Below, in pieces: positions 1-64,000 of a stretch of DNA of 64,000 nt (positions are counted from its first letter, which is position 1; the number at the start of each line of letters is the position of its first letter). The notes beneath the pieces are model-generated. The model worked only from the letters and a program-made list of their open reading frames with translations. It was not told the DNA's origin and did not search any database. The translations under genes were made by a program, and so were the position numbers. This DNA is from a virus: IMG/VR virus record IMGVR_UViG_3300017963_000011, positions 1-64,000 of that record; one strand, 5' to 3'.

Positions 1-862
1 GCCAGCCTAGTGTGTGATAATCTGCTACTCCGCGGGTTACGGTCTCGTCTAGTGCTTCTCGTTTGCCTATTTCTCTGAAGCCAGATGCTACCGGGCCTTT
101 GCGTGTAGAGGACTTCCGTTCAATCACTCGTATCCACGGGGTGCCGCATTCTGCGCAGCAGCCTTTTTCGCTGGTGGCTGAGAGTATGAGGGGCTTGATA
201 AGGGCCGGCGGGAAGGTGGCAAAGTGGGATTTTTTGAAGGGGACGGTGCCCACCGTTAAGACTGTGCGGCGGTTGCGGCTGTTGCGGCGGTTGGGCTTTT
301 TATGGGTTGGGCCGCCTGCCGTTAGGCGAGCGGGGGTTTGCATGCCGCACTTTTTTTGTATATTGCCTGTGCGTGTTTCTTCGGAGGCTATGAAATCATG
401 GTAGTAGTGTTTTGACTTGGAGAAGTGGAAGATGTACTCGTGGCAGCGAGTGAAGCGATCTTTGGCGGATTCGGGCATTACGTTAGGCTTGTGCCAGATG
501 ATGTCGTTGCGTAAAATCCAGTAGTCGTCTTGGAGCGATAGAGCCAGGCGCCAGGGGATTCCTATGAGTGACTTATCAGGTAGGAAGTCGACGTATTTTT
601 CGTTTGGGTTGGTGTAGGCATCGCCGTAGACAATCCAGAGGGTGCCTGCGGGGTGGAGGACGCGTTTGACTTCATGGAAAATCTCAACAAGGGAAGCTAT
701 GTGGTCGTTGAGAGTGGGCTCCAGCCCTATCATGCCGGGGTCTTTTCCGTACTCGCGCTGGCCCCAATAGGGGGGTGAGGTGATACAGCAATGGACAGAG
801 CCGCTTCGCATGCGGCGTAGAGCACTTAGGGCGTCATCGACTATGATTTTGAATCTTTGCAT
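1..862 (-). CDS. DNA methyltransferase, N4-C/N6-A family (runs off window start)
   Basis: Not in ORF track; hand translation from ATG 862 gives MQRFKIIVDDALSALRRMRSGSVHCCITSPPYWG...RNDIIWHKPNVMPES..DR..RCHEYIFHFSK...HFATFPP; SPPY catalytic motif. Confidence 0.9.
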   Translation of the reverse strand, partial: MQRFKIIVDDALSALRRMRSGSVHCCITSPPYWGQREYGKDPGMIGLEPTLNDHIASLVEIFHEVKRVLHPAGTLWIVYGDAYTNPNEKYVDFLPDKSLIGIPWRLALSLQDDYWILRNDIIWHKPNVMPESAKDRFTRCHEYIFHFSKSKHYYHDFIASEETRTGNIQKKCGMQTPARLTAGGPTHKKPNRRNSRNRRTVLTVGTVPFKKSHFATFPPALIKPLILSATSEKGCCAECGTPWIRVIERKSSTRKGPVASGFREIGKREALDETVTRGVADYHTLGW

Positions 863-1095
863 CGATGTTCATTATAGCGCAGCATGGCTTCAACGTCCAC
901 AGGATACACCGTCACCTTGTAGCCGTGCTCTCTGCAATAGCTCCAGACGCACTCTTTCGAGCACGCCAGGCCCGACACTTTGCCCTTTTCGACCAGCACA
1001 TAGTGGATCGGATGGTGTACTCTGCGGAGTGCATCGCGCGTTATGAACTGGATTTTTTGACCGCAGACGCGGCAATGATCGCGTTTATGCTCCAC
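841..1095 (-). CDS. Small TRASH/MYM-like metal-finger protein
   Basis: CRVC...ACSKEC; tandem paralog of 1108..1344. Confidence 0.65.
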   Translation of the reverse strand: MEHKRDHCRVCGQKIQFITRDALRRVHHPIHYVLVEKGKVSGLACSKECVWSYCREHGYKVTVYPVDVEAMLRYNEHRCKDSKS

Positions 1096-1107
1096 GAGTT
1101 AGTTCCT

Positions 1108-1344
1108 TCACCTGTCCTTTCTAATGGCATAGTAGTGCTCTATGCGTTCGGGGATCAGGTATTCCGTCACTTGGTGGCCGGATCGCACGAACGTTTCGAC
1201 GCACGCTTTCGAGCAAGCAGCCCCAATGATCTCTTCCTTTTGCATCATCACGTAGTGTGCAGGGTAAACCGCGCGACCTTTTTCGTCCGTTTTGGGCCGT
1301 AGGTCTTTACCGCAAACGCGGCAAATGGAGTCGTAGGTGTTCAA
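1108..1344 (-). CDS. Small TRASH/MYM-like metal-finger protein
   Basis: CRVC...ACSKAC; paralog of 841..1095. Confidence 0.65.
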   Translation of the reverse strand: MNTYDSICRVCGKDLRPKTDEKGRAVYPAHYVMMQKEEIIGAACSKACVETFVRSGHQVTEYLIPERIEHYYAIRKDR

Positions 1345-1655
1345 GATAGTAGCTCCTCTACTTTTGAATAGCCCTCGTCAGTGAGGGTGTAGGTGTTATC
1401 CCAGATCTCGACGAGGCTGCGATCCACCAGGGTGTTGAGGATCTTGCGGGTGCCGCTAATTGTGTTCCAGACCCAGCCGGTTCTGGGGTGGTCCACCCAC
1501 TTGCCGTGTTCATATAAAGCAAGGAGGAGATCTCGTTGGACGTGGCCTAGTTTGCGCGCCATTTGTTGAACCAATCGCATACGGCAGCGCCGAGAATGGC
1601 TGCTCCCATGCAGAAGACCGTTATCAAGATCGGATCGATGTATTTCATGACTCAT
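1341..1655 (-). CDS. Putative winged-helix DNA-binding protein
   Basis: RDLLLALY...TRKILNTLVDRSLVE...YTLTDEG wHTH-like pattern. Confidence 0.5.
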   Translation of the reverse strand: MSHEIHRSDLDNGLLHGSSHSRRCRMRLVQQMARKLGHVQRDLLLALYEHGKWVDHPRTGWVWNTISGTRKILNTLVDRSLVEIWDNTYTLTDEGYSKVEELLS

Positions 1656-1923
1656 CTCCGTGAGTGATGTCTGCCTCTACGGGATTAATGGTCTGGCCGG
1701 CCAGCTTGTGCCAGCAATCGTTGAGGTATTTGAGTTGGCCCGAGATCACGTACATGTGGCAGATGCGTCCGTCGCCGAAATCGTTTCGGATGCTGGGGTA
1801 GATCGTGATTCTGTCGCCCGCGCCGGTGATCTTCCAGCGCGTAGCGTCGACTCTGTGATGGCACTCGCAGCCTGGGCAGTAGAACCAGACCGATCCGTCT
1901 TTCATGTGCTCGAACTTGGGCAT
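1645..1923 (-). CDS. DUF6527-like protein
   Basis: FYCPGC..HH...TIYPSI....ICHMYV..GQ..YLNDCWH.LAGQT pattern. Confidence 0.7.
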   Translation of the reverse strand: MPKFEHMKDGSVWFYCPGCECHHRVDATRWKITGAGDRITIYPSIRNDFGDGRICHMYVISGQLKYLNDCWHKLAGQTINPVEADITHGDES

Positions 1924-2168
1924 CAGATTCTCACCAGTCTTCGTTTGCGGCTCTCGCCGATTATTGGTCGCGGTTCGATAGAGGCGACTATGATATCAGA
2001 TTTGTGAGCGTGCCAGAAACGGAGGTACTCGCCGTGATAGATCATCGGCGCTGCCCACTGTCGATCCCGCATGAGGAAGGTGCCACACGTTGGACACATA
2101 TAGCGCTGGTCTGGTTTCATAACGCAGACCGGATGTTGACACATCGGGCAGTGTTCGTGTGGTGCCAT
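1923..2168 (-). CDS. Zn-ribbon protein ending RKRRLVRI
   Basis: Start re-called at ATG 2168 (MAPHEHCPMC..CPTCG), directly after palindrome. Confidence 0.65.
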   Translation of the reverse strand: MAPHEHCPMCQHPVCVMKPDQRYMCPTCGTFLMRDRQWAAPMIYHGEYLRFWHAHKSDIIVASIEPRPIIGESRKRRLVRI

Positions 2169-2175
2169 GGTAGCG

Positions 2176-2631
2176 CTACCACTTGTACGTATTGGCGTAT
2201 TCATAGGGTATGATCTGGTTCTTGGATTTTGAATAGGCTGCGAGCACAAACACAGTGCGCTGTGTCTTGGAGAGAAGCGCTCTGAGTTTCCAGCCGTGAT
2301 CAGAGTCGACGGGGACTTCGTAGTGAATGGACTTGGAGTGGTTGAAGACCGAGATGGTCTCGCCCGCATCGACGTAAGCCTTCGTTTTGGGATGGAGCAC
2401 CAGCTTGAAGATCTGGAGCTTGGCGTCGAGGATGCCGCATGCCTTTAGAGTACCTCGAATACTCTTCGCCCCATCGGAGTATAGATCGCCGCAGACGGCA
2501 CATTGAAAACGGTAAGAGCAATGCTCGCAGCCCCAGGCGCAGCCGCAGTCCCACTCTTTGAGGTTGGTGGCGCAGCACGGGCGCGGCCCTCTATAGAAGC
2601 GCTTGTGTTTTTTGATGGGCTTGCGTTTCAT
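2176..2631 (-). CDS. Cys-rich hypothetical protein
   Basis: ORF in co-oriented gene run; stop TAG lies inside palindrome. Confidence 0.7.
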   Translation of the reverse strand: MKRKPIKKHKRFYRGPRPCCATNLKEWDCGCAWGCEHCSYRFQCAVCGDLYSDGAKSIRGTLKACGILDAKLQIFKLVLHPKTKAYVDAGETISVFNHSKSIHYEVPVDSDHGWKLRALLSKTQRTVFVLAAYSKSKNQIIPYEYANTYKW

Positions 2632-2638
2632 GATGGTG

Positions 2639-2809
2639 CTACCGCTCCTTCACTTTGATCTTGCCTTTATTTGCCGCTACTTCCTTTGCGCAAGGTGGGC
2701 ATAGGGGAATACGATCCAGGATAGAGCCCTTCGAGCACGTGATGACGTACTCGTATGATCCGTACTCGCCTTTGCGAAATTCTTTACCGCAGCGTTTGCA
2801 TTTTGGCAT
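2639..2809 (-). CDS. 56 aa Zn-finger protein (not in ORF track)
   Basis: MPKCKRCGKEF...LCPPCAKE; fills the gap between neighbours. Confidence 0.6.
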   Translation of the reverse strand: MPKCKRCGKEFRKGEYGSYEYVITCSKGSILDRIPLCPPCAKEVAANKGKIKVKER

Positions 2810-2818
2810 GACGTGTTC

Positions 2819-3187
2819 TCAATCTGAATAGCGGCTTCTGCCAGTGCCCTTGCATCGAGGACACTGCGTTGGGTCGATGTAGCCACCAGGGCCTGGATCT
2901 CCATCGTAGAGCATGCCGGTTCCATTGCATTTGCGGCACTTCCAGGTGTTCTTTGCGTGGCCTGAGCCTTTCTTCCGCACTCGTTTGGGTGGCTTGTAGC
3001 CCAGCGATGCGAGCCTGTTTTTTAATTCGGAGTGCGCGGTCATGACATCTGCAATGGCATCTGGGTCTGACTTGCCAGGAAAGAGAGAAGCAGTGATGGC
3101 GTCTCCCACGTCCTCGGCGAAAGCGGCATAGGCCCTTAGGACTTTTGCCGCTTGTCTTGTGTATTTGATTTCATTCTTCTTGGTCAT
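2819..3187 (-). CDS. Protein with DnaJ-type CxxCxGxG zinc finger
   Basis: CRKCNGTG...CPRCKGTG. Confidence 0.65.
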   Translation of the reverse strand: MTKKNEIKYTRQAAKVLRAYAAFAEDVGDAITASLFPGKSDPDAIADVMTAHSELKNRLASLGYKPPKRVRKKGSGHAKNTWKCRKCNGTGMLYDGDPGPGGYIDPTQCPRCKGTGRSRYSD

Positions 3188-3461
3188 CGTAATCTCCTCT
3201 CAGGATCTCTTTGAGAAAGGTGTACGGGCACCCGCTCTCTGAACAGACGTATTCCCAGGAGAGTCCAGACTCCTTTTCATCGCACCCGTCTGCGTTGGTG
3301 AGATAGGCGCGGTGGCATTCCCGGCATTTCTTGGCGAGCCAGTCACGGACGATCTGGCAGCGTTTACCGTTGCGGAAGGTGCGGGCGTTGTCCTTCTCGA
3401 AGATGCAGTCCCCGCAGCCAATTTGGTCAATGCAGCACGGGTTGCACGGATCGTCACTCAT
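3171..3461 (-). CDS. Cys-rich hypothetical protein
   Basis: Start re-called at MSDDPCNPCC. Confidence 0.55.
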   Translation of the reverse strand: MSDDPCNPCCIDQIGCGDCIFEKDNARTFRNGKRCQIVRDWLAKKCRECHRAYLTNADGCDEKESGLSWEYVCSESGCPYTFLKEILRGDYDDQEE

Positions 3462-3597
3462 CTTTGGTTCTCCCGCACATCGCACATTCGATGAAGTCGA
3501 CTTCATCGAACTGCACCACGTCGTCGAATTTCATCTGGGCCTTCCTGATGCACTCCTCGCACAGAACCGTGCAGATCTGGGCCATGAAGACTTTCAT
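3454..3597 (-). CDS. 47 aa Zn-finger protein (not in ORF track)
   Basis: MKVFMAQICTVLCEEC...CAMCGR; AAAGGA RBS upstream. Confidence 0.55.
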   Translation of the reverse strand: MKVFMAQICTVLCEECIRKAQMKFDDVVQFDEVDFIECAMCGRTKDE

Positions 3598-3600
3598 GAT

Positions 3601-3834
3601 TTATCCTTTCTTAGTCGGGGCGTGTTTTGAATCCAGATATCTCAGAGTTGGATAAAGATATGCTGTGATACCATCGAATGCCTTGGAGCAAAGGCCCTCG
3701 TAGACTAGATCGTCTGCGGCTTTGCAAGCGGCAGGACCGAACAAGTATCTGAGCGTATCCATTTTGACTACCTCGCCCCTGGCAAGAGTGCTCAGTGCAT
3801 GATCTATAGCGAGGTCATACATGCTTTTTGTCAT
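3601..3834 (-). CDS. Hypothetical protein
   Basis: Tightly packed ORF with GGAG RBS. Confidence 0.6.
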   Translation of the reverse strand: MTKSMYDLAIDHALSTLARGEVVKMDTLRYLFGPAACKAADDLVYEGLCSKAFDGITAYLYPTLRYLDSKHAPTKKG

Positions 3835-3835
3835 C

Positions 3836-4234
3836 TCAGATCTCCAATTTCAGCTTTGCGTGATTGAGGCAGATGGCGATACTGCGCTCCACGTCTTTCT
3901 TTGCCACTTCGTTGAAGATCGGAACGATGTATACTCTGATCTTGTCAATGATCACTTGCAGATCTGTCGGCAGGATGATCTCGTGATCCTCTTCTTTGCT
4001 TTTTTCCAGTTCGTAGGTAACATCGTCTGGATCTTCCGGCGAGCGCATTTCATTCAGCGTCGTTGTGTTCATGCGGATCAGTCCGACACAGACCTCGCAA
4101 GTGACAACTCTGTCTGAATGAGGAGATGGCTTCCAGTATGGTTTGTTCGATGCGGTGCCCGTGAAGATCCTGTTCGTGAATTCGTAGGCATCGGTTCTGT
4201 CATTGATCCTAACGTCTTTTGGATTGACTTTCAT
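3836..4234 (-). CDS. Hypothetical protein
   Basis: Tightly packed ORF. Confidence 0.65.
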   Translation of the reverse strand: MKVNPKDVRINDRTDAYEFTNRIFTGTASNKPYWKPSPHSDRVVTCEVCVGLIRMNTTTLNEMRSPEDPDDVTYELEKSKEEDHEIILPTDLQVIIDKIRVYIVPIFNEVAKKDVERSIAICLNHAKLKLEI

Positions 4235-4235
4235 G

Positions 4236-4781
4236 TTACGGTCTCTTTTCGCGCATGCATTTTTCGTAGGCCATCAGAAACGGCCGCCACGGGCATGCCT
4301 TGTTCTTACACTGGTTTTCCGGTTCACGCAGTGCGGCCTCCTCGTAATGGTGGCAATCTTCTCTTTCACAAGGAATTGCACATTCGATCTGATCCGCTAA
4401 GATCCTGCGCGCTTCAAACTCTCGTCTACGTTTTGATTTTCCCATGATGGTGAACTTACCATGCGGGAGGTGAATGTCGGGCATTGTGGTTGTATCGTTT
4501 GACTCGTCAATCTTGATTATCGGACCACGGATCTCTCTAAGCGCGTCGTGAGTGACGGCATAGTCATATCGGCATGAAAGGCATTTGCCGTTGGAAGGCC
4601 CGGTATACGCTATAAATGCGTCAGGTGCGTGTGTGGCAACTTCCTTTACGTAGATATTTCCACAGAGTGGATATCCGTTTTGGAAGTAGTGGGCTTTTAG
4701 TTTACGCTTTGGCAATCTGTGCCAGCCGAAGAGTTCTTTCATGATTTTACTTTTCGTCCGGGTCGGCTCTGAAACACTCAT
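4236..4781 (-). CDS. Hypothetical protein with H/C metal motifs
   Basis: WH..AHYF..PLCG..KCLSC and Cys-rich C-terminus. Confidence 0.6.
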   Translation of the reverse strand: MSVSEPTRTKSKIMKELFGWHRLPKRKLKAHYFQNGYPLCGNIYVKEVATHAPDAFIAYTGPSNGKCLSCRYDYAVTHDALREIRGPIIKIDESNDTTTMPDIHLPHGKFTIMGKSKRRREFEARRILADQIECAIPCEREDCHHYEEAALREPENQCKNKACPWRPFLMAYEKCMREKRP

Positions 4782-4950
4782 CCGAACACCACGCCTCGAA
4801 GATACGCGTGCCGTGGTGTAGGTCGTATGTCACCTCTCGTGCTGTGCAGCAAAGACGCCGACAGATCTTACAAAGGACTGGGCCTTCTGTTATTGGGTGA
4901 TTTTGAAAATACTTGTTCAGCACTTTCTGCTTATGTACGAATGGGTCCAT
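4747..4950 (-). CDS. TRASH-like metal-finger protein
   Basis: CKIC...WCSDEC; TGATG coupling at 4950. Confidence 0.55.
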   Translation of the reverse strand: MDPFVHKQKVLNKYFQNHPITEGPVLCKICRRLCCTAREVTYDLHHGTRIFEAWCSDECFRADPDEK

Positions 4951-5120
4951 CACCATTTCTGGACCGTGCAGAACCAAGTCTTGCAGCTACGGCAGTAACC
5001 GTTCTTGGTCAGTTCTCTATCGCACTGAGGGCAGCATTCCTTGATTGTGACGACGTTGCCTGGCGGGACCACGACTGTTTTGTGGCCCATCGGGATTGCA
5101 TTCGGTGGTAGCTTTTTCAC
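4950..5120 (-). CDS. 56 aa Zn-ribbon protein (not in ORF track)
   Basis: GTG start, ...CPQCDRELTKNGYCRSCK; overlaps both neighbours. Confidence 0.55.
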   Translation of the reverse strand: MKKLPPNAIPMGHKTVVVPPGNVVTIKECCPQCDRELTKNGYCRSCKTWFCTVQKW

Positions 5121-5425
5121 GGATGATATCCTTTCACCAGATCGAGGGCTCTAGCCGCAACCCGTTCAAGCTCCATGTGAAGAAACAGAACGACGTTCTG
5201 TTCTTGGATCGTTGGTTCGCTCTTGTTCAGATTCAGGATCTGTAGAAGAACCTTGAAGGAGGTGTCTAGCCAGGCGTCGAGTTGTTGTTTTACGATCTCG
5301 ATAAGAACTTCGCCGGAGCCGTTGCAGATCGAGCATGGGCCACGCAGTTGGATAGGCAATTCGCTGCCCTGGTTTTCGAGGATGGAGATGTGAGTACCTG
5401 AGCCCCCGCAGAGTGGACATTTCAT
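5117..5425 (-). CDS. Protein with DnaJ-type zinc finger
   Basis: MKCPLCGGSG...CSICNGSG; ATGA overlap. Confidence 0.65.
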   Translation of the reverse strand: MKCPLCGGSGTHISILENQGSELPIQLRGPCSICNGSGEVLIEIVKQQLDAWLDTSFKVLLQILNLNKSEPTIQEQNVVLFLHMELERVAARALDLVKGYHP

Positions 5426-5760
5426 GAGACCATCTCGTTCCATTCCTTGACGGCTTTGATCATACCACTGCGTCCATGATATTTGTTCGGCCCCGTCTTG
5501 TGGCAATCGATACAAGTGACAATGAACCAGTTACCGAACGGAGGCCACATGCAGGTGTTCATCACGCCTGCCTTGCCGCCGCACGTACATGGTTTCACAG
5601 CCGCTGCAATCCGCGCTTTCTCAGCGAGTTGTTTTTCTCTCGATCTCTTTTCCCATTCTTCGTCTGACACAACAATCACCAACATTTCGTCAATCAAGGG
5701 CTTGATGATGCGTTTAGCACCGGCCTTGATCATTGCGTTCAGTAGTGATTTATCTTTCAA
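5422..5760 (-). CDS. Lar-like (restriction alleviation family) Zn-finger protein
   Basis: KPCTCGGKA...VTCIDC..TG...AVKEWN resembles Lar-family pattern. Confidence 0.55.
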   Translation of the reverse strand: MKDKSLLNAMIKAGAKRIIKPLIDEMLVIVVSDEEWEKRSREKQLAEKARIAAAVKPCTCGGKAGVMNTCMWPPFGNWFIVTCIDCHKTGPNKYHGRSGMIKAVKEWNEMVS

Positions 5761-6166
5761 ACCCGGCTGCTTCCAGGATTACATTCTGTGCCTTTGCCCG
5801 ACCGTCGAGCAGACACATGATGGCTTTGACCTTAGCTTCTGCATCTTCCATCCTGTCATGGCAGGAGCAGTGGGAGTCTTGCGTCTCGTGAAGTTCCTTG
5901 TTGAGATCCGCGATGGCCTGTTCGCTTGTGTCGTATTCGCTGCTGCGCTCGTCGAACTCACTCACGCAGCATTCGCATATATGTTGCATGGTACGTCCGT
6001 CGTCTGCATTGCTCCTTCCACAACGATAGCAGTCGATACTCTCCGTGTGCTTCTTGTAGAAGTCGAGTAGCCGCTCGATGATCTGCGCGGCTTTGACGTG
6101 TTTGCCTTCGTCGTATAACTTTGCTCCGAACTCCTCCAGCACTTTGATTTGATTGTCCGTCAACAT
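5750..6166 (-). CDS. Hypothetical protein, Zn finger plus coiled coil
   Basis: CYRC...CECC; TAATG-coupled start at 6166. Confidence 0.6.
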   Translation of the reverse strand: MLTDNQIKVLEEFGAKLYDEGKHVKAAQIIERLLDFYKKHTESIDCYRCGRSNADDGRTMQHICECCVSEFDERSSEYDTSEQAIADLNKELHETQDSHCSCHDRMEDAEAKVKAIMCLLDGRAKAQNVILEAAGFER

Positions 6167-6258
6167 TAAGCGCACCTCACATTCTGGAATTGTTTACGCC
6201 AATGGCGTACCTGTGCCGCGAGCCGGCGTAGCGCTACCACGAGAGTGTTCCAGATCAT
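6166..6258 (-). CDS. 30 aa peptide MIWNTLVVALRRLAAQVRHWRKQFQNVRCA (not in ORF track)
   Basis: ATGA overlap upstream, TAATG overlap downstream, GGTGA RBS; contains a palindrome copy. Confidence 0.5.
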   Translation of the reverse strand: MIWNTLVVALRRLAAQVRHWRKQFQNVRCA

Positions 6259-6773
6259 ACTTTCACCAATCTTCTTTTCCTGATCCTGCGTTCTAATTCT
6301 TTTTGTTCAGGTGGATCGTCGTCCATTTGGACTTCGCATACTTGTCGCGGGGCTGCAACTGGTAAGAAGTCGGTGTTTGCGAACAGATCCCATGGAAGAT
6401 TGATGTAGCTCATTGACATGGGGATCTGTGCTACATCGAGGGAAATACATTGTGTGAAGGTATAGGTCGTTTCAACGCCCTCTACCTCAGAATAGAAGAG
6501 GAGCATATAGCGCTCCATGTGACGTTCAAGGTAGGCGTAGACTTCGTTGCCGGCGCCGTCGTAGATCATTCGTCGTGAACGGAACTCTCTGAGTTGGATC
6601 TTGAACTTGCGAGTGGAGTAAGGGATTATGCCTTCTTCATCTTGCGAGCCCCGGCCGTCGTTGTGCAGTTCGATGGCCTCTTTAATGAGTTCTGTCACGT
6701 CAAGGAGTGAACCGGGATAAACTGGAATGCCTCTCATGTTGGGCACGGCGCACATGACGATGAAGTTGGGCAT
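6255..6773 (-). CDS. Hypothetical protein ending RKRRLVKV
   Basis: TGATG-coupled ORF. Confidence 0.65.
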   Translation of the reverse strand: MPNFIVMCAVPNMRGIPVYPGSLLDVTELIKEAIELHNDGRGSQDEEGIIPYSTRKFKIQLREFRSRRMIYDGAGNEVYAYLERHMERYMLLFYSEVEGVETTYTFTQCISLDVAQIPMSMSYINLPWDLFANTDFLPVAAPRQVCEVQMDDDPPEQKELERRIRKRRLVKV

Positions 6774-7243
6774 CAGATCTTCACCAGCCGTTCTTTGGAC
6801 GGGCGTTGCTTCTCTTCCCCTTTACCATTCACGAATTGCTGTGCCAGGGCTTTACACGCGTCGATGCGCTGGGCTTCCATCGTTCGTTTTGTTCTTGCCA
6901 TCTCATACGAGAGTTGATTGATCATGAGATCTTCAAGCTCTTTGCCACAGCGCAGGGAGTTGAACATGGCCTTGTAGAATAGGCTCTCATCGAACTCGCC
7001 TGCCGTGTTTAGGAAATCGGTATGTGGCACGATGGTTTCTTTCAGTGTCTTGCAACCGATCATGACCTCGAATACAGTGACGTCCTTCTCGGTTTGTGCA
7101 TGGCCGAAGTAGTAGACTTTCATGGAAAGTGCCGGATTGTCGCTACGATTGAGGAATGTGTAGCCCTCATTGTATCTGACTCCGCATTTCTCAAGAAAGA
7201 AGCGCACTATGTTTTGAAGGCATGTGTAGACTGAATCCACCAT
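6773..7243 (-). CDS. Hypothetical protein ending KERLVKI
   Basis: Start re-called at MVDSVY (GAAGGGA RBS). Confidence 0.65.
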   Translation of the reverse strand: MVDSVYTCLQNIVRFFLEKCGVRYNEGYTFLNRSDNPALSMKVYYFGHAQTEKDVTVFEVMIGCKTLKETIVPHTDFLNTAGEFDESLFYKAMFNSLRCGKELEDLMINQLSYEMARTKRTMEAQRIDACKALAQQFVNGKGEEKQRPSKERLVKI

Positions 7244-7254
7244 TGCGATCCCTT

Positions 7255-7485
7255 CTATTGTAAGTGAAATTGCCCACCGTACCAGTCGAGGGATCTTCCG
7301 CGCAGCCGCAAGTCTCGACTTACATCGCTGCCTCCAGATATGCACCGGCCGTACCAACAGTCCAGGCATACTTGTATCTTGCAGTGATGAAAAGAGCCGT
7401 CCTTCTTTTTGTAAAAGTCGAGTATGCTTTCGCTTGGTCCAGGCTTTCCACAGATCCAGCATGTTCCCTCGAATTTCAGCGACAC
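7255..7485 (-). CDS. Zn-finger protein
   Basis: CWICG...CLDCW. Confidence 0.55.
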   Translation of the reverse strand: MSLKFEGTCWICGKPGPSESILDFYKKKDGSFHHCKIQVCLDCWYGRCISGGSDVSRDLRLRGRSLDWYGGQFHLQ

Positions 7486-7700
7486 CTGTAGCTCCGCTGC
7501 ACGGCTTTTTTGAGATTATCGATCTCTTCACAAGTCAGGTCTGGTTTGATCGTTATGATGATCGGTCGCGTTGGTGGATTGGCGCCGCAAGATGAACAGC
7601 GACCACCGGAGTCTGTGTGCCACGGTTGCCCGCAGTATTCGCATTCCTGCGGGCTCCAGTCAAATTCGATGCCTTCAGGCACAATGATTGTCTGGCTCAT
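7476..7700 (-). CDS. Zn-ribbon protein
   Basis: CEYCG...CSSCGA. Confidence 0.6.
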   Translation of the reverse strand: MSQTIIVPEGIEFDWSPQECEYCGQPWHTDSGGRCSSCGANPPTRPIIITIKPDLTCEEIDNLKKAVQRSYRCR

Positions 7701-7935
7701 CGTTGCTCTCTTTCTCGATGAACTTCAAGTTGATCTCGAACTTGATACCTTTGAAAATTTTTCTCAGGGTGGGGTATCCGTGAATGGATTCTTTGAAGCG
7801 CTTATTCATTGCATCGCAGGTGTATTCGAGGTCAGTTCTGAGTTCGTATTCTAGCGAATCGAGTTCCCTCTGTACCCTTGCTCCGAATTCTTTAAGAACA
7901 GGGCCGACATCTACCGAAATCATTTTGATCTCCAT
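7675..7935 (-). CDS. Hypothetical protein
   Basis: TAATG-coupled ORF. Confidence 0.6.
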   Translation of the reverse strand: MEIKMISVDVGPVLKEFGARVQRELDSLEYELRTDLEYTCDAMNKRFKESIHGYPTLRKIFKGIKFEINLKFIEKESNDEPDNHCA

Positions 7936-8228
7936 TATGTCATCTTTACTTTCACGTCGTCTGGTTCGATGGTAGCGCTACTATCGAAATCTGGCTTGAC
8001 CTCGCCAAACGTAAGGGTGAAGGTTTGTTTGTTGATGAGCGCGGCTTTCTGGATTGCCTCAAACATCCTCTTGTATGTTACTGCTTCCGCCCAGGATATC
8101 TTCTCGAACTTGACTTCTAAGATGTCGTCAGCGCTAGTTACGATGCACGAGTAGCGGATCAGTTCTTGAGTCTCTTTTTCGTCGCGCTCGATCTTTGCTT
8201 TAACCGGCGCGGCTGCGCTAATGATCAT
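7935..8228 (-). CDS. Hypothetical protein
   Basis: ATGA-coupled ORF with GAGGAG RBS. Confidence 0.6.
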   Translation of the reverse strand: MIISAAAPVKAKIERDEKETQELIRYSCIVTSADDILEVKFEKISWAEAVTYKRMFEAIQKAALINKQTFTLTFGEVKPDFDSSATIEPDDVKVKMT

Positions 8229-8635
8229 CTGAACTCCTCTGGCCAGAATGGGTACATGTCCACGATTGTGGTTTCGACTGCACCTAGTTTGAATTCTTTG
8301 ATGAGTGGACCCTTGCAGATCAAAATCTCGTAGTCGTAGTGATTCTTTGCTGAGATCCAGGTCAAGATGAGTATGCAGTCTGCGAGTACGCGTTCTTCAG
8401 GAATGAGATTGTGTAGACGGTTGAAGAAGTCGTATAGCCGTTGCACCGAGATACGTGTGGTTTTGATCAGGTGATTTGCTAATGCCGCTTTGAACGCTTC
8501 ACGAGCGTGATAGCCGTTTCTGATTTCTTGTCCGTTGATAACTGGATGAACGAGTATGCCTTTATCAGTCCAATACTTGCGCTGGCGATTGGTGATGCCG
8601 GCATGTTTGCAAAGCTGATAGGCGTACATGATCAT
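8225..8635 (-). CDS. MerR-type HTH regulator
   Basis: QLCKHAGITNRQRKYWTDKGILVHP...RNGY matches MerR HTH pattern. Confidence 0.7.
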   Translation of the reverse strand: MIMYAYQLCKHAGITNRQRKYWTDKGILVHPVINGQEIRNGYHAREAFKAALANHLIKTTRISVQRLYDFFNRLHNLIPEERVLADCILILTWISAKNHYDYEILICKGPLIKEFKLGAVETTIVDMYPFWPEEFR

Positions 8636-9207
8636 TCGTCCCTCACTTTGATCTTTAGCTTCTCATCATTTGTGAGAACCCAACAGTCGGCGTAGAGAAA
8701 CTGAGATGCCCACTCGGTGATGGCTTTCTCGAAAGCCTCGGCCGCGCCTTCTCGTTCGCAGAAAATTTGGTCTTCACACATGCAATCGTTGTAGGCAGCT
8801 TCATCCATTTCGTACATGAGATCGCCCATCTCTTTCTTTGTGGCGAAGAGGCTGGCGTACTTTGCGGGATCTGGATAGTCGCATCTGCCAATACAGATTT
8901 CATAAGTGCCTGGGCCGCACTCATCTAGGAGTTGTTCTATTGCATGTTCGATGGCCTCTACTCTTGAGTCGAATGGCCCGGCTGCATTCTCGTCGCCTTC
9001 CTGGCACCAGCCCCATCTGCGTGGATCTGGCGGCTTACCAGATGGCATAGTCGGTTGTGTGAGAATGAGGCTACCAGTGGCGCCTGTTTCTTCTTGTTCT
9101 TGGGCCATAGCGCAATACGGGCAGAGGCCGTCCCGTGCCCGAGGATCATCAGCATCGTAGCTGGCGCCGCAGCGCCCGAACTTACAGATTGCGAATTTGC
9201 CCATCAT
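8632..9207 (-). CDS. Hypothetical protein
   Basis: Overlap-coupled ORF with N-terminal Cys motifs. Confidence 0.65.
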   Translation of the reverse strand: MMGKFAICKFGRCGASYDADDPRARDGLCPYCAMAQEQEETGATGSLILTQPTMPSGKPPDPRRWGWCQEGDENAAGPFDSRVEAIEHAIEQLLDECGPGTYEICIGRCDYPDPAKYASLFATKKEMGDLMYEMDEAAYNDCMCEDQIFCEREGAAEAFEKAITEWASQFLYADCWVLTNDEKLKIKVRDE

Positions 9208-9887
9208 TTCTCCTCTGCCGGTGGAAGAAGATTGAGCCCGATCTTGTCGAGCATCTTTAGTGTCTTGGTTGCTTGGTCTGGGTGGAAGTATGCATGCATG
9301 TTTGCCAGAAGCAGATCCATCTTTCTCATGAATACTTCGACAGCATCGGCCACTCGTTGGGTGGCAGGTAGTAGTGCTTTAGTCACTGGCTTATTCTTGA
9401 AATTCCAATGATCAGTTTTCTCGATATAACCCGTTTCTGGCATCCCGTCATTTGGTGAGACTTGCCAGCGGCGCTTGATTTTTTTGAACTTCTCATGTGG
9501 CTTTTTGGGTAGTTGATCCGGTTTTGGGATTGATACGTGGATTATTTTGCCGTCGTTGTGTGTGCCAACCGCGTAGTAATCGACTTCTACATTGATATCG
9601 AATTCGTCATCGTTGCCTCGGCCTCTTCCTCCGTGGATCTTGACGAGCATGTAGATCTCCCATTCCACGGAGTACCAGCCATTAAGATGTTCGATGATCT
9701 TGTTTTTGATTTCGTCTGCGCTGTCGTTGCGTATATTGAGCGATGAGTCCTTGTGCTTGGCCGTGAAGTAGATCTTGCTTTCTTCCATGAACTCTCCACA
9801 GGGCACGTGGATCTTCACAGGAACCTTGATCTTCAGGCCGTCGCGTTCCCACTCAACATCGAATGATTTCTTGCCTCGACGAGACAT
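9204..9887 (-). CDS. Hypothetical protein
   Basis: 227 aa ORF with GGTGA RBS. Confidence 0.7.
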   Translation of the reverse strand: MSRRGKKSFDVEWERDGLKIKVPVKIHVPCGEFMEESKIYFTAKHKDSSLNIRNDSADEIKNKIIEHLNGWYSVEWEIYMLVKIHGGRGRGNDDEFDINVEVDYYAVGTHNDGKIIHVSIPKPDQLPKKPHEKFKKIKRRWQVSPNDGMPETGYIEKTDHWNFKNKPVTKALLPATQRVADAVEVFMRKMDLLLANMHAYFHPDQATKTLKMLDKIGLNLLPPAEEK

Positions 9888-9928
9888 GCCATTTCACCGT
9901 CCTCTCGCGCTCCATCGTTATGGTAGCG

Positions 9929-10579
9929 CTACCATTTGTAGCGTAAGAATTTCAACGCTTCATTCCTGATCTGTCGAATGCGCTCACGGGAGAAGCCGTA
10001 GCTCTTGGCGATCTGCGAGAGAGTTTCCGCAGGACCGCTGATCCCGTAGTGGCGCATGATGATGTCGCGCGATCTCACATCAAGCATGAACAATCGCTCA
10101 ATGATATAGCGTTCTGAGGCGTCAGAAATCGATAATTCTTCAGGCGATTGATTTCTTGCGGCAGCGGGTGATGGATGCCTGTCAGTATCGTCAAGTGAGC
10201 AGACGTTCTCGACCTCGAAGATCTCTTTGACTTCACGCAATGGCATACCAAGATATTCCGCGATCTCGATAAGACTCGGCGTGCCGCCGAGTCGGCGCTT
10301 GGCGTCGTCGATTTTGACTTTGCGATTCCAGACGTGATGTGGAAACCGGATCGTTCTGCTCTCTCGCAAGTGTTGGCGAATGCGTTGCATGATCCAGTAG
10401 GTTGCATAGGTGCCGAAGCGAACACCAACGTCCGGGTTGTATTTGCGTGCAGCAAACAGCAAGCCGATCATCCCTTCCTGGAAGAGTTCCTCCCTCATGT
10501 TGGGAGGAAACCTTCTGATCAGCTTGTGGACGAGTCCTTTGTTGTCAACTATGCGCTCTGTTTCTGTCATTACTATCAT
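9929..10579 (-). CDS. Sigma70-family RNA polymerase sigma factor
   Basis: Region 2 (ELFQEGMIGLL..ARKYNPDVGVRFGTYATYWI) and region 4 (ETLSQIAKSYGFSRERIRQIRNEAL); start re-called at 10579 or 10570. Confidence 0.93.
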   Translation of the reverse strand: MIVMTETERIVDNKGLVHKLIRRFPPNMREELFQEGMIGLLFAARKYNPDVGVRFGTYATYWIMQRIRQHLRESRTIRFPHHVWNRKVKIDDAKRRLGGTPSLIEIAEYLGMPLREVKEIFEVENVCSLDDTDRHPSPAAARNQSPEELSISDASERYIIERLFMLDVRSRDIIMRHYGISGPAETLSQIAKSYGFSRERIRQIRNEALKFLRYKW

Positions 10580-10622
10580 CACAACTAGATATGCACGTAG
10601 ATGCGCGTTTGGTCGCGTACAT

Positions 10623-10847
10623 GACAAAAACCCTCCCGCGCTTCGGCTTTGTGGGCCTCTGCTCGGAAGGGCTCTTGTTGCTTCCACTTGCGTGGCACCG
10701 GACGTAGACGGCTAATCCTTCATCGCGTCTTTTTCCGGCCTAGCGTGAGAAGCCAGTCGGTACGGATCAGTCACCTCTGACTGCGCGCTTGGCCTTCATT
10801 CCGGCTTGGCTGGCGGTAGTCGCGCTTCCCGCTTCGCCCAAGCGAGC
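10623..10847 (-). ncRNA. Putative structured RNA/leader with terminator-like 3' stem
   Basis: Several hairpins including CCAC-GCAA-GUGG and a 15 bp G.U-rich closing stem containing a U run; lies between a promoter and the sigma gene. Confidence 0.55.
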
Positions 10848-10849
10848 AC

Positions 10850-10878
10850 AGTGTATCATGGCTATTCGTCCTCGTCAA
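10850..10878 (-). promoter_or_regulatory. Sigma70 promoter
   Basis: TTGACG-17 bp-TACACT with extended -10 TG. Confidence 0.75.
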
Positions 10879-11083
10879 GAATTTTTTCTTCCATATCTCT
10901 ATAGCGCTCCCAGAGCTTATCAGACATCTCTCCGACCTCATCGGCGACTATGAAAGAATAGATGTTCCATGCTTCATTTCCGTCCGGGTCGTACCCGCTT
11001 AGACGATTGTGCCCGCACCTTGGACAGATCACCACGTCGAGCATGCTTCCTTTGAATAGAGCTTGACATTTGTGGCACTTCAT
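10862..11083 (-). CDS. Zn-ribbon protein
   Basis: MKCHKC...CPRCG; start approximate. Confidence 0.5.
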   Translation of the reverse strand: MKCHKCQALFKGSMLDVVICPRCGHNRLSGYDPDGNEAWNIYSFIVADEVGEMSDKLWERYRDMEEKILDEDE

Positions 11084-11318
11084 CGTCCCTGTCATCTTCG
11101 TTCTCACATTCCATGTCCCCGAGCGGGTATGTGCCAGTGACGGCTTCGATCCTGTGAAGTCTGTCTTCAACGTTGTCGATGCGCTTGTCGTCGAGGTCTC
11201 GAAAGTAACACGATGTGTAGTAACAAGCAAACACGGTCACACAGATGAAGCCGACCATCAAGGCGATCCAGGGGAGTTCTTTACAAGCAATTTTGCACAA
11301 GACGGATTTGTCTACCAT
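10974..11318 (-). CDS. Putative membrane protein
   Basis: Start re-called at MVDKSV; hydrophobic LPWIALMVGFICVTVFACYY then coiled coil; 3' end overlaps next ORF. Confidence 0.45.
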   Translation of the reverse strand: MVDKSVLCKIACKELPWIALMVGFICVTVFACYYTSCYFRDLDDKRIDNVEDRLHRIEAVTGTYPLGDMECENEDDRDDEVPQMSSSIQRKHARRGDLSKVRAQSSKRVRPGRK

Positions 11319-11587
11319 TCCGAATACACCTTTCCTTTGATGATTTGGAGCTTGCCGTTCATGGCCTCTTGGGTGAGATCGATCGATTTTTTCTCTTTGT
11401 TGAGAACGAACACGCGCGGCATTCGTTTCGGGAGTTTGGCAACGCACCAAGGCATGCCGTGCTTTTTGAGCATCTTCTGCATGAATGCTACGCACGTTTT
11501 GATGTTGTACGTTTTCTGCTGCGCGTCCCTTTTGGTTGCTTCTTCTTGGAGTTTGTCTGTGAATCCGATGACGGGCATTCGATCCAT
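11312..11587 (-). CDS. Hypothetical protein
   Basis: GAGGAAGG RBS. Confidence 0.55.
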   Translation of the reverse strand: MDRMPVIGFTDKLQEEATKRDAQQKTYNIKTCVAFMQKMLKKHGMPWCVAKLPKRMPRVFVLNKEKKSIDLTQEAMNGKLQIIKGKVYSEW

Positions 11588-11811
11588 CCTTCCTCGTTAA
11601 GTCCTGTTTTCTCAGAAATGTAGTCGGTATGGAGTTTAAGGATTGACTCTCCGCTTGCCAGGAGTCCAGTGATCGGTGCGGTTGGCCAGAAAGCGTAGAT
11701 GTGCTCTCCTGCTTTTTGTATCCGTGCTCTTGCATCGTTCAAAGCAACGAGTAGATCGACTACTGCGATTGCTGGCAGCGTGACGGTATCGTTCGCATTC
11801 ACTTTTGCCAC
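11488..11811 (-). CDS. Hypothetical protein
   Basis: ORF in gene run. Confidence 0.5.
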   Translation of the reverse strand: MAKVNANDTVTLPAIAVVDLLVALNDARARIQKAGEHIYAFWPTAPITGLLASGESILKLHTDYISEKTGLNEEGWIECPSSDSQTNSKKKQPKGTRSRKRTTSKRA

Positions 11812-11812
11812 A

Positions 11813-11905
11813 TCAACCTTCTTTCACACAAGCCGGCATAGCCAACGGTAGCAGAATCGCGTAAGCGAGTATGAGGTAAATGATGTCCATCAATTCCTTC
11901 GTCAT
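11813..11905 (-). CDS. 30 aa hydrophobic peptide MTKELMDIIYLILAYAILLPLAMPACVKEG (not in ORF track)
   Basis: ATG directly follows palindrome; fills the gap; one TM-like stretch. Confidence 0.45.
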   Translation of the reverse strand: MTKELMDIIYLILAYAILLPLAMPACVKEG

Positions 11906-11912
11906 GGTAGCG

Positions 11913-12464
11913 CTACCACTTGACCTTTCTTTTGACTGATACGCGCTTGATTTTGCCAGTGTCGATGTCTGTTCCAAGGTCAATGTCGAGATCTACTTCA
12001 TCGGATGCAACGAGGCCGTGTTGCATTAAAATCTCGATCAACTTTTCACGTAAGCTACGTTGCCTTTGTTGTGTTGCTCTTGCTTCTAACGCTGTTTGAA
12101 CAGCAGCATCGATAGATGCTTGATCTATGCGGGCGCGTCTTCGTTGTCGAGCACGCCGAATACGATGTCCCCTTTCTGTATTAGGGTCATATATTTCTAC
12201 TCCTTCTGTGGCAGTTTCTTCTGGTTCATCGAATTGACCATTAAAAGCGGCATGGAGTCCATCCATGTCTGGTGTGTTAAGTGTCATGTCAATACGGATA
12301 GTTGGACAGAGATATCTACCACCGTCTTCGTAATTGTATTCCATCTCCCAGCGTTCCATGCTGCACCAAGTGCCGTCGCCTTTTTCGATGGCAGCGAGAA
12401 GCCAGCGGGCAAATGCTACAGCCTGAACATTTACACTCTGCCCGAATGTGTTGACTATTGCCAT
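11913..12464 (-). CDS. Hypothetical protein
   Basis: TAATG-coupled; stop inside palindrome. Confidence 0.65.
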   Translation of the reverse strand: MAIVNTFGQSVNVQAVAFARWLLAAIEKGDGTWCSMERWEMEYNYEDGGRYLCPTIRIDMTLNTPDMDGLHAAFNGQFDEPEETATEGVEIYDPNTERGHRIRRARQRRRARIDQASIDAAVQTALEARATQQRQRSLREKLIEILMQHGLVASDEVDLDIDLGTDIDTGKIKRVSVKRKVKW

Positions 12465-13666
12465 TATGCTGCCATCCTTTCACAGAACTCTATTCTTGCT
12501 CTTGCAATTTCGGCATATCTTTCATCTTTTTCTATGCCGAGAAAATCGATTCCTTTACGCACGGCTGCGCATCCGAACGAACCACTGCCGATGAATGGAT
12601 CGAGAACTCTCCCATTCTCTGGCACAACGAGATCGCATAGCCACTCCAAGAGGGAAATGGGTTTGACCGTTGGGTGCGGGTTCTTACGCTCGACAGGTGC
12701 CCACTTCGCATCGTGCTCTAGGCCACCGGGATTGACTCTATGAAGCATCAGAGTCGGGAGTTCTTCCAGGCCAGCTTCGCGTTCTTTTTTACTGGCCTTG
12801 GGGATGTAGCGGAAGCAAGGATAGAATATATCTGCATAGCCTAGTTCTTCGTATCCTTTTCTCGGTGCTGTCTTGCTCTTACAGCCACCGCAATAGTTTA
12901 TTTTACCCTTGCGTGAGTGGCTTCCCCTTCTTCGTATTCCTGCATGTAATTGCAAGTACGCAACTGGACAATCTGGCGCGCATAGGCCATTTTCCTCGCA
13001 ATCTGGAGAATGCGAGAATAAGAGATTGGGCGGCCAGCGCCCGTCTGGTTCATCTTGTCTGCCGGCGCCAAGCCCTCTTCCAAGAATAAGATTGTTCTTC
13101 TTTTTCTTTCTTGGTCTGACAAGTTTGTCTTTGCTTATGACTTCACATTTACGAATGTTGAGATAGCCTGTGCCAGTAGTGATGTCTTGCTTCTTAATTG
13201 AATTTTCGCTTAGTGGTTTGCGCACCATGATAATGGGCTCATGCGCCGGTTTAAGCGCTGTGCCAAGCCCGCGTTCTTTGTCATTGGTAGACTTGGGAAA
13301 CCCGGATGAATAGATCCAGTCTATCGAGTCACGCACGTCGAAACCGGCTAGTCTGAGCGAGATATCCATTAGACCAAGTGTGCGAGCCGATGCGAATACG
13401 AGCCCGTGCGCGCCAGGTTTCATCTTATCCATGATCTCTGCCCAGATGAAAGGAGGTGGAACGCACTTGTCCCACTCCTCTCGCATGAAGCCACCCGGCG
13501 AGACATACTCCATGCCGGAGTCCCAACGCATCCAGGCGCGGAGAAGACCGCGCAGGTTGTAGACGTCTCCCATGCCGTAGGGCGGATCGGTGATGAGCGC
13601 ATCGAATGATTCTGGTTTGATGCGCTCTAGCGCGTCTTCGCATTTAGCTCGTATGATCTTCCACAT
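12464..13666 (-). CDS. DNA methyltransferase (N6-A/N4-C family)
   Basis: ITDPPYG, GFPKS, LKPAHEPI, HPTVKP, VLDPFIGSGS motifs. Confidence 0.93.
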   Translation of the reverse strand: MWKIIRAKCEDALERIKPESFDALITDPPYGMGDVYNLRGLLRAWMRWDSGMEYVSPGGFMREEWDKCVPPPFIWAEIMDKMKPGAHGLVFASARTLGLMDISLRLAGFDVRDSIDWIYSSGFPKSTNDKERGLGTALKPAHEPIIMVRKPLSENSIKKQDITTGTGYLNIRKCEVISKDKLVRPRKKKKNNLILGRGLGAGRQDEPDGRWPPNLLFSHSPDCEENGLCAPDCPVAYLQLHAGIRRRGSHSRKGKINYCGGCKSKTAPRKGYEELGYADIFYPCFRYIPKASKKEREAGLEELPTLMLHRVNPGGLEHDAKWAPVERKNPHPTVKPISLLEWLCDLVVPENGRVLDPFIGSGSFGCAAVRKGIDFLGIEKDERYAEIARARIEFCERMAA

Positions 13667-13941
13667 TAGCTTAGTGAGTTGTCAGGCTGGATGAAGAATT
13701 TCGGTTCACGCATCGTTAGTGTGTCGTCCATCTCTTTGTTGTACGGAGTTCCTTCGTACATCGGCGGCACGGCGAAGATGATCTTGCCATCGAACCATTT
13801 CACATACGTAACCCAGATACCTTTGCAGGTCGTGCATCGGCTCATATAGGCCACTTCTTTGTCTTTGCCTATTGTGTCTGGCGCAGTCTCTACCCCACAG
13901 TGCGGGCATTCGACTAGATTATGGAGCGGCAGTCTCGTCAT
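13666..13941 (-). CDS. Zn-ribbon protein
   Basis: CPHCG...CTTCK; start re-called at MTRLPL. Confidence 0.55.
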   Translation of the reverse strand: MTRLPLHNLVECPHCGVETAPDTIGKDKEVAYMSRCTTCKGIWVTYVKWFDGKIIFAVPPMYEGTPYNKEMDDTLTMREPKFFIQPDNSLS

Positions 13942-14116
13942 TGAGTTTCTCCCCGTTCTCGTCGTATTCTTTGATACCACTGAAGCAGTAGTCGTCGTGT
14001 GCGGTGATAGGCCACTTGTGATCGTCGACAGGAGGCCCTAGCTTGCACCGGCCAGTACGTGAGTGACCGCGCTTGCCTCGCGGAGCCCAGGCTGCACACT
14101 CTTGACAGAACGTCAC
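13919..14116 (-). CDS. Small Cys-rich protein
   Basis: CQECAAW...GRC..GPP...WP....DYC; start approximate. Confidence 0.5.
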   Translation of the reverse strand: MTFCQECAAWAPRGKRGHSRTGRCKLGPPVDDHKWPITAHDDYCFSGIKEYDENGEKLNDETAAP

Positions 14117-14117
14117 A

Positions 14118-14447
14118 TCACTCTTCGCCTTGCGTGAGTTCGTCGAAGATTTCTTTGAGCCATGCAAGATGACACAAGAGGTTGTGCCGATCCCTTGACG
14201 AATAAGTGGACACGAGAGGATCGAGGGGGTCGAGTTCTCGCGCGTCTCTTGCTCGGATGCCATCGAGTTCCTCCTGCGCAATCATCCTTGGGATGACAGG
14301 TCTGTGTTTACGTTTCAGATTTCCAAGTCTTTGCTCGGCAACCCATTCTTTTGTGAATGAGCAAGAACGGGCATAGTTCCTGCCCAGGTATCCTTTTCCA
14401 CAGCACACTGGACAGACCGGGAGTTCGGATTTCTTTTTCTTAGCCAT
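14118..14447 (-). CDS. Hypothetical protein with CxxC
   Basis: CPVCCGKG. Confidence 0.55.
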   Translation of the reverse strand: MAKKKKSELPVCPVCCGKGYLGRNYARSCSFTKEWVAEQRLGNLKRKHRPVIPRMIAQEELDGIRARDARELDPLDPLVSTYSSRDRHNLLCHLAWLKEIFDELTQGEE

Positions 14448-14784
14448 TGGGCATCAGGAAGAAGCGAAAGCCTGCATTGGCCAGGCGTTTGAGTGCTGAG
14501 ATCTCATCTTCATCCAAGCCGGCATCTCGTAAGGAGGAAAGAAGCCTTTCATCTTTGATCTTTTCATCGAGCTTACCTAGCCAGTGACTTCCGAAATCCC
14601 AGGGTTCTGTTCCGAACGCTGCGAATAGATCTTCGCTTGTACCACGCGTGGGGCACACATGGACTAGCGTTGCGATCTTGGTATTTTCCTTTACGCACTC
14701 ATAGTAGTTCTCTGGATAGTCGAGACAGTCTACGATCTTCTTTTGAAACTTACCGATTGCGAAAAGTTCAGCGTTCATGCCCAT
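14440..14784 (-). CDS. Hypothetical protein
   Basis: TGATG-coupled to thyX. Confidence 0.7.
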   Translation of the reverse strand: MGMNAELFAIGKFQKKIVDCLDYPENYYECVKENTKIATLVHVCPTRGTSEDLFAAFGTEPWDFGSHWLGKLDEKIKDERLLSSLRDAGLDEDEISALKRLANAGFRFFLMPNG

Positions 14785-15470
14785 CAGAGATACTCTTCTT
14801 TCAGGTCATCGAATACAGGAGCGAACCGCTCTGCAAAATCCCTGAGAAGGCCGAGCATCAGCGAAACCATGTCCGGGTGCGCAGCCTTGTTGCAGCGCAG
14901 AGAGAAGATGTGGCGCCACTCACGGAGGTTGGCTTTGCAAATCACCTCAGTCTTGAGGCTGTTTGGGAGCACGTCGCGGGCGCCTTGCGGTGGAAGACCA
15001 CGCTGGCGTAGCATGTGATAGAACTCTTCGGCCGTGATCATCGCATTCCACCACTCGTGTTCAATGTCATCCCAGGACATCCTGTCGCTGCTATCGTTAT
15101 GGATGCCGATGGGGATGTTGGGGCAGAAGAACGGGATCACGAACCTGACGTGATCTTTCTCTTCACCTGTCCCGTAGTCACAGTAGCGGCTCGACTCTTG
15201 GAGGAAAGAGCAGAGCCGATGGCGCACGAGTTCATGAGAGATGCCTCGATCGCAGATGAAGCGAACTGTGACATCCCAGAACTCGAATACGGTCCAGTGC
15301 CCACGCTTGATGAGCTTCTTGATGAGTTGAATGTCGGTGCCTGGGGCTATCTTGGCCTCGCTCTTGTAGCAGTTACGAGCGCACAGTTCCAGGAACCCCG
15401 ACCAGTCCATGACGATACCACCAGGGGCGGAACCGTTCATGATCTTGGCGCTTTGCTTAACTAGGATCAT
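14784..15470 (-). CDS. thyX: FAD-dependent thymidylate synthase
   Basis: GH..VFE, SHELVRHRLCSFLQESSRYC, ARDVLPN, NLREWRH..LR motifs. Confidence 0.95.
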   Translation of the reverse strand: MILVKQSAKIMNGSAPGGIVMDWSGFLELCARNCYKSEAKIAPGTDIQLIKKLIKRGHWTVFEFWDVTVRFICDRGISHELVRHRLCSFLQESSRYCDYGTGEEKDHVRFVIPFFCPNIPIGIHNDSSDRMSWDDIEHEWWNAMITAEEFYHMLRQRGLPPQGARDVLPNSLKTEVICKANLREWRHIFSLRCNKAAHPDMVSLMLGLLRDFAERFAPVFDDLKEEYL

Positions 15471-15709
15471 ACTCCGTTCCTCTCAGTGTCAGTGACACCA
15501 TTGAGATGGACGGCCCAGCGGCAGATAGGCTTGTTCTTGCGGTCGTTGAAGAGTAACAGGGCGCCGATGCACTCGACGTGTGCTACGTCTTTCACGGGCA
15601 GTGCCCAAATGTCGCCATCTAAGCTGCATACCTCAAGATCATCATCGTACCTGGGGTCGTTGATGATCTTCCTGAATTCTTTTAACTTCATGCGGGCTGG
15701 GCTTTCCAC
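15467..15709 (-). CDS. Hypothetical protein
   Basis: Overlap-coupled ORF. Confidence 0.55.
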   Translation of the reverse strand: MESPARMKLKEFRKIINDPRYDDDLEVCSLDGDIWALPVKDVAHVECIGALLLFNDRKNKPICRWAVHLNGVTDTERNGV

Positions 15710-16455
15710 TAGATCTTCACCAGTCTCCGTAGTTTCTTTCCAGATGGCTTCGACATCATGCTCTTGGCCAAATCGATGACTTGACGCATTGTGCCAAGCT
15801 CTTGTTGCGCGTGTCTCAGATCGTCCATCGTGATTGTGAATTCACATTTGACATGACTCCAATCTTTCTCGGTATCTATTTTCTTGATCCTCTTGTCGAA
15901 TTGTGACCATTGACTACGTTCCTCGGGCGGCTTCTTCAATTCCAGATACATGAAGAGAAGCATAGCAGCGAGGATTTCATCTCTGATCTCGTGGTAGCCT
16001 TCCTCATCATCCATGCCAGTGCTGTCATAGAATGAGATGGCATTTCCGTTTGGATCTACAATGGTATCGCCGCCGGCCCAACCTTGCATTCCGCCTTGTA
16101 GGCTGACGAGGACGTTTCCATTCTCGTCGGCTTCACTGATAGCTGTGCCGATGATACCTGGATTTGTTGATTCTCCGTTGAGATTTCCACCAGCGCCAGC
16201 GGTTACGAGATCGCCGGCTCGGATTGGGGCACCGCTTGTTGAGACGGCATTTCCGATTTCTACGACTCCATGCCGAGTTACATCAACAGCAGTTCCTTCA
16301 GCATGACGTGATCTGGGCGGTTCGACAGCAAAGACTTCGTTGGGCAGAGAGCATTGCCGGGCAATCATCTTTGCCATTTGTTCTGCCCATGCTGGTGTAA
16401 TTTCCCCGTTTATTTGAATCTGATTGAAGATGATGTTGTCGTTTTTCTTTGCCAT
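15709..16455 (-). CDS. Protein with capsid-cement (DUF2190-like) domain, ending RRLVKI
   Basis: VDVTRHGVVEI...APIRAGDLVTAGAGG...IIGTAISEADENGNVLVSL. Confidence 0.55.
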   Translation of the reverse strand: MAKKNDNIIFNQIQINGEITPAWAEQMAKMIARQCSLPNEVFAVEPPRSRHAEGTAVDVTRHGVVEIGNAVSTSGAPIRAGDLVTAGAGGNLNGESTNPGIIGTAISEADENGNVLVSLQGGMQGWAGGDTIVDPNGNAISFYDSTGMDDEEGYHEIRDEILAAMLLFMYLELKKPPEERSQWSQFDKRIKKIDTEKDWSHVKCEFTITMDDLRHAQQELGTMRQVIDLAKSMMSKPSGKKLRRLVKI

Positions 16456-16483
16456 TGCGCGCCGCCCGTTGTAGCGCTACCAT

Positions 16484-16687
16484 CTAGTAGCGAGGTCGCT
16501 TGTCGGAAAATACGTGCCGATATCCAGTCGTCTTGTAGTCTTTGACGACTTTCTTTTTGAGGAAATACTTCTTTGCCAAGTGCGTTACTCCGCGCTTGGT
16601 CATCTTGCCTTTGCGCACGATCGTGATGGCTTCCGGTCGAGCATCATCGACCAGCTTCACTACTGTCCACCATTTCTTCATACCCAT
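16484..16687 (-). CDS. Small basic protein
   Basis: AAAGGA RBS, downstream of promoter. Confidence 0.6.
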   Translation of the reverse strand: MGMKKWWTVVKLVDDARPEAITIVRKGKMTKRGVTHLAKKYFLKKKVVKDYKTTGYRHVFSDKRPRY

Positions 16688-16711
16688 TGTTCGTCCTTTC
16701 TAGGGGCACAT

Positions 16712-16740
16712 AGTATAGCGTGTTACTGAGTGCCACTCAA
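16712..16740 (-). promoter_or_regulatory. Sigma70 promoter
   Basis: TTGAGT-17 bp-TATACT. Confidence 0.65.
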
Positions 16741-17136
16741 GATGATATATACGCCCGTACCGTCTCTGCCTATACTATGCAGAGTTAGGCTATACGAGAC
16801 GAGCGGGCCTTGGATATTTTGTAGAGGCGCGGGTAGTCTTTGAACCCATTGAGTCTGCATGGGTTTGTCAAATATTTTTGGATCTCCCTCGTTGAAAGTG
16901 ATGGTTCCCCATGCGGCGTTTTGTTGAGGTGTGATGTTGCGAACCCACACTGGCGATGGGATTGGAACTCTTGACATTTCTGAGTTGGCAGCGCTCAACT
17001 CGGAAACGTAGATCTTTGTCGCTGGGAAGCCGGCATTGGTATCTGGCCCGTGACATCCCAGGATGCAAAGAAGAAGAATGGCCCCGGCTACTCGCCGGGG
17101 CCGTAGAAAGGACGGTTGACAATGGCAATCAACCAT
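16723..17136 (-). CDS. Putative lipoprotein
   Basis: RRVAGAILLLCILGC lipobox-like signal. Confidence 0.5.
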   Translation of the reverse strand: MVDCHCQPSFLRPRRVAGAILLLCILGCHGPDTNAGFPATKIYVSELSAANSEMSRVPIPSPVWVRNITPQQNAAWGTITFNEGDPKIFDKPMQTQWVQRLPAPLQNIQGPLVSYSLTLHSIGRDGTGVYIILSGTQ

Positions 17137-17144
17137 TAGGAAGA

Positions 17145-17411
17145 CTACCCTTCTTTTTCACGATTGTCAACGGCTTCCGCGTTGCGGGCACCGTAGTATT
17201 TTGATCCGAGGGCTCCAATGGTGAACATGAGAAGGCCGTTGCCGAGGAGACCCATCCAGCCCCACTTGATCCATGCGTTGACCCATGATGCGAGAAAAGC
17301 GATCACTGCCGAGATGAGACATGTGAGCACGAAGAAGCCGTACTCCAGAGCATACGGCTTTACTTCTTCATTCGTCGTCGAATTCATCTTCTGTTTCTCC
17401 GTCTTCTTCAA
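17145..17411 (-). CDS. Two-TM membrane protein
   Basis: Two hydrophobic helices. Confidence 0.6.
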   Translation of the reverse strand: MKKTEKQKMNSTTNEEVKPYALEYGFFVLTCLISAVIAFLASWVNAWIKWGWMGLLGNGLLMFTIGALGSKYYGARNAEAVDNREKEG

Positions 17412-17742
17412 GTTCGCCTCTCTCCATTGCGAGGTACTGTTGCACGGTCTCGTCCATCTGGCTCATAACGAGCTTCTTGAGCTTGATGATGTTGTGTTTG
17501 AACTTCTCGGCTTCGACTACGCGGCTGTCGTCGCCTACGTTGTCCATCAACATATCTTCGATCATTGCGCGGAGTGCATCGGTCACACTTGCATGGTACG
17601 GGCCAACGCCCTTCCAGCCCTCGCCGCCGCCGATCTTCTTTCCTTTGCGCTCTTTCTCCACTTTGGTATACCTCTTCTGGAGGACCAAGTTGAACTGGTC
17701 CCTCCTATAAAGGCGATACCTGTCACTGAAGAATTTTATCAT
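17368..17742 (-). CDS. Hypothetical protein, first gene of the leftward block
   Basis: GGAG RBS; acidic tail. Confidence 0.7.
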   Translation of the reverse strand: MIKFFSDRYRLYRRDQFNLVLQKRYTKVEKERKGKKIGGGEGWKGVGPYHASVTDALRAMIEDMLMDNVGDDSRVVEAEKFKHNIIKLKKLVMSQMDETVQQYLAMERGELEEDGETEDEFDDE

Positions 17743-17854
17743 TATTACTCCACCGTCCTTTCGCTAATAGATATGCGTGAGACGTGTTGTTTGGACTTGC
17801 TCTCGAAAAAATGTTGTAGCGCTACCACGCACCAGAATTGCCACCAGCATGGAT

Positions 17855-17870
17855 TGGCACGACGCTTGCT
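17855..17870 (+). promoter_or_regulatory. Sigma54 (-24/-12) promoter for the late operon
   Basis: TGGCACG-ACGC-TTGCT, exact match to TGGCACG-N4-TTGCW. Confidence 0.75.
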
Positions 17871-17898
17871 TGACAGATAAAAATCCCTACCTTATTAT
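17870..17898 (+). promoter_or_regulatory. Sigma70 promoter upstream of terminase
   Basis: TTGACA-17 bp-TATTAT; predicted start only a few nt before ATG 17907. Confidence 0.7.
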
Positions 17899-17906
17899 AT
17901 AGGGCA

Positions 17907-19346
17907 ATGGCACTCGTAAGGTTTGACATACCAGTCTCAAAGTTCACGCCAAAACGCAAGTATAAGTTCTTCTACAAGAAGCTCAAGTACAATCCACATG
18001 GCGGGCAGAAGAAGTTTCACGACTCTGACGCCCGCTTTCGCGTTATCACGGCGGGGTCAAGAACTGGAAAGACGACCGGCGCTGCGGCCGAGGTCATCGC
18101 CTACGCTTGGTTGCCCAACAAGGTGATCTGGTGTGTTGCGCCTACGTATGATCTTTCAGAGAAAGTCTTCCGCATCGTGTGGCGCAAGATGGTGGAAGAG
18201 TGGGGCTGCGAAACACTATCCGGCACATCCTACAGGGATCGCCGGATTCGTTTTGCATGGGGAACCGAAGTTTGTGGTCGATCTTGCGAGAATCCAAAGT
18301 CGCTTCTTGGCGAGGGCGTTGACTTCATGGTTGTTGACGAAGCAGCCCGCATCTCCAAGATGATCTGGGATGAGTATCTCCGCGAGCGCTTGATGGACAA
18401 GATTGGCAAAGCAATCATCATCTCGTCGCCAAAGGGAACAGCCGGGTGGTTCCCGGAGTTCTACAAGCGTGGTCAAAATTCGGCATTCGAGCAGTGGGCA
18501 AGTTGGCGCATCACTCTGTACGAGAACCCCCACATTCCGCGCGAAGAAATTGAGATGATGGCGCTGGAGATGCCCAAGGAAGTCTTCGATCAAGAAGTCC
18601 TTGGAAAGTTTGTCCCGTATGGTGGCCTTGTCTTCAAGGGCTTCGATGAGGGCGTGCATCTAAGCGCAGACGCTGAGTTCAATCCTGAGATCCCAATCAC
18701 GCTTGCTGTCGATTTTGGAAAACGCAACCCGACATCTGTTCTATTCTGTCATCGCATGGGTGCAGAGTCTTTTCACATTTTTGATGAATACTACGTCGCT
18801 GGTCTCGATACGATCGATAACGCGTTTGCTGTCCAGAGAAAACTTGAACCGTATCTTGCCGCGAGCATCCATAAGAGTGTCCATACTTATCACGATCCTT
18901 CGGGCAGTGATGAGGCATCGATTTTCAAGAAGATCATCAAACCCCTGGTTATGATACCTGGGATCAACGACATCAAGCCTGGGAATATCACGCTGGAAAC
19001 ACACCTGAAAGAGAAGAAGCACACAGGGCGCCCAGGCATCCTCGTGAACCCGCGTTGTGAGAACACAGCATGGGAATTCACGGTCTATCACTACCCAAAG
19101 AAAAAGAAACGCGACGACGCACCAGTCTCTGAGAACCCGGTGGATGTAGACAACCATTCGATGGCCGCGTTGCGTTACTGGATACATACGATCGCCCCGG
19201 CGAGTTACATGCCGCTAGACTTCAACACTATTCGCGCTTCACGGAGTCTTTCTATCTGTGCGCGGGAGGCAGGAAATGATTACATTCGCGAGATCTCTAA
19301 TCTCAAGGGTATTGTCGCTGTTGAAACTCAGACGCCCGAAGATTGA
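17907..19346 (+). CDS. terL: Terminase large subunit
   Basis: Walker A GSRTGKT, Walker B VVDEAA, RNase H-like AVDFG...DNHSMAALRY. Confidence 0.95.
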   Translation: MALVRFDIPVSKFTPKRKYKFFYKKLKYNPHGGQKKFHDSDARFRVITAGSRTGKTTGAAAEVIAYAWLPNKVIWCVAPTYDLSEKVFRIVWRKMVEEWGCETLSGTSYRDRRIRFAWGTEVCGRSCENPKSLLGEGVDFMVVDEAARISKMIWDEYLRERLMDKIGKAIIISSPKGTAGWFPEFYKRGQNSAFEQWASWRITLYENPHIPREEIEMMALEMPKEVFDQEVLGKFVPYGGLVFKGFDEGVHLSADAEFNPEIPITLAVDFGKRNPTSVLFCHRMGAESFHIFDEYYVAGLDTIDNAFAVQRKLEPYLAASIHKSVHTYHDPSGSDEASIFKKIIKPLVMIPGINDIKPGNITLETHLKEKKHTGRPGILVNPRCENTAWEFTVYHYPKKKKRDDAPVSENPVDVDNHSMAALRYWIHTIAPASYMPLDFNTIRASRSLSICAREAGNDYIREISNLKGIVAVETQTPED

Positions 19347-20730
19347 CAAGAAGAAGACACAACTCAACAGAGAGACAGCGGCTACCGTAATCAACGGTTA
19401 CTCTACCGGGGTCTCTCTGATCACGAACCCGGATACCTTGGTCCAGCGTCGTGGCCTCGATATCTACGACGAGATGCTCACCGACGATCAAGTCTACGCC
19501 ATCTCGTCAACCAAGAAGCTGCTCATCCTTGCGCCAAGTTGGAATGTGTTGCCTGCCAGCGCATCCAAGCGCGACATCGCCATCGCAGACTTCGTGAGTT
19601 GGAATCTTGTGAACATGCAAGGCACGTTTCGCAACATCTTGTTCAACGTGCTCACAGCGATGGACTATGGCTTCTCAATCACAGAGAAGGTGTGGACTCT
19701 GATCAAGAACAATCGCAAGTACCGGGGCCTCATCGGTATCAAGGCGTTGAAGCCGAAGAGTCCTCACTATTTCGATTTCAAGATTGACTGCTTTGGCAAC
19801 ATCAAGGGCCTTCGACAAACGGTACGCTGCATAGAGCAGCCACGTGGCGAACTCGATCCCGACAAGTTCATCATTTATTCGTACAACGCGAAATTCGGAA
19901 ATCCCTACGGTTATTCCGATTTACGCGCGGCTTATTTGCCTTGGATCGAGAAGAAGCTGGTGCGTAGGTTCTGGAACATCTTCCTCGAACGTTTCGGGTC
20001 GCCACCTGTCATTGGGCGCGTTCCTCGCGGCGCGTCCGATGACGAAGTGCAGAAGATGCTCAACATCATCGAGAACATCCAGACTCGCACAGGTATCACG
20101 CTTCCCGAGGGTTTCGAGATGGAACTTCTGGAAGCGCAGCGAGGTGGTCAGGCCAAGTTCGAGGCTGCTATTGCAGAGAAGAACATGGCCATCTCGCACG
20201 CGATTTTGATGCCCGATCTTCTCGGTTTCTCGTCTGGCGAGCGTCCAGGCTCGTTTGCTCTTGGCAAAGCCCACGTCGATATCTTCCTTCTCATTCTTGA
20301 AAAAGTCGCCAAGGATATCGAGGACGACATCGTTGGCGAACAGATCATCCGGCCGCTGGTCGACATGAACTTCAAGGTCCAGGACTACCCCAGGTTCAAA
20401 TTCGAGCCGATGAAGCGAGAGAACCGTTCGATCCGCGCCAAGATTGTTTCCATCCTCAACGATGCCGGCGTTATCCGCGCCGACGAGCCATGGGTTCGCG
20501 ACTTTGTGGAGATCCCACAAGTCACTGGCGTCATTCCGGAGACAGAGCAAGAGACAGACGATCCGCTTCTCGATAGAATCGAGAAGATCGAGGAAGTGCT
20601 TGCAGGTGAAAGGCCCAAGCAGTTGGGCAAGCCAACACAGAGAAAGATCGGCAAGAGAATTGACCGCGCTCCTGGCGTTGGGGCGAAACCCGGTCGTGGA
20701 CCCGTGGAAGTTCAGAGCCCTAAGCTCTAG
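19276..20730 (+). CDS. Portal protein (DUF935/Mu gp29-like)
   Basis: YDEM..D, YGFSITEKVW, NPYG.S.LRAAY..W, FLERFG.P; position after terL. Confidence 0.92.
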   Translation: MITFARSLISRVLSLLKLRRPKIDKKKTQLNRETAATVINGYSTGVSLITNPDTLVQRRGLDIYDEMLTDDQVYAISSTKKLLILAPSWNVLPASASKRDIAIADFVSWNLVNMQGTFRNILFNVLTAMDYGFSITEKVWTLIKNNRKYRGLIGIKALKPKSPHYFDFKIDCFGNIKGLRQTVRCIEQPRGELDPDKFIIYSYNAKFGNPYGYSDLRAAYLPWIEKKLVRRFWNIFLERFGSPPVIGRVPRGASDDEVQKMLNIIENIQTRTGITLPEGFEMELLEAQRGGQAKFEAAIAEKNMAISHAILMPDLLGFSSGERPGSFALGKAHVDIFLLILEKVAKDIEDDIVGEQIIRPLVDMNFKVQDYPRFKFEPMKRENRSIRAKIVSILNDAGVIRADEPWVRDFVEIPQVTGVIPETEQETDDPLLDRIEKIEEVLAGERPKQLGKPTQRKIGKRIDRAPGVGAKPGRGPVEVQSPKL

Positions 20731-20741
20731 GAGGTTACAGC

Positions 20742-22691
20742 ATGGCTATCGAAATCCCGAGTGATCTTGGCAAGATCAGTGACGAAGAACTCATAGCCCT
20801 GGACGAAAGCATCCTGGGGCTGCTCTTGCAAGGGCAACTGGACGAGGAGAGTTTCAAGAACCTTCAGGCTGCAATCGCGGAGGAGATGAAACAGAGAGGT
20901 ATCAAGCCGGAAGTCAAGACAGAGCCGACGCAGTTCGCGCAACGCAAGATGCGTGAGATCGGCAACCGGCTTCGCAATTCAATCCTGACACTCAAGGGCG
21001 GCGTTGCCAAGGTGCGCAGCGATGTGGCCGGTGAACGCTGTACGTTCTTCTTCGATGAGGAAGGTGTGACCGACGCGTTCAAAGGCTGCGCCCTCAAGAT
21101 CAACGAGATCCTTCCTGACAAGTCGGAGCATCTCCAGTTCAGCACAAAGCCGGCGTGCTCGTTCGACATGCCGATCTACGATCTTTGCCTCGTTCCGCAT
21201 GGCCGTGAGGTGGATTTCAAACTGGAGTACGTGACAGGGCGCGCCGAGGACGTCGCCTACTTCCACCAGCTTCGCCAGAGTTCACAGCAGCTATGCGGCG
21301 CAGCGCGTTCCTCGACCAAGCGTGATGAGGTGGCGGCCGGCCGCTTCTTCCGATGCTTGCCCTTCACCCGCTGCGTGCAGACAGAGGCCCACCAGTCCGT
21401 TGAGGATGTCTCTCGATCCTTTGACTCTCAGACAGAAGCAGTCACGGCAGTGGCCAGGTGCAGTGACGTGGATGTGCAGATCCACAAGAAGGGTGACAAG
21501 ATCAAGGTCTGGACGAACGAGGGAGTAGAGTGCAGCCTTGCTTTCAAGGAAGCGATCGAAGCTCTCAAGGAACACGGGCCGGCGGAAGACTATGTTCTTC
21601 TCGCCAACGTCAAAGTGATGCCCGATGGTAGCGCTACGCCGATGCCATCGAGCTTCATTCGTAGGTTCCTGAAGAACCCGAGGCCGCACAAAGTATGCCA
21701 TGAACTCCGTGTGTTCGACTGCCTCTTCTTCAAACACGATCTGCACAATCTCCACTGGAAGGGTCGCATCAAGTATTTCAACGACGAGAACTGGCCGGCC
21801 CTCATCTTCTCATCGGCCATGTCCTCCGAGAGTAAGCCGGGCCATGTCACGTCATCCATCCGGCACTATCGAAAGCATCCTGACGTGGCAGAAGTGATGG
21901 TCTACTCCAACGATCCGTACAATCTCTCGCCGGCCATTGGAGATGCTATCCCGCTGTATGAGAAAACAGTCAAGTTCAATGGCATCGTTCTTGACTGCAA
22001 GAAGACCATGATCCCTGGCGTGAGCAATCTGACCATCGGCATCGATCCGGGCTCGCTGGCATTCTCGGCGGCTACGATCGTCAAGCAGGACGGAAAAAAA
22101 TACGCTGTCCTGGGAGACACAATTTCGACGTCGAGGTGGGCTTACCCTGGCGAAATCATGGAGATTTCGGCCAGAGAAGTCATGCACGAATTCGACGTAC
22201 TCCGCAACAGGAACGAAATCCATGCGACCGGGATGCGTGTCGTCAACAAGGTCAACGATGTCGGCTTTCCGAATCTGGCCAAGCACCTCATCGAAGAGGC
22301 AGTTGACAATGGAGTCTATTTCAGCTACATTGTTGTGCCCGGCTCTGGAATACAATATAATAAGGATAGAGTTTCTGAGATGAGTGCCTTGAAGATCTTC
22401 AAGTGGGAGCAGACCGAGAACGAGGTTCGTTACCGAGTGCGTCCTCCGGGGATCTTCGAGAAGGACAGCTTCAGGACGATCACCTTGAAGAAGTCCAAGC
22501 CAACGGTGCGGGCGATCATCGCTCGCCCCAAAGGCAAGACCGGCACCAAGGTGCAAGCCCTGCGATTTCCGAAATCGGAAGGATGGACATTGGCTAAGGC
22601 GCAAGAATGGGCAAAGTCCCGCGACTTCCAAATCCATCCTTCCAGGGAAGATGTCGAGAACCCTGACGGTAGCAAAGAGAACAACGCATAG
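20742..22691 (+). CDS. Head-module protein with degenerate ATP-dependent DNA ligase fold and small C-terminal domain
   Basis: VQIHKKGDKIKVWT and VFDCLF...DLHNL...R ligase-like segments; KxDG motif absent. Confidence 0.6.
   Translation: MAIEIPSDLGKISDEELIALDESILGLLLQGQLDEESFKNLQAAIAEEMKQRGIKPEVKTEPTQFAQRKMREIGNRLRNSILTLKGGVAKVRSDVAGERCTFFFDEEGVTDAFKGCALKINEILPDKSEHLQFSTKPACSFDMPIYDLCLVPHGREVDFKLEYVTGRAEDVAYFHQLRQSSQQLCGAARSSTKRDEVAAGRFFRCLPFTRCVQTEAHQSVEDVSRSFDSQTEAVTAVARCSDVDVQIHKKGDKIKVWTNEGVECSLAFKEAIEALKEHGPAEDYVLLANVKVMPDGSATPMPSSFIRRFLKNPRPHKVCHELRVFDCLFFKHDLHNLHWKGRIKYFNDENWPALIFSSAMSSESKPGHVTSSIRHYRKHPDVAEVMVYSNDPYNLSPAIGDAIPLYEKTVKFNGIVLDCKKTMIPGVSNLTIGIDPGSLAFSAATIVKQDGKKYAVLGDTISTSRWAYPGEIMEISAREVMHEFDVLRNRNEIHATGMRVVNKVNDVGFPNLAKHLIEEAVDNGVYFSYIVVPGSGIQYNKDRVSEMSALKIFKWEQTENEVRYRVRPPGIFEKDSFRTITLKKSKPTVRAIIARPKGKTGTKVQALRFPKSEGWTLAKAQEWAKSRDFQIHPSREDVENPDGSKENNA
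22333..22361 (+). promoter_or_regulatory. Internal sigma70 promoter
   Basis: TTGTGC-17 bp-TATAAT in an AT-rich patch inside the CDS. Confidence 0.5.
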
Positions 22692-22749
22692 CTCGTTGTA
22701 GCGCTACCACGAAATCGCAGGGGACCAACCCCCCGAACTACCCGACCAG

Positions 22750-24702
22750 ATGGTTGTTAATGCGTGGGCTGAAGGGAAAGGAATGAACGGGGAAACCAAC
22801 GAAGTTCACGATCACGCCCATACCTGGGAAGTCGTGAAGTTCAACGACGAGTTCATCGGTAAGACCAACGAGATCGATGGACACTTCCACGACGTTTCGA
22901 TCCCGTCCGGTATGAATTTCGCCGAGGGCCTCCACCACAGAACGAGCATCAACGAAGGTCATTCGCATGAGATTCTCATCGAGGATGCGCAGGCTTTCGC
23001 TGTTGGCACGCGCCGTGGCCCGAGGGACGGGTCCGGTCCCGATGGCGGCACTGACAAGTGCCCGCTTGAAGAAGAGGACAAGGACAAGTTCCAGGACGAC
23101 GAAATCTACGGCCCCGATGGAAGCGATGAGGAGGAGGACGAGAAGAAGCGCCTGAAGCAGAAGGTCGACGAGGATGGTCTCGTCGAGGAGCGCCGCTCCA
23201 AGTTCCAGGGCAAGTACACCGATGCCAAGTGGGACTTCCGAATGTCCGAATACAGCCTTGAGCAGCTTCGCCGGGCTGTCCCTGCTTCGTTGCGTGCCTG
23301 GGCCGATGGCCGAGGTAAGAAGAAGTCCGACTACAAGCTCCCCTATCGGGAACCGAACGGGACCATCAACGTCAATGGCGTGCGGAATGCCCTGGCCCGC
23401 GCCTCGCAGGTCAAGGGTGTGCCGCAAGAGACAATCAGCCGCGCTGTCTCGGAACTTCAGAAAGTTCTGGCCGGCGCCAAGAAGGCTGGCTTTGCGTGCG
23501 GAGAGGAGGACAAGAAGAAGTTCTCCCAGGATCTGACGGTCATCGCCGACAGGCTTCGGGAGAAGTACGCCGACGATCCGAACGTGGTCGTTCTGGATAA
23601 CAAGGTGCTGGTCAAAAACCAGCATCTTTTCCAAGTGGGCACCTGGAACGGTGTCCCGGTGGACCAGAACATGATCAACGAGATGGTGGCCAACTACAAG
23701 GCATTGGAGGGTTCCTTCCTGCCTTCGATCACGGCTGGCCACGACCGAGAGATCCATCACGCGCTGGAAGGCGAACTCTCGCTGGGCTGGGTCCATGCGC
23801 CCCGCGCAGCGTTTCCCTATATGGACGGCGACCTGGAATTCCCGATCGACTTCTTCGACAAGTACGTCGATCCGGGCAAGCTCAGGTTCAAGTCCATCGA
23901 AGTCATGGAAGATTTCCACCGCAACGGGAAGAACTATGGAACCGTGCTCACATCGCTGGCGCTGTTGGGAGTCAATCCCCCGGCGCTCAACGATCTCGGC
24001 CCCGTGGTGCGACCGTTCGCGGATCAGGAAAAAGATGCCATTCGTATCGTATTCGACAATGGAGGTGAAGAAGGAATGCCCGCCGAGGACATCAAGAAGT
24101 TCGAGGACGAGATCGCGAAGCTGAAGGCCGAGAACGCCAAGCTCAAGAAGTTCGAGGCCGACAACGCGACTCTCAAGAAGGAGAAGGAAGAGGCCGAACA
24201 GCAGGCCACGCACTTCTCCGCGCAACTCCGAGCCAAGGACGCCCAGATGGCGGCCGACAAGCTCAAGGTCGAGGGCAAGCTGCTCCCCGCCGACGAAGAC
24301 GGCTTCAAGTTCTTCTACCTGACCCTGGACGGCGAGACCAAGCTCACATTCTCGCAGAAGGACGGGTCGGAGATGAAGAAGTCCCAGATCGAGATGTTCA
24401 TGGACATCATGAACTCGGCCAAGCCCAAGGTCGATCTCGACGGTGAGTCCAAGGACGAGGGCGACAAGATGCCCGATACCCCGGACCCCGACGCGAGCCA
24501 GGACGACGACAAGCCCGCCGACGAAGCGCCCAAGAGCCTGCCCGGTCACAAGAAGTTCACCGAGAAGGCCAAGCGGAGCGGCTACAAGTTCTCCGGGGTC
24601 GCCGAGCACGAGGCGGCCGTCAAGCTCCAGAACGAGAGCGGCGGCAAGCTGACCTACAGCGATGCCCTCGCCCAGGTCTACGCCAGCAAGTCCGAAGAGT
24701 AG
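22750..24702 (+). CDS. Prohead protease/scaffold (Mu gpI-like) with His-rich N-terminal extension
   Basis: FQVGTWNG..MVANY..ITAGHD..LGWV..LTSLALLG..PPA; C-terminal coiled coil; start may be 22783. Confidence 0.8.
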   Translation: MVVNAWAEGKGMNGETNEVHDHAHTWEVVKFNDEFIGKTNEIDGHFHDVSIPSGMNFAEGLHHRTSINEGHSHEILIEDAQAFAVGTRRGPRDGSGPDGGTDKCPLEEEDKDKFQDDEIYGPDGSDEEEDEKKRLKQKVDEDGLVEERRSKFQGKYTDAKWDFRMSEYSLEQLRRAVPASLRAWADGRGKKKSDYKLPYREPNGTINVNGVRNALARASQVKGVPQETISRAVSELQKVLAGAKKAGFACGEEDKKKFSQDLTVIADRLREKYADDPNVVVLDNKVLVKNQHLFQVGTWNGVPVDQNMINEMVANYKALEGSFLPSITAGHDREIHHALEGELSLGWVHAPRAAFPYMDGDLEFPIDFFDKYVDPGKLRFKSIEVMEDFHRNGKNYGTVLTSLALLGVNPPALNDLGPVVRPFADQEKDAIRIVFDNGGEEGMPAEDIKKFEDEIAKLKAENAKLKKFEADNATLKKEKEEAEQQATHFSAQLRAKDAQMAADKLKVEGKLLPADEDGFKFFYLTLDGETKLTFSQKDGSEMKKSQIEMFMDIMNSAKPKVDLDGESKDEGDKMPDTPDPDASQDDDKPADEAPKSLPGHKKFTEKAKRSGYKFSGVAEHEAAVKLQNESGGKLTYSDALAQVYASKSEE

Positions 24703-24779
24703 GTCGACAACAACCGCGCGGTTGACCTCGTAATAGATGCCTTTGAAACTGTGACATCAAGAATGAGAAGAGGTGAACA

Positions 24780-25181
24780 ATGAGCACTCCCGGACCCCGC
24801 GTGGAGCAGACGGCGCCCTACATCAACAACGCAAGCGCCACCGTTCCTCGGTACACGACCGTCATCCAGGACACGTCGGACGAAGGGCTTTTCAAGCTCC
24901 CGACCGCTGCCAACGAGCGCCCGCTCGGCGTGACGGAATACGAGACCGAAGAAGGCGAGAACGGCTCCATCGTTCGCGAGGGATACTGGTGGGCAATCGC
25001 AGCCGCTGCGATCAGCATCGGCGATACCGTCGTCATCAACGGAACCGCCGGCAAGGTCAAGACGGACCCCGCGACCAGCACCACGGTCTCTCATCAACTC
25101 GGCGTGGCCGAGACCGCAGCCGGCGCCGATGGCGATCACATCATCGTGCGCCTGCGCATCCAGTCGGTGTACAACCCGTAA
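24780..25181 (+). CDS. Capsid decoration/cement protein (DUF2190-like)
   Basis: AAAAISIGDTV...G...LGVAETAAGADGD.I.V; precedes MCP. Confidence 0.8.
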   Translation: MSTPGPRVEQTAPYINNASATVPRYTTVIQDTSDEGLFKLPTAANERPLGVTEYETEEGENGSIVREGYWWAIAAAAISIGDTVVINGTAGKVKTDPATSTTVSHQLGVAETAAGADGDHIIVRLRIQSVYNP

Positions 25182-25207
25182 GCCATTTGAGAAGAGGTGA
25201 AAGATAA

Positions 25208-26131
25208 ATGCCGGCACTGAGCCCGAGACAAGTCCACGTCAACGTGCCGTTGACGAACTTCTCCGTCCAGTACGACCACCTGGAGTACCTGACCTACAGG
25301 ATCGCTCCTGCGGTGGACGTCAAGAAGGAGCAAGACATCTACTACGTGTTCAACGAGAATCGCGAGTCGATCACTCCGGTGAACACAGAACGAGCCGTGG
25401 GTACGCCCGCTGCCGAGGTCCAGCTTTCCGGGGATACCGATACGTACCAGTGCAAAGAATACGCACTGGCGTACAAGCTCCCCGATCGCGTGCGTGAGAA
25501 CGCCGACGATCCCTGGCGCCTCGAACAGCGTGGCATCGGCCGAACCATCGACCTTCTGGACCTCGACAAGGAGCGCAGAATCCAAGCGATGTTCCAGACG
25601 TTCGGTGGCGCAGGCCAGCCCCCCGGCGCCAACGTCGCGACCAAGTGGGACGACACAGGTGGCGATCCCGAAGGCGACATCCGTGCCGCCAAGAAGATCG
25701 TTCGACAGGCGATCGGCCGCGTGCCCAACTCGATGCTGATCTCCGCAGACGTGGGCAACGCTCTCATCGGCGTCATCAAGAGCGCCCTCACGTCCCTGGA
25801 CCTCAAGACCAAGTTGACGTTCAACGACCTTCCCGACATGCTCTGGGGGCTGAAGCTGTACATCGGCAACGCCATCCAGAACACGGCGAACGCTGGCCAG
25901 ACAGCCACGATCGCCGACGTCTGGAACGACAACGTGGTGATCTTCTACATGGACCCGAATCCAGGTCTGGACGGCATGAACTTCGTGAGCACCTTCCGCT
26001 CGCAGAAGGAAATGGTCATCCAGTGGCGCGAAGACCGCATTCGCTCCGACATGTACGAGGTCAACCGCGTCGAAGTCGAGAAGATGGTCGCCCCGACCGC
26101 AGCCTACGTGCTGGGGGACACCCTGCTGTAG
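25208..26131 (+). CDS. Major capsid protein
   Basis: VPLTNFSVQY...IAPAVDV...RAVGT...KWDD...DPEGDI..PNSMLI; position; strong codon bias. Confidence 0.9.
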   Translation: MPALSPRQVHVNVPLTNFSVQYDHLEYLTYRIAPAVDVKKEQDIYYVFNENRESITPVNTERAVGTPAAEVQLSGDTDTYQCKEYALAYKLPDRVRENADDPWRLEQRGIGRTIDLLDLDKERRIQAMFQTFGGAGQPPGANVATKWDDTGGDPEGDIRAAKKIVRQAIGRVPNSMLISADVGNALIGVIKSALTSLDLKTKLTFNDLPDMLWGLKLYIGNAIQNTANAGQTATIADVWNDNVVIFYMDPNPGLDGMNFVSTFRSQKEMVIQWREDRIRSDMYEVNRVEVEKMVAPTAAYVLGDTLL

Positions 26132-26155
26132 GTGAGACCACCTGAGTAAACTTGA

Positions 26156-26186
26156 TGCCCCGGTGGTCCATGTGGCCACCGGGGCA
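26156..26186 (+). terminator. GC-rich hairpin after MCP (no U tract)
   Basis: TGCCCCGGTGG...CCACCGGGGCA. Confidence 0.55.
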
Positions 26187-26206
26187 CAAAGATAAAAGGA
26201 GAACAG

Positions 26207-26578
26207 ATGAAGTGCAAAATCGTTCAGAGCGTACTCTTCCATGGCAAGCACCTCCAGCAAGGCACGGTGTATGACTTCGAGAGCGAGCACGCTCGCGAAC
26301 TGACCGAGAAGGGCTTTGTCAAGCCTGTCAAGCAAGAAATCAAAGAACTCGAAGCCGTTCTCAACGACGAGACCGTTCCCAAAGTCACGGTGCCGAAGTT
26401 CGATCGCGAGAAGCACCCTGCCGAGAAGGCCGATCAGGAAGCGGTAGCCGAGAAGACGAGGCGCCGCAAGGCCAAGGAAGCCAAGTCCGACGAGGAAGTC
26501 GTCGACGCCACGATCGAAGAGGAAGAGGCACCGAAGAAGAAGCCCGCGAGGAAGAAATCTTCCAAGAAGAGAGGGTAA
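26207..26578 (+). CDS. Hypothetical head-associated protein
   Basis: AAAGGAG RBS; charged C-terminus. Confidence 0.7.
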   Translation: MKCKIVQSVLFHGKHLQQGTVYDFESEHARELTEKGFVKPVKQEIKELEAVLNDETVPKVTVPKFDREKHPAEKADQEAVAEKTRRRKAKEAKSDEEVVDATIEEEEAPKKKPARKKSSKKRG

Positions 26579-26581
26579 ACC

Positions 26582-27049
26582 ATGGCGTATGCGGATCTCG
26601 ACAAGGTGGACACTCTCCTCAATGGGGATCTCTACAACAGAAATCTTCAAGAGCTAGGAGAGACTTGCGCTGCCAAGGCAGACGCCATCGTGGACGCATA
26701 CGTGAGCAATCGCTACAACGTACCCTTCACGACTACCCCGGCTCTCATTGCGAGCATAGCCCAGGACATCACGATCTTCTACTTGATGCGCACAGGTTAC
26801 TTCGATGGGATCGCCGGGAATGACAAAGAGACAGCCAAAGAGTTCTACGACATGGCCATCAAGGATCTGGAGAAGATCCGAGATGGCGATATGGATCTGC
26901 CGGATGTTGATCCGGCAGATGTTGGCACGAATGTGAACCGCATCGCTTCGACAAGGGAAGACTACCATCCCTCTGTGGATATGGGTAGCGAGCTTGATTG
27001 GGGCGTTGATGAAGACCTTGAAGAAAAGCTGGAGAACGACAAGACGTAA
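26582..27049 (+). CDS. Head-tail adaptor (Mu gp36/DUF1320-like)
   Basis: MAYA...ADAIVDAYV..RY.VP...IA.DI..FYL...Y..AIK.LE.IRDG. Confidence 0.85.
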   Translation: MAYADLDKVDTLLNGDLYNRNLQELGETCAAKADAIVDAYVSNRYNVPFTTTPALIASIAQDITIFYLMRTGYFDGIAGNDKETAKEFYDMAIKDLEKIRDGDMDLPDVDPADVGTNVNRIASTREDYHPSVDMGSELDWGVDEDLEEKLENDKT

Positions 27050-27705
27050 TGGCGAACTTCATCGCAAATGTTGGCCAGCGTGGAATGCGCATGATCATCG
27101 AGGGTGCGCAACCCGATGAAGCTAACGCCATCATTGCGGCCATTCGTAGAAAGCTCAAGAACGTAAAGCCAGTTTTCGTTAGCTGGAAGGACGAGTTTCA
27201 GAAAACAGTATCTCGTCGCTTTGATGCTGATGGAGGTAAGAAGAATTGGGTCGACCTTAGCCGGTTCTCTACTTGGCCTCTGCGTTCTTTCAGAGATATC
27301 ACCAGGGTGAAGGATAACGGCGGCCCCCGTTACGGTGGGTCTCCAATTCAGATCTTACGTTCCAGATTTGAAGATTACAAGCGCTCCTGGACGCAGGACA
27401 ATCACCCTCAACTGTCTGTCGTTTACCAGCCCGACGCTTCCGGTTCACAGGGCGCTCACATGAACATAGCGAATGCGAGTGCAAAGACAACCCATGAAGA
27501 TGGGATCAAGAGCGTCGGCGGGCCTCTTGGTTTTCGAGGCAAGAAGGTTCCGAAGAGGCCGGCCACATGGCTCAAAGGCGATAGTCGCCTATTGAGCAAG
27601 CTCATGAAGATATTCGACGAATTCATCATGGATGGCATTCGACCAGCAGCCCAGCAACGGGCGCCACGCAGAGGCGTCATCGGCATCAACCTAATGGGAA
27701 CATAA
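27049..27705 (+). CDS. Virion morphogenesis/tail completion protein (Mu gpG-like)
   Basis: RRF..DG...W..LS...VPKRP pattern; position. Confidence 0.6.
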   Translation: MANFIANVGQRGMRMIIEGAQPDEANAIIAAIRRKLKNVKPVFVSWKDEFQKTVSRRFDADGGKKNWVDLSRFSTWPLRSFRDITRVKDNGGPRYGGSPIQILRSRFEDYKRSWTQDNHPQLSVVYQPDASGSQGAHMNIANASAKTTHEDGIKSVGGPLGFRGKKVPKRPATWLKGDSRLLSKLMKIFDEFIMDGIRPAAQQRAPRRGVIGINLMGT

Positions 27706-27706
27706 A

Positions 27707-28159
27707 ATGGGCAGAAGGTTCGCGATACTTGAAAACATGGTAGATTCTCTCAAGCTGATCAAGAAGGATGATGAAGTCCAGAAGTTCGGCGGCGAGGGAA
27801 CTCACCAGTATTCTCATACGCCAGGGGAAGTGAGCTTAGACTTTGACGAGTGGGCTCACGTCCGTTACTTTCCCGCCATTTTCGTCAATAGCCAAGCACA
27901 GTCGTTCGAGGGAAATCCTGGGAGATATTACAAATCTACTTGGGATATACTCGTTACAATTTACGTCAAGAATAACGAGGATCTTGAAGAGATTCTTTCT
28001 GATGTAATCGACGACGTGGTGGTAGCGCTACACCAAGATGTGAAGCGCGGGGGCAACGCAGTTGCTACCTATCTTTCAAGAGCAGAGATCGAGTCAAGAT
28101 TTCGGCCATACGGTATGGCCGAACTTACGTTCACCGTTACGTATCACTTTGGCGTTTGA
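27707..28159 (+). CDS. Tail terminator-like protein
   Basis: FPAIFV, size and position before tail tube. Confidence 0.65.
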   Translation: MGRRFAILENMVDSLKLIKKDDEVQKFGGEGTHQYSHTPGEVSLDFDEWAHVRYFPAIFVNSQAQSFEGNPGRYYKSTWDILVTIYVKNNEDLEEILSDVIDDVVVALHQDVKRGGNAVATYLSRAEIESRFRPYGMAELTFTVTYHFGV

Positions 28160-28174
28160 GAGAAGAGGTGAGGA

Positions 28175-29701
28175 ATGCCCGGTATCCCCGATATCGCACT
28201 CGGCGCTGACGAACTACTGTACGTCACCGAGGAGACCACATTCGGAGTGTGGGCTCGGCCGGTTGCTGGCGATGCCGTCAGAGTGCGCGAGATCGGTTTC
28301 ACGCGTTCCCAGGAGCGTGTGACCCGAGACGACAAACTGGCGACACGATCGCACACCGAGCGCATCACTCGCAAGAAGTCCGTGGAGTGGAACGTCACAG
28401 CGTATCTCGTGCCCTCTGGCATCGATCCGTCCGTCACAGCCACTCCTCCAGACGCTGGCGTGCTTCTCAAGGCTCTCTTCGGAGCCGAGACAGTCAATGC
28501 CGGCGTGGATGTTCAGTACACGCTCGTGCGCAATCAGAACATCTCGTTGACTCTGCACAGGATCTGCGATCACTTTGCGGAGTCTCTCACAGGTTGCGTA
28601 CCCAACGAGGCGACGATCTCCTGGTCCGGGACAGACGAGCCGACCCTCGAACTCACGGGCTTTGGCAAGGAATGGGTCATCACCGCATCGCACATCACGG
28701 GCGAGGCGGCGACCATCACCGGCACAACGCTCAAGATCCCGAGGGCCGATGACGTCTGTGATGTCAACTCCGTTGTGGCTTTCATCAGCGGTGGCACGCA
28801 GTACGACAACAGCGGCAATGGCTACCACATTTCCGCAGTGACAGCCGGTGGCTGGCCAAGCCCCGTCATCAACTCCGGTGTCAACGACCAAATCGATTTC
28901 GACGAGGGCTCGGGCACGCTCAGTGCCATCCTGACCGCCGATACCTACGTCTCGTTCACGCAATTGGCCAACGAGATCAAGACGAGGATGGAACTGGTCG
29001 GCAGTGACACCTATACTGTGACCTGGGACGCCGACACGGAGAAGATCACGATCTCGTCGGACGGCACTTCGCTGGACATCGATTGGGCCACGGGCACCAA
29101 TACAGCAGGTCCGACTCTTGGTTTCACCGCAGACGACACAGGTGCCCTGAGCTACACAGCCGACGAGTCTTTGACAACGGGTGAGATCACCACGGACGAG
29201 AGCGGTGGCTGGGAAGCTGCTTTCGTAAGCGGTGCCGAGATTATCCCGTTCTTCCCGGCCCCGACCGTCCAGGGTTCCCCAGAGAACTCGATCCTCGGTG
29301 GTGTGCAGATCGACGGATCACTCGATCTCAACACGACAGAGGGAAGCATCGAATACAACGGGAACATGGAAGCTCGGAACGACATCTTCGGAGAAGAGTC
29401 GGCCATCGGTTTCTCGGTTTCCGGTCGCCGCGAGGTCAGTGCGACCATGACGGCATACCTCCAAGAGCAGTACGCCAGGGAGGTCAAGGACTTCAATCGT
29501 TTTCAGAACCAGCACAACGTGGTGGTCACATTCGGCTCGACAGCCGGGCAGATCATGGAAGTGCATCTGCCCGAGTTCGAGTTCGACAACGTGCCTTTCA
29601 CAGTGCCCGAACAGGAAGAAGCCACGGTCGACTTCACAGGCATGGCTCTCGACACGAGCGGTCCCCCGTTCGAGAACGAGATCTACATCGTTTTCAAGTA
29701 G
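28175..29701 (+). CDS. Major tail tube protein with inserted accessory domain
   Basis: EETTFG, LLKALFG, GRREVS motifs; insertion at about 28868-29164. Confidence 0.8.
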   Translation: MPGIPDIALGADELLYVTEETTFGVWARPVAGDAVRVREIGFTRSQERVTRDDKLATRSHTERITRKKSVEWNVTAYLVPSGIDPSVTATPPDAGVLLKALFGAETVNAGVDVQYTLVRNQNISLTLHRICDHFAESLTGCVPNEATISWSGTDEPTLELTGFGKEWVITASHITGEAATITGTTLKIPRADDVCDVNSVVAFISGGTQYDNSGNGYHISAVTAGGWPSPVINSGVNDQIDFDEGSGTLSAILTADTYVSFTQLANEIKTRMELVGSDTYTVTWDADTEKITISSDGTSLDIDWATGTNTAGPTLGFTADDTGALSYTADESLTTGEITTDESGGWEAAFVSGAEIIPFFPAPTVQGSPENSILGGVQIDGSLDLNTTEGSIEYNGNMEARNDIFGEESAIGFSVSGRREVSATMTAYLQEQYAREVKDFNRFQNQHNVVVTFGSTAGQIMEVHLPEFEFDNVPFTVPEQEEATVDFTGMALDTSGPPFENEIYIVFK

Positions 29702-29767
29702 ACCGGGGCGGATTTGGATATCACCGGATCTACGTGGTAGCGCTACCACGAGACGAAGGGAGTACCA

Positions 29768-30169
29768 ATGAAATTCACGACGCACAAGGCAGCCAGTGGT
29801 CAGGATTGGACCGTGTATGTTCCCGACTTTGCGAACAATCGAAGTCTCCCGCCCGAGGAGATGGTTTCGTGCGAGGTCCATTTCCTGAACTACAAGGACG
29901 CGCAGAAGTACCGCCGCAACTACACGGTCAAGGGCAAGAGTCTCCGCAAGGGTCTCAAGTTCGATATGGCCGAGGCCGCCGACAAGATCTTCTGCGAGAA
30001 CGTTCGCAACTTCAAGAACGTCGAGATCAACGACAGGGTGATCACCGATCCAGAGGACATCCTCAAGCTCGCCGAGGGAGATCTCGTCGACATGATCGAG
30101 GACATCAACGAAGCGATCGAGGACTCCTCGCACCTGCAAGAGGGTGATATAAAAAACTTCGTTGCATAG
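29768..30169 (+). CDS. Tail assembly chaperone (gpG-like)
   Basis: Between tube and tape measure; ends at slippery A AAA AAC. Confidence 0.8.
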   Translation: MKFTTHKAASGQDWTVYVPDFANNRSLPPEEMVSCEVHFLNYKDAQKYRRNYTVKGKSLRKGLKFDMAEAADKIFCENVRNFKNVEINDRVITDPEDILKLAEGDLVDMIEDINEAIEDSSHLQEGDIKNFVA

Positions 30170-30591
30170 TCTTCTTTCACTTGAACCACGATTCCAAGAA
30201 ATGGGATTGTGACGAGTGTACAGAGGACCAGAAAAGGAGGAGGAACTGTGAAGGAGATCCAGAACGGACGGACTTCCAGTTCCTTTTCCACAACGGAGAT
30301 CCGAAGACCCTCATTCATCAATGTCCACGATCTTTCATTGACCCGGAGATGGAGTGGTATTTCGATCAGTTCACCCTCGGGCAGTTGCTTGAAATGCCAC
30401 CTTACTCAGTCGGCTTTATGGATATGCCTAATAAGATGGTAGAGGCTTTTGCTTCTATTAACGAGGCTATTCGCTGGGATGCTAAGAGGCGTGAAGAAAA
30501 AGAAAAGCGCAAAGCCAAGAAAGAGCAGGCTGAGTTAACAGCGATGAAACGAAGATTGGGGCATAAGCGTGGCCGCCACCGAAGAAGTTAG
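30151..30591 (+). CDS. Tail assembly chaperone frameshift extension (gpGT-like)
   Basis: -1 frame is open from heptamer 30151-30157 into ORF 30181..30591. Confidence 0.75.
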   Translation, partial: KKLRCIVFFHLNHDSKKWDCDECTEDQKRRRNCEGDPERTDFQFLFHNGDPKTLIHQCPRSFIDPEMEWYFDQFTLGQLLEMPPYSVGFMDMPNKMVEAFASINEAIRWDAKRREEKEKRKAKKEQAELTAMKRRLGHKRGRHRRS

Positions 30592-33500
30592 AAGAAGATA
30601 TACGCTCCAGTTCAGGGTGCTTAATGCAGCCGAGGGAGATCTCAAAAAGATCGTTTCGGCCTTTGGGCGTAACTTCGGTGCAATCGGCCGCCTCGTTGGT
30701 TCAGTGGTGATGGGTATTGGCGGTGCGTTTGCCGGTTTGTTGCACCCGGTCCTGGCCATCGTCAATACCATCGCCAACGTCTTCAAGGCAGTGACGCAAG
30801 CCTTCCGCATGGCCTGGGCGGCGGTATCCAAACTGATTGAGATAGTCAAGCAAGCCATCCAGATAGGAAAGGCTTGGCAAGACTCAATCACACTTGTCTC
30901 AGTGGCAACAGGAAAAGGCGCGGAAGTCTTCGAGGAGTTGTCGCTAAAGGTAGCCGCGCTTGGCATTGGCGCACGGCAAGCCGCCAAGGGCTTCGAGGTT
31001 CTCGTGCGCGCCGGTCTTACTGGAACACAAGCTGTTGAGGTCTTTACGGACCTGGCATTGTTCTCTCGTGCTATTGGCGTCGAGATGAGGAGAACATCTC
31101 AGATCCTCGTTGGTGCCATGGCAGCTTTCAGAAAGAAGGCCAGTGACGCGGCAGATGTTCTCAAAGTATTCTCGTTTGCAATCTTGCGAACGCGTTTCAA
31201 CTTCGAGACGTTCAGTACAGCATTCGCTTTCGGTGGCGCAGCCGCCGCAGGTTTTGGTCAGGATCTCACTGAGACAGTTGCGATCATGACCAAGTTCTTT
31301 GACATGGGCCTCCGTGCTTCTACGGTTGGTACAACGATGAGAAACATGCTCACTCGTCTGGCCAAGCCTACCCGCGAAGCCCAGATTGCGCTTGCTCAGT
31401 ACGGCATTGCGATTGAGAATGTAAATCCAGCAACGAACAAGCTGAAAGACATTCTCAAAACACTCATCCCGCTTCAGGGAGATCTCGCAGCGGCTACGAC
31501 TTTGTTCGGTCGCCGCACGGCTGGTTTCATTGTCAACCTTCTCAAGGAACTCACTAAGAATGGGAAGGCAATCGAGGATGTCATCGAAGACATCAATAAA
31601 TCCGGCGATCTCATTACAGAGGCGATGCAGAAGAGGCTTCAGACTCTATCTGGACAGATGGATCGCTTTGGTGCTCTTTGGGAGAACTTTCGCGTAGATG
31701 TTTTCAGAGCGGTTGAACCTATTGCTCGCGCGATTGTGCAAACTCTCGGAGATGCCTTGTCAGAACTGAGAGATAACTTCAGAGCGGCGGCACCATTCAT
31801 TACAATTTTTCTTAGCGCTATGAAGAGTATCGGAGATGATCTGATCTTCAGGCACATCCGAGACTTCCTAGATTTCTTTGGCAAGATAATGGACGCTGCC
31901 ACGCGCGGTGCTTTTAATTTCAATGCGCAGATGAAAAGCCAGACAACGATCCTTGGAAAGTTGACAGTGCCTCTCAAGGCTGCGGCTACACTTGTTGCTC
32001 AACTGGCGCTTGGTTGGAGATTGGCGACAGCGGCTGGTAAGGCCATGAGTAAACAGGGGTTCATTCTTTCAATGATCATGGGCAATGCCGAAGATCGCGC
32101 ATTGGCCATGGCCGATGCGGTTGGTGATGAAAAAGGTCTGACACTTCAAATCACAAATTTCTTAGCTTCTCTTGCTGGATTGAAGGTACGTATAAACGAG
32201 TCGTTCGATACTGGACAGATTGAACGATTGCGTAAAGAAGCTAAAGAGATGATTGAGCAGATGAATGCCAGCGGCGCTGGCATCAAAAATAACATGGACA
32301 AGGCGAACATAGCCATGGTCAAGTTGACCAAAACGGCCGGTACATTGCTCATAGATCTCAAGAAGGCGTCTTCCGAAGGGTTTGGTTCCTTTATTAAAAA
32401 GGTAAACGAGATTCGACAGAAGTTCGGCCCTGCCCTCGCAGGCATGTTCAGAGAAGCGGGCGAAGCGTTTGCTCGTGGAGAAAACATTAGCAAGATGATG
32501 CAGGCCATTAGAGACAAGATGGCTCAGGAAGAGAGTGTCCTCGGGATCTTCTTCGGACAAGGGCCGGGCGAGAGGAATAAGATCATACGCGATGCTGTAA
32601 GGCTTGGCGATGATGTTGTTGAACGTGTTGGTAAGACTTTGATCAATCGACCGAGTGTTCTTGTTGGTGCGCTCATCGGAAGTAAAAGGATCACGCCAGC
32701 GCAGAGAAATCAAGTTGAACAGCTTGTCGGTCGCGTTCTTGATCCGTTCCTCCGGGCCGTGAAAGAAAGTGAAGAAGAGTATCTTGCGTCTCCAGCCGAG
32801 GCCATTCAAGACGCACTGCCTCAACTCAAGGACGCTTTGCAGACTGTCATTCCAGAAGTCGATACACTGCTCAAGAGTTTCACCAAGATGGATACAGCAT
32901 CGCAACAAGTCTTCGAGACATGGAGAAAGTTCAATAGCCAGATTGCGCTCGAACTCATCGATCATCTCGATGCACAGCGCAAGGCTTTGAAGCCAGATGA
33001 ATGGCTCAGGTACGCGCGCAATTTGAAACTTGCTGGTGGCGAAGTAGTGAAGGCCGAGGCAGCAATCAAGAAGCTCTCGGATGTGATGCGCGACAGGTAC
33101 ACTAAGGAACTCAGCAATGCTGTGAGTGAACTGAAGAAGCAGCCTGTTGAACTTCGCAACGTGACTAAGACGATTAACGAGAAAGCGGCGGCAGTGCTCA
33201 AGGCTGAACAAGCCTGGAAGTCTCTGGATCAGGGGTTGCGCACAGAGGTCTTGGCAACGTTCCGCGAGTTGACGGCTAAGATGACAGCCACTGAAATCAA
33301 GCTCTATTCGCAAGAGTTGGTTCAGGCAGCACAGGCCGAGAAGGAATGGGCCAAGGCTATGTCAAGCCGGCAGGCTGAGATTGACAAGGCCGCTGGTCAG
33401 TTCAAAACCACGTTCAAAAATCTCTACGGTCCTCTTTATGCGCAGCTTATTACAGATAAGCAACTCATGGATATGAAGGAGCACCAGGCGTGGATAGAGG

Positions 33501-34132
33501 ATCTTACAGAAAAGGAAAGGCTCTGGAACGAGTACGTAACCGAGAGTAAAGCTCTATACAGTGACTGGCTCTACAGTATGAGCGCAGAGATGCGCCTTGC
33601 TACGAATGCCATGTTCGGGGGACTCAAGAGAGCTATCTCGGCTGTAGCTAGAGCATTCGTGGATAGTTCATTCGATCTCAAGAAGAGTCTACGTCAAATC
33701 GCCAAGGACGTTCTCGCGATGCTTTTGGAGATCATTATCCAGGCCACGATTGTCAAAGCCTTGTTCAAAGGGATATTCGGGGCATCGCGCGGAGCCGACA
33801 TCTTCTTCGGTGTCTTTGGATTCCAGCGAGGGACAGCCCTGCGAGGGGCAGCAGGAAGCACTGACACGGTGCCAGCGCTTCTCACGCCAGGAGAGATCGT
33901 ACTCGATAAGAACGCGTCTGATGCGTTCCGTGAGATGATAGGTGGCGGTGGCCGCCCGGTTGGCAATACCAACATCTTCGAGATCCATGCGATGGACGGT
34001 GCCAGTGTCAAACGCGTGGTCAACAAGGAAGTCGTGCCGCTTCTCAATCGCCAGCTAAGAACGAACACCGGCATAGCGCCAGATGTGCGCATGCGATCTG
34101 CGAAGACATTGTATAAGAAGGGAATTCGCTAA
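30569..34132 (+). CDS. Tape measure protein
   Basis: 1187 aa, Ala-rich helical; TP901-like core; DTVPALLTPGEIVL near C-terminus. Confidence 0.93.
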   Translation: MAATEEVRRRYTLQFRVLNAAEGDLKKIVSAFGRNFGAIGRLVGSVVMGIGGAFAGLLHPVLAIVNTIANVFKAVTQAFRMAWAAVSKLIEIVKQAIQIGKAWQDSITLVSVATGKGAEVFEELSLKVAALGIGARQAAKGFEVLVRAGLTGTQAVEVFTDLALFSRAIGVEMRRTSQILVGAMAAFRKKASDAADVLKVFSFAILRTRFNFETFSTAFAFGGAAAAGFGQDLTETVAIMTKFFDMGLRASTVGTTMRNMLTRLAKPTREAQIALAQYGIAIENVNPATNKLKDILKTLIPLQGDLAAATTLFGRRTAGFIVNLLKELTKNGKAIEDVIEDINKSGDLITEAMQKRLQTLSGQMDRFGALWENFRVDVFRAVEPIARAIVQTLGDALSELRDNFRAAAPFITIFLSAMKSIGDDLIFRHIRDFLDFFGKIMDAATRGAFNFNAQMKSQTTILGKLTVPLKAAATLVAQLALGWRLATAAGKAMSKQGFILSMIMGNAEDRALAMADAVGDEKGLTLQITNFLASLAGLKVRINESFDTGQIERLRKEAKEMIEQMNASGAGIKNNMDKANIAMVKLTKTAGTLLIDLKKASSEGFGSFIKKVNEIRQKFGPALAGMFREAGEAFARGENISKMMQAIRDKMAQEESVLGIFFGQGPGERNKIIRDAVRLGDDVVERVGKTLINRPSVLVGALIGSKRITPAQRNQVEQLVGRVLDPFLRAVKESEEEYLASPAEAIQDALPQLKDALQTVIPEVDTLLKSFTKMDTASQQVFETWRKFNSQIALELIDHLDAQRKALKPDEWLRYARNLKLAGGEVVKAEAAIKKLSDVMRDRYTKELSNAVSELKKQPVELRNVTKTINEKAAAVLKAEQAWKSLDQGLRTEVLATFRELTAKMTATEIKLYSQELVQAAQAEKEWAKAMSSRQAEIDKAAGQFKTTFKNLYGPLYAQLITDKQLMDMKEHQAWIEDLTEKERLWNEYVTESKALYSDWLYSMSAEMRLATNAMFGGLKRAISAVARAFVDSSFDLKKSLRQIAKDVLAMLLEIIIQATIVKALFKGIFGASRGADIFFGVFGFQRGTALRGAAGSTDTVPALLTPGEIVLDKNASDAFREMIGGGGRPVGNTNIFEIHAMDGASVKRVVNKEVVPLLNRQLRTNTGIAPDVRMRSAKTLYKKGIR

Positions 34133-34932
34133 TGGGCATCGGCTACATCATCGATACTCCAGGCATAGCCCAGGGCGAAAATTACATAGGGCTTGCTACA
34201 TTCACTGGTACGAATTTTTCAGCAGCCAACGCACTCAAGCTCTACAATCAGAGACAGTCTTCAATCGGGCAAGCGTCTGCCAAGACTGGCATCGTATTGA
34301 GCTATGACCTCGCTGCTGCTCGCGATGTGCAGATGTTTGCCATGCTGGGGCATGGGTTTTCCTCTGGGGCTACTCTCACACTTCAGGGAGACGATGATCC
34401 AGCCTTCGGTTCTCCCGGCGTGAACCTTTCTCTCACCTGGAATGAACACCAGATCGTAGTGTATTGGAGTGCAGCACAGACGTACAGATACTGGCGCTTG
34501 CTCGCATCTGACTCTGGGAATGCAAACCTTCCGTGGATTGGCGAACTCATCCTCGGCGAACCTGTCTTTTTCACGCACCCTTGTGCCTGGGATCTTGGAG
34601 AAACTTTCCTCTTTAATAATGCAGTCCATGACAGCGATTATGGAGTCTCGTGGCGCTTCAAGAAAACTGAGCAACGCGCCTATACAAACCTGAACTTCTC
34701 GCAGCGGCCGGATGCAGAGGTCGCAGAGCTTACCGACCTGATCAAAGTGACAGACGGATCTCTCATTCCGCTCATCATGTTTCTTGATGAGACCGAGCCG
34801 AACGAATCAATTTACGGACACTTGCAGGATGAGTTTACGCGGCAGTTTCACTTTCTTGAATGGAACAACTTCATGGGTCTTCAGCTTGTCGAACAACCGA
34901 GAGCCAACATGATCAAGGTGGCGAGCTTCTAA
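34132..34932 (+). CDS. Distal tail-like protein
   Basis: Follows TMP; YRYWRL..IGELILG. Confidence 0.6.
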   Translation: MGIGYIIDTPGIAQGENYIGLATFTGTNFSAANALKLYNQRQSSIGQASAKTGIVLSYDLAAARDVQMFAMLGHGFSSGATLTLQGDDDPAFGSPGVNLSLTWNEHQIVVYWSAAQTYRYWRLLASDSGNANLPWIGELILGEPVFFTHPCAWDLGETFLFNNAVHDSDYGVSWRFKKTEQRAYTNLNFSQRPDAEVAELTDLIKVTDGSLIPLIMFLDETEPNESIYGHLQDEFTRQFHFLEWNNFMGLQLVEQPRANMIKVASF

Positions 34933-37796
34933 TGGCCACTAAGCTACTCGACGGTTTCAGATACGCAGACCAGTACAGCGCCATAAATGGCGATACGTCT
35001 GGTCTCGTCATCGTTACCACGCCAACCGTCGATGGCAATGGATCATTGAGCTTCCAGCGTAGCGCTACCACGGAAGACTCGGCAGGCGTGAAGAAAGCCT
35101 TCACGCCATACCTGGATGTCTCTAAGTACGCCAATCTCAAAGTCTACGCCTACATTGAAGCGGCTGACTTGGCAGATATTGAGTATTTCGATATCATCGC
35201 TAACAGCGGTGGCCTGGAGCCTTACAAAGCCTATGAGGCTCAATATGAGGCGGCTGTTCTGCCGACTTCATTTCCGACGTATCCGTTCACGCGGGTGGCC
35301 AACGGGACATACACGGAGAACATCAACAGTGGCGTTCTCGAACTGACTACGGGCTCTGGCCTCTTCTCCGATCAGGTCTACTACACCAGGGACATGTCGG
35401 TCGACTGGCTTACACCATCGAGCGACAAGTGGCTCTATGTCAAGCATCGTTGCAAGATGCCTGTTGGAGCGCCTACGACTAGCGGTGCATCGTTTGCCAT
35501 GATCGAGGCAAACTATCGTGGCAAGCTCGTTGATCTTGAGCTTGGCGACGGCTTGATCCGTTGGAACTCTGGTGCCGGCAGTTATGGAGTCGACACGACA
35601 ACCGACTTCATCGACATAGAGATTTTCATCCATGAAACAACAGGCGATTTCATTCTCCTTGTGGATGGTGCAGTGGCCACCACTGGAACCGCAATCACTT
35701 CCGCCACAAGCTGGCTCCGGTTCGGAATTCAGTATCACAATCCTGGGTTCGCAGGGATGGCTGAGTGGGAGCATGTTCGTTGGGCAAGGCTAGACGACGC
35801 CGCTTCTTTCGCTGTCTATAGAATACCGAAGGCTGACTTTGTAGATGTCAACGGGGACGCGTTTGTTGGTGATGCCTGGGCGATGCTCGGGTTTTCTCCT
35901 CGTCTCCCGACGTTCCAGATAGGTACACCGGATCTCGAAGAGGTTGCTGAGTACGGCTACCGCATGATCTTTCCGGCACACACAGCCACTCCTACGATCA
36001 AGCTGGACTCTTTGGAAGCTGAGACTCCAATCCTCTATTATGAGGAACCCGTAGTCACTGGAACATGGGAAATTGACAACGAGATCATCGAGCCTTTCAC
36101 AGGAACCGTAATAGACAGCCTGAATGATCCTGGCGCGTGGACAGGTTCGGGCGGCGCTGGGACACTCGCGCTCGATGGCGCCTACACTCTGGTAGGCGGG
36201 AGCGCTTTGCTTGTTCCTAAGACGGCAGGATTTGACGCTGCGCTGATCAGTCGAGCGATCGATAGTCAGAACTTCGGCGATTACGATTTCGTTCAGCCGG
36301 AGTTCTACATTGAGGCGTCAGAAGTCAGTAAACTTCGTGGCATCTTCCTCTACTTGTGCAACGATGTCTCGAACTATGCCACGTACTACTTCGGAAACAA
36401 CATCTTCGATACGTTCGAGGCAATCACGCCATGGACACCGGACGTGAACGCTTCGGTGGCTCTGGACACCGTACATGTAATAGAAGGAAGCAAGTCGGTC
36501 AAGCTGACCAACGACTCTGCCGGCCCGGCTGTTTATACTGGCGCGTCGAGAACGTATGATCCGTTTGCGCTTTATGCGCCACTCTTCTATACGTTCTATC
36601 TTACGACGGCAGAGGCAGCGAATCTAACGAATTTCAAGATCACCTTTACCGATGGCGGTGGAACTACATATTGGGAGTTCAGTTCTTTCTCGGCGGGGTG
36701 GAACCGTTTTGAAATCAACTCTACCAATTTCACTGGCCAGACCGGGACTCCAACGCTCACAAACATCACGCAAGTTGACATTGAGATCAAGACTTCTACA
36801 ACTGGCATCTCGATATACCTCGATAACTCGCGTTTCAGCATTCCCTGGAACGATATCCAGGAAGGATGGAACAGAGGCTTCTTCAAAGTCAAAGATCCAG
36901 CGTACACACTTGGCACGGTTGACTATACGGCCATTGATCTAGTCTACCTCAAGTATGTGACTTTCCAGGAAGAGGCAATTTCAACATTCAGGTGGGACAG
37001 TCTCTCTCGCTTCAGCAATCTCGTGATTGACAATGCAGTCAAGGTCTTCCTTGACTATTCAGATTTCGTAGACAGCCCTAGCAGCCTCAAGTTTGATAAG
37101 CTGTTCGGGGAACTCTATGGTGGAGCGTTTCGCGATTATGCAGTGACGAGAGACTATAACGTATTCGACAAGCTCGCCGCACGCTTCAAGATTAGCCAGG
37201 ATGACGTTGACCGAGTTGACAAGTTCCAAGTAATCCTGGACGAGACGAACAAGTATGAGAAGTTCAGGGCGTTCACGCAATGGACCAAACGCTATGATGG
37301 ATCATACTTGCCAGCGTTTGTGTATGGCACCCTCATGGAGGACTTTGAGACAATAGGTGACTTCACTCCAGGTGCCGACACGGCTCTCTCAGCAAACACA
37401 ACGCAGTTCACAGAAGGCACACAATCTGTCAAGGCTGATTACTCGGGCGCTGGTGGTGAAGCTCTAACTGAGAAGAACTACACATCCGGTCTTGACTTCA
37501 CAGGACAGACCGCTGTTGATTTCTATATCCCAGCCGGGATGATAGGCAACATCAACTCGGTTAGCGTTCGTCTGTGGGAAGGCAGCGACTACAGCCAATA
37601 CGATTATCAGCTTTCGTTTATCGGAGGCTGGCAGACATTGAGTTTCAACCCGAACTTGCCAGATTACGAGAGCGCCTCTGGACTGACGCGTGAAAGCGTG
37701 ACAAAGGTTACTTGGCTTTACGATGCTACCACGGTTGTCACCGGATTTTCGTGGGATAATATGCGAATGTCCGATTGGGCATTGGTGTTTCCGTAG
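34932..37796 (+). CDS. Large tail protein with repeated jelly-roll/CBM-like modules
   Basis: Start re-called at TAATG; repeated D..W....L.LD....EG..S.K and GWN motifs. Confidence 0.65.
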   Translation: MATKLLDGFRYADQYSAINGDTSGLVIVTTPTVDGNGSLSFQRSATTEDSAGVKKAFTPYLDVSKYANLKVYAYIEAADLADIEYFDIIANSGGLEPYKAYEAQYEAAVLPTSFPTYPFTRVANGTYTENINSGVLELTTGSGLFSDQVYYTRDMSVDWLTPSSDKWLYVKHRCKMPVGAPTTSGASFAMIEANYRGKLVDLELGDGLIRWNSGAGSYGVDTTTDFIDIEIFIHETTGDFILLVDGAVATTGTAITSATSWLRFGIQYHNPGFAGMAEWEHVRWARLDDAASFAVYRIPKADFVDVNGDAFVGDAWAMLGFSPRLPTFQIGTPDLEEVAEYGYRMIFPAHTATPTIKLDSLEAETPILYYEEPVVTGTWEIDNEIIEPFTGTVIDSLNDPGAWTGSGGAGTLALDGAYTLVGGSALLVPKTAGFDAALISRAIDSQNFGDYDFVQPEFYIEASEVSKLRGIFLYLCNDVSNYATYYFGNNIFDTFEAITPWTPDVNASVALDTVHVIEGSKSVKLTNDSAGPAVYTGASRTYDPFALYAPLFYTFYLTTAEAANLTNFKITFTDGGGTTYWEFSSFSAGWNRFEINSTNFTGQTGTPTLTNITQVDIEIKTSTTGISIYLDNSRFSIPWNDIQEGWNRGFFKVKDPAYTLGTVDYTAIDLVYLKYVTFQEEAISTFRWDSLSRFSNLVIDNAVKVFLDYSDFVDSPSSLKFDKLFGELYGGAFRDYAVTRDYNVFDKLAARFKISQDDVDRVDKFQVILDETNKYEKFRAFTQWTKRYDGSYLPAFVYGTLMEDFETIGDFTPGADTALSANTTQFTEGTQSVKADYSGAGGEALTEKNYTSGLDFTGQTAVDFYIPAGMIGNINSVSVRLWEGSDYSQYDYQLSFIGGWQTLSFNPNLPDYESASGLTRESVTKVTWLYDATTVVTGFSWDNMRMSDWALVFP

Positions 37797-37805
37797 GAGG
37801 TTGAG

Positions 37806-38054
37806 ATGGCATTCTGGTTTGTGACATACAACGGTCACAATGGAGAAATTCATTCCTGCGAAGCCAGGGATGGGGCTTTCGACGAAGAGACCCTCACGAG
37901 AGAGTTTGATACCAGCGGGCCGCCAAACTGGACGCCATCGTACATACCTCTTGAGATTGACGAGACGACGTACAACACGGTATCGGCCAATCCAGAGGGG
38001 TACAAGGTCGATTTCGGAGATACCGAAACTCTTCCATCGGTAGTCCCCGTATAG
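37806..38054 (+). CDS. Small tail-associated protein
   Basis: AGGAGG RBS. Confidence 0.7.
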   Translation: MAFWFVTYNGHNGEIHSCEARDGAFDEETLTREFDTSGPPNWTPSYIPLEIDETTYNTVSANPEGYKVDFGDTETLPSVVPV

Positions 38055-38065
38055 GAGGTTAGAGA

Positions 38066-39589
38066 ATGGCAATTTGCTACTTGGATGGCGTTACGGGTGA
38101 CGATGCCAACGATGGTTCCAGTTTCGTTTTGGCCAAGAAGACTTACGCGGCTGCGTTGACAGTTGTTGCCGGCGCAGATCCGCAGATCATCGTTCTGGTG
38201 AGAGGCTACTTCAGAGAAGGTAACTTCGGCGCTCCCAACATTCAGAACGGAAAGTTCCAGCATAACATCTGTCTCGGTCAGGTCATCTTTGATGGCGAGG
38301 GAACGAAAACCAAGTTTTCCGATTACGCAACTCAGGATGGCGTGATTTGGACCGGAGCCATTTTCAAAGACTACACGACAGACTATTTCGTGTGGTCAAA
38401 CAACCTCGGCGGCGTCGGTCACATGTGGTTCGATTGTTCGTTCATCAATAACCTCGGAGGAAGCCCGGACGTTTACAGCTATCCGTGGACTCTCGCGAAG
38501 TTCTACAACTGCACGTTCATCGACATCAACTTCCAGTCCAACATAACGATCATGTCGTCGATCATGGATGCGAACTGCACGGGCGGAAACCCGATCGTCG
38601 CATACAACGCATCTGCCACGGCCAGTTGGCGAGGCACGGGTGGCTGGGACATCGCTACCTATCCGCCTCCATTCACGGATGCTGGCAATGGCGACTATTC
38701 GTTCGATTCCGGCCACGCCCAATTCACGCGATACAGGACATTGGGAATGGATGGTAGCCAGTGTGGCGCGTCCTTCCTTGGCGGGGTGTTCTACCATGAA
38801 CAAGGTCCGGGCATTGGCCTTGATGACCATGTGCTTGGCACATGGGCCAACGATCAGTCCTACTACGATGACTCTTTCGATCCCGTTACTGTCTCGTCAG
38901 GCGTGAACGACAAGATCGACTTCACAGATGACGACGGTACATTCGCTGCTACGGTGGCAGCGGCTTCCTATACGGATGGTGCCACGCTTGCGACGGCCAT
39001 CCAGACAGCGCTGAATGCTACGGCATCGACTCAGACATACACCTGTACGTTCTCGTCAAGTCTGATGCGCTATACGATCGCCAACACAACTGGCGCACTC
39101 CTGAGCCTTCTTTGGAATTCTGGCGCGAACAAGCTGATCACTATCGGCGGCGATATCGGCTTTGACACTACAGCCGATGACACCGGAGCCTTGAACTATC
39201 AATCGGACAACGCAGTCACGGTCGACTCCCTCAACGGGTACACAAGAGTTGTTGTTGTTGGCAGCACATTCGAGATGGACATGGGTCTTGAACCGGCTGC
39301 TACTTCTGCACGAGTGCTCGGCCCTGTAAGTGACTACGGAAGGGCCATCGTTCCGAAAGGTCTGTTCTGGGCGGCGGCCGAGAGCAGCACGGATGTGGTT
39401 GACAATTCGCAGGCCACGTCAACGAGAGAAATCGAAGTGCGTGGACACTCGGCCGTCTTCAATAACACAGACGCGGGAGGTACTACAGACATCGACTGGA
39501 CGATGGTTGCGCGTGGCACGAACATGAGCTTCCTCGCGAAGCAGTGGTGGAACATGAGAGCGGTTCTTAGAAACAACGGGACACCCTAA
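38066..39589 (+). CDS. Tail protein, beta-helix-like N-terminus plus shared inserted domain
   Basis: GDDANDGSS..AKKTYAAAL N-terminus; shared domain at about 38891-39208. Confidence 0.65.
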   Translation: MAICYLDGVTGDDANDGSSFVLAKKTYAAALTVVAGADPQIIVLVRGYFREGNFGAPNIQNGKFQHNICLGQVIFDGEGTKTKFSDYATQDGVIWTGAIFKDYTTDYFVWSNNLGGVGHMWFDCSFINNLGGSPDVYSYPWTLAKFYNCTFIDINFQSNITIMSSIMDANCTGGNPIVAYNASATASWRGTGGWDIATYPPPFTDAGNGDYSFDSGHAQFTRYRTLGMDGSQCGASFLGGVFYHEQGPGIGLDDHVLGTWANDQSYYDDSFDPVTVSSGVNDKIDFTDDDGTFAATVAAASYTDGATLATAIQTALNATASTQTYTCTFSSSLMRYTIANTTGALLSLLWNSGANKLITIGGDIGFDTTADDTGALNYQSDNAVTVDSLNGYTRVVVVGSTFEMDMGLEPAATSARVLGPVSDYGRAIVPKGLFWAAAESSTDVVDNSQATSTREIEVRGHSAVFNNTDAGGTTDIDWTMVARGTNMSFLAKQWWNMRAVLRNNGTP

Positions 39590-42500
39590 TGGCTAATCCT
39601 GTTTTCAAAGGTCTAGGTTTCAATAACGGAGCCCCTACGTCGCCCCAGGTCATTTTCAGGGGGTTGGGCTTCAACAACTCTTATAAGATTCCTTTTCCTT
39701 TGAAATTCGATGGTCTTGGTTTCAACAACGCTTACAAGGTTCCGTTTCCTGTAGCCTACAGAGGCTCACATTTCGAGTCTGAGGAACTTCCACCGTTTGA
39801 GCCGAACCACTGGCGCATTCTCTACAACGATGTTCATCAAGTCGATCTTGACAATGCAGATCAGTCGTATTTCGAGCACAGTTCTTGGTCGAGCATGAGC
39901 ACGATCTGGTTCCAGCTTGAGATACTTGCTGAAGGCTTCACAACTCCGAGAGCGTTCTTTGAATTCGTGACAAAGCAAAGACGCTATACCTTCAAGGTTT
40001 CGGCTACACAACTGGTCATACCTGGACCTTCTGATACAACGATTACTCAGAATTTCTCTGCGGCAATTGTTCCTATAAAGGTAAGGGTTGATGGAGCAGA
40101 CGGTAGCCTTACCGTATGGGTTGATGAAGAAGAAGTTCACACGGGTTTCCGCCCCAACGTTCTCGATTTCGATGGCAATCGTCTGGCATACGGAAAACTC
40201 GACACAACCCCGGTGACAGGTGGCACGATCGCTTTCGATTACGTTCGAGAGTATTATGATCTCAACGATGTGTCTGCGCCGTGGGACAACACCTACGAAG
40301 CCAATTTTGACCCGGATGACATGCGAGCCGATCCAGCATGGAGTTACAAACTCTTCATTATTTACTACCTCTGGTGGAGTGCTCACGATCGACGGAAACC
40401 AAGCCGGTATCTATTACATGGAGATGGATACCAGTATCCGTGGTCATTGGGATGCTGACTCCGTTGGTGTCATAGAAATGGAGTCTCAACTTGCGGCCAA
40501 CGCCGGGCTCTACAAGTGGGGCATGGAGTTCCGCGTAGGCACCCAGCACGTACTCCTTTTCATGGGATATAACGGGACTACCGAAGTCATCCAGACCCGC
40601 AGTTCTCTCGGCGGTGCTGTAACAGAGTATGTTACTCCCGTCAGCGACAGCTACCACGTGTGGCGCTTCATCTGCGATTACTTGCACGACAAGTTCACGG
40701 TTGAGAAGGATGGCGATGAGCTATTCTCCATTCCATTCTACACGGATAGCAATAGTGGAGAAGTCATAAGGATCGGGTGCCCGGTCGGTGGTAGCGCTAC
40801 GCCGGGGAAGAATTGGAATATCAAGAACGTTCGATGGATGAAAGTTACCCCGATCTACAGCGTTTACGACTCGGCTATTTCCATTGAGCCAGGATGGAAC
40901 AAGATGTCGTTCGATCCTGACTATCCAGATTTGGAAGTCAACAATCCAACACGCACAGCGATCGGGCGCGTTGGCTGGCGTGTTTGTACGAACTCCGTTC
41001 TCGATGTGCTCGTTGATCCGGCAGTCGACCAGTTCGGCACCGACGAGACAGAGCATATTGCCAAGATCGACACATATCTCAACGACGGAACACTGGAATT
41101 CGAGCCTCGCGTAATTTCCTATGGAGATATCAGTAAGGCTCTCAGCGGTCGGGTTGGTAGTTACGAGCTTGCAGACTTTGAAGTCAAGATCGAAAACGTT
41201 ACCGGGTGGGGATCAAAGGTCTTCACGGATCACAACATCTCGTTGATCAATACACCATACGAGGTGAACTACGGACTCAAGGACGAGTTCTGGGAAGATT
41301 TCCACACCTTGTTCCGTGGTGTTGTTTCTGACATTCAGTTTGATGGCTTCACGATGGGTCTCAAGTTTACTGATCCAATGCCTCGTTACTTCAATCGCTT
41401 GCCGAACCAGTATGTTACATCTGATTCTTTCCCGAGCGTTGCAGATGATTTCGCTGGTTCCGTAGCAGCAATTATCGCGGGCACCGTAGAAACCGATACC
41501 GGCGCTCTCAAGGTGACGCCGGTTGATTGGGCTGTTGAAATCACCGATGGTTCTGGTAGTAAGCCGCAGAATGATAAGATCGATTTCAAGTACAAGCCAT
41601 TCGGCGGTAGCTTGACGACATACGCTGTTACTCTGACAAGCGGTGTCTACACAGATCCTGCGGCGCTCGCCGCCGAAGTCGAAACCAGAATGAACGCGGC
41701 GATGGGTTCTCCTCCTGGCGATCCTGGTTTTGATGTCACTTTTGATACAACAGAACGCAAGTTGCAGATCGAGGTCATCAAGGGTGGAGAGCTTACGCTG
41801 CAATGGTCAGAAGGTGCAAACGCCAGCATCAACGCTGCCGATGCTCTTGGTTTTGACAAAGATCAAGACAAGTCAGGTTCCAAGAAGGTCAAGTCAGACC
41901 GCAAGTATTGGAACAAGTTCGTTGTCGCAAGGCACTGGTGCAAAGAAGATTCCAATGCCAAGCTCTGGATCGAAGAAGATTATATTGGAGACAAGGATAG
42001 CCAGCAAGTCAATTTCACATTTGACCATGTAACGGCTGACAGTCTCAAGTGGACTCTGGTTCACACGCCATACAAGACGGTTGGCGATAGTGAGGCCAGG
42101 GTCAATATCTCTGGCGTGACTGATGATGAGTCCCCGAGCGGTACGCTCGTCACCGATCCTGTCGACTTCCTTGAGATCGTGCTTTCCAGGTTTGTCGAGT
42201 TGCCAGACAGTCTCTTAGACAATGACTCGTTTGTCACAGCCAAAGTCTTTACTGTTCGCAATAGCTATCAAGTCGCTGGCGCCGTGACACAAGACGTTGA
42301 GTGGACCACGTTCATCGAAGAGTATTGCTACAACTTCCGCATGGATGTGTGGCTAAAGAACAACGGCAAGATTGCTTGTGGGTTCTTTGAAACAACAGTC
42401 AATGATCCTGATGCTCGGCATATCACAGACATCGTTGACATCTTGGATGGGTCTTACAAGTATAGCACTGAGTTCACAAGCATCATCAATAAGATAAGGT

Positions 42501-43057
42501 ACGAATTCAAGAGGGATTACGTCACAGACACGTACCTTCTTTCGAGTTTTGAAGATGATCAGTCATCGATACAGAGGACGAAGCAGGTTTATGAATGGCC
42601 AGAGGGCACGCTGCAACTTAACTGGATACGTGACATTGTTACAGCACAGCGTGTCGTAGCTGCTACGATCAATCTCTTTTCCGAGGCCAATCCAATCGTC
42701 ACGATGGAGATCCCTTTTACAGGGCAGTTCGAGCCTGTGGATCTAACGGACAAGTTGAACATTACGACTGCACAGGGTCCGTTCTATGATGCAGCTACTA
42801 ATATTCGTGGATATACTAATCGTTTACATCGAGTTATCGAGGTAGCGGTTGATATTAACGATTACAAGATGGACATCAAGCTCCAGGACATGTTTAGGCT
42901 TTCGTATAACTGTTTCTTTCTCGGAGATGACACCTGGGATACGGACGAGCTTGACTGGCTCACTGCCAGCGAGGAGAATCAGCAGACTTACGGATACCTC
43001 TGTGATGAAACAAGTGGCCAATTCTCAAATGGCGATCCTGGAAAGAGACTTTGTTAA
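39589..43057 (+). CDS. Tail tip/hub protein split by a +1 frame change near 40340 (ORFs 39589..40458 and 40220..43057)
   Basis: Protein-like sequence continues DPAW to VTNSSLFTTSGGVL across frames; tail-hub-like C-terminal part. Confidence 0.6.
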
Positions 43058-43068
43058 GGAGATAGCCG

Positions 43069-44127
43069 ATGGGCGCTGTCGGAAGCGATGCAATTTTTGT
43101 TGATGGGACAGAGTTTGTTCTGAATCAGCTTTTCGGCTATCAGAGCGCAGAGGCTGGGCGCGAGCGGGGCATTCGCCTGCGCGACGGTTTCGAGTATCAG
43201 CACGCATGGGATGATACTTCAACAGATGACCCTGGCGGCGGCTGGTCGCATGATTGGCCCCTTGGTGCTCATGTGGGGACGATCGGCTGGCCAGCAGATC
43301 CTTCGCAGACACAGTTCTACGGTGATGGCGCTGGTATCACTAACATTGGTTCCAATGGTGGTCTCAAAGATCTCTCGCAGTCATTTTCTAGTGCCCAACA
43401 GTGTCTTAGCGCAACTGAATATCCACTTGCTCCGGGAAACCAGATAAGTCCGTTTCGAGCGATTATTCTGGCAACTTGGTATGACGCCACTGGTATCACT
43501 CCTGGAGTCTGGTATGCCAATACCGCAGTGCCGGGTGGTAGCCGTGTTGCTTATGATTTAACAGCAGCGTCGGGGGGACCATGGCCCACCATTGGAGACA
43601 TGCCAGTACAAACTTGTATTTGGCTTTCTGGCGATTTCACGTTGCATCTTCACTTTATGGTTGTTGCCAAGAATACGAATGGGTTTCAATGGGGCTCTGG
43701 CGATTCCATGCTCATTCGTCCCTTGTTCATCGGCCAGAATGGAACTACTTACTCATATCCATCGGATGATATCTCCATCACTACGGGGAACAATTTCCCA
43801 GACAGAGTTCAAACTTGGCACTGGCACTGCCATTGGGTTGGAAATATCACTTCCATGCCAGCTCAATTCTACTCAATCTTGTGGCAGATACAGGGCTCAT
43901 GGATAGACTTCTTTAGCGGTGGTGGCGGTCCAGTTTGGGTTCAATTCTACTGCATGTCCAGAGGGCAGGTTTCCAACATAAACAGTTATGCGCCATCGGC
44001 AGGAGGGGCGCTTTTGAACAAAGCACAGCTTGGCGTTGGGGCATACTCGACTTTCAATGGTCTCGGTCAGACGTACCAATGTCAGGGCATCGACTCCTTC
44101 AACATGTTTCCGATTTTCGCTACCTAG
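43069..44127 (+). CDS. Tail-associated protein
   Basis: AAGGAG RBS; G/W-rich. Confidence 0.6.
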   Translation: MGAVGSDAIFVDGTEFVLNQLFGYQSAEAGRERGIRLRDGFEYQHAWDDTSTDDPGGGWSHDWPLGAHVGTIGWPADPSQTQFYGDGAGITNIGSNGGLKDLSQSFSSAQQCLSATEYPLAPGNQISPFRAIILATWYDATGITPGVWYANTAVPGGSRVAYDLTAASGGPWPTIGDMPVQTCIWLSGDFTLHLHFMVVAKNTNGFQWGSGDSMLIRPLFIGQNGTTYSYPSDDISITTGNNFPDRVQTWHWHCHWVGNITSMPAQFYSILWQIQGSWIDFFSGGGGPVWVQFYCMSRGQVSNINSYAPSAGGALLNKAQLGVGAYSTFNGLGQTYQCQGIDSFNMFPIFAT

Positions 44128-44157
44128 TGGTAGCGCTACCATACGAGAGGAAAACCT

Positions 44158-44562
44158 ATGCCTCGACCGGAACTCGATAGTGACAGGTCACATCTTCTCA
44201 AGATCTATATCGGAAACGAGAAGAAGTACAAATTCGTCCTACGTGACGAGAACAACGATCCGATACCGCTCACCGTGAGTGATATCTTGTATCTCGCAGT
44301 CAAGAAGAATCCCAAAACAGAAGATGACGCCGATGCCATTTTCAAAAAGACGATCGCACTCACTGGCCAGCCGCCGGCTGATCTCTCAAACGGCATTGTC
44401 CGTTTTACAATTACGCCAGCAGAGTCAGGAGCCATCACGGTAGTTGGCAGGTTCCGCTGGGATTGCATGGTGTGGAGATCCGCAGGTTCTTCCATTAAGA
44501 ACGTGCCCGATCCGGCGGGCCATGTCGTTATCGCATATCCAGTACGTCGATCCACGACCTAG
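44158..44562 (+). CDS. BppU-like beta-sandwich tail protein
   Basis: F.LRDEN..PI.LT...AVKK...GIVRFTITPAES pattern. Confidence 0.6.
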   Translation: MPRPELDSDRSHLLKIYIGNEKKYKFVLRDENNDPIPLTVSDILYLAVKKNPKTEDDADAIFKKTIALTGQPPADLSNGIVRFTITPAESGAITVVGRFRWDCMVWRSAGSSIKNVPDPAGHVVIAYPVRRSTT

Positions 44563-44592
44563 AGCCACGGGCTAGAGAGGAGGTCGCCCCAA

Positions 44593-44862
44593 ATGGTGGT
44601 CTCGGTAGATTTCGGAGCGTTTGAAGGTGGGGCGCCTGTCTGGCGTGACGTTTCTGCTTTGACAGAACTCGTTACCAGGCAGCGGTATCAGACCCCGGAA
44701 AAATTTATCGAGACGAGTCTGGCCGTTTACTTCAACGGTCAAGTCCTAGACCGAGAGTCCGACAATGGCTTTACGGTCATCGATGATGAAACGTTTGAGT
44801 TGAAAACAGCGATCCCGGCAGGACGCGTATTTACACTCTTCGTCAGCTACGCCGAACTATAA
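44593..44862 (+). CDS. Small virion protein
   Basis: AVYFNGQVL module also seen in 44880 and 49741 products. Confidence 0.6.
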   Translation: MVVSVDFGAFEGGAPVWRDVSALTELVTRQRYQTPEKFIETSLAVYFNGQVLDRESDNGFTVIDDETFELKTAIPAGRVFTLFVSYAEL

Positions 44863-44879
44863 GATAGAAAGGAAGAGAG

Positions 44880-46247
44880 ATGGGCCAGAAATCCCTTCTC
44901 GACCAGGATCTACAAATCCGAGCGTCGACCACCTACGATGACGCTATCGCGAGTGCCCAGACTGTTGGTGTTGCCGAGGGACAGACGAACTTGCTCGGCG
45001 ACCTCAACGTGATGCGCACTCTTCTCAAGCTACAGATGGGCGTGACCAACTGGTATGACGCACCCGACCAAACGCTGGCCGACATCTATGGCAGGTTCTT
45101 CATCAACCTGCTTCAGCAGTCGGGCTTCATCGATGTGGCCAGTGGTACGGGCGGATCGACAAACGCCTTCGATACTGCGATCAAGACCATCACCAATCAC
45201 AATAGCGGTGGAGGTAACAGCACGACAGAGGGTGTCGTCGTAGACACCACAAAGGTGCATCGCCTGTCGATCCGTAACCACGATACGCAGGACGCCATCG
45301 ATGATGGATCTGGCAATGAAGTCTACGGTCGTCTGTCGTGGTCTGGCACCGAGTACATCATCACATGGTACTCGATGGTGTCGGGCACGGAGACCGCTTA
45401 CAGCTTCACGTCTTCGGTCGATATCGATCTCGCCTGTGTTCTCGTGTCGCGCGAGTACCAGGATCTGGAATGGGATCGCTTCATCGACCCGTCATTCCAC
45501 GACATGGCCGGTTTCACCGGGTCCATCTCCGACGACAACGTTGTTGTCGATGGCATGCTCTACCTGTACAACGGTCTGACAACTCAGGCTCAGGTCAACG
45601 CGCAGGGTGACAAGCTCGGCCACGGCGACACCGCAGCCGAGGGCGCTCACCTCGTCAAGATCAACGACTCGGCCACGGGTGGCGGCTCCAACGGCTACTT
45701 CACCGGGGATGACGTGCAGGACGCTTTCACGGAACTGAAGACGCAGATCGGCGGCACGACGTCGACGACCTACAACTTCACCGAGAACAACGTCCTGACC
45801 GACAACGACTACATCTACCCCGCGCTGGAGAAGCTCGATCTCAAGTGGGGAGATCTCGCGAGTGTGGCCACGGGCGAGGGCGCCAGCCTCGTCGGTGTCG
45901 AAGACACAGGCGGGTATTTCACGGGCACCGACGTCGAGGCTGTTCTCCAGGAGATCGGTCAGGAACTCGACGATCAGGGAGTCCAGAAGTACCAGCATAC
46001 GGAAACCAGCGTCATCACGGGTGGCACCCCATGGACCCTCCCCGGCTCGCTCCAGTACACCCCGGACTCCGGTGGTCACGCCCAGAACATGGACGTGTAC
46101 CTGGAAGGCCAGTTGCAGCACGGCGGTATCCTCACGGACACCACGACCGACTACCAGGAAGCCGCAACGGGTGCTCTGCGCACGCAGATCACTTGGAACA
46201 AGACCATCCCGGCCAACCGCAATTTCACGTTCATGGTTCGCAAGTAG
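44880..46247 (+). CDS. Virion fibre-type protein with internal repeats
   Basis: Two GA.LV...D..GYFTG.DV...L.E repeats; MCP-like codon bias. Confidence 0.7.
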   Translation: MGQKSLLDQDLQIRASTTYDDAIASAQTVGVAEGQTNLLGDLNVMRTLLKLQMGVTNWYDAPDQTLADIYGRFFINLLQQSGFIDVASGTGGSTNAFDTAIKTITNHNSGGGNSTTEGVVVDTTKVHRLSIRNHDTQDAIDDGSGNEVYGRLSWSGTEYIITWYSMVSGTETAYSFTSSVDIDLACVLVSREYQDLEWDRFIDPSFHDMAGFTGSISDDNVVVDGMLYLYNGLTTQAQVNAQGDKLGHGDTAAEGAHLVKINDSATGGGSNGYFTGDDVQDAFTELKTQIGGTTSTTYNFTENNVLTDNDYIYPALEKLDLKWGDLASVATGEGASLVGVEDTGGYFTGTDVEAVLQEIGQELDDQGVQKYQHTETSVITGGTPWTLPGSLQYTPDSGGHAQNMDVYLEGQLQHGGILTDTTTDYQEAATGALRTQITWNKTIPANRNFTFMVRK

Positions 46248-46254
46248 TCTGAAT

Positions 46255-46282
46255 GGCCTCCCCCTGGAGTCAGGGGGAGGCC
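46255..46282 (+). terminator. 12 bp hairpin (no U tract)
   Basis: GGCCTCCCCCTG-GAGT-CAGGGGGAGGCC. Confidence 0.55.
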
Positions 46283-46299
46283 CCTACTCCTAGAAAGGC

Positions 46300-46788
46300 T
46301 TGGATACTATGCCTGACAAGCAAGATACCAAAGCCCCCGAGTCTCTCGACGACATCAAAACGGAAGTCTTCAACAAGGTGACTGGCCCGAGAGGGGCACA
46401 CGCTGTTCTCGAAGCCGCGAAGCAGAAGAAGAAACGTCTCCTGGATGAGAAGGAGAGACTGAAGCAGAGAGGGGCCTTCATCGAGGGCCAGCTTGCATCG
46501 ACAGATGAAATCATCGCCACTCTGGAGTTGATGATCAAGGAGTGTGGCCTCAGCAATGTGGTCACGTTTGCCACCGGAACGGTCGGAGAGCCGATCGCAA
46601 AAGAAGAAACCGTTGTCGCCGACGAGGAGATGGAGAAGCACAGGGCCGCCGGGCGATGCCTCTACGTCCACTTCGTTCAGGTGAAGGGCGGCAGGAAGAG
46701 GAAGTTCTGCAATCGCAAGGGCTCCAAGAAATACGGGGGCTACTGCAAGATGCACTGGGATCGAGTGAACGGTGGGAAAGAAAACTGA
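46300..46788 (+). CDS. Coiled-coil protein with C-terminal C/H finger
   Basis: RCL...FCNR...YCKMH. Confidence 0.65.
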   Translation: MDTMPDKQDTKAPESLDDIKTEVFNKVTGPRGAHAVLEAAKQKKKRLLDEKERLKQRGAFIEGQLASTDEIIATLELMIKECGLSNVVTFATGTVGEPIAKEETVVADEEMEKHRAAGRCLYVHFVQVKGGRKRKFCNRKGSKKYGGYCKMHWDRVNGGKEN

Positions 46789-47581
46789 GATTCTCGGTCA
46801 GCAGGCAGATGGGGAATTTCTCCTAGAAGAGGAGTTCCCCATCTCGAAGACCGTGACTCCAGATCACGGTGATGCTCCGGTCTACAATGAAGTCACCGGG
46901 AAGTACGAGCCTGCCCCGGTGGCTGGTGGTCACGCACGCCTTCATGAGATCGAGAGTCCTCTCGATCACAATGTCCAGGGAACCTTGTTGGATCGCCAAA
47001 CGATCCAGTACAACCTCGCTGATGAGAAATGGGAATTCACTGATTTCCCAGACGCGAATGCCACTCTTTTACCTGGCGTGACGATGTTAGGCACTGTGCT
47101 GAACTATCCTAAATCAGCATCTTTCGGTGCAGCTTCCGATATTCAGTATGTCCGTGTTTTCTTGGTTGAGGATGCGGAATACGACTCGTTCGTTGTCTTT
47201 GTCACGAATCGAGTTGCCTCTGTCGATATCCGTTTGGGCATCTATTCCCAGACTGATCCGAGTGATATTGATTTAGATCCCAATTCTAAGGTTGCAGAAA
47301 CAAATGTGCGAACGATCCTCGCGGCAGATGAGGGCACATTTGTCGAGGTAGCTCTAACATCAAGCTACACTGTCCCAACAAGCGGCTACTATTGGTTCGC
47401 TATGATCTACGACGGAACCCCAAACTCAGTGTCATTTGCTACGAGTGAGACTTTCCCTGCCGACTATCTTCCAAGAAGAGAAGAGAGCGGTTCTGGAGAT
47501 ACGCTTCCTGCAACAGCGTCCGGTCTTACTAATCCAGCAAGCGCGGTCATTCTCGTGGCAGCTAAGAAAGCGGTGACGTAA
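46772..47581 (+). CDS. Tail fibre-type protein
   Basis: IRLGIY...GYYWFA beta-sandwich pattern. Confidence 0.6.
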   Translation: MGKKTEILGQQADGEFLLEEEFPISKTVTPDHGDAPVYNEVTGKYEPAPVAGGHARLHEIESPLDHNVQGTLLDRQTIQYNLADEKWEFTDFPDANATLLPGVTMLGTVLNYPKSASFGAASDIQYVRVFLVEDAEYDSFVVFVTNRVASVDIRLGIYSQTDPSDIDLDPNSKVAETNVRTILAADEGTFVEVALTSSYTVPTSGYYWFAMIYDGTPNSVSFATSETFPADYLPRREESGSGDTLPATASGLTNPASAVILVAAKKAVT

Positions 47582-48240
47582 TGCCCGTTATTCCTTGCGA
47601 TCTTATGGAGCAAGAGTTCAGAGAGCACAAGCTAGGCATGCTCATCGACGGGGTTTCCTTCGAGCAGGAAGCTAATCTCTGGAGTAACACTCCTCTGCAA
47701 ATTGCACAAGATTTGCACATCCAAGAAGCGTGGATCGAGTGGGAGAGTTGCAAGATAGGAGATTACGGTTTCATTGTGGCCATTCATCCTGAAGGAGAAA
47801 CCAATCTCAAGGCAAGTGCGTCTCAGGGCGCAACCTCTGTGAATGTTGGCGCGGCCTATGCGCCATATTACAATCCGGCGAATGGAAAGCGCTCCATAGA
47901 ATTCTGGAACGCTGCCGAAACCGAGCTTCTCGAAGTTCGTACCGTTACTGGTATCTCAAGCCCGAATGTGAACTTCACACCTGGGCTTGCTGCCGCTCGC
48001 GATACGACGGTAAAGGTCAAGCCGGTTTACGGTCGCTACGGTCCAATTCGCGGATCGAATGGAAACCTCGGCGGTTACAGGATGATCGCTTCGGGGGTAG
48101 CCCATATCGAGAATCCATTCTCGATTTCAGCGAGGCTTCCTTCTGGTTTCATCATTGGCGTTCGTGTGAAGACTGTTAGCACCTCTGGCACTCGACAGTT
48201 TGCCATCAACTTCTTATTCAGATCACCAGAAGATGAATAA
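47581..48240 (+). CDS. Virion-associated hypothetical protein
   Basis: TAATG-coupled. Confidence 0.6.
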   Translation: MPVIPCDLMEQEFREHKLGMLIDGVSFEQEANLWSNTPLQIAQDLHIQEAWIEWESCKIGDYGFIVAIHPEGETNLKASASQGATSVNVGAAYAPYYNPANGKRSIEFWNAAETELLEVRTVTGISSPNVNFTPGLAAARDTTVKVKPVYGRYGPIRGSNGNLGGYRMIASGVAHIENPFSISARLPSGFIIGVRVKTVSTSGTRQFAINFLFRSPEDE

Positions 48241-48787
48241 ACGTGCTGGCGACATAGTGCTGTTCAAGGTGAAAGCCAAGCACCTCTGGAAGAGTCCTCT
48301 TTCGTTTTTAATAGGACTCTTTCAGGGAAGTCGCTGTACGCATACTGCCATTTTGTCAGAGCCGTCTAATAGCGTAGTTGTAGAAGCGTGGTGGCCCCTC
48401 TGCCGCGCTCATGCTATCGACTACGATCTCTACGAGATTGCTTTCATTCGACCTAAACTCATCACTGAAGGTGAGCAGATCTCGGCTGCAATGACAGCCC
48501 GACGCATGATCGGGACTAAATGTGCTTATGATGAGCCGGCCTTAATTGGCTTGGCCAAGTTCTTCCTGATCGAGCGCTTTCTTGGCATCCCGATACGTAA
48601 GGCGTTCTATAATACAGACAGTCCAGACAAGTATTTCTGCTCCGAACTCGTGGCGGTTTGCTATATGATGGCTGGCTTCTCACTTGCGAGTCTCCTCGGC
48701 TTCAAGGACTATTCGCAGATCACCCCGTCCGACTTCGAGCGACAGATCGACAAGTTTACGATTATAGAAAGAACCGAAGGCTGGTAA
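48233..48787 (+). CDS. Permuted papain-like NlpC/P60 amidase (YiiX/YebB-like)
   Basis: GDIVLF...HTAI...YD...YFCSELVA..Y...TPSDF. Confidence 0.85.
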   Translation: MNKRAGDIVLFKVKAKHLWKSPLSFLIGLFQGSRCTHTAILSEPSNSVVVEAWWPLCRAHAIDYDLYEIAFIRPKLITEGEQISAAMTARRMIGTKCAYDEPALIGLAKFFLIERFLGIPIRKAFYNTDSPDKYFCSELVAVCYMMAGFSLASLLGFKDYSQITPSDFERQIDKFTIIERTEGW

Positions 48788-48791
48788 GCCA

Positions 48792-49457
48792 ATGGCCGAG
48801 ACGCACATCAAATTCGTCAACGACACCGTTACTCTCGGCGTCATGATGACGCGCAGGGGCACTCCGGTCACTGGCGAAACCCCCACAGTCGAGATGCGCA
48901 GAATGAGCGATGGCCGTTATTGGGATTGGAACACGCTCGTCTGGAGCACATCACCGACTGGTACAAAAGAGGCAACCCTCGTTGAGAAAACCTGGCTTGG
49001 TGGTTTCTATACAAAGACTTGGGATCATGGAACTACCGATCCTGATGCTCAGGGTGAATACACAGCCATCTATCGCAACGTCGGCGCTCCCAATGATTTC
49101 ACCTCAATCGAGATCTTCTACTTCAGGTTTGACTGGAGCGAGGGAGCCGGTGTTATCGCTGATCAGGTTTGGGAAGAGGCCCTCGCTGACCATCTCGGTA
49201 CAGCCGGCAGTGCGGCCGAGCAGCTTGCCATCGTCCGTGGCATGTGTCAGCAGAACTACATTCTTGACAACACAGTCCACAACTCCCTCGGGCTTCTCCT
49301 TGAGGGACGTATTAGAATTTTCGACACCGCTGCAAACGTGCCTGCTACTGGCGGCGGTAGCGAAACAACCGGGCTCATCGCAACTTACAACATCGAAACA
49401 ACACCTGAGTCCGGTGATCAGGATCTCGTAGACACCTATAGGGTGGTGAAAGCATAG
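48792..49457 (+). CDS. Virion-associated hypothetical protein
   Basis: IADQVWEEAL.DH...GS segment. Confidence 0.65.
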   Translation: MAETHIKFVNDTVTLGVMMTRRGTPVTGETPTVEMRRMSDGRYWDWNTLVWSTSPTGTKEATLVEKTWLGGFYTKTWDHGTTDPDAQGEYTAIYRNVGAPNDFTSIEIFYFRFDWSEGAGVIADQVWEEALADHLGTAGSAAEQLAIVRGMCQQNYILDNTVHNSLGLLLEGRIRIFDTAANVPATGGGSETTGLIATYNIETTPESGDQDLVDTYRVVKA

Positions 49458-49714
49458 TGTCGATTTGCCTTGCAACAAAAGGCGTCATCTGCGGTAGGAA
49501 GGAAAGGTATCTTACCTACTTTGAGGAGCCGCTTAACCTTACCGTGGTCGAGGAAGAAACCGTCGACCTTGAGGTCGTTGCCGAGGAAGAGATCGATATT
49601 GCTATTACAGAAGAGGAAGAGATCGATCTTCAAGTTACAGAGGAAGAAACGATAGAGCTTACTATCGATGAAGAGGAAGAGATTATTCTAATCGTTACCT
49701 GCTATGAAGACTGA
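49457..49714 (+). CDS. Very acidic protein of 10 aa tandem repeats
   Basis: (EEE.I/V.L.V/I) about 6 times. Confidence 0.65.
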   Translation: MSICLATKGVICGRKERYLTYFEEPLNLTVVEEETVDLEVVAEEEIDIAITEEEEIDLQVTEEETIELTIDEEEEIILIVTCYED

Positions 49715-49740
49715 TGGTAGCGCTACAACGGGAGTAGATT

Positions 49741-50670
49741 ATGGCGAACAAGACCGCGCTAGTAGGAACGAACCGGGTCAATAGTTCTGGCGATCCAGCA
49801 GTTCAGAACTGGAACACGGGGGATACTCTCACTGACCCTGATGGCAATGTCATCCAGACAGGGGCTAATGCGCCATCTCCTTCTGACGCGACTCCTCAAC
49901 AGGTTGGCACTGGCACTGGTCAGCCTGGAACAAGCAACGACTACTCGCGAGCCGACCATGTTCACCAGACGAACGCGCAGCCCGGCACTGCTACTCCACA
50001 AGACGTGGGCTTGACAGGTGTTGTCGGGACAGCTACAGCTTATGCCCGCGAAGATCACGTTCACGGTGGCGCTGTCGTAGGCACTGCGGGCTATCTGGAA
50101 CAGGCAGCTACGGCAGCGGTGGCCACTTACACGGTGAACAACTACTCTGTCGGTGCTGATAACTTGCTCGTGTTCGTGAATGGCGCCTACGTGCCGAAGG
50201 ATCAGTATACCGAGGACAATCCAACGCAGATCACTTTCACAACCTATCCTGGTCTTCCTTTTGTTGGTAGCGAAAAGATTGTCACATTCGTACCCAAGGG
50301 TGGTCTGGGATTGACAAATCAGCTTTGGGAAAAACAAGTTGCTGGAGCAAGTCAAGCAGTCTTCAATCTGGCGGGTTCTTACGATGTCGGCACTCACAGT
50401 CTTCTCGTGTTTGTCGATGGGACTCTCAATCTCGTAGGCGCCAGCGAGGACTACCAAGAGACGGGTACGCAGCAAGTCACGTTCAACACTCCTCTTTCTG
50501 GTGGAGAAGAAGTCCTCTTTCTCGTTCCGCGAGGATCTACAACCGAGAACTCTGGAGCGTACAGCGCTGGAACCCCCGGCGACTGGAATGGTGCTCCGAC
50601 AACGATCGGCGATGCGCTTGATAGGCTCGCCGCAGAGCTTTCGAGACTCATCGGATATCCGATTCCGTAA
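49741..50670 (+). CDS. Tail fibre-type protein 1
   Basis: Shared N-terminal motif; SRADHVH/AREDHVH repeats; two LLVFV.G modules. Confidence 0.7.
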   Translation: MANKTALVGTNRVNSSGDPAVQNWNTGDTLTDPDGNVIQTGANAPSPSDATPQQVGTGTGQPGTSNDYSRADHVHQTNAQPGTATPQDVGLTGVVGTATAYAREDHVHGGAVVGTAGYLEQAATAAVATYTVNNYSVGADNLLVFVNGAYVPKDQYTEDNPTQITFTTYPGLPFVGSEKIVTFVPKGGLGLTNQLWEKQVAGASQAVFNLAGSYDVGTHSLLVFVDGTLNLVGASEDYQETGTQQVTFNTPLSGGEEVLFLVPRGSTTENSGAYSAGTPGDWNGAPTTIGDALDRLAAELSRLIGYPIP

Positions 50671-50679
50671 GGAGATGGC

Positions 50680-51444
50680 ATGGCAAACGTAATAGCGATG
50701 ACTGGCAAGCCAAGCATCAACGCATCCAACGACCCTGAGCTTCGTAACTGGAACACAGGGGATACGCTGGTCACTCCTGATGGAAACGTGATCATGGTCG
50801 GTACTCCATCGAGCGCCGAATTGGCAATTCCAGATGGGGATGCCACGCCAGATATCAGTGGTGGCGAGAACTTCAAGACTGTGAATACAGTTTTGACGAC
50901 GATCACGAACTTCATCAATGGTGTCGCCGGAACCAGAATTCGCGTTAGAATCACAGACACAAATACCATCATCTCCGGTACGCTCACAAAGACGGGACGG
51001 ACGATCGTATGTCTCGTCGGCGACGTCTTTGAGTGGGTTTATGATGGTGCTAGTTGGATTCAGGTCGGTGGCAATGTAGGCATGGGTGCCTACATTCGGT
51101 ATCAGACTCCTATTGATGTTACTGCCGGCACCTGGATTGGCAATACTGTTATCGTTTACACAACGATTCCAATGGCTTCTTGGCTTCCTCGTCTTGGAGT
51201 GGATATGGTGCATGTGTCTTGCAAGGTGAATGCGTCGGCCGGCACACCTACTCTTTTAGCGAGAGCCGTTGGCGATACGGATAATACCCTGGCCCGCGTT
51301 GTAGCCAATTACACTACGGGTTTCTTTGGAGGCGAAGACTTCTTTGTCAAGCTGAATGATGCTGGCAATTTCGAGGCTAGATGGTGGACGGCTTTCACAC
51401 CGGCTGGCTGGAACAACCTATATCTTGAAGGCATCACACTCTAG
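50680..51444 (+). CDS. Tail fibre-type protein 2
   Basis: Shared N-terminal NWNTGDTL.TPDGNVI. Confidence 0.7.
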   Translation: MANVIAMTGKPSINASNDPELRNWNTGDTLVTPDGNVIMVGTPSSAELAIPDGDATPDISGGENFKTVNTVLTTITNFINGVAGTRIRVRITDTNTIISGTLTKTGRTIVCLVGDVFEWVYDGASWIQVGGNVGMGAYIRYQTPIDVTAGTWIGNTVIVYTTIPMASWLPRLGVDMVHVSCKVNASAGTPTLLARAVGDTDNTLARVVANYTTGFFGGEDFFVKLNDAGNFEARWWTAFTPAGWNNLYLEGITL

Positions 51445-51453
51445 GAGGACGAC

Positions 51454-52047
51454 ATGGCAAATATTCCTGCGCTTGCGGGCTATCAAACAGCTAACGGAGA
51501 AGCTGCTCCTGCCAAGTTCGGCGGCAGTGATGTCCTTACAGATCCTAACGGGAATGTCCTCCTGACCGCTGTCGGTGGTGCTGGTTCTATCGTGCCATTC
51601 GATACTCCAGTCATTGTCATGGCATATAACAACACGCTCTATAGTGGAGCTACAACTGGCTCTCCATGGAACTACTCTAGCCAACACGCATTCAATGGTG
51701 TGATCGATCTTAGTGGCTTGACACCGGCAATTCCTTCTGGCGCTAAAGCTGTGATTCTGGTAACACTGGCCAATCTGTACAATACAGTGGGGGGTGCAGC
51801 GCGAGTCATTAACATGTACGCTGCCAAGCTGCATGCTTCTCTCCCAACCGCAGCGCAATACGTCATGAGTAGCGCATACCATGTCGGTGGCGTTGCCGCT
51901 GGTGCTGAAGGAGTAGAATACGATGCCAATCCGGGTTACGGTATTGTGAATTTCAATGGTGACAGGACCGTGGCTATAGCCGCCTATTCTAACAACAGTC
52001 CAAACAATGCGTACTGGTACTGGAACGTAGCCGGGTACACGATCTAG
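51454..52047 (+). CDS. Tail fibre-type protein 3
   Basis: Shared N-terminal DVLTDPNGNVL; IDLS...IPSGAKAVIL. Confidence 0.7.
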   Translation: MANIPALAGYQTANGEAAPAKFGGSDVLTDPNGNVLLTAVGGAGSIVPFDTPVIVMAYNNTLYSGATTGSPWNYSSQHAFNGVIDLSGLTPAIPSGAKAVILVTLANLYNTVGGAARVINMYAAKLHASLPTAAQYVMSSAYHVGGVAAGAEGVEYDANPGYGIVNFNGDRTVAIAAYSNNSPNNAYWYWNVAGYTI

Positions 52048-52049
52048 GA

Positions 52050-52580
52050 GTGAACATGCTACCAGTTTTCAAATTGATTTATGATGAGTCAACATATGAA
52101 ATCGTCGACTCGGTGCCGGCGCAACCCGACAATCCTCCGTCAACTCTTGTCGACAAACCCGATGGCTTTACCTGGGACGAGCGCACTCTCTGGAAATACG
52201 ACCCTACAGAAGAAGAAGTCGTCCAGAAAACCGGCCAGGAGTATGACGATGCTCTCGCGTTAATCAAAGCGAAGATCGCCTCTGATCTCGCCTTGGAGTA
52301 TACCCGCAAGAACCTCGAAGACATTTTCACGGTCATGGGCTCGATGGAGGCTATGCTCGACTGCACAAATCAGATCGTGCAGAAAGTCATGAATGAGGAT
52401 ACGATCACACAGGCTGAGAAGGACGCCTTCAATCTTCTCGTAAATACTTGTTCGTCCAAGTTCAAGCTAACGCTGACCAACGTTACACAAGCCATCGCCG
52501 ATGGTATGAAGGCGAAGAAAGAAAAGGCCCGTGATACCGAGACAGACATGAAGAACGATCCTAGGTGGCCGTATTCATAG
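52050..52580 (+). CDS. Putative fibre assembly chaperone
   Basis: Follows the fibre genes; WKYD...VVQKT then helical C-terminus. Confidence 0.5.
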   Translation: MNMLPVFKLIYDESTYEIVDSVPAQPDNPPSTLVDKPDGFTWDERTLWKYDPTEEEVVQKTGQEYDDALALIKAKIASDLALEYTRKNLEDIFTVMGSMEAMLDCTNQIVQKVMNEDTITQAEKDAFNLLVNTCSSKFKLTLTNVTQAIADGMKAKKEKARDTETDMKNDPRWPYS

Positions 52581-52609
52581 AGTGTAGCGCTACAACGAGG
52601 GGGTATTAA

Positions 52610-53599
52610 ATGGGAAGGGATGGGGCAGTGGCCGATCAGATTAGAATTCTGGTCGTCGATAATGACGAAACATCTATCCAGTCTCTTCGAGACATGCTTG
52701 GTGAATATGATTTCGAGGTCGAGGACGTTCGGGATTCTCGCAAAGTCCTAGATCATCTTCGACAAACCAATGACTATTCTCTTCTCATTCTTGACATCAA
52801 CATGCCTCACAAGGATGGCGTGACGCTGGCGTCTCAGGTCAGAAATACTCTTCACTACGACACGCCTATCTTGTTCGTATCGGCTGATATCAGCAAGACC
52901 AACCTATCGCGCATTCGTAGAATGAGTCTCGGTGGCCACACCGTAGAGTTTCTGAAGAAGGGTAGCTTCAATTCAGAGATCCTCTTCAACGTAGCTATGG
53001 CCTTGATCAAGGAACGCATCTCCACAAACAACGTTTCTGAGATCAAAGGACGCGTTTCCAAGATGCAGAAATCCCAGGATGAGATCAAAGAAACAATATC
53101 TGATTTCATCCTGAAGCTGGAAGACAAGCCACTCGTGTCCATTGATCATTGCAAGGCTCAATCCGAGGAACTTGTGAAGTCCCTTCGCAAGGAGGTCATT
53201 GGCATCACCCTCGGGGAAGCTAGTAAGAAACTAGATGAGGCACTGAAGCCTGAGCCTCTCGCTGTGAGGATTGGCGCCGCGCTCACGGAGAAGCCCCAAG
53301 CTATCGAGCCTGCTCTTGAACCAAATCTCATGTTTGCAAAGACACGCCAAGCCGCCGCATGGAAGATGGCCGTCTATTTCTTGCTCGTTATCTTTGCTGG
53401 GCTCTGCATTTTCTGGGGAAACATGTGGACCAAAGCTGATCATGCCGACGATGGGGTTCGTAAGCTAGAGATCCAGCAAAAGCAAGTTATCGATACGATG
53501 CAACAACAAACGACTGCGATGAAATCTCATTTCAGGCGTCTTCAGAAAATGTTCAAGTCCAACCCAAGCATGTGGGTTACAACCAAAACGCACCCGTAA
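52610..53599 (+). CDS. Response-regulator receiver domain, coiled coil and single TM, in the lysis cassette
   Basis: RILVVDND, LLILDINMP, DG, PILFVSA, EFLKK; TM MAVYFLLVIFAGLCIFWG. Confidence 0.85.
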   Translation: MGRDGAVADQIRILVVDNDETSIQSLRDMLGEYDFEVEDVRDSRKVLDHLRQTNDYSLLILDINMPHKDGVTLASQVRNTLHYDTPILFVSADISKTNLSRIRRMSLGGHTVEFLKKGSFNSEILFNVAMALIKERISTNNVSEIKGRVSKMQKSQDEIKETISDFILKLEDKPLVSIDHCKAQSEELVKSLRKEVIGITLGEASKKLDEALKPEPLAVRIGAALTEKPQAIEPALEPNLMFAKTRQAAAWKMAVYFLLVIFAGLCIFWGNMWTKADHADDGVRKLEIQQKQVIDTMQQQTTAMKSHFRRLQKMFKSNPSMWVTTKTHP

Positions 53600-53608
53600 G
53601 GAGGTAGC

Positions 53609-54103
53609 ATGGCACTGGTGACGAAGAACGATATCAGGAGTACGGAGACCCATTCATACGCATTGAAAGGGCTCGGTGAAATCCGATACGTCGATCTCCC
53701 CCGTGGCTACATCAAGATCATCAACGACTTCCCACAGAAGTGCCTCATCAGAGAGACCTTTCCCATCATCGGCACGAAGTACGTCCACAAGGTGATGGCT
53801 CCAATGCTGATGAAGGTGATGGAGTTCATCCGCCACAAGGTCGAGTACGATGCGGAATGGGAGTACATCCTTCACGGGAGCATCTTCAATCCGAGGCACA
53901 TGTGGTATCACAAGAACAAGCCGATCTCGATGCATGCTTTCGCGGCTGCGGTCGACATCAATCCATGGGAGAACCAGCCCGGAACGCCCGGCACCATCCC
54001 CCAACATATCATCCACCTGTTCGAGTCCAATGGTTTCAAGTGGCTCGGGCACATGGATCGACCCGACCCGATGCACTTCGAGGTGGACATCGATAAGCTC
54101 TAA
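53609..54103 (+). CDS. Endolysin, peptidase M15 family
   Basis: FNPR...SMHAFAAAVDINP...F...GF.W.G...DPMHFE. Confidence 0.9.
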   Translation: MALVTKNDIRSTETHSYALKGLGEIRYVDLPRGYIKIINDFPQKCLIRETFPIIGTKYVHKVMAPMLMKVMEFIRHKVEYDAEWEYILHGSIFNPRHMWYHKNKPISMHAFAAAVDINPWENQPGTPGTIPQHIIHLFESNGFKWLGHMDRPDPMHFEVDIDKL

Positions 54104-54125
54104 ATCAAAAGTTCCAACATTTATC

Positions 54126-54154
54126 TTGCAACATCCTCCGGGGTGTTGTATCTT
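54126..54154 (+). promoter_or_regulatory. Sigma70-like promoter overlapping a hairpin upstream of the holin
   Basis: TTGCAA-17 bp-TATCTT; CAACATCC..GGGTGTTG inverted repeat. Confidence 0.45.
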
Positions 54155-54176
54155 TTACGGCAGAAAGGGGGTGAGC

Positions 54177-54563
54177 ATGGCAGAGGAGAAAAAGTACAGT
54201 CCGTGGGAGAGCGTGATCTGGCATTTTCGTTCTCGGAAATCCAGGCTTGCCATGGCAGCGGTGATCGCGATAATCCTTGCCAACAGTAAGTGGGTTCAGA
54301 GCAAACTCAGCCTCGATCCCTCCACCATCCCGGCACTGTCCCAGAACATCGTGATCTGTCTCGGCATCATCATCGCTGCCGTCTCAGGAGAGAAGATCAT
54401 GATGAACGGTAACGGAAATGGGAAGACGCCCGATCCCAAAGAGGGAGTCACACTCAGCGTGGAATCCGTTGTCGACTTGAAGCTCAAGGAGAAGTTACAC
54501 GAGGAACTCGAAAAGGGCCTCGACAAACTGACTGACAAGATCAAGGAGAAACTCAACAAATGA
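54177..54563 (+). CDS. Putative holin (2 TM)
   Basis: Start re-called at MAEEKK; SRK followed by two hydrophobic segments and a charged C-terminus; next to endolysin. Confidence 0.6.
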   Translation: MAEEKKYSPWESVIWHFRSRKSRLAMAAVIAIILANSKWVQSKLSLDPSTIPALSQNIVICLGIIIAAVSGEKIMMNGNGNGKTPDPKEGVTLSVESVVDLKLKEKLHEELEKGLDKLTDKIKEKLNK

Positions 54564-54943
54564 TGACCCTGAAGGCCGCAGAAAAGAAGGGCTACGTTCC
54601 GACCAAGATCCAGATCGAGGTGCTCATGCACCCCGAGACAGGCAACATCCTCTATCCCTGCGACGGCTGCGTGACCAAGGCGTATGACACCTACGCCATC
54701 ATCTCCGACCCCCTCTACAACGACGACGGCAAGAAGGAAGACAAGGTGGTCAACCTCGTCTGCAAGAAGCACAAGAAGCGCTACCAGAAACCCTCGGCTC
54801 CGACGTTCGAGGGCATGGTTCGCCTCAACCTTCAGATGCTCGTCGGCAAGAAGTGGGAGAAGATCTCCCAGGCCATGGTCAAGCGCATGCGCAAAAGCCA
54901 GGGCTGGTTCGACTGGCTCTACCCGGAGGACGACGACGAATGA
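54560..54943 (+). CDS. Hypothetical protein with C/H motif
   Basis: ATGA-coupled; CDGC...CKKH. Confidence 0.65.
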   Translation: MMTLKAAEKKGYVPTKIQIEVLMHPETGNILYPCDGCVTKAYDTYAIISDPLYNDDGKKEDKVVNLVCKKHKKRYQKPSAPTFEGMVRLNLQMLVGKKWEKISQAMVKRMRKSQGWFDWLYPEDDDE

Positions 54944-54978
54944 CTGGCCAGATTTGAGATCAAGGTCAGGTTCTAGGA

Positions 54979-55008
54979 AGCCGGGGCGCAAGGCCCCGGC
55001 TCTTTCTT
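54979..55008 (+). terminator. Intrinsic terminator at the convergence of late and replication blocks
   Basis: AGCCGGGGC-GCAAG-GCCCCGGCT followed by CTTTCTT. Confidence 0.75.
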
Positions 55009-55615
55009 ATCCCATCTTCTTTTGGATTTCTGCGATCTCAGCCGCGACTTGTTGGTCGCTCTTAGCAGCTTTGGCCTTGAAGATCTCAGATGGGCTCATC
55101 GGTTCGCCACACTCGCCTACGACTACGCACTTGGCGTAGTACATCTTAGCCTGCTTCGAGATGTGTTCGAGGTTGGTCTCATACATGTCCTGGATCTTCT
55201 TCCAACCATCGTAATCCATACCGAGAATGTGGCAGTATTCTAGCATGGGTATGTGCTCTTGTGTGAGCTTGTTCATCGCTTTGACGAAGTTGCCCAGGAC
55301 TTCTATGAAACGCATGATCGACTTGACGGTGAAACGCTCGGCGGCCAGTGTAATCTTGGCGTCATCCGTGATGCGCAGATTGCACTTGACGCACTTGAGC
55401 TTGCCCTTCTTGATCTGTTCATCGGTGTATGTTCTAGGCTTGTAGCCACGGTGGTAGATCAATGCTCCCACGAGCAGACGCCCTTTCTCGGGCTTCTTGG
55501 CGTAGCAGAAGGCTTCCTCTTTACATTGGCTGCATTCGGCATAGAACTTCATGCGTTTCATCATCTGTTCTGCAATTTGTTGGACTTGGGGACCGAGGTT
55601 GGGAGGAATTGCCAT
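55007..55615 (-). CDS. Hypothetical Zn-finger protein
   Basis: CSQC, CVKC; ATG follows palindrome. Confidence 0.7.
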   Translation of the reverse strand: MAIPPNLGPQVQQIAEQMMKRMKFYAECSQCKEEAFCYAKKPEKGRLLVGALIYHRGYKPRTYTDEQIKKGKLKCVKCNLRITDDAKITLAAERFTVKSIMRFIEVLGNFVKAMNKLTQEHIPMLEYCHILGMDYDGWKKIQDMYETNLEHISKQAKMYYAKCVVVGECGEPMSPSEIFKAKAAKSDQQVAAEIAEIQKKMG

Positions 55616-55622
55616 GGTAGCG

Positions 55623-56633
55623 CTACCACTCTTTCAGTAGTGAGTCCCAATCACTTGAGGCTCGTCTCTTGTTTACGATATGGACGGAATTCTTGACACA
55701 GCGCAAGAATTCTTGCGCTGTTTTCAGATCATCGGCATCTTTGCCATCCGGGAAGATTATTCTTGTGATACTCTCGACTTCCCCCGAGAGTTCTTTGATC
55801 ATATCCGCAGCACCATCGTTACCTGCCTCGTCGTTATCGAGGGCTATGAAGACGCTGCTCCAGTTCTCTAGGATAAGAGCAAGGTGGTCGTCCGACGCCA
55901 CTGCTCCGAAAATGGCAATGGCCGACTTGAAACCGAATACCGAAAGACGGATGACATCGAGAGGGCCTTCGCAGACAATAACGTATGGAGATCCTTTTGC
56001 GCGGTCGAAGTTGTATAGGATGCGGTTGCGGGGCAGACCCGGCTGGTGATCCCACTTGCCCAGATACGCTTCCTTTCGTATGTCTCGGGCTGTAAAGCCT
56101 CTAAGCTCTCCATCAAAGTGAACAGGAAAGAAAACGTAATCCGGCCGAGTTCGATCGTAGGAGACGCCAAAGGGACGAAGATCTTTGTTTCGATAACGTC
56201 GAGTTTTGGGCCACGGATGATTCCTCGGCATGGGCTCCAGTGTTCGCGGCCACTCGAAAACGGGAAGGGGTCCATCATCATCCTCTTCTGATACGTCAGG
56301 AATGTTCTTGATAATCTGAGCCCACGAGAGTTGCTCTTTTTGGAAATTGGCTAGGATCTCCAGAGCATGTTCTCGTGAACAGTCAATGCCAGTGAGCTTC
56401 TTCTCCATCAACTGAATGAACCGTATGAATTTGCCACCACCGCACTTCGGCTTGCCTCTCTCTTTAGCAAAACATTTCCATTTGCCATTGTGGCGATTGA
56501 TCGAGAAGTTGAGGGGCGTCTTGCCACTACTCTCATGGAGGGGACACTTGCAGTAGATGTTCTTGTTTGACGTGTTGTCCTTGAGGACGTCAACGAAGTA
56601 ATGATCGAGGATCTCACGTACAGGCTGGCTCAT
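55623..56633 (-). CDS. DNA primase (CHC2 Zn finger plus TOPRIM)
   Basis: CPLH...WKCF..CG; VCEGPLD; LDNDEAG; GKDADD. Confidence 0.93.
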   Translation of the reverse strand: MSQPVREILDHYFVDVLKDNTSNKNIYCKCPLHESSGKTPLNFSINRHNGKWKCFAKERGKPKCGGGKFIRFIQLMEKKLTGIDCSREHALEILANFQKEQLSWAQIIKNIPDVSEEDDDGPLPVFEWPRTLEPMPRNHPWPKTRRYRNKDLRPFGVSYDRTRPDYVFFPVHFDGELRGFTARDIRKEAYLGKWDHQPGLPRNRILYNFDRAKGSPYVIVCEGPLDVIRLSVFGFKSAIAIFGAVASDDHLALILENWSSVFIALDNDEAGNDGAADMIKELSGEVESITRIIFPDGKDADDLKTAQEFLRCVKNSVHIVNKRRASSDWDSLLKEW

Positions 56634-57253
56634 CTCCAGTCCTTCCTCAGATCGGATTTCTTTATTTCATTCGGCTTCTTGAACTTGCGCTTCAAGCCAC
56701 GGCGCACAAGAGCCGGATAGATGTTCCAGTAGATGCCTGGACGCTCCTCTGCTTGTATTAGCTGGGCGTATGTGGCATCGCTTGTCATGATCTCGTCCAG
56801 TTTAGCACAGAAGTCTTTCCCACTGTACTCGTAAAGCCTGGCAATCTCTGTACGCTTCCAGGGGCGGCACACTAGATCGAATGCAGTGCCAAATACGAGG
56901 AAGACGTCCTGGCAGCAGTAGGGCTTCAGTAGCGTGGCTTTCCATCTGGAGATCTTCCACCCGCTCGGTGGTAGTTGCCCTATACGCTTGCAAGCCCTGT
57001 TGATCACGTCGTTCTTGCCGCGTAAGCCAGAGCCAAGTTCTTCGCGCAGGGAGATGTACAGATCGTAAGACAAGAGTTGTGGCAAGCTCAGGTAGATCCT
57101 GGCAGTTGTATGATGGTCACGTCTGAACTCCCGGCCAAGGTTTACCCACTCAAGGCCGGGCATCTTGCGTATCGTCTCGCCAACGTTCTTAGACCAGAGT
57201 GCTTGATCGTGCCAGAAGAACGCGACGAGATGTCTTGAAAAATAATGGATCAC
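56630..57253 (-). CDS. Hypothetical protein
   Basis: Overlap-coupled ORF. Confidence 0.65.
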   Translation of the reverse strand: MIHYFSRHLVAFFWHDQALWSKNVGETIRKMPGLEWVNLGREFRRDHHTTARIYLSLPQLLSYDLYISLREELGSGLRGKNDVINRACKRIGQLPPSGWKISRWKATLLKPYCCQDVFLVFGTAFDLVCRPWKRTEIARLYEYSGKDFCAKLDEIMTSDATYAQLIQAEERPGIYWNIYPALVRRGLKRKFKKPNEIKKSDLRKDWR

Positions 57254-57591
57254 ATCTCGCCGTTCAGACGTCTAATGAAGTGTGGGTTAACCTCACAAGA
57301 GATGAAGGTCTTCTTGCCCTTCATGCCCGCGAAGAGGCCAGTCTTGGTCCCTTGGCGGGCTCTCTTTTTGAGCCTGATAGTGCAGAAACCACGGAACCAC
57401 ATGTAGCCCTTGTTGCCAACACACTTGGACATCGCCCGGATGATGGCCGAAGCGATCAGTCTGTGATTGAGCGTACTGATTGAGATGTCCTTGATGATCC
57501 CCTTCCGGCTCAGTGTTCGTAGGATCTCGGCGTAATCCTCGACACCGAAGAAGTTCTTACTCGTTCCCGTTATTCTCTTGAACCCTGGCAC
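57250..57591 (-). CDS. HU/IHF-like DNA-bending protein
   Basis: Helical N-terminus, then WFRGFCTIRLKKRARQG resembling the GFGTF..R.AR.G arm. Confidence 0.7.
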   Translation of the reverse strand: MPGFKRITGTSKNFFGVEDYAEILRTLSRKGIIKDISISTLNHRLIASAIIRAMSKCVGNKGYMWFRGFCTIRLKKRARQGTKTGLFAGMKGKKTFISCEVNPHFIRRLNGEM

Positions 57592-58300
57592 GTGTCACAT
57601 CTCCTTCTAGTGTAAACCTGATTGCGAGGCCAGCGCGGGCTGCGTATTCGTCCTCGTTAGTCACCATGATGAGTTGAATATCGAACTCGTCTACTATCTT
57701 ATGCAGCAGATCCATGAAGTAGTCACGTCGATCTGGAGAAAGATTGGTTACTGGCTCGTCAGCAAACAAGATACGATCTGGATCGGTCGGGTGGTTCACG
57801 AGCAAGATGATGCGAAGAATGAAGAATGCCACATCGGCTGCTCCACCACCAGTACATTCGAGGATGGGTTGCTCGATGGTAGCGCTACCATACTGACGAG
57901 TGACTGTGAAATAGGTTTCTAGTTGGTTCCTTTTCTCTATGGTCTTAATGTTGAAAGATACGATGTTGTCGTTGACCAGTTTCTGCAAGATGTCTGTGAT
58001 GACAGCCTGGATCGCCTTTGTTGGATCGTGTTCGAGAAGATAGTCAGATGTTGCTACGAGTAGCTTGTGAACGTTCTCCTCGATCTTGAGCGTCACCTTC
58101 TTTTCTTTTATAGTCCCTTGGATCTTTTTGGATTGCTCGATCAAGAGCGCAGCGTTGGCCGCTCTCGCGAGTTGCTCCCGCGACACCTTCTTCGAGATCT
58201 CTCTGGCGAACTTGCGCTGCTCGGCCGCCGTCTTGGTTCCGAGCTTGGAGTCCTGTAACTGATACAAGACCGTTTTCATTTGTATCAAGTCAGCGATCAT
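57557..58300 (-). CDS. SbcC/Rad50-like ATPase, C-terminal half
   Basis: Signature-like TGGG, Walker B ILFADEP, QLIMVTN; start re-called at 58300. Confidence 0.8.
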   Translation of the reverse strand: MIADLIQMKTVLYQLQDSKLGTKTAAEQRKFAREISKKVSREQLARAANAALLIEQSKKIQGTIKEKKVTLKIEENVHKLLVATSDYLLEHDPTKAIQAVITDILQKLVNDNIVSFNIKTIEKRNQLETYFTVTRQYGSATIEQPILECTGGGAADVAFFILRIILLVNHPTDPDRILFADEPVTNLSPDRRDYFMDLLHKIVDEFDIQLIMVTNEDEYAARAGLAIRFTLEGDVTRARVQENNGNE

Positions 58301-58692
58301 ACGTCGACTTCCTCGTTGAGGATCTTGTAAACCATGCGAGACGCCCGAAAGTAGCCTTGCTGGTACGGATCTTGGAATTCTTCCGGGCCTTCTGGCATGT
58401 GTATGCCTTCTACCCATCTGAAGAGGCGAGCGATGGTTTCGTACTTGGCCTGATTCATCAAGGCCATGATGATTGCCCAATCCTTGAGCATCCCACATGT
58501 TTCCATGCTGTCTGCGGCTTTTCTAGCCTCGATTACGTCGGCCGGCGGTTTGTAATACACTTCAAGCGTGTCAATGACGGCTTTGAGATGTCTCGCCTCA
58601 ATCTCTATGTCATAGGTAAAGCCTTCAGTGTGCTCCGCTAGTGCCTGCTTGATCGCATCAATGGCTTCTCCAAACTCTTTCTCTTTGTTCAT
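58297..58692 (-). CDS. Hypothetical protein
   Basis: ATGA-coupled. Confidence 0.65.
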   Translation of the reverse strand: MNKEKEFGEAIDAIKQALAEHTEGFTYDIEIEARHLKAVIDTLEVYYKPPADVIEARKAADSMETCGMLKDWAIIMALMNQAKYETIARLFRWVEGIHMPEGPEEFQDPYQQGYFRASRMVYKILNEEVDV

Positions 58693-58973
58693 TCTTCACC
58701 TTCCAGCTTGTCCAGAGCAGCCTCAACCTCGGAGATCTTCTTGTCCAAAGCCTTGTTGAGCTTCTTCTTACGAATGACGATGTGCTTCTTCAACTTGTCA
58801 TGATCTTCCGGTTTCTTCACACCAAGCTCGCGTAGGCGCTCATAGCAACCCTCTCGCTCCTTGGCGAGAGCCTTTAACTGACCATCAAGTTCGGCACAGC
58901 CCTTGGCCAGCTTGTCGACCTTCTCTGTCAGGTCGTTGAACTTGTCTCTCAGCGTCGGAGTCTCTTCAGACAT
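58689..58973 (-). CDS. Short coiled-coil protein
   Basis: Heptad-rich; GAGGTGG RBS. Confidence 0.7.
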   Translation of the reverse strand: MSEETPTLRDKFNDLTEKVDKLAKGCAELDGQLKALAKEREGCYERLRELGVKKPEDHDKLKKHIVIRKKKLNKALDKKISEVEAALDKLEGEE

Positions 58974-59830
58974 AGTTCCACCTCGATCTCACTGTATGTT
59001 GAATTCTTGGCCAGAGTTCTCACCACATCCTCGATACGGAACGCGCCCATCTCCTTCGATAGCGACTTGAGTGCCGATACCGCGTCATCGAGTCTTTGCT
59101 GGCGCACCACATCTTTCTGGCTTGCCTTCTCAGGTACGGAAATGACATCCTCGGCAGGCTTTGCTGACTGAAGGGCTCTGAAGTAGGCATCGACTTCTCC
59201 TCGCTTGGAGATCTCGATAATTGCAACGCTTGGAACTTTGCAAATGTCCTCGCTGGATCTTCCGATACGGGCAATAGCCCCAGGTGCGACAAAGTGAACT
59301 CTCTTACCACCTCTTGTTTTGATGACGTGATAACCTTGACCTGGATGATAATCGCTGACGAGGAAGATGTCGCCTGGGCCTTCGTAGTCGGTCCAAAGGT
59401 GATGGGGCCACATGACTGGTTTTCTGACGAATTGCTCATGGCGACTGTGTACCTTCATCCCGTTGACAGGTATCAATAGATAGCCCTCATGGAGTATGAT
59501 CAAGTTCATCTCCATGAGGGTCTTGAGAGCAGATTTCTCTCGCCAGTCTTCCCAGCGCCCACGCCATTCGTGGTTTCCGAGAACAACGTGAATAGGCAAT
59601 AGGCGTTTTGGAATTTTATCGAAGAACTCCAGTACCCGATTGAGGAGATACACAGACTGGTGGGCTTGATCGAAGAAGTCGCCACCATGGATGATGTAGT
59701 CGACTGACAACTCAGTGGCGATCTCGGCTACCTCAATCAGTTTGAGCATCAACGAATCAAGGTAGTTGTCGATCCGCGAAACCGGGTTCTTCTCCTTGAG
59801 ATGAGTGTCTGTTAGGTAGAGGATCTTCAT
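58949..59830 (-). CDS. SbcD/Mre11-like metallophosphoesterase nuclease
   Basis: LTDTH, GGDFFD, LGNHE, PGAIAR. Confidence 0.9.
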   Translation of the reverse strand: MKILYLTDTHLKEKNPVSRIDNYLDSLMLKLIEVAEIATELSVDYIIHGGDFFDQAHQSVYLLNRVLEFFDKIPKRLLPIHVVLGNHEWRGRWEDWREKSALKTLMEMNLIILHEGYLLIPVNGMKVHSRHEQFVRKPVMWPHHLWTDYEGPGDIFLVSDYHPGQGYHVIKTRGGKRVHFVAPGAIARIGRSSEDICKVPSVAIIEISKRGEVDAYFRALQSAKPAEDVISVPEKASQKDVVRQQRLDDAVSALKSLSKEMGAFRIEDVVRTLAKNSTYSEIEVELCLKRLRR

Positions 59831-60387
59831 AGCGCGTCCACCCAACAGAACTTTTCTGCCAAGTCTGGATAGCGCTCGTCTATTGGTACTTTACGTTTGT
59901 CACCTGGAGTGCGCTTCAGCACCAACAAACCATGATGTTTGGCTGAGTCCTCTGGATCGAGCGCTGCGAACCCTTCCAAGTTCTCCCTGAACGGAGGGTA
60001 GAGGATGGCATTTTGACCGACACGAGTTAGTACAGCATAGACTACCTCGCGACTGATGTGGATGAACGTAGCCTGCAAACCTATACCAGTGCCAGCGTTG
60101 ATACGCTTGCCCATTGTGAGTTGATGGTCCTCTAGCTGTTTGTCGAAATGAATGGCGAAACCCTTGCGCTTGGGAATCTTCTTGGTTGGGATGTATTTTG
60201 CTTCGATGCCAAGAAAGCTAGAGGCCAAGAGAGTGTTGTCTACGCAGTAGACGTAATCCGGCATTCCCTTCTTTTGGAAGATGCTGCCATGGATCTTGGT
60301 GCCGATCGCTATGAATTCTCGGTACACCCACATCAACGCCGCATGGAATTGGCCGGCGTATTCGTTTTCCTTTTTCTTTTTACTCAT
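59827..60387 (-). CDS. PD-(D/E)xK nuclease / Holliday junction resolvase-like
   Basis: KIHGS..Q.KGMPD...GIEAK...HQ. Confidence 0.7.
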   Translation of the reverse strand: MSKKKKENEYAGQFHAALMWVYREFIAIGTKIHGSIFQKKGMPDYVYCVDNTLLASSFLGIEAKYIPTKKIPKRKGFAIHFDKQLEDHQLTMGKRINAGTGIGLQATFIHISREVVYAVLTRVGQNAILYPPFRENLEGFAALDPEDSAKHHGLLVLKRTPGDKRKVPIDERYPDLAEKFCWVDAL

Positions 60388-61909
60388 CGAAGAAGTCATC
60401 CTCCTCGTCTTCATCTTCACTGTCATCTACCAGATCGTCTTGAGGCTCTGATCTCTTGAACTCCGAGAAACCCATCTTCCAGAGTTCCTTGCGGAGATAG
60501 AAGTCGCGTGGTTGAAAGTACCTGCCCTTGACGCATTGAAGCCTGAGTAGTTGATCTGAAAGAGGCAGAAGGCCCCACATGCCGTCGAGATTGTCCATGA
60601 TTTTATCGGCATCTCTCAGGTGCTTGGCCGTGAGTCGCTTGACACCCTCGGCCGATCGGTTCAACTGGAGCGCGGAGAGGATCGGTATTTCACGGGCTCT
60701 GGCAAAACCGTGTAACTGTTCGGCGAGTTGACCCCAATACAGATCGGGCCTTTGAACGTTCGGGGGTACGTAGAGTAGGTTGAAGTAGTCAATGATAACA
60801 AGGACATCTTTCCTACCATGCTTGGCAAGGAAGTTGTCAACCATTCGGAAGATGGTTGTGAGCTTTGTCTGGAGCGGGATGTCGACGATTTGATAGTTCT
60901 CGTTGTCTTCGATCGTATTGATCCAAGCATCGACACCCTCCTGTACTTGAGCAATCGTCTCGTCTGAGACTTGCTTGGTCATTAAAGCCTCGAAGCTCAC
61001 GCCACAAAGATAGGCCATAATGCGATAGCGAAGTTCTTCAAGGACTGGCATTTCAAGATTGAACTCCAGCACGAGATGGCCTGCCGTAGCAGCCACGTTA
61101 CCGCACTGGAGAAGTAGTGCAGACTTACCTATACCAGAACGGGAGGCGAACATGTAGAGGCGTTTGTCCATCCACCCGCCGATATTCTCTGTGAGTTTGG
61201 GAAAGGGAGTAGGCAATCCTTTGACGATGCGGTTGCCATCCTCATCGACGTCTAGCTTGTCAATGCGGAGCTGCTCAACGCCATCTGGGAGGATCTCCGT
61301 GACGTTATAGATACGCACAGAGGTGCCCATCGTATCGAGCTTGATCTGCTCGGTCTTGGTTGCAACATGGTCTAGGGTGAAGATGCTACGATCTCGTTCA
61401 CCCGACTTGATCATGAGCTTGCACTCTTCTTTGTAATCGCAAGTGCGGCACTTCTCTTCCTTCTTGTCATAGTTGCCCATGCATCTAAGGGTATAGAAGG
61501 CCGCCATCTCCCGAGTCAGCACCTTGTGTCTGAACTCCCGATACTCGAAGATGAGATCGTCAAGCCGTTCTTTCCACTCCCCTAGCTTGATCTTCCTGTG
61601 CTTGCGTAGCTCGTTCCACTTCTTCTTGTAAGATGCGATCCTGGCACGGCCTGCCCGTCTAGTTAGGAGCATCTTCTTCACATAGGAGAACGTCACAAGC
61701 TCCGCATGTTTCTCGTAGTATTCTAGCGCGCAGTGTGCAATGAAGATGTTTTCTTTCTTGCCATGCGTCATCTCCGTGCGCTCCGAGAACTCATAGAAGA
61801 GATCCTCGCTATAATCTGCACGGGCATAGTGCTCGACGGCCTTTGTATTGCTAACTAATCCAGCAACCACGAGCGTATGCGTGTCTGGCGCCTTCGAAGC
61901 CATACTCAC
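60380..61909 (-). CDS. DnaB-like replicative helicase
   Basis: ASRSGIGKS, FNLEM, IIDY, LQLNR. Confidence 0.92.
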   Translation of the reverse strand: MSMASKAPDTHTLVVAGLVSNTKAVEHYARADYSEDLFYEFSERTEMTHGKKENIFIAHCALEYYEKHAELVTFSYVKKMLLTRRAGRARIASYKKKWNELRKHRKIKLGEWKERLDDLIFEYREFRHKVLTREMAAFYTLRCMGNYDKKEEKCRTCDYKEECKLMIKSGERDRSIFTLDHVATKTEQIKLDTMGTSVRIYNVTEILPDGVEQLRIDKLDVDEDGNRIVKGLPTPFPKLTENIGGWMDKRLYMFASRSGIGKSALLLQCGNVAATAGHLVLEFNLEMPVLEELRYRIMAYLCGVSFEALMTKQVSDETIAQVQEGVDAWINTIEDNENYQIVDIPLQTKLTTIFRMVDNFLAKHGRKDVLVIIDYFNLLYVPPNVQRPDLYWGQLAEQLHGFARAREIPILSALQLNRSAEGVKRLTAKHLRDADKIMDNLDGMWGLLPLSDQLLRLQCVKGRYFQPRDFYLRKELWKMGFSEFKRSEPQDDLVDDSEDEDEEDDFFDE

Positions 61910-62349
61910 ACCGTTTCATACTCGATCGTGACAAAGCAAAAATAGATCAGTTCTTCTTCCTCATTCTTGAAGAATTCCAGGCGTGTGAGCCTGACCTCCA
62001 GAATGAGTTTGTGTTTCACCAGGACATTCACGATGTCCTTGAGCTTGGCTTTCTTCTTGCCTTTGCCAAGAGTTGTCTTGGCTGGTACGTAGCCGATGTT
62101 GAGCCACCCTCTGGAACCAGAGTAGACGTCGATCGCCACAGCCTTGTCATCGTGTTCGTTCTCTGGTTCAAGCCTGAGTCTTGTTCTGATCGATGCCAGC
62201 CCTTGCTTATATTTCAGGCGAGACAAGGCGTCCTTGAGCTTTCCCCCGGCTCTCTTCTTGAGAACCCTCCGTAGCTTCTTCAGGATAGCCTGACGGCCAT
62301 CCATTGTGACGCCGGCAACCCTGAATGTATAGACTTGTTCCATCCTCAC
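61906..62349 (-). CDS. HIRAN domain protein
   Basis: VAGVT...LEPENEHDDKAVAI...IGYVP. Confidence 0.85.
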   Translation of the reverse strand: MRMEQVYTFRVAGVTMDGRQAILKKLRRVLKKRAGGKLKDALSRLKYKQGLASIRTRLRLEPENEHDDKAVAIDVYSGSRGWLNIGYVPAKTTLGKGKKKAKLKDIVNVLVKHKLILEVRLTRLEFFKNEEEELIYFCFVTIEYETV

Positions 62350-63506
62350 CCCTCATCATTCTCGGCGCCGCGAATGGTAGCGCTACCACCAAGCGATAGC
62401 TTCTTGGCGCATGCTTCCGGGAGCGGTTCAAGAGTAAATGGACAGATCTCGTGTTCTTGTAGGAAGAGATAGAGATCGTATTGAGCTTCTTCAAGCTCGT
62501 CACGTTTTTCATGAAGATTGTGGTCGACATCTAGCAAGTATTGCTCGACAACTTCTATACGCTTTGCCTGATCCACCACTTGTAAGTACGCACTGTAGAG
62601 TGCCTCGATATCTTCGACACCTTCCCCGGCGGCGAGTAATTCAGAAGGTTCGAGGTCTGGGATCTCAGGAATGCGATTAGTGATTTCTATGATCGAACCA
62701 AGGGAACTGATCTCCTCGACTATAGCAGTAGAATCAATAACCTCAAGGCTTGCGCGCAAGTCTGCAAGTTCTTCCTTGACGGCCGCGCTTTCAGCATTGA
62801 TCTGTTTGAGCTTCTTACTCTTGAGGATCACCTTAGACAAACGTTGGTGCTCGGCTAAGAGTTCATCACAACATAGATCATCATCCGGGATTGTGGCTTG
62901 GATGTTCTCGATCTCTACCTTTTTATTCTCTAACTCTTCCTGAGCCGATGTGATGTCTTGTTTGATGTTGCGGATCTGTGCGTTGGTTTCTTTGAGCGCA
63001 CTATCCACAGCGTTACGGCCAGACATAGAACCAAGAAGTTTCGATATCTTCGATGGCTTGAGAGCCAGTGGCAAGATGCGATCGAACTGGCCTATGAAGT
63101 TGAGCGAGACCTTCTCGTTGACGTCTTCGATGTCAAGGTTGGCGATGCGTGTGCGCTTAATCAAACCCTCTGGGATCTGCTTCTTGTACTTGCGCCAGGG
63201 CTCTTTCTCACCGGAGACTTTGATGTAGTCGTCGAGGACTCTTCCGGTTGCTGAAATATCAGTGTGCCGCTTCAGCTTGTAGTCGGTGTGATCGACAAGA
63301 ACTGCCATGTCAGTTTCGCCGCACCGTATCCACGCCTTGCCCAGAAGATAGGCGTAACGGGTTCCTCGTATGAACGAGGACTTACCAGAGTCAGTCGATC
63401 CGTGAATTGCGACTAGCCTTATAGGTTCTCCGTCGCTACCAGTCAAGGTCAATGTCGTCGTCTTGTGACTCTGAAAGTTCCGAAACTTCGTCTTCCTGAT
63501 CGGCAT
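62346..63506 (-). CDS. SbcC/Rad50-like ATPase, N-terminal half
   Basis: NFQSH, Walker A GSTDSGKS, Q-loop FIGQFD, coiled coil, ICPF; start re-called at 63506. Confidence 0.85.
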   Translation of the reverse strand: MPIRKTKFRNFQSHKTTTLTLTGSDGEPIRLVAIHGSTDSGKSSFIRGTRYAYLLGKAWIRCGETDMAVLVDHTDYKLKRHTDISATGRVLDDYIKVSGEKEPWRKYKKQIPEGLIKRTRIANLDIEDVNEKVSLNFIGQFDRILPLALKPSKISKLLGSMSGRNAVDSALKETNAQIRNIKQDITSAQEELENKKVEIENIQATIPDDDLCCDELLAEHQRLSKVILKSKKLKQINAESAAVKEELADLRASLEVIDSTAIVEEISSLGSIIEITNRIPEIPDLEPSELLAAGEGVEDIEALYSAYLQVVDQAKRIEVVEQYLLDVDHNLHEKRDELEEAQYDLYLFLQEHEICPFTLEPLPEACAKKLSLGGSATIRGAENDEG

Positions 63507-64000
63507 CTTCGTCTTCTTCCTTCTTGAGCGTTTCGACCTGATCTCTGAGCTTGTTGAAGGTCGTTGGGTAGTTCGCACACCACTCGCGCACTGCACGCAT
63601 TCCCTGGCCGATGGTCTTCTCCTTGTAGCTGAACCACCCGTTGCTGGCCTTCTCGATCAGATCGAATGAGATAGCATCCTCGATGATGAGTGTGTACGGG
63701 CAAAAGCCCTCACCGTAGTAGAAGGGGATCTCTACCTCTTTGCCGAGACAGGGGCCGACCTGATCCTTCTTGATGACAACCCGGATCACATGGCCGACAG
63801 TCTCACCCTTCTCCTTGAGGTTGCGCAACTTGTTCATGAAGATCCGCATGGCCGCGAAGTGGCGAAATGCCTTGGCGCCGGGCGAGTCCCAATAGACGTA
63901 GTTCGAGCCCTTCTGCTGAACGAGGCGAGCCTGATTGAGCCATACTACGCAGCAACGGCTTTTGCCAACAGGACCAGAGATCTTGCGGCAATGCTGGGAC
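63436..64000 (-). CDS. recA: RecA/UvsX recombinase (5' part outside window)
   Basis: SQHCRKISG...WLNQAR...PGAKAFRHFAAMRI...IKKDQVGP...WFSY....IGQG. Confidence 0.85.
   Translation of the reverse strand, partial: SQHCRKISGPVGKSRCCVVWLNQARLVQQKGSNYVYWDSPGAKAFRHFAAMRIFMNKLRNLKEKGETVGHVIRVVIKKDQVGPCLGKEVEIPFYYGEGFCPYTLIIEDAISFDLIEKASNGWFSYKEKTIGQGMRAVREWCANYPTTFNKLRDQVETLKKEEDEDADQEDEVSELSESQDDDIDLDW

Follow-up and report, generated by a model that had tools for sequence, protein, structure and literature searches.

An evenly spaced array of exact palindromes in an uncultivated phage, with lineage-specific alleles at syntenic sites in its relatives

Several systems of short sites dispersed around a phage or plasmid genome have been described. 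The Cluster O mycobacteriophage Corndog carries the repeat TGTTCGG-NNN-CCGAACA in 34 copies with invariant arms and with only three one-mismatch sites, spread genome-wide with approximately 14 intergenic copies, 10 near gene 5' ends, and 10 in genes (PMC4351075). The repeat positions are mostly common to Cluster O relatives, and the host genomes checked lack the motif; there is no obvious sign that the phage is temperate, and a dimeric DNA-binding protein was inferred by the authors, who left its function open (PMC4351075). Stoperators are asymmetric sites that are oriented with transcription and silence the prophage in temperate phages (summarised in part in PMC4351075). On the IncP plasmid RK2, KorB loads at its OB operators and affects promoters up to 1.5 kb away (PMC11790492), so that spacing would matter for action of this kind at a distance from the loading site. 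Nick motifs have been reported in phages tf (TACTRTGMC) and Rembedalsseter (WACTRTGAC), as well as in phiKMV and T5 (PMC3517423, PMC11780129). Of these, the 17-bp dyads of Cluster O, an array still unexplained, are the closest published analogue of the array analyzed here.

Copy number, spacing, and placement of the palindrome

The 105-kb record of an uncultivated phage (105,134 bp, with a 123-bp terminal repeat) contains 35 exact copies of the 10-base palindrome GTAGCGCTAC, compared to 0.04-0.46 copies expected under Markov models of order 1 to 4. The window, which is the first 64 kb of this virus record, was originally predicted to hold 19 copies, and all of them were recovered at exactly the coordinates claimed, against a mean of 0.01 in dinucleotide shuffles. 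The two longer palindromes of the original prediction, a perfect one of 18 bp at 29733-29750 and one of 24 bp with a single mismatch at 7965-7988, are both present. Only five one-mismatch variants occur in the genome, near the chance number of approximately three by our own estimate, and the sites are thus not surrounded by a halo of decayed copies. The extended consensus in this phage is RTG-GTAGCGCTAC-CAC, with an invariant inner 10 bp and variable outer bases; the genome contains 13 copies of the 14-mer TGGTAGCGCTACCA, 8 of them in the window.

The density is roughly one perfect site per 3 kb over the whole chromosome, and the sites are spaced far more evenly than random placement gives. 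On the circular genome, the coefficient of variation of the gaps is 0.53 (P=3e-5 vs uniform placement and 5e-5 vs random gene starts), with a largest gap of 6120 bp (P=9e-5) and a smallest of 458 bp (P=0.004). Gaps in the window, previously given as 1.1-5.7 kb, measure 1070-5732 bp.

Below 94 kb, 18 of the 28 sites are not wholly within a called CDS, whereas the non-coding share of that region is only 12%, and 14 of the 28 directly precede a called start (binomial P 1.6e-6). The motif TAG doubles as the upstream stop codon at five of these sites. A Shine-Dalgarno (SD) sequence begins 3-9 nt past the motif at seven sites, and an ATG lies 1 nt past it at three to five sites; an excess of A at position -3 of the motif comes from the abutting ATG start codons. 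The window sites divide into 12 at junctions and 7 in genes, rather than 11 and 8 as first proposed, and with calls made by a home-made gene caller the single assignments are soft. The 19 sites of the window and the promoter next to site 7 are as follows.

Site 1, 2170..2179: the motif TAG (minus strand, 2176-2178) ends ORF 2176..2631, minus strand; ATG at 2168, 1 nt past the motif
Site 2, 6228..6237: intergenic, between 6255..6773 and 5750..6175, both minus strand
Site 3, 7972..7981: within the 3' end of 7935..8228, minus strand, just downstream of the MerR-like gene; core of the 24-bp palindrome
Site 4, 9923..9932: the motif TAG is the stop of a sigma-70-family gene, 9929..10687, minus strand; next start (9887) 35 nt away
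Site 5, 11907..11916: the motif TAG is the stop of 11913..12464, minus strand
Site 6, 16471..16480: intergenic; the start of 15709..16455, minus strand, lies 15 nt downstream
Site 7, 17816..17825: divergent region between the conserved leftward gene 17371..17742, minus strand, and terL; the -35 of a TTGACA-17-TATTAT promoter follows 44 bp downstream; syntenic in lineage B (L075:2047), in L097 (1240) and, as allele C, in L094 (3736)
Promoter, 17870..17898, plus strand: near-consensus sigma-70 promoter (TTGACA-17-TATTAT) ahead of terL, kept in four lineages
Site 8, 21628..21637: within the 649-aa gene, reads DGSAT; a lineage-specific site in a poorly conserved stretch
Site 9, 22698..22707: in the spacer separating the 649-aa from the 650-aa gene; syntenic in L075:7034 (lineage B) and L246 (2268, allele C)
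Site 10, 28022..28031: within 27707..28159, reads VVAL; missing in relatives, which have VMAI or IIAF there
Site 11, 29737..29746: 18-bp perfect palindrome in the spacer between the tail-tube gene and 29768..30169, with the SD AAGGGAG 9 nt on; syntenic in L231:873 and L241:5647 (lineage B) and in L246 (9301, allele C)
Site 12, 35059..35068: within the 954/978-aa tail gene, reads RSAT; syntenic in L231:6164 (lineage B)
Site 13, 40791..40800: within the 933/945-aa tail gene
Site 14, 44130..44139: intergenic, with a stop at 44127 before it and the SD and start of 44158..44562 after it
Site 15, 49717..49726: intergenic, with the SD of 49741..50670 3 nt on
Site 16, 52584..52593: intergenic, 3 nt before the SD of 52610..53599 (receiver-domain protein, first of the lysis genes)
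Site 17, 55617..55626: the motif TAG is the stop of a Toprim primase-like gene, 55623..56633, minus strand; ATG of 55007..55615, minus strand, 1 nt past the motif
Site 18, 57879..57888: within 57557..58498, minus strand
Site 19, 62377..62386: last 31 nt of an AAA_23 (SbcC-like) gene, 62346..63596, minus strand, with the SD and start of the next gene downstream

The dyad lies 44 bp from the terL promoter in the window and some tens of bp from it in relatives, a variable distance that indicates that the dyad is not part of this promoter. Several junction sites leave too little room for a promoter or terminator, and no association of GTAGCGCTAC sites with sigma-70-like promoters or intrinsic terminators was detected. 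Given these tight junctions, the seven in-gene sites of the window, and the lack of such an association, a transcriptional role is one that we infer rather than see.

Syntenic sites in relatives and the candidate reader

Related uncultured phages, with TerL proteins 53-58% and tail-tube proteins 61-64% identical to those of this phage, carry a dyad at the same places: upstream of terL, at the junction of the 649-aa gene with the 650-aa gene, downstream of the tail-tube gene, and within a tail gene. The allele differs by lineage. The flanks are GTG..CAC in this phage, lineage B has GTC-GTAGCGCTAC-GAC, and lineage C has the 17-bp GTCGTATC-W-GATACGAC, which has no central CG; in each allele the dyad symmetry is unbroken through the centre. 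At site 35059, the RSAT codons are frozen between this phage and L231, most neighboring codons differ, mostly synonymously, and the third base of the next Thr codon matches the flank allele of each lineage. Exactness, even spacing, junction bias, synteny of the lineage alleles, and nucleotide constraint within a gene were all observed, and they support the conclusion that the GTAGCGCTAC sites are under selection as a genome-wide, spacing-constrained recognition lattice. The original prediction is thus partly supported, its claim of a selected lattice read on DNA being upheld.

The symmetric, lineage-specific alleles are better explained by a dimer on duplex DNA that co-evolves with the phage than by a hairpin loop or a host factor, and the sequence evidence points to double-stranded DNA being read by such a symmetric protein. 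Among the readers suggested earlier, the MerR-like protein gained structural support, as follows.

P0036, 8225..8635, minus strand: 136-aa CvkR-like MerR-type winged-helix protein, candidate reader

Along its entire length, the model of P0036 matches CvkR (7xn2), with Foldseek E 6.8e-4 and TM 0.62, and a run of MerR-family chains comes next; by sequence, the match is at phmmer E 0.042 and 15% identity. CvkR itself binds a 15-nt inverted repeat as a homodimer (PMC9938897), and P0036 is a candidate dyad binder. Its gene belongs to a four-gene block flanked by sites 7972 and 9923. Only two homologues of P0036 were detectable, and none was found within the fetched fragments of relatives. The other suggested readers fared less well: the HU-like protein (57250) has no Pfam or PDB sequence support, and the wHTH protein (1341) has only a sub-threshold HTH_45 match. 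On the basis of the structural model, P0036 is the best candidate reader. A second palindrome family, TCTCGGCGCCGAGA, is present in the same genome and competes for the same candidate.

A parS/matS-type organiser, also raised originally, is weakened by the lack of a ParB or partner gene in the phage; none of the Pfam scans of the phage turned up a ParB/KorB-family (ParBc) protein. Searches of the phage likewise found no integrase, partition system, or recognisable repressor, and it does not look temperate.

Interpretations of the lattice

Our tentative preference, which we hold as a distinct possibility short of a probability, is that GTAGCGCTAC is the site of a lineage-specific, phage-encoded dimeric DNA-binding protein, perhaps acting on transcription. 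One two-fold symmetric protein would read the duplex dyad (GTGGTAGCGCTACCAC) sequence-specifically; we infer that it is a dimer of phage origin, peculiar to this lineage and most likely encoded by the phage itself. Selection would maintain one perfect site per ~3 kb around the whole chromosome, with sites put in short inter-cistron spacers where possible, sometimes sharing the upstream stop codon, and written into the coding sequence of long genes. In the most speculative step, binding may act on transcription along polycistronic units, either by blocking or insulating at the boundaries of cistrons or by giving a regulator a place to load or anchor. Transcription control or insulation is the function we favor, and the outcome would resemble that of stoperators or KorB operators, only with symmetric sites and in a seemingly non-temperate phage. 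Even spacing, however, is not an obvious need for a regulator and counts against this explanation.

Transcription-factor operators normally tolerate mismatches, and the 35 of 35 perfect cores, with near-variants at about the chance level, look more like the all-or-none recognition site of an enzyme. Site-specific nicking, cutting, or DNA modification is nevertheless unlikely as the role of the sites. Nicks or cuts would follow the example of T5, tf, phiKMV, and Rembedalsseter, phages with programmed single-strand interruptions, and the purpose of such breaks, or of the marks left by a modifying enzyme, would be packaging, recombination-dependent replication, or evasion of defences. Phage tf similarly has 14 nicked 9-mers and just 17 sites when single substitutions are allowed (PMC3517423), at a similar density (14 sites in 46 kb; 13 sites in Rembedalsseter), and nick motifs are kept across relatives of little DNA similarity, both in and outside genes (PMC11780129). 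The T5 nick consensus R/GCGCRGG has the same central GCGC, and the present phage encodes RecA, SbcCD-like proteins, and three DNA methyltransferases. However, the published nick motifs are all asymmetric and one-strand, whereas GTAGCGCTAC is perfectly palindromic and its flanks show no significant strand bias (14 right-only vs 6 left-only; two-sided P ~0.1, our own count and estimate), and symmetric nicks within 10 bp would in effect be a double-strand cut. Nick motifs of the tf group cluster toward one genome end rather than being even or junction-biased, and nuclease searches of the phage, HNH, GIY-YIG, and HUH included, returned only SbcCD-like and RNase H-like families. RecA and the SbcCD-like proteins would also suit recombination hot spots or module-boundary linkers, promoting exchange between co-infecting relatives or starting recombination-dependent replication. 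Sites do mark the boundaries of genes and modules, two long tail genes carry one near the N-terminal end, and protein identity to a relative changes across several sites, from 27% to 57% at 17816 and from 64% to 41% at 29737. Yet identity varies from gene to gene in any case, alleles particular to each lineage would make exchange between lineages harder rather than easier, and a stretch of 10-16 bp is little for homologous exchange unless a dedicated enzyme takes part, of which none was found. This is the least plausible of the readings considered.

The resemblance to LacI-family operators noted originally is real. The center of the ideal symmetric lac operator is AGCGCT, TGGTAGCGCTACCA fits the LacI-type frame TG-N4-CG-N4-CA, and in bacteria this 14-mer lies within ~1.1 kb of a LacI-family gene at 31 of 120 loci, often paired 25-230 bp apart in promoter regions beside TRAP or TTT transporter genes, where it is an operator-type site. 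As originally stated for the window, no LacI-family gene is present, and none was found in the whole phage (best LacI headpiece hmmsearch E 0.54), so the reader would be a host repressor, titrated by the phage to de-repress a host transporter or catabolic operon; alternatively, phage development would depend on the sugar-acid inducer of the repressor. We consider this improbable, since the alleles at the same junctions of relatives are lineage-specific (TC..GA, or the 17-bp form without the central CG) and a host LacI orthologue is not expected to change specificity between phage lineages. Conservation is also reversed, with the outer TG/CA kept and the inner bases variable in bacteria, whereas the phage keeps the inner 10 bp. 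The search of bacterial genomes did find the core, but at merely 2-9 copies per 3-7 Mb genome checked; regulators this local are probably of low abundance, and titration leaves the even spacing and syntenic placement unexplained. About as doubtful is a hairpin in RNA or single-stranded DNA, serving as a processing or stability element or as a translation insulator 5' of the ribosome-binding site (RBS) and perhaps read by a sequence-specific RNA-binding protein or nuclease. The nearby SD and ATG positions fit it, as does the outer CTTCC/GGAAG pairing at site 35059, and the changes between lineages (outer stem G:C to C:G, center GCGC to TCWGA) are readable as stem covariation plus a loop change. 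However, compensatory covariation of flanks within sites was not found (permutation P 0.95), and within-site complementarity was below that between sites with or without G-U pairs (P 0.95-0.99). Mean folding energy around the sites was the same for the sense strand, the antisense strand, and chimeric controls, and predicted folds often bypassed the palindrome. The core is invariant, whereas a stem could vary; the "loop" letters show symmetry in both alleles, although a loop has no need of it; and sites deep in genes and in the divergent region misfit an RBS-linked role.

Comparison with known systems

A phage dimer acting at these sites would have partial parallels in several systems. CvkR (Alr3614) is the MerR-type repressor of type V-K CAST elements; it differs in having a few promoter operators and no genome-wide array, and the phage lacks a CAST context. 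LacI-family operators of Proteobacteria provide TGGTAGCGCTACCA singly or in pairs beside regulator and transporter genes, but with few copies per genome and variable inner bases, and the alleles of the relatives depart from their frame. Nick motifs are alike as short exact words, enriched ~10-20 fold with few near-variants at ~1 per 3.3 kb and conserved in divergent relatives inside and outside genes; they differ in having been physically shown as nicks. The IncP plasmid RK2 has 12 OB sites. The KorB operators (OB, TTTAGCGGCTAAA), like ParB-parS systems, are identical palindromes dispersed round the replicon, and OB has the half-site TAGC/GCTA in common with GTAGCGCTAC, although its center is odd. 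Cluster A stoperators, bound by the L5 repressor gp71, are similarly one short site repeated two to three dozen times genome-wide, mainly in short intergenic spacers at ~1 per 2-3 kb, with a lineage-specific consensus matched to a phage protein, but GTAGCGCTAC is symmetric and no integrase, partition system, or recognisable repressor was found in its phage. The Cluster O repeats, unrelated in sequence, phage lineage, and probable host phylum, have a 3-bp non-palindromic center and are denser toward one genome end; in the present phage half of the sites abut an RBS, the spacing is significantly even, and the alleles differ by lineage at syntenic sites.

Copy number, spacing and placement of the dyad

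The 19 exact copies of the 10-bp palindrome GTAGCGCTAC (the dyad) that the original prediction listed for the window were all present, and 35 copies were found in the whole 105,134-bp phage genome, which has a G+C content of 54% and whose first 64 kb are the window. Markov models of order 1-4 expect 0.04-0.46 copies genome-wide, and dinucleotide shuffles of the window yielded a mean of 0.01 copies compared to the 19 observed. The record ends in a 123-bp terminal repeat, which suggests a circular or permuted assembly. One-mismatch variants number only five in the genome, compared to approximately three expected by chance (our estimate), and therefore every functional-looking copy is perfect. 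The consensus of all sites is RTG-GTAGCGCTAC-CAC(G), with the full 14-mer TGGTAGCGCTACCA at 13 of the 35 sites. The core is symmetric on both strands at every site and the flank consensus is symmetric in whichever orientation it is read; 14 right-only and six left-only sites do not amount to a significant flank polarity, and the excess of A at position -3 is accounted for by abutting ATG codons. A literature query for the exact 10-mer returned nothing relevant. The dyad and a second palindrome, TCTCGGCGCCGAGA, which is restricted to the 70-105 kb arm, are the top two repeated 10-mers of the genome; the two have a common N5-GCGC-N5 build.

The 35 gaps on the circular genome range from 458 to 6120 bp with a coefficient of variation of 0.53. 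Values this low were obtained in 3 of 100,000 random placements and in 5 of 100,000 random choices of gene starts. The lack of any gap above 6.1 kb (P 9e-5) and of close pairs (P 0.004) agrees with the suspected selection on spacing, and we concluded that dyad spacing itself is constrained.

Placement relative to genes was assessed with a self-trained gene caller, so that single site assignments are soft. Among the 28 sites below 94 kb, 18 are not wholly within a called CDS, in a region where non-coding DNA makes up 12%, and 14 directly precede a called start (P 1.6e-6). The TAG internal to the motif serves as the stop codon of the upstream gene at five of these start-preceding sites, including the following:

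9923, TAG as stop (sigma-70-family gene)
11907, TAG as stop (gene 11913..12464)
55617, TAG as stop (primase-like gene)

A Shine-Dalgarno sequence begins 3-9 nt past the dyad at seven sites, and an ATG lies 1 nt past it at three to five sites. The seven in-gene sites of the window are all in the two frames without TAG, and one window site is located in the divergent region. Sigma-70-like promoters and intrinsic terminators showed no association with the dyads located at 1-20 kb. The dyad was also rejected as a UAS of sigma-54-like sites, with a copy no more than 40 bp away at only two of nine. Several arrangements were observed outside the window, at 94-105 kb. GCGCGCGTATAR is a repeated promoter-like word of the accessory arm, and the dyad would overlap a -35 position in both cases listed here:

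genome 96354-96388, dyad followed after 13 nt by GCGCGCGTATAR
genome 101387-101421, dyad followed after 13 nt by GCGCGCGTATAR
genome 95989, 100167, 101842 and 102810, minus strand, sigma-54-like sites with TCTCGGCGCCGAGA 28-151 bp upstream (94-105 kb; L108, L109)

At the last four sites, TCTCGGCGCCGAGA could be an enhancer-type upstream site.

Related phages and lineage-specific alleles

No cultured relative was found by megablast of 20 kb against cultured phages; portal tblastn matches among them had identities of 36% or less, and the best 15 of those listed included no Cluster O phage. Relatives recovered by TerL alignment and pattern scans are uncultured phage fragments, and a TerL 55% identical to that of the window (P0004) is encoded on a 103-kb contig. 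The relatives carry the following alleles, compared to the GTG..CAC flanks of this phage:

Lineage B (L075, L076, L231, L241), TerL 58%, portal 67% and tail tube 64% identical, same 10-bp core with GTC..GAC flanks
L097, TerL 56% identical, core upstream of terL
Lineage C (L246, tube 61% identical; L094, TerL 53% identical), 17-bp dyad GTCGTATC-W-GATACGAC

Lineage B has six dyad sites in 16 kb and two further sites in the tail region, and the lineage C fragments L246 and L094 contain zero copies of GTAGCGCTAC. The following dyad places are syntenic:

17816, upstream of terL
22698, junction of the 649-aa and 650-aa genes
29737, between the tail-tube gene and its neighbour

In the three-way comparison of the tube-gene junction, the order common to all lineages is stop codon, TGGATATC box, dyad allele, AAGGGAGTACC and ATG. 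The second conserved box, TGGATATC(A/G)CC, includes a GATATC palindrome and precedes the dyad by 5-9 nt in the three lineages:

window 29712-29724, TGGATATC box
L241:5628-5638, TGGATATC box (lineage B)
L246:9284-9294, TGGATATC box (lineage C)

A small G4-loop-C4 hairpin adjoins the dyad ahead of the 650-aa gene (GGGGACCAACCCCCC at window 22720-22735; GGGGCGAACCCC at L246:2252-2263), on opposite sides of the dyad in this phage and in L246.

The in-gene site 35059 is common to lineage B. Its RSAT codons are identical, whereas most neighbouring codons differ, mostly synonymously, and the wobble base beside the core agrees with the flank allele of each lineage, being C here and G in lineage B. With respect to the proposed check on synonymous conservation in relatives, the RSAT codons at this site are frozen. 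In contrast to this shared site, the in-gene sites 21628 and 28022 are lineage-specific gains through amino-acid changes at tolerant positions. Sites therefore turn over, but DNA-level selection preserves their density, key positions and lineage-specific sequence.

The terL neighbourhood shows further conserved features. A near-consensus sigma-70 promoter before terL (TTGACA-17-TATTAT, 11 of 12 matches) is conserved in four lineages and is overlapped by a sigma-54-like match, TGGCACGACGCTTGCT, at 17855 (window 17855-17898). The corresponding TGGCAC-N5-TTGC match is in none of the relatives, and ...GCTTGACA may have produced this particular sigma-54 call incidentally. A leftward gene pair beside terL, encoding a ~125-aa protein and a small two-helix membrane protein, is also conserved in four lineages:

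window 17148-17742, minus strand, leftward pair
L075:1260-2031, leftward pair
L097:415-1360, leftward pair
L094:3080-3671, leftward pair

The ~125-aa protein combines a beta-sheet with a long helix, and its L075 and L097 copies have an extra N-terminal Cys-rich (CxxxCPY..C) domain that is missing in this phage. The leftward gene 17371-17742 was considered as a dyad reader, but its model (pLDDT 78) matched no known fold (Foldseek E 0.8 and VIA Z 5.3 at best).

Candidate readers of the dyad

Four points favour a symmetric dimer that would bind duplex DNA and co-evolve with the phage. The symmetry of each of the three alleles extends across its centre (GCGC or TC-W-GA), which a hairpin loop does not need; flank deviations are uncompensated within sites; the flanks show no significant strand or transcription polarity; and the alleles are lineage-specific, with the checked bacterial genomes poor in cores. 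Flank complementarity was lower within sites than between sites (permutation P 0.95-0.99, with or without G-U pairs), and folding was equal for sense and antisense and no better than for chimeric controls. An RNA or single-stranded DNA hairpin was accordingly rejected, as flank covariation, the comparison of sense with antisense and the chimeric controls were all negative. A host word (Chi, uptake sequence or REP-like) was likewise rejected, given that five multi-match genomes carry just 2-9 cores per 3-7 Mb.

The resemblance to LacI-family operators proved to be real. The dyad fits the operator frame TG-N4-CG-N4-CA (a palindrome of 14-16 bp), and bacterial copies of TGGTAGCGCTACCA adjoin LacI-family genes. 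A scan of the genomes of 185,579 species for the 14-mer gave at least 120 loci, almost all single matches, and in 31 of the 120 loci listed the 14-mer lies within ~1.1 kb of a LacI-family gene. These bacterial copies often form pairs in promoter regions that adjoin genes for TRAP or TTT transporters; LacI and Peripla_BP domains were confirmed by Pfam at three loci. The loci with a LacI-family gene (L154, L198, L206, L220 and ~27 others) belong to Mesorhizobium, Burkholderiales, Halomonadaceae, Sneathiellales and others. From its genomic context, TGGTAGCGCTACCA appears to serve as operator for a LacI-family regulator that is widespread and controls TRAP/TTT transporter operons. The reported absence of a LacI gene from the window extends to the whole phage (best E 0.09 for headpiece tblastn and 0.54 for a custom HMM), and an acidic HTH protein considered as LacI (genome 78435-79001) is a generic HTH protein instead. 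In bacterial second operators the inner bases vary and the TG/CA ends are kept, the reverse of the arrangement in the phage, where the inner bases are fixed. The alleles of the relatives also depart from the LacI frame, lineage C being without the central CG. Because the phage has no headpiece, the base pattern is reversed and these alleles fall outside the frame, we consider it very unlikely that a host LacI-family protein reads the dyad.

The reader is probably encoded by the phage. Pfam and PHROG scans covered ~150 ORFs, many of which have no family. They identified a Mu-type portal, TerL and tail genes; genes for PolB, a DnaB-like helicase, a Toprim primase, SNF2, SbcCD-like proteins, RecA, an RNase H-like protein and ThyX; and genes for a sigma-70-family protein and for two proteins that may form a split sigma-like pair. 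PHROG tallies of the early ORFs include 'DNA binding protein', 'replication initiation protein' and 'Q-like antiterminator'. No ParA, ParB, LacI, HNH, integrase, RAYT or recognisable immunity repressor was seen in these scans of ~150 ORFs, and ParBc (PF02195), divergent forms of which could escape, had no match in any scan.

Among the binders named in the original prediction, the HU-like protein (57250) found no support in searches and the wHTH protein (1341) little or none, whereas the MerR-like assignment of the gene at 8225 was upheld structurally. This gene encodes P0036:

8225-8635, minus strand, 136-aa CvkR-like MerR-type protein (P0036)

The P0036 sequence has no Pfam match at E 0.01 or better and matches CvkR weakly (E 0.042). 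Its AlphaFold model (pLDDT 79, pTM 0.77) is matched best in Foldseek by CvkR (7xn2), along the entire protein (TM 0.62 across 144 columns, E 6.8e-4); GlnR, CueR, MtaN, TnrA and SoxR come next for the HTH part. Like 7xn2, the predicted model combines an N-terminal winged HTH with a dimerisation domain of beta-strands. CvkR forms homodimers and recognises an inverted repeat of 15 nt (PMC9938897). Based on this fold match and the binding mode of CvkR, P0036 is the best available candidate reader, for the dyad or equally for TCTCGGCGCCGAGA. Only two homologues were detected among 1.8 billion representative proteins, one of them MerR-like (P0037), and none in viral contigs.

Further genes were noted. 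Of the three DNA methyltransferases among them, two belong to the N6_N4 type and the third is N6-adenine-like:

window 2-862, minus strand, DNA methyltransferase spanning the record start
window 12464-13666, minus strand, DNA methyltransferase
genome 83801-84550, minus strand, DNA methyltransferase
genome 63436-64605, minus strand, full-length RecA homologue across the window end (Pfam RecA, E 7.6e-41)
genome 77440-79001, plus strand, gene pair within a minus-strand region

The lineage B homologue of the first methyltransferase has 609 aa, and its gene contains a dyad site. RecA beside the SbcCD-like, SNF2 and PolB genes indicates a recombination-dependent replication toolkit. The plus-strand pair encodes a protein of 332 aa that matches Sigma70_r2 weakly and an HTH protein of 188 aa whose N- and C-terminal tails are strongly acidic. 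The pair may represent a sigma-like factor split in two, or a DNA mimic joined to an HTH.

Possible roles and comparison with known systems

The original reading of the sites as a binding lattice under selection across the genome was supported in part. Given that dyads favour junctions and precede ribosome-binding sites, the lattice may influence how polycistronic units are expressed, by acting as a roadblock or insulator or by anchoring a regulator. Alternatively, junction placement could be the cheapest way to meet a spacing rule, the intergenic spacers being tiny here, and the all-or-none exactness of the copies looks like that of an enzyme's site. A broader model, which we regard as unlikely, is that the dyads mark the phage chromosome. 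In this model a symmetric reader encoded by the phage, possibly P0036, would dock at intervals of ~3 kb and so divide the genome into units insulated for the purposes of transcription, compaction or protection. Reader and site would co-evolve to lineage alleles that form an identity or incompatibility code among related phages. To our knowledge, such chromosome marking has not been reported from any tailed phage that is non-temperate.

In 2015, invariant dyad repeats dispersed through the genome were reported from one actinophage group, and they were never explained. The present analysis adds statistical proof that dyad spacing itself is selected, a set of alleles (GTG or GTC in the flanks, GCGC or TCWGA in the centre) that occupy corresponding junctions in related lineages and predict a co-varying reader protein, and a named structural candidate for this reader, P0036. 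These three additions make the question of dispersed dyads testable. If the reader is found, it would reveal either a new way in which lytic phages control or insulate transcription across the whole genome, or a symmetric form of programmed DNA breaks, which are still enigmatic.

Known systems resemble the dyad in part. Cluster A stoperators are asymmetric and oriented with transcription, whereas the dyad core is a perfect palindrome. Cluster K SAS/ESAS are also asymmetric and occur only immediately upstream of translation starts, whereas the dyad is symmetric and abuts a start at about half of its sites. Identical palindromes dispersed on a replicon are common to the dyad and to ParB-parS and KorB-OB, of which KorB acts at a distance from OB sites through a sliding clamp (PMC11790492); however, the KorB-OB system has a ParB-type protein, and none was found in the scans of this phage. 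Programmed nick motifs (T5, tf, phiKMV) are exact, conserved in divergent relatives and located inside and outside genes at approximately one per 3.3 kb, and are like the dyad in these respects, but they are asymmetric, clustered and confined to one strand (PMC3517423, PMC11780129), whereas the dyad is on both strands at every site. Cluster O-type dyad repeats, treated here as a kind rather than a homologous family, have a similar copy number (34 exact and three one-mismatch copies in Corndog compared to 35 and five here) and, as in this phage, a genome-wide distribution between and inside genes with positions common to relatives. The Cluster O motif differs in sequence from the dyad, and no phage of that cluster is among the 15 best portal matches listed. 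The Cluster O 17-bp dyad, reported from phages not obviously temperate, with a dimeric reader presumed and its function left open (PMC4351075), is by analogy the closest published counterpart overall.

Follow-up and report, generated by a model that had tools for sequence, protein, structure and literature searches.

A receiver domain fused to a membrane helix ahead of a phage endolysin gene: a candidate regulator of lysis timing

An uncultured marine-sediment phage with a 105-kb genome carries, directly ahead of its endolysin gene, a gene for a 329-aa protein (here REC-TM) in which a CheY-like receiver (REC) is joined by a helical linker to a single transmembrane (TM) helix and an external helix. 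Fusion of a receiver to a membrane protein of the lysis cassette suggests that host two-component signalling feeds into lysis timing. Our preferred reading, held tentatively and with slightly less than even confidence, is that REC-TM is a membrane-anchored atypical response regulator of lysis timing, antiholin-like or a holin accessory, and probably not the hole-former itself. Lysis timing is a major phage fitness trait. It is known to be controlled through the amount of holin, the membrane potential, and a small number of antiholins, and to our knowledge host two-component signalling has never been described as a post-translational input. The stretch analyzed (the window, 64,000 nt) lacks tRNA genes, and the phage major capsid protein shares only about 25 to 30% identity with its counterparts in Roseobacter phages, Vibrio phages, and others. 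The sequencing runs containing the stretch are sediment and seawater metagenomes, with no RNA run among those listed.

The REC-TM gene (52610..53599, + strand) starts with ATG, ends with TAA at 53597-53599, and lies downstream of the tail-fibre genes in a late operon that ends at a strong terminator; every part of it is conserved in the family alignment. Read directly from the sequence are a ribosome binding site, GAGGGGG (52597..52603, + strand), which ends 6 nt ahead of the start codon, and the palindrome that the preliminary description had placed directly upstream, GTAGCGCTAC (52584..52593), 17 nt 5' of the start codon. The palindrome was excluded as a terminator, as it has no T-tract.

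The receiver occupies residues of about 10 to 135 (52637..53014, + strand) and is predicted to be cytoplasmic. Pfam Response_reg (PF00072) matches residues 13 to 101 with 58.5 bits against a cut-off of 30.2, and a genome-wide search returned the same receiver with 60.5 bits as the only REC domain in the whole 105 kb. The AF2 model has a CheY-like (beta-alpha)5 fold with a pLDDT of about 85, a helix coming after each of the strands at residues 12-16, 36-40, 58-61, 87-91, and 112-116, and Foldseek aligns it with the receivers of CheY, PhoP, and CpxR (TM 0.80 to 0.87, rmsd about 2.2 to 2.8 Å). Catalytic residues were assigned by CheY numbering read onto the family and HMMER alignments, which give D62 as the phospho-acceptor (CheY D57), S91 for T87, F114 for Y106, K117 for K109, D17 for D12, and N18 for D13. 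The phospho-acceptor, serine, and lysine named in the preliminary description are thereby placed at D62, S91, and K117, and these three residues and F114 are conserved across the family. Its acidic pocket, VVDND, holds in part: D17 is present, but the second acidic residue is replaced by N18, where all REC-bearing relatives have DD. By analogy with CheY D13 mutants, N18 may weaken Mg2+ binding and phosphorylation in this receiver; D19, the next residue, might compensate. By sequence and predicted fold, the receiver appears genuine and intact. Profile searches found no DNA-binding output domain in the protein, as had been noted, and no enzymatic one, and the earlier observation that the window has no histidine kinase extends to the whole 105-kb genome, in which HATPase_c has no match.

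In the AF2 model, helix alpha5 of the receiver runs on into a long stalk, the cytoplasmic helical linker (residues about 136 to 250; 53015..53359, + strand). Long helices are modeled at residues 122-171, 178-212, and 239-317, and a crude heptad score peaks at about 136-173 and 283-318; the coiled coils reported earlier agree with both, the helices having low pLDDT and the two together being all that bears on them. Over the receiver and stalk together, Foldseek also aligns WspR (3bre) and EutV (6ww6) through 161 to 199 columns, or 157 to 199 with 3f7a included, and Cys181 in the linker is conserved in seven of eight family members. The one TM helix of the original reading corresponds to the sole hydrophobic segment of the protein (residues about 250 to 271), with a Kyte-Doolittle value of 2.1 over 19 aa, and is placed at residues of about 251 to 271 (53360..53422, + strand). 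All eight members have this helix, in which Gly264 is conserved; in REC-TM it is hydrophobic and aromatic throughout and lacks a polar face. Its flanks are net positive on the N side and net negative on the C side, so the positive-inside rule predicts a cytoplasmic receiver and an external, presumably periplasmic, tail. The tail (residues 272 to 329; 53423..53596, + strand), predicted to be helical from the AF2 model, whose helix reaches residue 317, and from the heptad score, is about 57 aa long here and 48 to 90 aa across the family, with G282-V283, L286, and Q300 invariant. We know of no description of a TM helix plus external helix as a response-regulator output.

Nine nucleotides, containing GGAGG, separate the REC-TM stop codon from the ATG of the endolysin gene (53609..54103, + strand), as first described. 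The encoded M15-family endolysin (164 aa; Pfam Peptidase_M15_4, E = 2.2e-10) has no signal or SAR segment, a hydropathy scan showing no hydrophobic segment. Between it and the next gene lies a terminator-like match, a weak hairpin with a T-rich tail (54127..54150, + strand), which may have arisen by chance because its fold is no better than that of shuffled sequences (z = -1.1). The holin-like gene that had been reported to follow (54177..54563, + strand) encodes 128 aa with a basic N terminus, two hydrophobic segments, and a highly charged helical C terminus; only the segment at about residues 51-76 exceeds the hydropathy threshold, and the first (about 24-36) is short and was picked out by eye. 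This protein has no match to a holin family in Pfam or PHROGs, and we regard it as a class-II-like candidate and a better holin candidate than REC-TM. The operon closes with a gene for a 127-aa soluble protein (54560..54943, + strand), whose ATG overlaps the preceding stop codon (ATGA), and a GC-rich hairpin terminator (54979..55001, + strand; 9-bp stem in which 8 pairs are GC, then a T-rich tail), past which genes lie on the - strand. REC-TM is predicted to be co-transcribed and tightly coupled with the M15 endolysin gene.

A lipobox scan of all six frames found no o-spanin gene near the cassette and no credible one elsewhere in the genome; a scan of this kind, relaxed to test for the lipobox alone, recovered the o-spanin of Alteromonas phage V22. 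An open reading frame embedded in REC-TM in the +1 frame (53271-53468) was considered as an o-spanin and rejected, having a poor lipobox and being absent from the related locus L002. Complex prediction for the TM helix and tail with the holin-like protein gave a score of 0.00 but was run without controls and counts neither way.

REC-TM belongs to a family of about 10 metagenomic sequences. The one relative whose neighbouring genes could be read, L002 (about 45% identity), retains the order REC-TM, M15 endolysin, and holin-like gene, with 8 nt between the first two; the endolysin is 45% identical to its counterpart there, and the holin-like protein is 45% conserved at the same position. Linkage to lysis genes is retained in this one relative; the synteny rests on two related loci, and simple common ancestry could account for the shared order. 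One family member, P0006, has no receiver and retains the linker, TM helix, and tail, which suggests that these form a membrane module with its own function, to which the receiver would be an added input. An exhaustive HMMER search with the non-REC half returned family members only, P0006 among them, and a profile search added another member, P0011. L002 was the one true relative in a metagenome scan; a scan of genome contigs gave ordinary bacterial regulators only, and viral-contig scans with A1, A2, A3, and the family member P0007 as queries gave no relatives. With the endolysin as query, one distant locus was recovered (L023), in which a protein weakly matching phrog_937 (E = 0.02) precedes an M15 endolysin. 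A search of the ESM Atlas gave no match above noise, and PADLOC reported nothing meaningful.

Cultured Alteromonas phages from at least four unrelated lineages (V22, R9Y1-3, H4/4, and PB15) have stand-alone receivers within their lysis cassettes, where the receivers are predicted to be co-translated with a single-TM coiled-coil protein and adjoin three different endolysin types. The gene order is amidase, single-TM coiled-coil protein, REC, Rz-like i-spanin, lipoprotein o-spanin, and 2-TM protein in V22; single-TM coiled-coil protein, REC, and lysozyme in R9Y1; holin, single-TM coiled-coil protein, REC, and TM protein in H4/4; and XhlA-like protein (coiled coil and C-terminal TM; phrog_937, E = 1.8e-16), REC, M15-type endolysin, and holin in PB15. 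Start and stop codons overlap throughout these cassettes, and the V22 REC gene overlaps the i-spanin gene (phrog_4297, E = 7e-6) by 32 nt. The receiver thus accompanies single-TM helical proteins and lysis genes while the endolysin type changes. These receivers (V22 gp30, A5 gp11, R8W G48 / H4/4 gp44, R9Y1 gp12, and the PB15 'response regulator') resemble that of REC-TM in that their phospho-site is intact, an output domain is absent, and their phages supply no kinase. Their genes also come after those for tail fibres, at the start of the lysis genes or among them, and are coupled in translation to genes for a single-TM helical protein and for an endolysin, spanin, or holin. They differ in being separate, soluble proteins of 125 to 153 aa, whereas here receiver and membrane part form one protein. 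Among the viral structural matches to the REC-TM model, V22 gp30 ranks third. Viral contigs scanned for a REC pattern yielded mostly these same phages, along with one giant-virus contig and a bacterial locus of the Spo0A-like kind. The REC of this phage is 26 to 34% identical to those of the Alteromonas phages, the same as to ordinary bacterial regulators; BLASTP gave no alignment between it and V22 gp30, and hhalign gave no similarity between the C-terminal module and the Alteromonas single-TM partners. On these sequence comparisons, we regard the Alteromonas examples as analogous and not homologous to REC-TM.

The Alteromonas receivers are annotated as PhoB or CheY-like AMGs, with no stated link to lysis (PMC8228385, PMC7289586, PMC10579305). 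The preliminary description had stated that no example of such a system was known, and our literature search likewise found no paper tying a receiver domain to phage lysis, but stand-alone receivers from Alteromonas phages were already in GenBank. What is new here is the recognition that they recur in lysis cassettes.

How might a receiver act in such a cassette? Late in infection, a host histidine kinase or acetyl phosphate would phosphorylate D62; host phosphodonors would be required because the phage encodes no kinase. Phosphorylation would then alter how the stalk dimerizes or oligomerizes, in a manner comparable to WspR, EutV, and the OmpR/PhoB family, and the altered stalk would cause the TM and external helices to cluster or to engage the holin differently. 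Hole formation, and hence endolysin release, would be advanced or delayed by the signalling or energy state of the host. The preliminary description had proposed a holin or antiholin, with which the architecture and placement in the lysis cassette agree; against it, REC-TM has no holin match in Pfam, PHROGs, or NCBIfam and none in Pfam or PHROGs to described antiholins (T4 RI/RIII, P1 LydB, and N4 gp62), and no family member matches phrog_937 at E <= 1. Measured against the definition of a holin, REC-TM has a single TM helix and is encoded in a lysis cassette but is 329 aa long with a large cytoplasmic domain. A regulator or holin accessory fits better than a holin because the separate 2-TM gene is the better holin candidate. 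A wider reading, which we hold with more doubt, is that receivers in phage lysis cassettes are a recurrent and so far unrecognized control layer, with host phosphotransfer (from histidine kinases or acetyl phosphate) acting directly on a membrane lysis factor and the fusion serving as a 'Rosetta stone'. If so, the phage would read the physiological or envelope state of its host to time the burst, and the fusion would mark the single-TM helical partner as the target of the receiver.

Other roles for REC-TM can be envisaged. Sink-type single-domain receivers are known in bacteria, and REC-TM might be a non-lytic, host-takeover membrane decoy or phosphate sink that drains or blocks host two-component signalling late in infection (for example, of envelope-stress kinases), lying at the operon end only because accessory genes accumulate there. 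The lack of an output domain in a phage dependent on host phosphodonors is compatible with this role, as are a family synteny drawn from just two related loci and the published annotation of the receiver genes in Alteromonas phages as auxiliary or signalling (PMC7289586, PMC10579305, PMC8228385). We nonetheless consider both the decoy role and this explanation of its position unlikely, since stand-alone receivers lie within cassettes, between holin and membrane-protein genes or overlapping i-spanin or endolysin genes, in several unrelated lineages with different endolysins; REC-TM itself sits 8 to 9 nt ahead of the endolysin gene in both this phage and L002, and conservation of the external tail, together with the member that lacks a receiver, suggests that the membrane part does more than anchor the protein.

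Two further alternatives assign REC-TM a direct part in lysis. It could itself be the holin, a receiver-gated single-TM protein with its N terminus in and C terminus out, the downstream 2-TM protein being a second holin or an antiholin. T4 T is a known holin of this topology. N4 gp63 is another (PMC12642591), and the REC-TM gene immediately precedes the endolysin gene and encodes a single TM helix with a conserved Gly and helical segments suited to oligomerization. This seems improbable given a TM helix without a polar face, a protein of 329 aa with a 250-aa cytoplasmic part that is far from any described holin, and a conserved class-II-like candidate two genes downstream; moreover, the Alteromonas receivers are soluble and the recognized holins there are separate genes. 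Very doubtful, in our view, is an i-spanin-like C-terminal module that disrupts the outer envelope and is fused to a receiver, such that the last step of lysis and not the first would be under phospho-control. The TM helix followed by an external helix does give an Rz-like topology, and the V22 REC gene overlaps a confirmed Rz-like i-spanin gene with a lipoprotein o-spanin next to it. The only non-REC profile matches are to Rz-like spanin PHROGs (four families, with one member each, E = 0.015 to 0.09), but they are individually insignificant and may only mirror the pattern of a TM helix plus a helix. The absence of a lipobox o-spanin from the cassette and its surroundings, or credibly from anywhere in the genome, also argues against a spanin, as does an external tail (48 to 90 aa) that is short for spanning the periplasm.

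If REC-TM is a regulator of lysis timing as we propose, the reading of the Alteromonas genes as PhoB-like phosphate-starvation AMGs would be corrected, and an architecture with a transmembrane-helix output would be added to those of response regulators. Control of lysis by accessory proteins has precedents. In T4, the holin T is governed by the antiholins RI (periplasmic) and RIII (cytoplasmic), which set lysis timing from either side of the membrane. In N4, gp62/gp63 likewise set lysis timing through an accessory protein acting on the holin, where 'Receiver domain' is merely the name for a mutation cluster (PMC12642591). The two systems are like the one proposed here in that accessory proteins, responding to a signal, act on a holin in the membrane; they differ in having no sequence or domain similarity to REC-TM, and none includes a two-component receiver. 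The gene for XhlA of PBSX, a protein with a coiled coil and a near-C-terminal TM, immediately precedes those for the lysin and holin and is needed for timed lysis. The XhlA-XhlB-XlyA system thus shares a gene for a coiled-coil TM protein ahead of the lysin, and PB15 has such a protein before its REC, but XhlA-like proteins have no receiver and no REC-TM family member matches them. Lambda Rz-type i-spanins are also lysis-cassette proteins in which an N-in/C-out TM helix is followed by a helical periplasmic segment, and the weak PHROG matches point the same way, whereas REC-TM extends for 250 aa in the cytoplasm, its tail is short, and the scan for a partner o-spanin found none. For the receiver half, the closest parallels are WspR, EutV, and RssB, in which alpha5 of the receiver similarly continues into a helical stalk and phosphorylation changes oligomerization through that stalk; their outputs are soluble (GGDEF, ANTAR, and PP2C-like), whereas that of REC-TM would be a TM helix and an external helix.

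The virus record is complete (105,134 bp, with direct terminal repeats), and the window spans its first 64 kb. The + strand from ~17 kb to 52.5 kb encodes terminase, the major head protein, a tail protein (phrog_290), and putative tail fibres, as we read the ORFs upstream of the cassette, and the - strand from 55 kb on encodes primase, helicase, and exonuclease. Between these blocks are four + strand genes, and a strong terminator hairpin (54979-55001) ends the group. The first, coding for a receiver (REC) joined to a transmembrane (TM) helix (REC-TM; 52610-53599, 329 aa), has the ribosome-binding site GAGGGGG, and the palindrome GTAGCGCTAC (52584-52593) lies between this site and the preceding gene's stop codon. 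As stated in a preliminary description, a 9-nt gap separates the REC-TM stop codon from the ATG of an M15 endolysin gene (53609-54103, 164 aa; Peptidase_M15_4, E = 2.2e-10); the gap includes GGAGG. The third gene (54177-54563, 128 aa) is holin-like: inspection by eye shows two hydrophobic segments, one of them above the hydropathy threshold, and the C terminus is strongly charged; the gene has no family match in Pfam or PHROGs. Its stop codon overlaps (ATGA) the start of the last gene before the terminator (54560-54943), whose soluble 127-aa product matches no family in any library searched; this last gene is translationally coupled to its holin-like neighbour and could likewise code for a lysis accessory protein. 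A 176-aa protein (52050-52580), encoded after the last tail-fibre-like gene and ahead of the lysis cassette, has no family match either, but may be a tail-fibre chaperone, because a chaperone holds the same position in Alteromonas phage V22.

Residues ~10-135 of the REC-TM protein are a true receiver domain. The Pfam Response_reg score is 58.5 bits (cut-off, 30.2), OmpR-family regulators and CheY are the best sequence matches in NCBIfam and the PDB, and the AF2 model has a (beta-alpha)5 fold (pLDDT about 85) that Foldseek superposes on the receivers of CheY, PhoP, and CpxR (TM 0.80-0.87), upholding the CheY-like assignment originally made by eye. Transfer of CheY numbering onto the alignments assigns D62 as phospho-acceptor, S91 as the Thr/Ser, F114 as the aromatic switch, and K117 as the Lys, and all four are kept across the family. 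The acidic pocket proposed for the motif VVDND stands only in part; the motif is present, but the equivalent of CheY D13 is Asn18, which is not acidic, and the REC-bearing relatives all read Asp-Asp here. Judging by CheY D13 mutants, Asn18 could weaken Mg2+ binding, and the adjacent D19 might compensate. This is the only receiver in the phage, and the lack of a histidine kinase, initially remarked for the window, holds for the genome as a whole, with no HATPase_c match anywhere in its 105,134 bp.

Beyond the receiver, AF2 extends helix alpha5 into long helices at 122-171 and 178-212 and carries the TM helix past the membrane to about residue 317, both with low model confidence, and a crude heptad score peaks at 136-173 and 283-318. 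The coiled coils suggested from the sequence fit both, although the model is of low confidence and the score crude. The single TM helix and the lack of a DNA-binding output are borne out: there is one very hydrophobic segment (about 251-271), and Pfam and NCBIfam searches reveal no DNA-binding or enzymatic domain. The flank N-terminal to the TM helix is positive and that C-terminal to it acidic, as in most family members, which predicts that the receiver and linker are cytoplasmic and the 57-aa tail outside.

The REC-TM family has very few members. Word-indexed searching over 5.8 billion proteins yielded four relatives, exhaustive HMMER searching of 1.84 billion representatives, queried with the non-REC half, two more, and a profile search one further; with cluster members there are about ten sequences, metagenomic throughout. 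In the family alignment, conservation extends from the receiver through linker, TM helix, and tail, with invariant or near-invariant residues that include Cys181 (linker), Gly264 (TM helix), and G282-V283, L286, and Q300 (tail). Cys181 (nt about 53150-53152), the lone linker cysteine, is kept in 7/8 members, among them P0006, a 185-aa protein with linker, TM helix, and tail and without receiver; the membrane module therefore appears able to exist alone, or else the gene is split in P0006. Genomic context was read for one relative only, on the 1.9-kb metagenome contig L002, where the M15 endolysin gene lies 8 nt downstream of the REC-TM gene and a counterpart of the holin-like gene follows; all three are about 45% identical to their window copies. 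The linkage of relatives to lysis genes, a check proposed in the preliminary description, is thus seen in the sole relative with context, and the three-gene cassette is conserved, but the phages concerned are related and represent a single lineage.

A literature search found no paper connecting a two-component receiver with phage lysis, in keeping with the initial impression that no example had been described, but a split form exists in cultured phages, annotated otherwise. (The 'Receiver domain' of N4 is only the name of a mutation cluster.) In V22 (MN877442), gp30 has been termed a CheY-like AMG and placed in a 'host recognition module' (PMC7289586, PMC10579305). The order after the tail fibre and chaperone is a papain-like amidase, ORF29 (N-terminal TM helix and coiled coil), ORF30 (a 149-aa REC in phrog_731, also the best PHROG of the window REC-TM protein), ORF31 (an Rz-like i-spanin, phrog_4297, E = 7e-6, with a 32-nt overlap with ORF30), a lipoprotein ORF, and a 2-TM protein; lysis-cassette genes therefore lie on both sides of the receiver. 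The unannotated 99-aa lipoprotein ORF (L024:8493-8792; MN877442 about 26492-26791) has a classic signal with lipobox LTGC, extends from the 3' end of ORF31 into the start of ORF32, and looks like V22's missing o-spanin.

Three further Alteromonas phage lineages have the same pattern. Siphophages R9Y1-3 encode a tail fibre, gp13 (TM helix and coiled coil), gp12 (REC), and gp11 (lysozyme), with 4-nt overlaps, and autographivirids H4/4 and R8W encode a tail fibre, holin (phrog_1356), gp43 (TM helix and coiled coil), gp44 (REC), gp45 (a TM protein), and the small terminase. The R8W receiver has been read as PhoB and as an adaptation to low phosphate (PMC8228385); this reading does not fit, as R8W G48 and H4/4 gp44, annotated 'DNA-binding response regulator PhoB', are about 153 aa and consist of a receiver only with no DNA-binding domain. 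Their genes have that of the holin on one side and that of a further membrane protein on the other. Siphophage PB15 (KX982260) has an XhlA-like protein (coiled coil and C-terminal TM helix; phrog_937, E = 1.8e-16), REC, an M15-type endolysin (phrog_894), and a holin (phrog_3427; Pfam GTA_holin_3TM), the same order as in the window, where receiver and helical membrane protein are instead one polypeptide. The annotated start of the PB15 'response regulator' (3010) cuts off receiver strand 1; starting from an in-frame ATG at 2989 (L028:2989-3387) would prepend MKKRVFV and give an ATGA overlap with the XhlA-like gene's stop codon, and the protein probably begins there, seven codons earlier, with strand 1 regained. 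The endolysin is an amidase, lysozyme, or M15 enzyme (located elsewhere in H4/4), while a single-TM helical protein and a place in the lysis slot accompany the receiver throughout. These receivers are 26-34% identical to that of the window and share the motifs MPHK(D/N)G and PI(L/M)F(V/L)S; V22 gp30 gives no BLASTP alignment with the window protein, the partner proteins have no profile similarity to its C-terminal module, and we regard the Alteromonas examples as analogous, not demonstrably homologous. We note that an unrelated phage (L023:4350-5333; IMG/VR UViG_3300021963_000439) uses the same slot with no receiver: a 69-aa protein with hydrophobic stretches, holin-like by eye, precedes a 121-aa protein (weak phrog_937 match, E = 0.02) that by eye has a charged, helix-like N-terminal region and a hydrophobic segment at the C terminus, and a distant M15 endolysin comes directly after it.

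The evidence points to a lysis-cassette membrane protein whose cytoplasmic receiver would give regulatory input. A protein with no output domain could also be a host-signalling decoy or phosphate sink unconnected with lysis, in line with the AMG reading of phage receivers in the literature, but this fits poorly with receivers inside lysis cassettes across several lineages. Fusion of REC to an i-spanin-like protein is suggested by the family's only weak non-REC profile matches, to four different Rz-like spanin PHROGs (E = 0.015-0.09), and by the overlap of the V22 REC and i-spanin genes; however, the tail is only 48-90 aa in the family, and scanning all six frames for a lipobox revealed no credible o-spanin near the cassette, where an embedded +1 ORF (53271-53468) has a poor lipobox and no counterpart in L002. 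That the protein is itself the holin is disfavored because the cassette has a conserved, conventional class-II-like holin candidate, because the REC-TM helix has no polar face, and because the split versions have a soluble receiver with recognised holins as separate genes; a regulator, antiholin-like or a holin accessory, is favoured.

For such a regulator, by analogy with WspR, EutV, and RssB, we infer a series of steps in which a host kinase or acetyl phosphate would phosphorylate D62, this would alter how the TM and external helices cluster, and the altered clustering would shift holin triggering. The fused form is a rare architecture (about ten sequences) with the TM helix as its predicted output, and it may be classed as a lysis-timing accessory protein or, equally, as an atypical response regulator. 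The observation is well supported, surprising to specialists, and directly testable, and the function is a proposal drawn from it. By Foldseek, the arrangement of receiver and stalk resembles that of WspR, EutV, and RssB, in which phosphorylation alters oligomerisation via the stalk, and the proposed accessory role would be like those of XhlA, RI/RIII, and N4 gp62.
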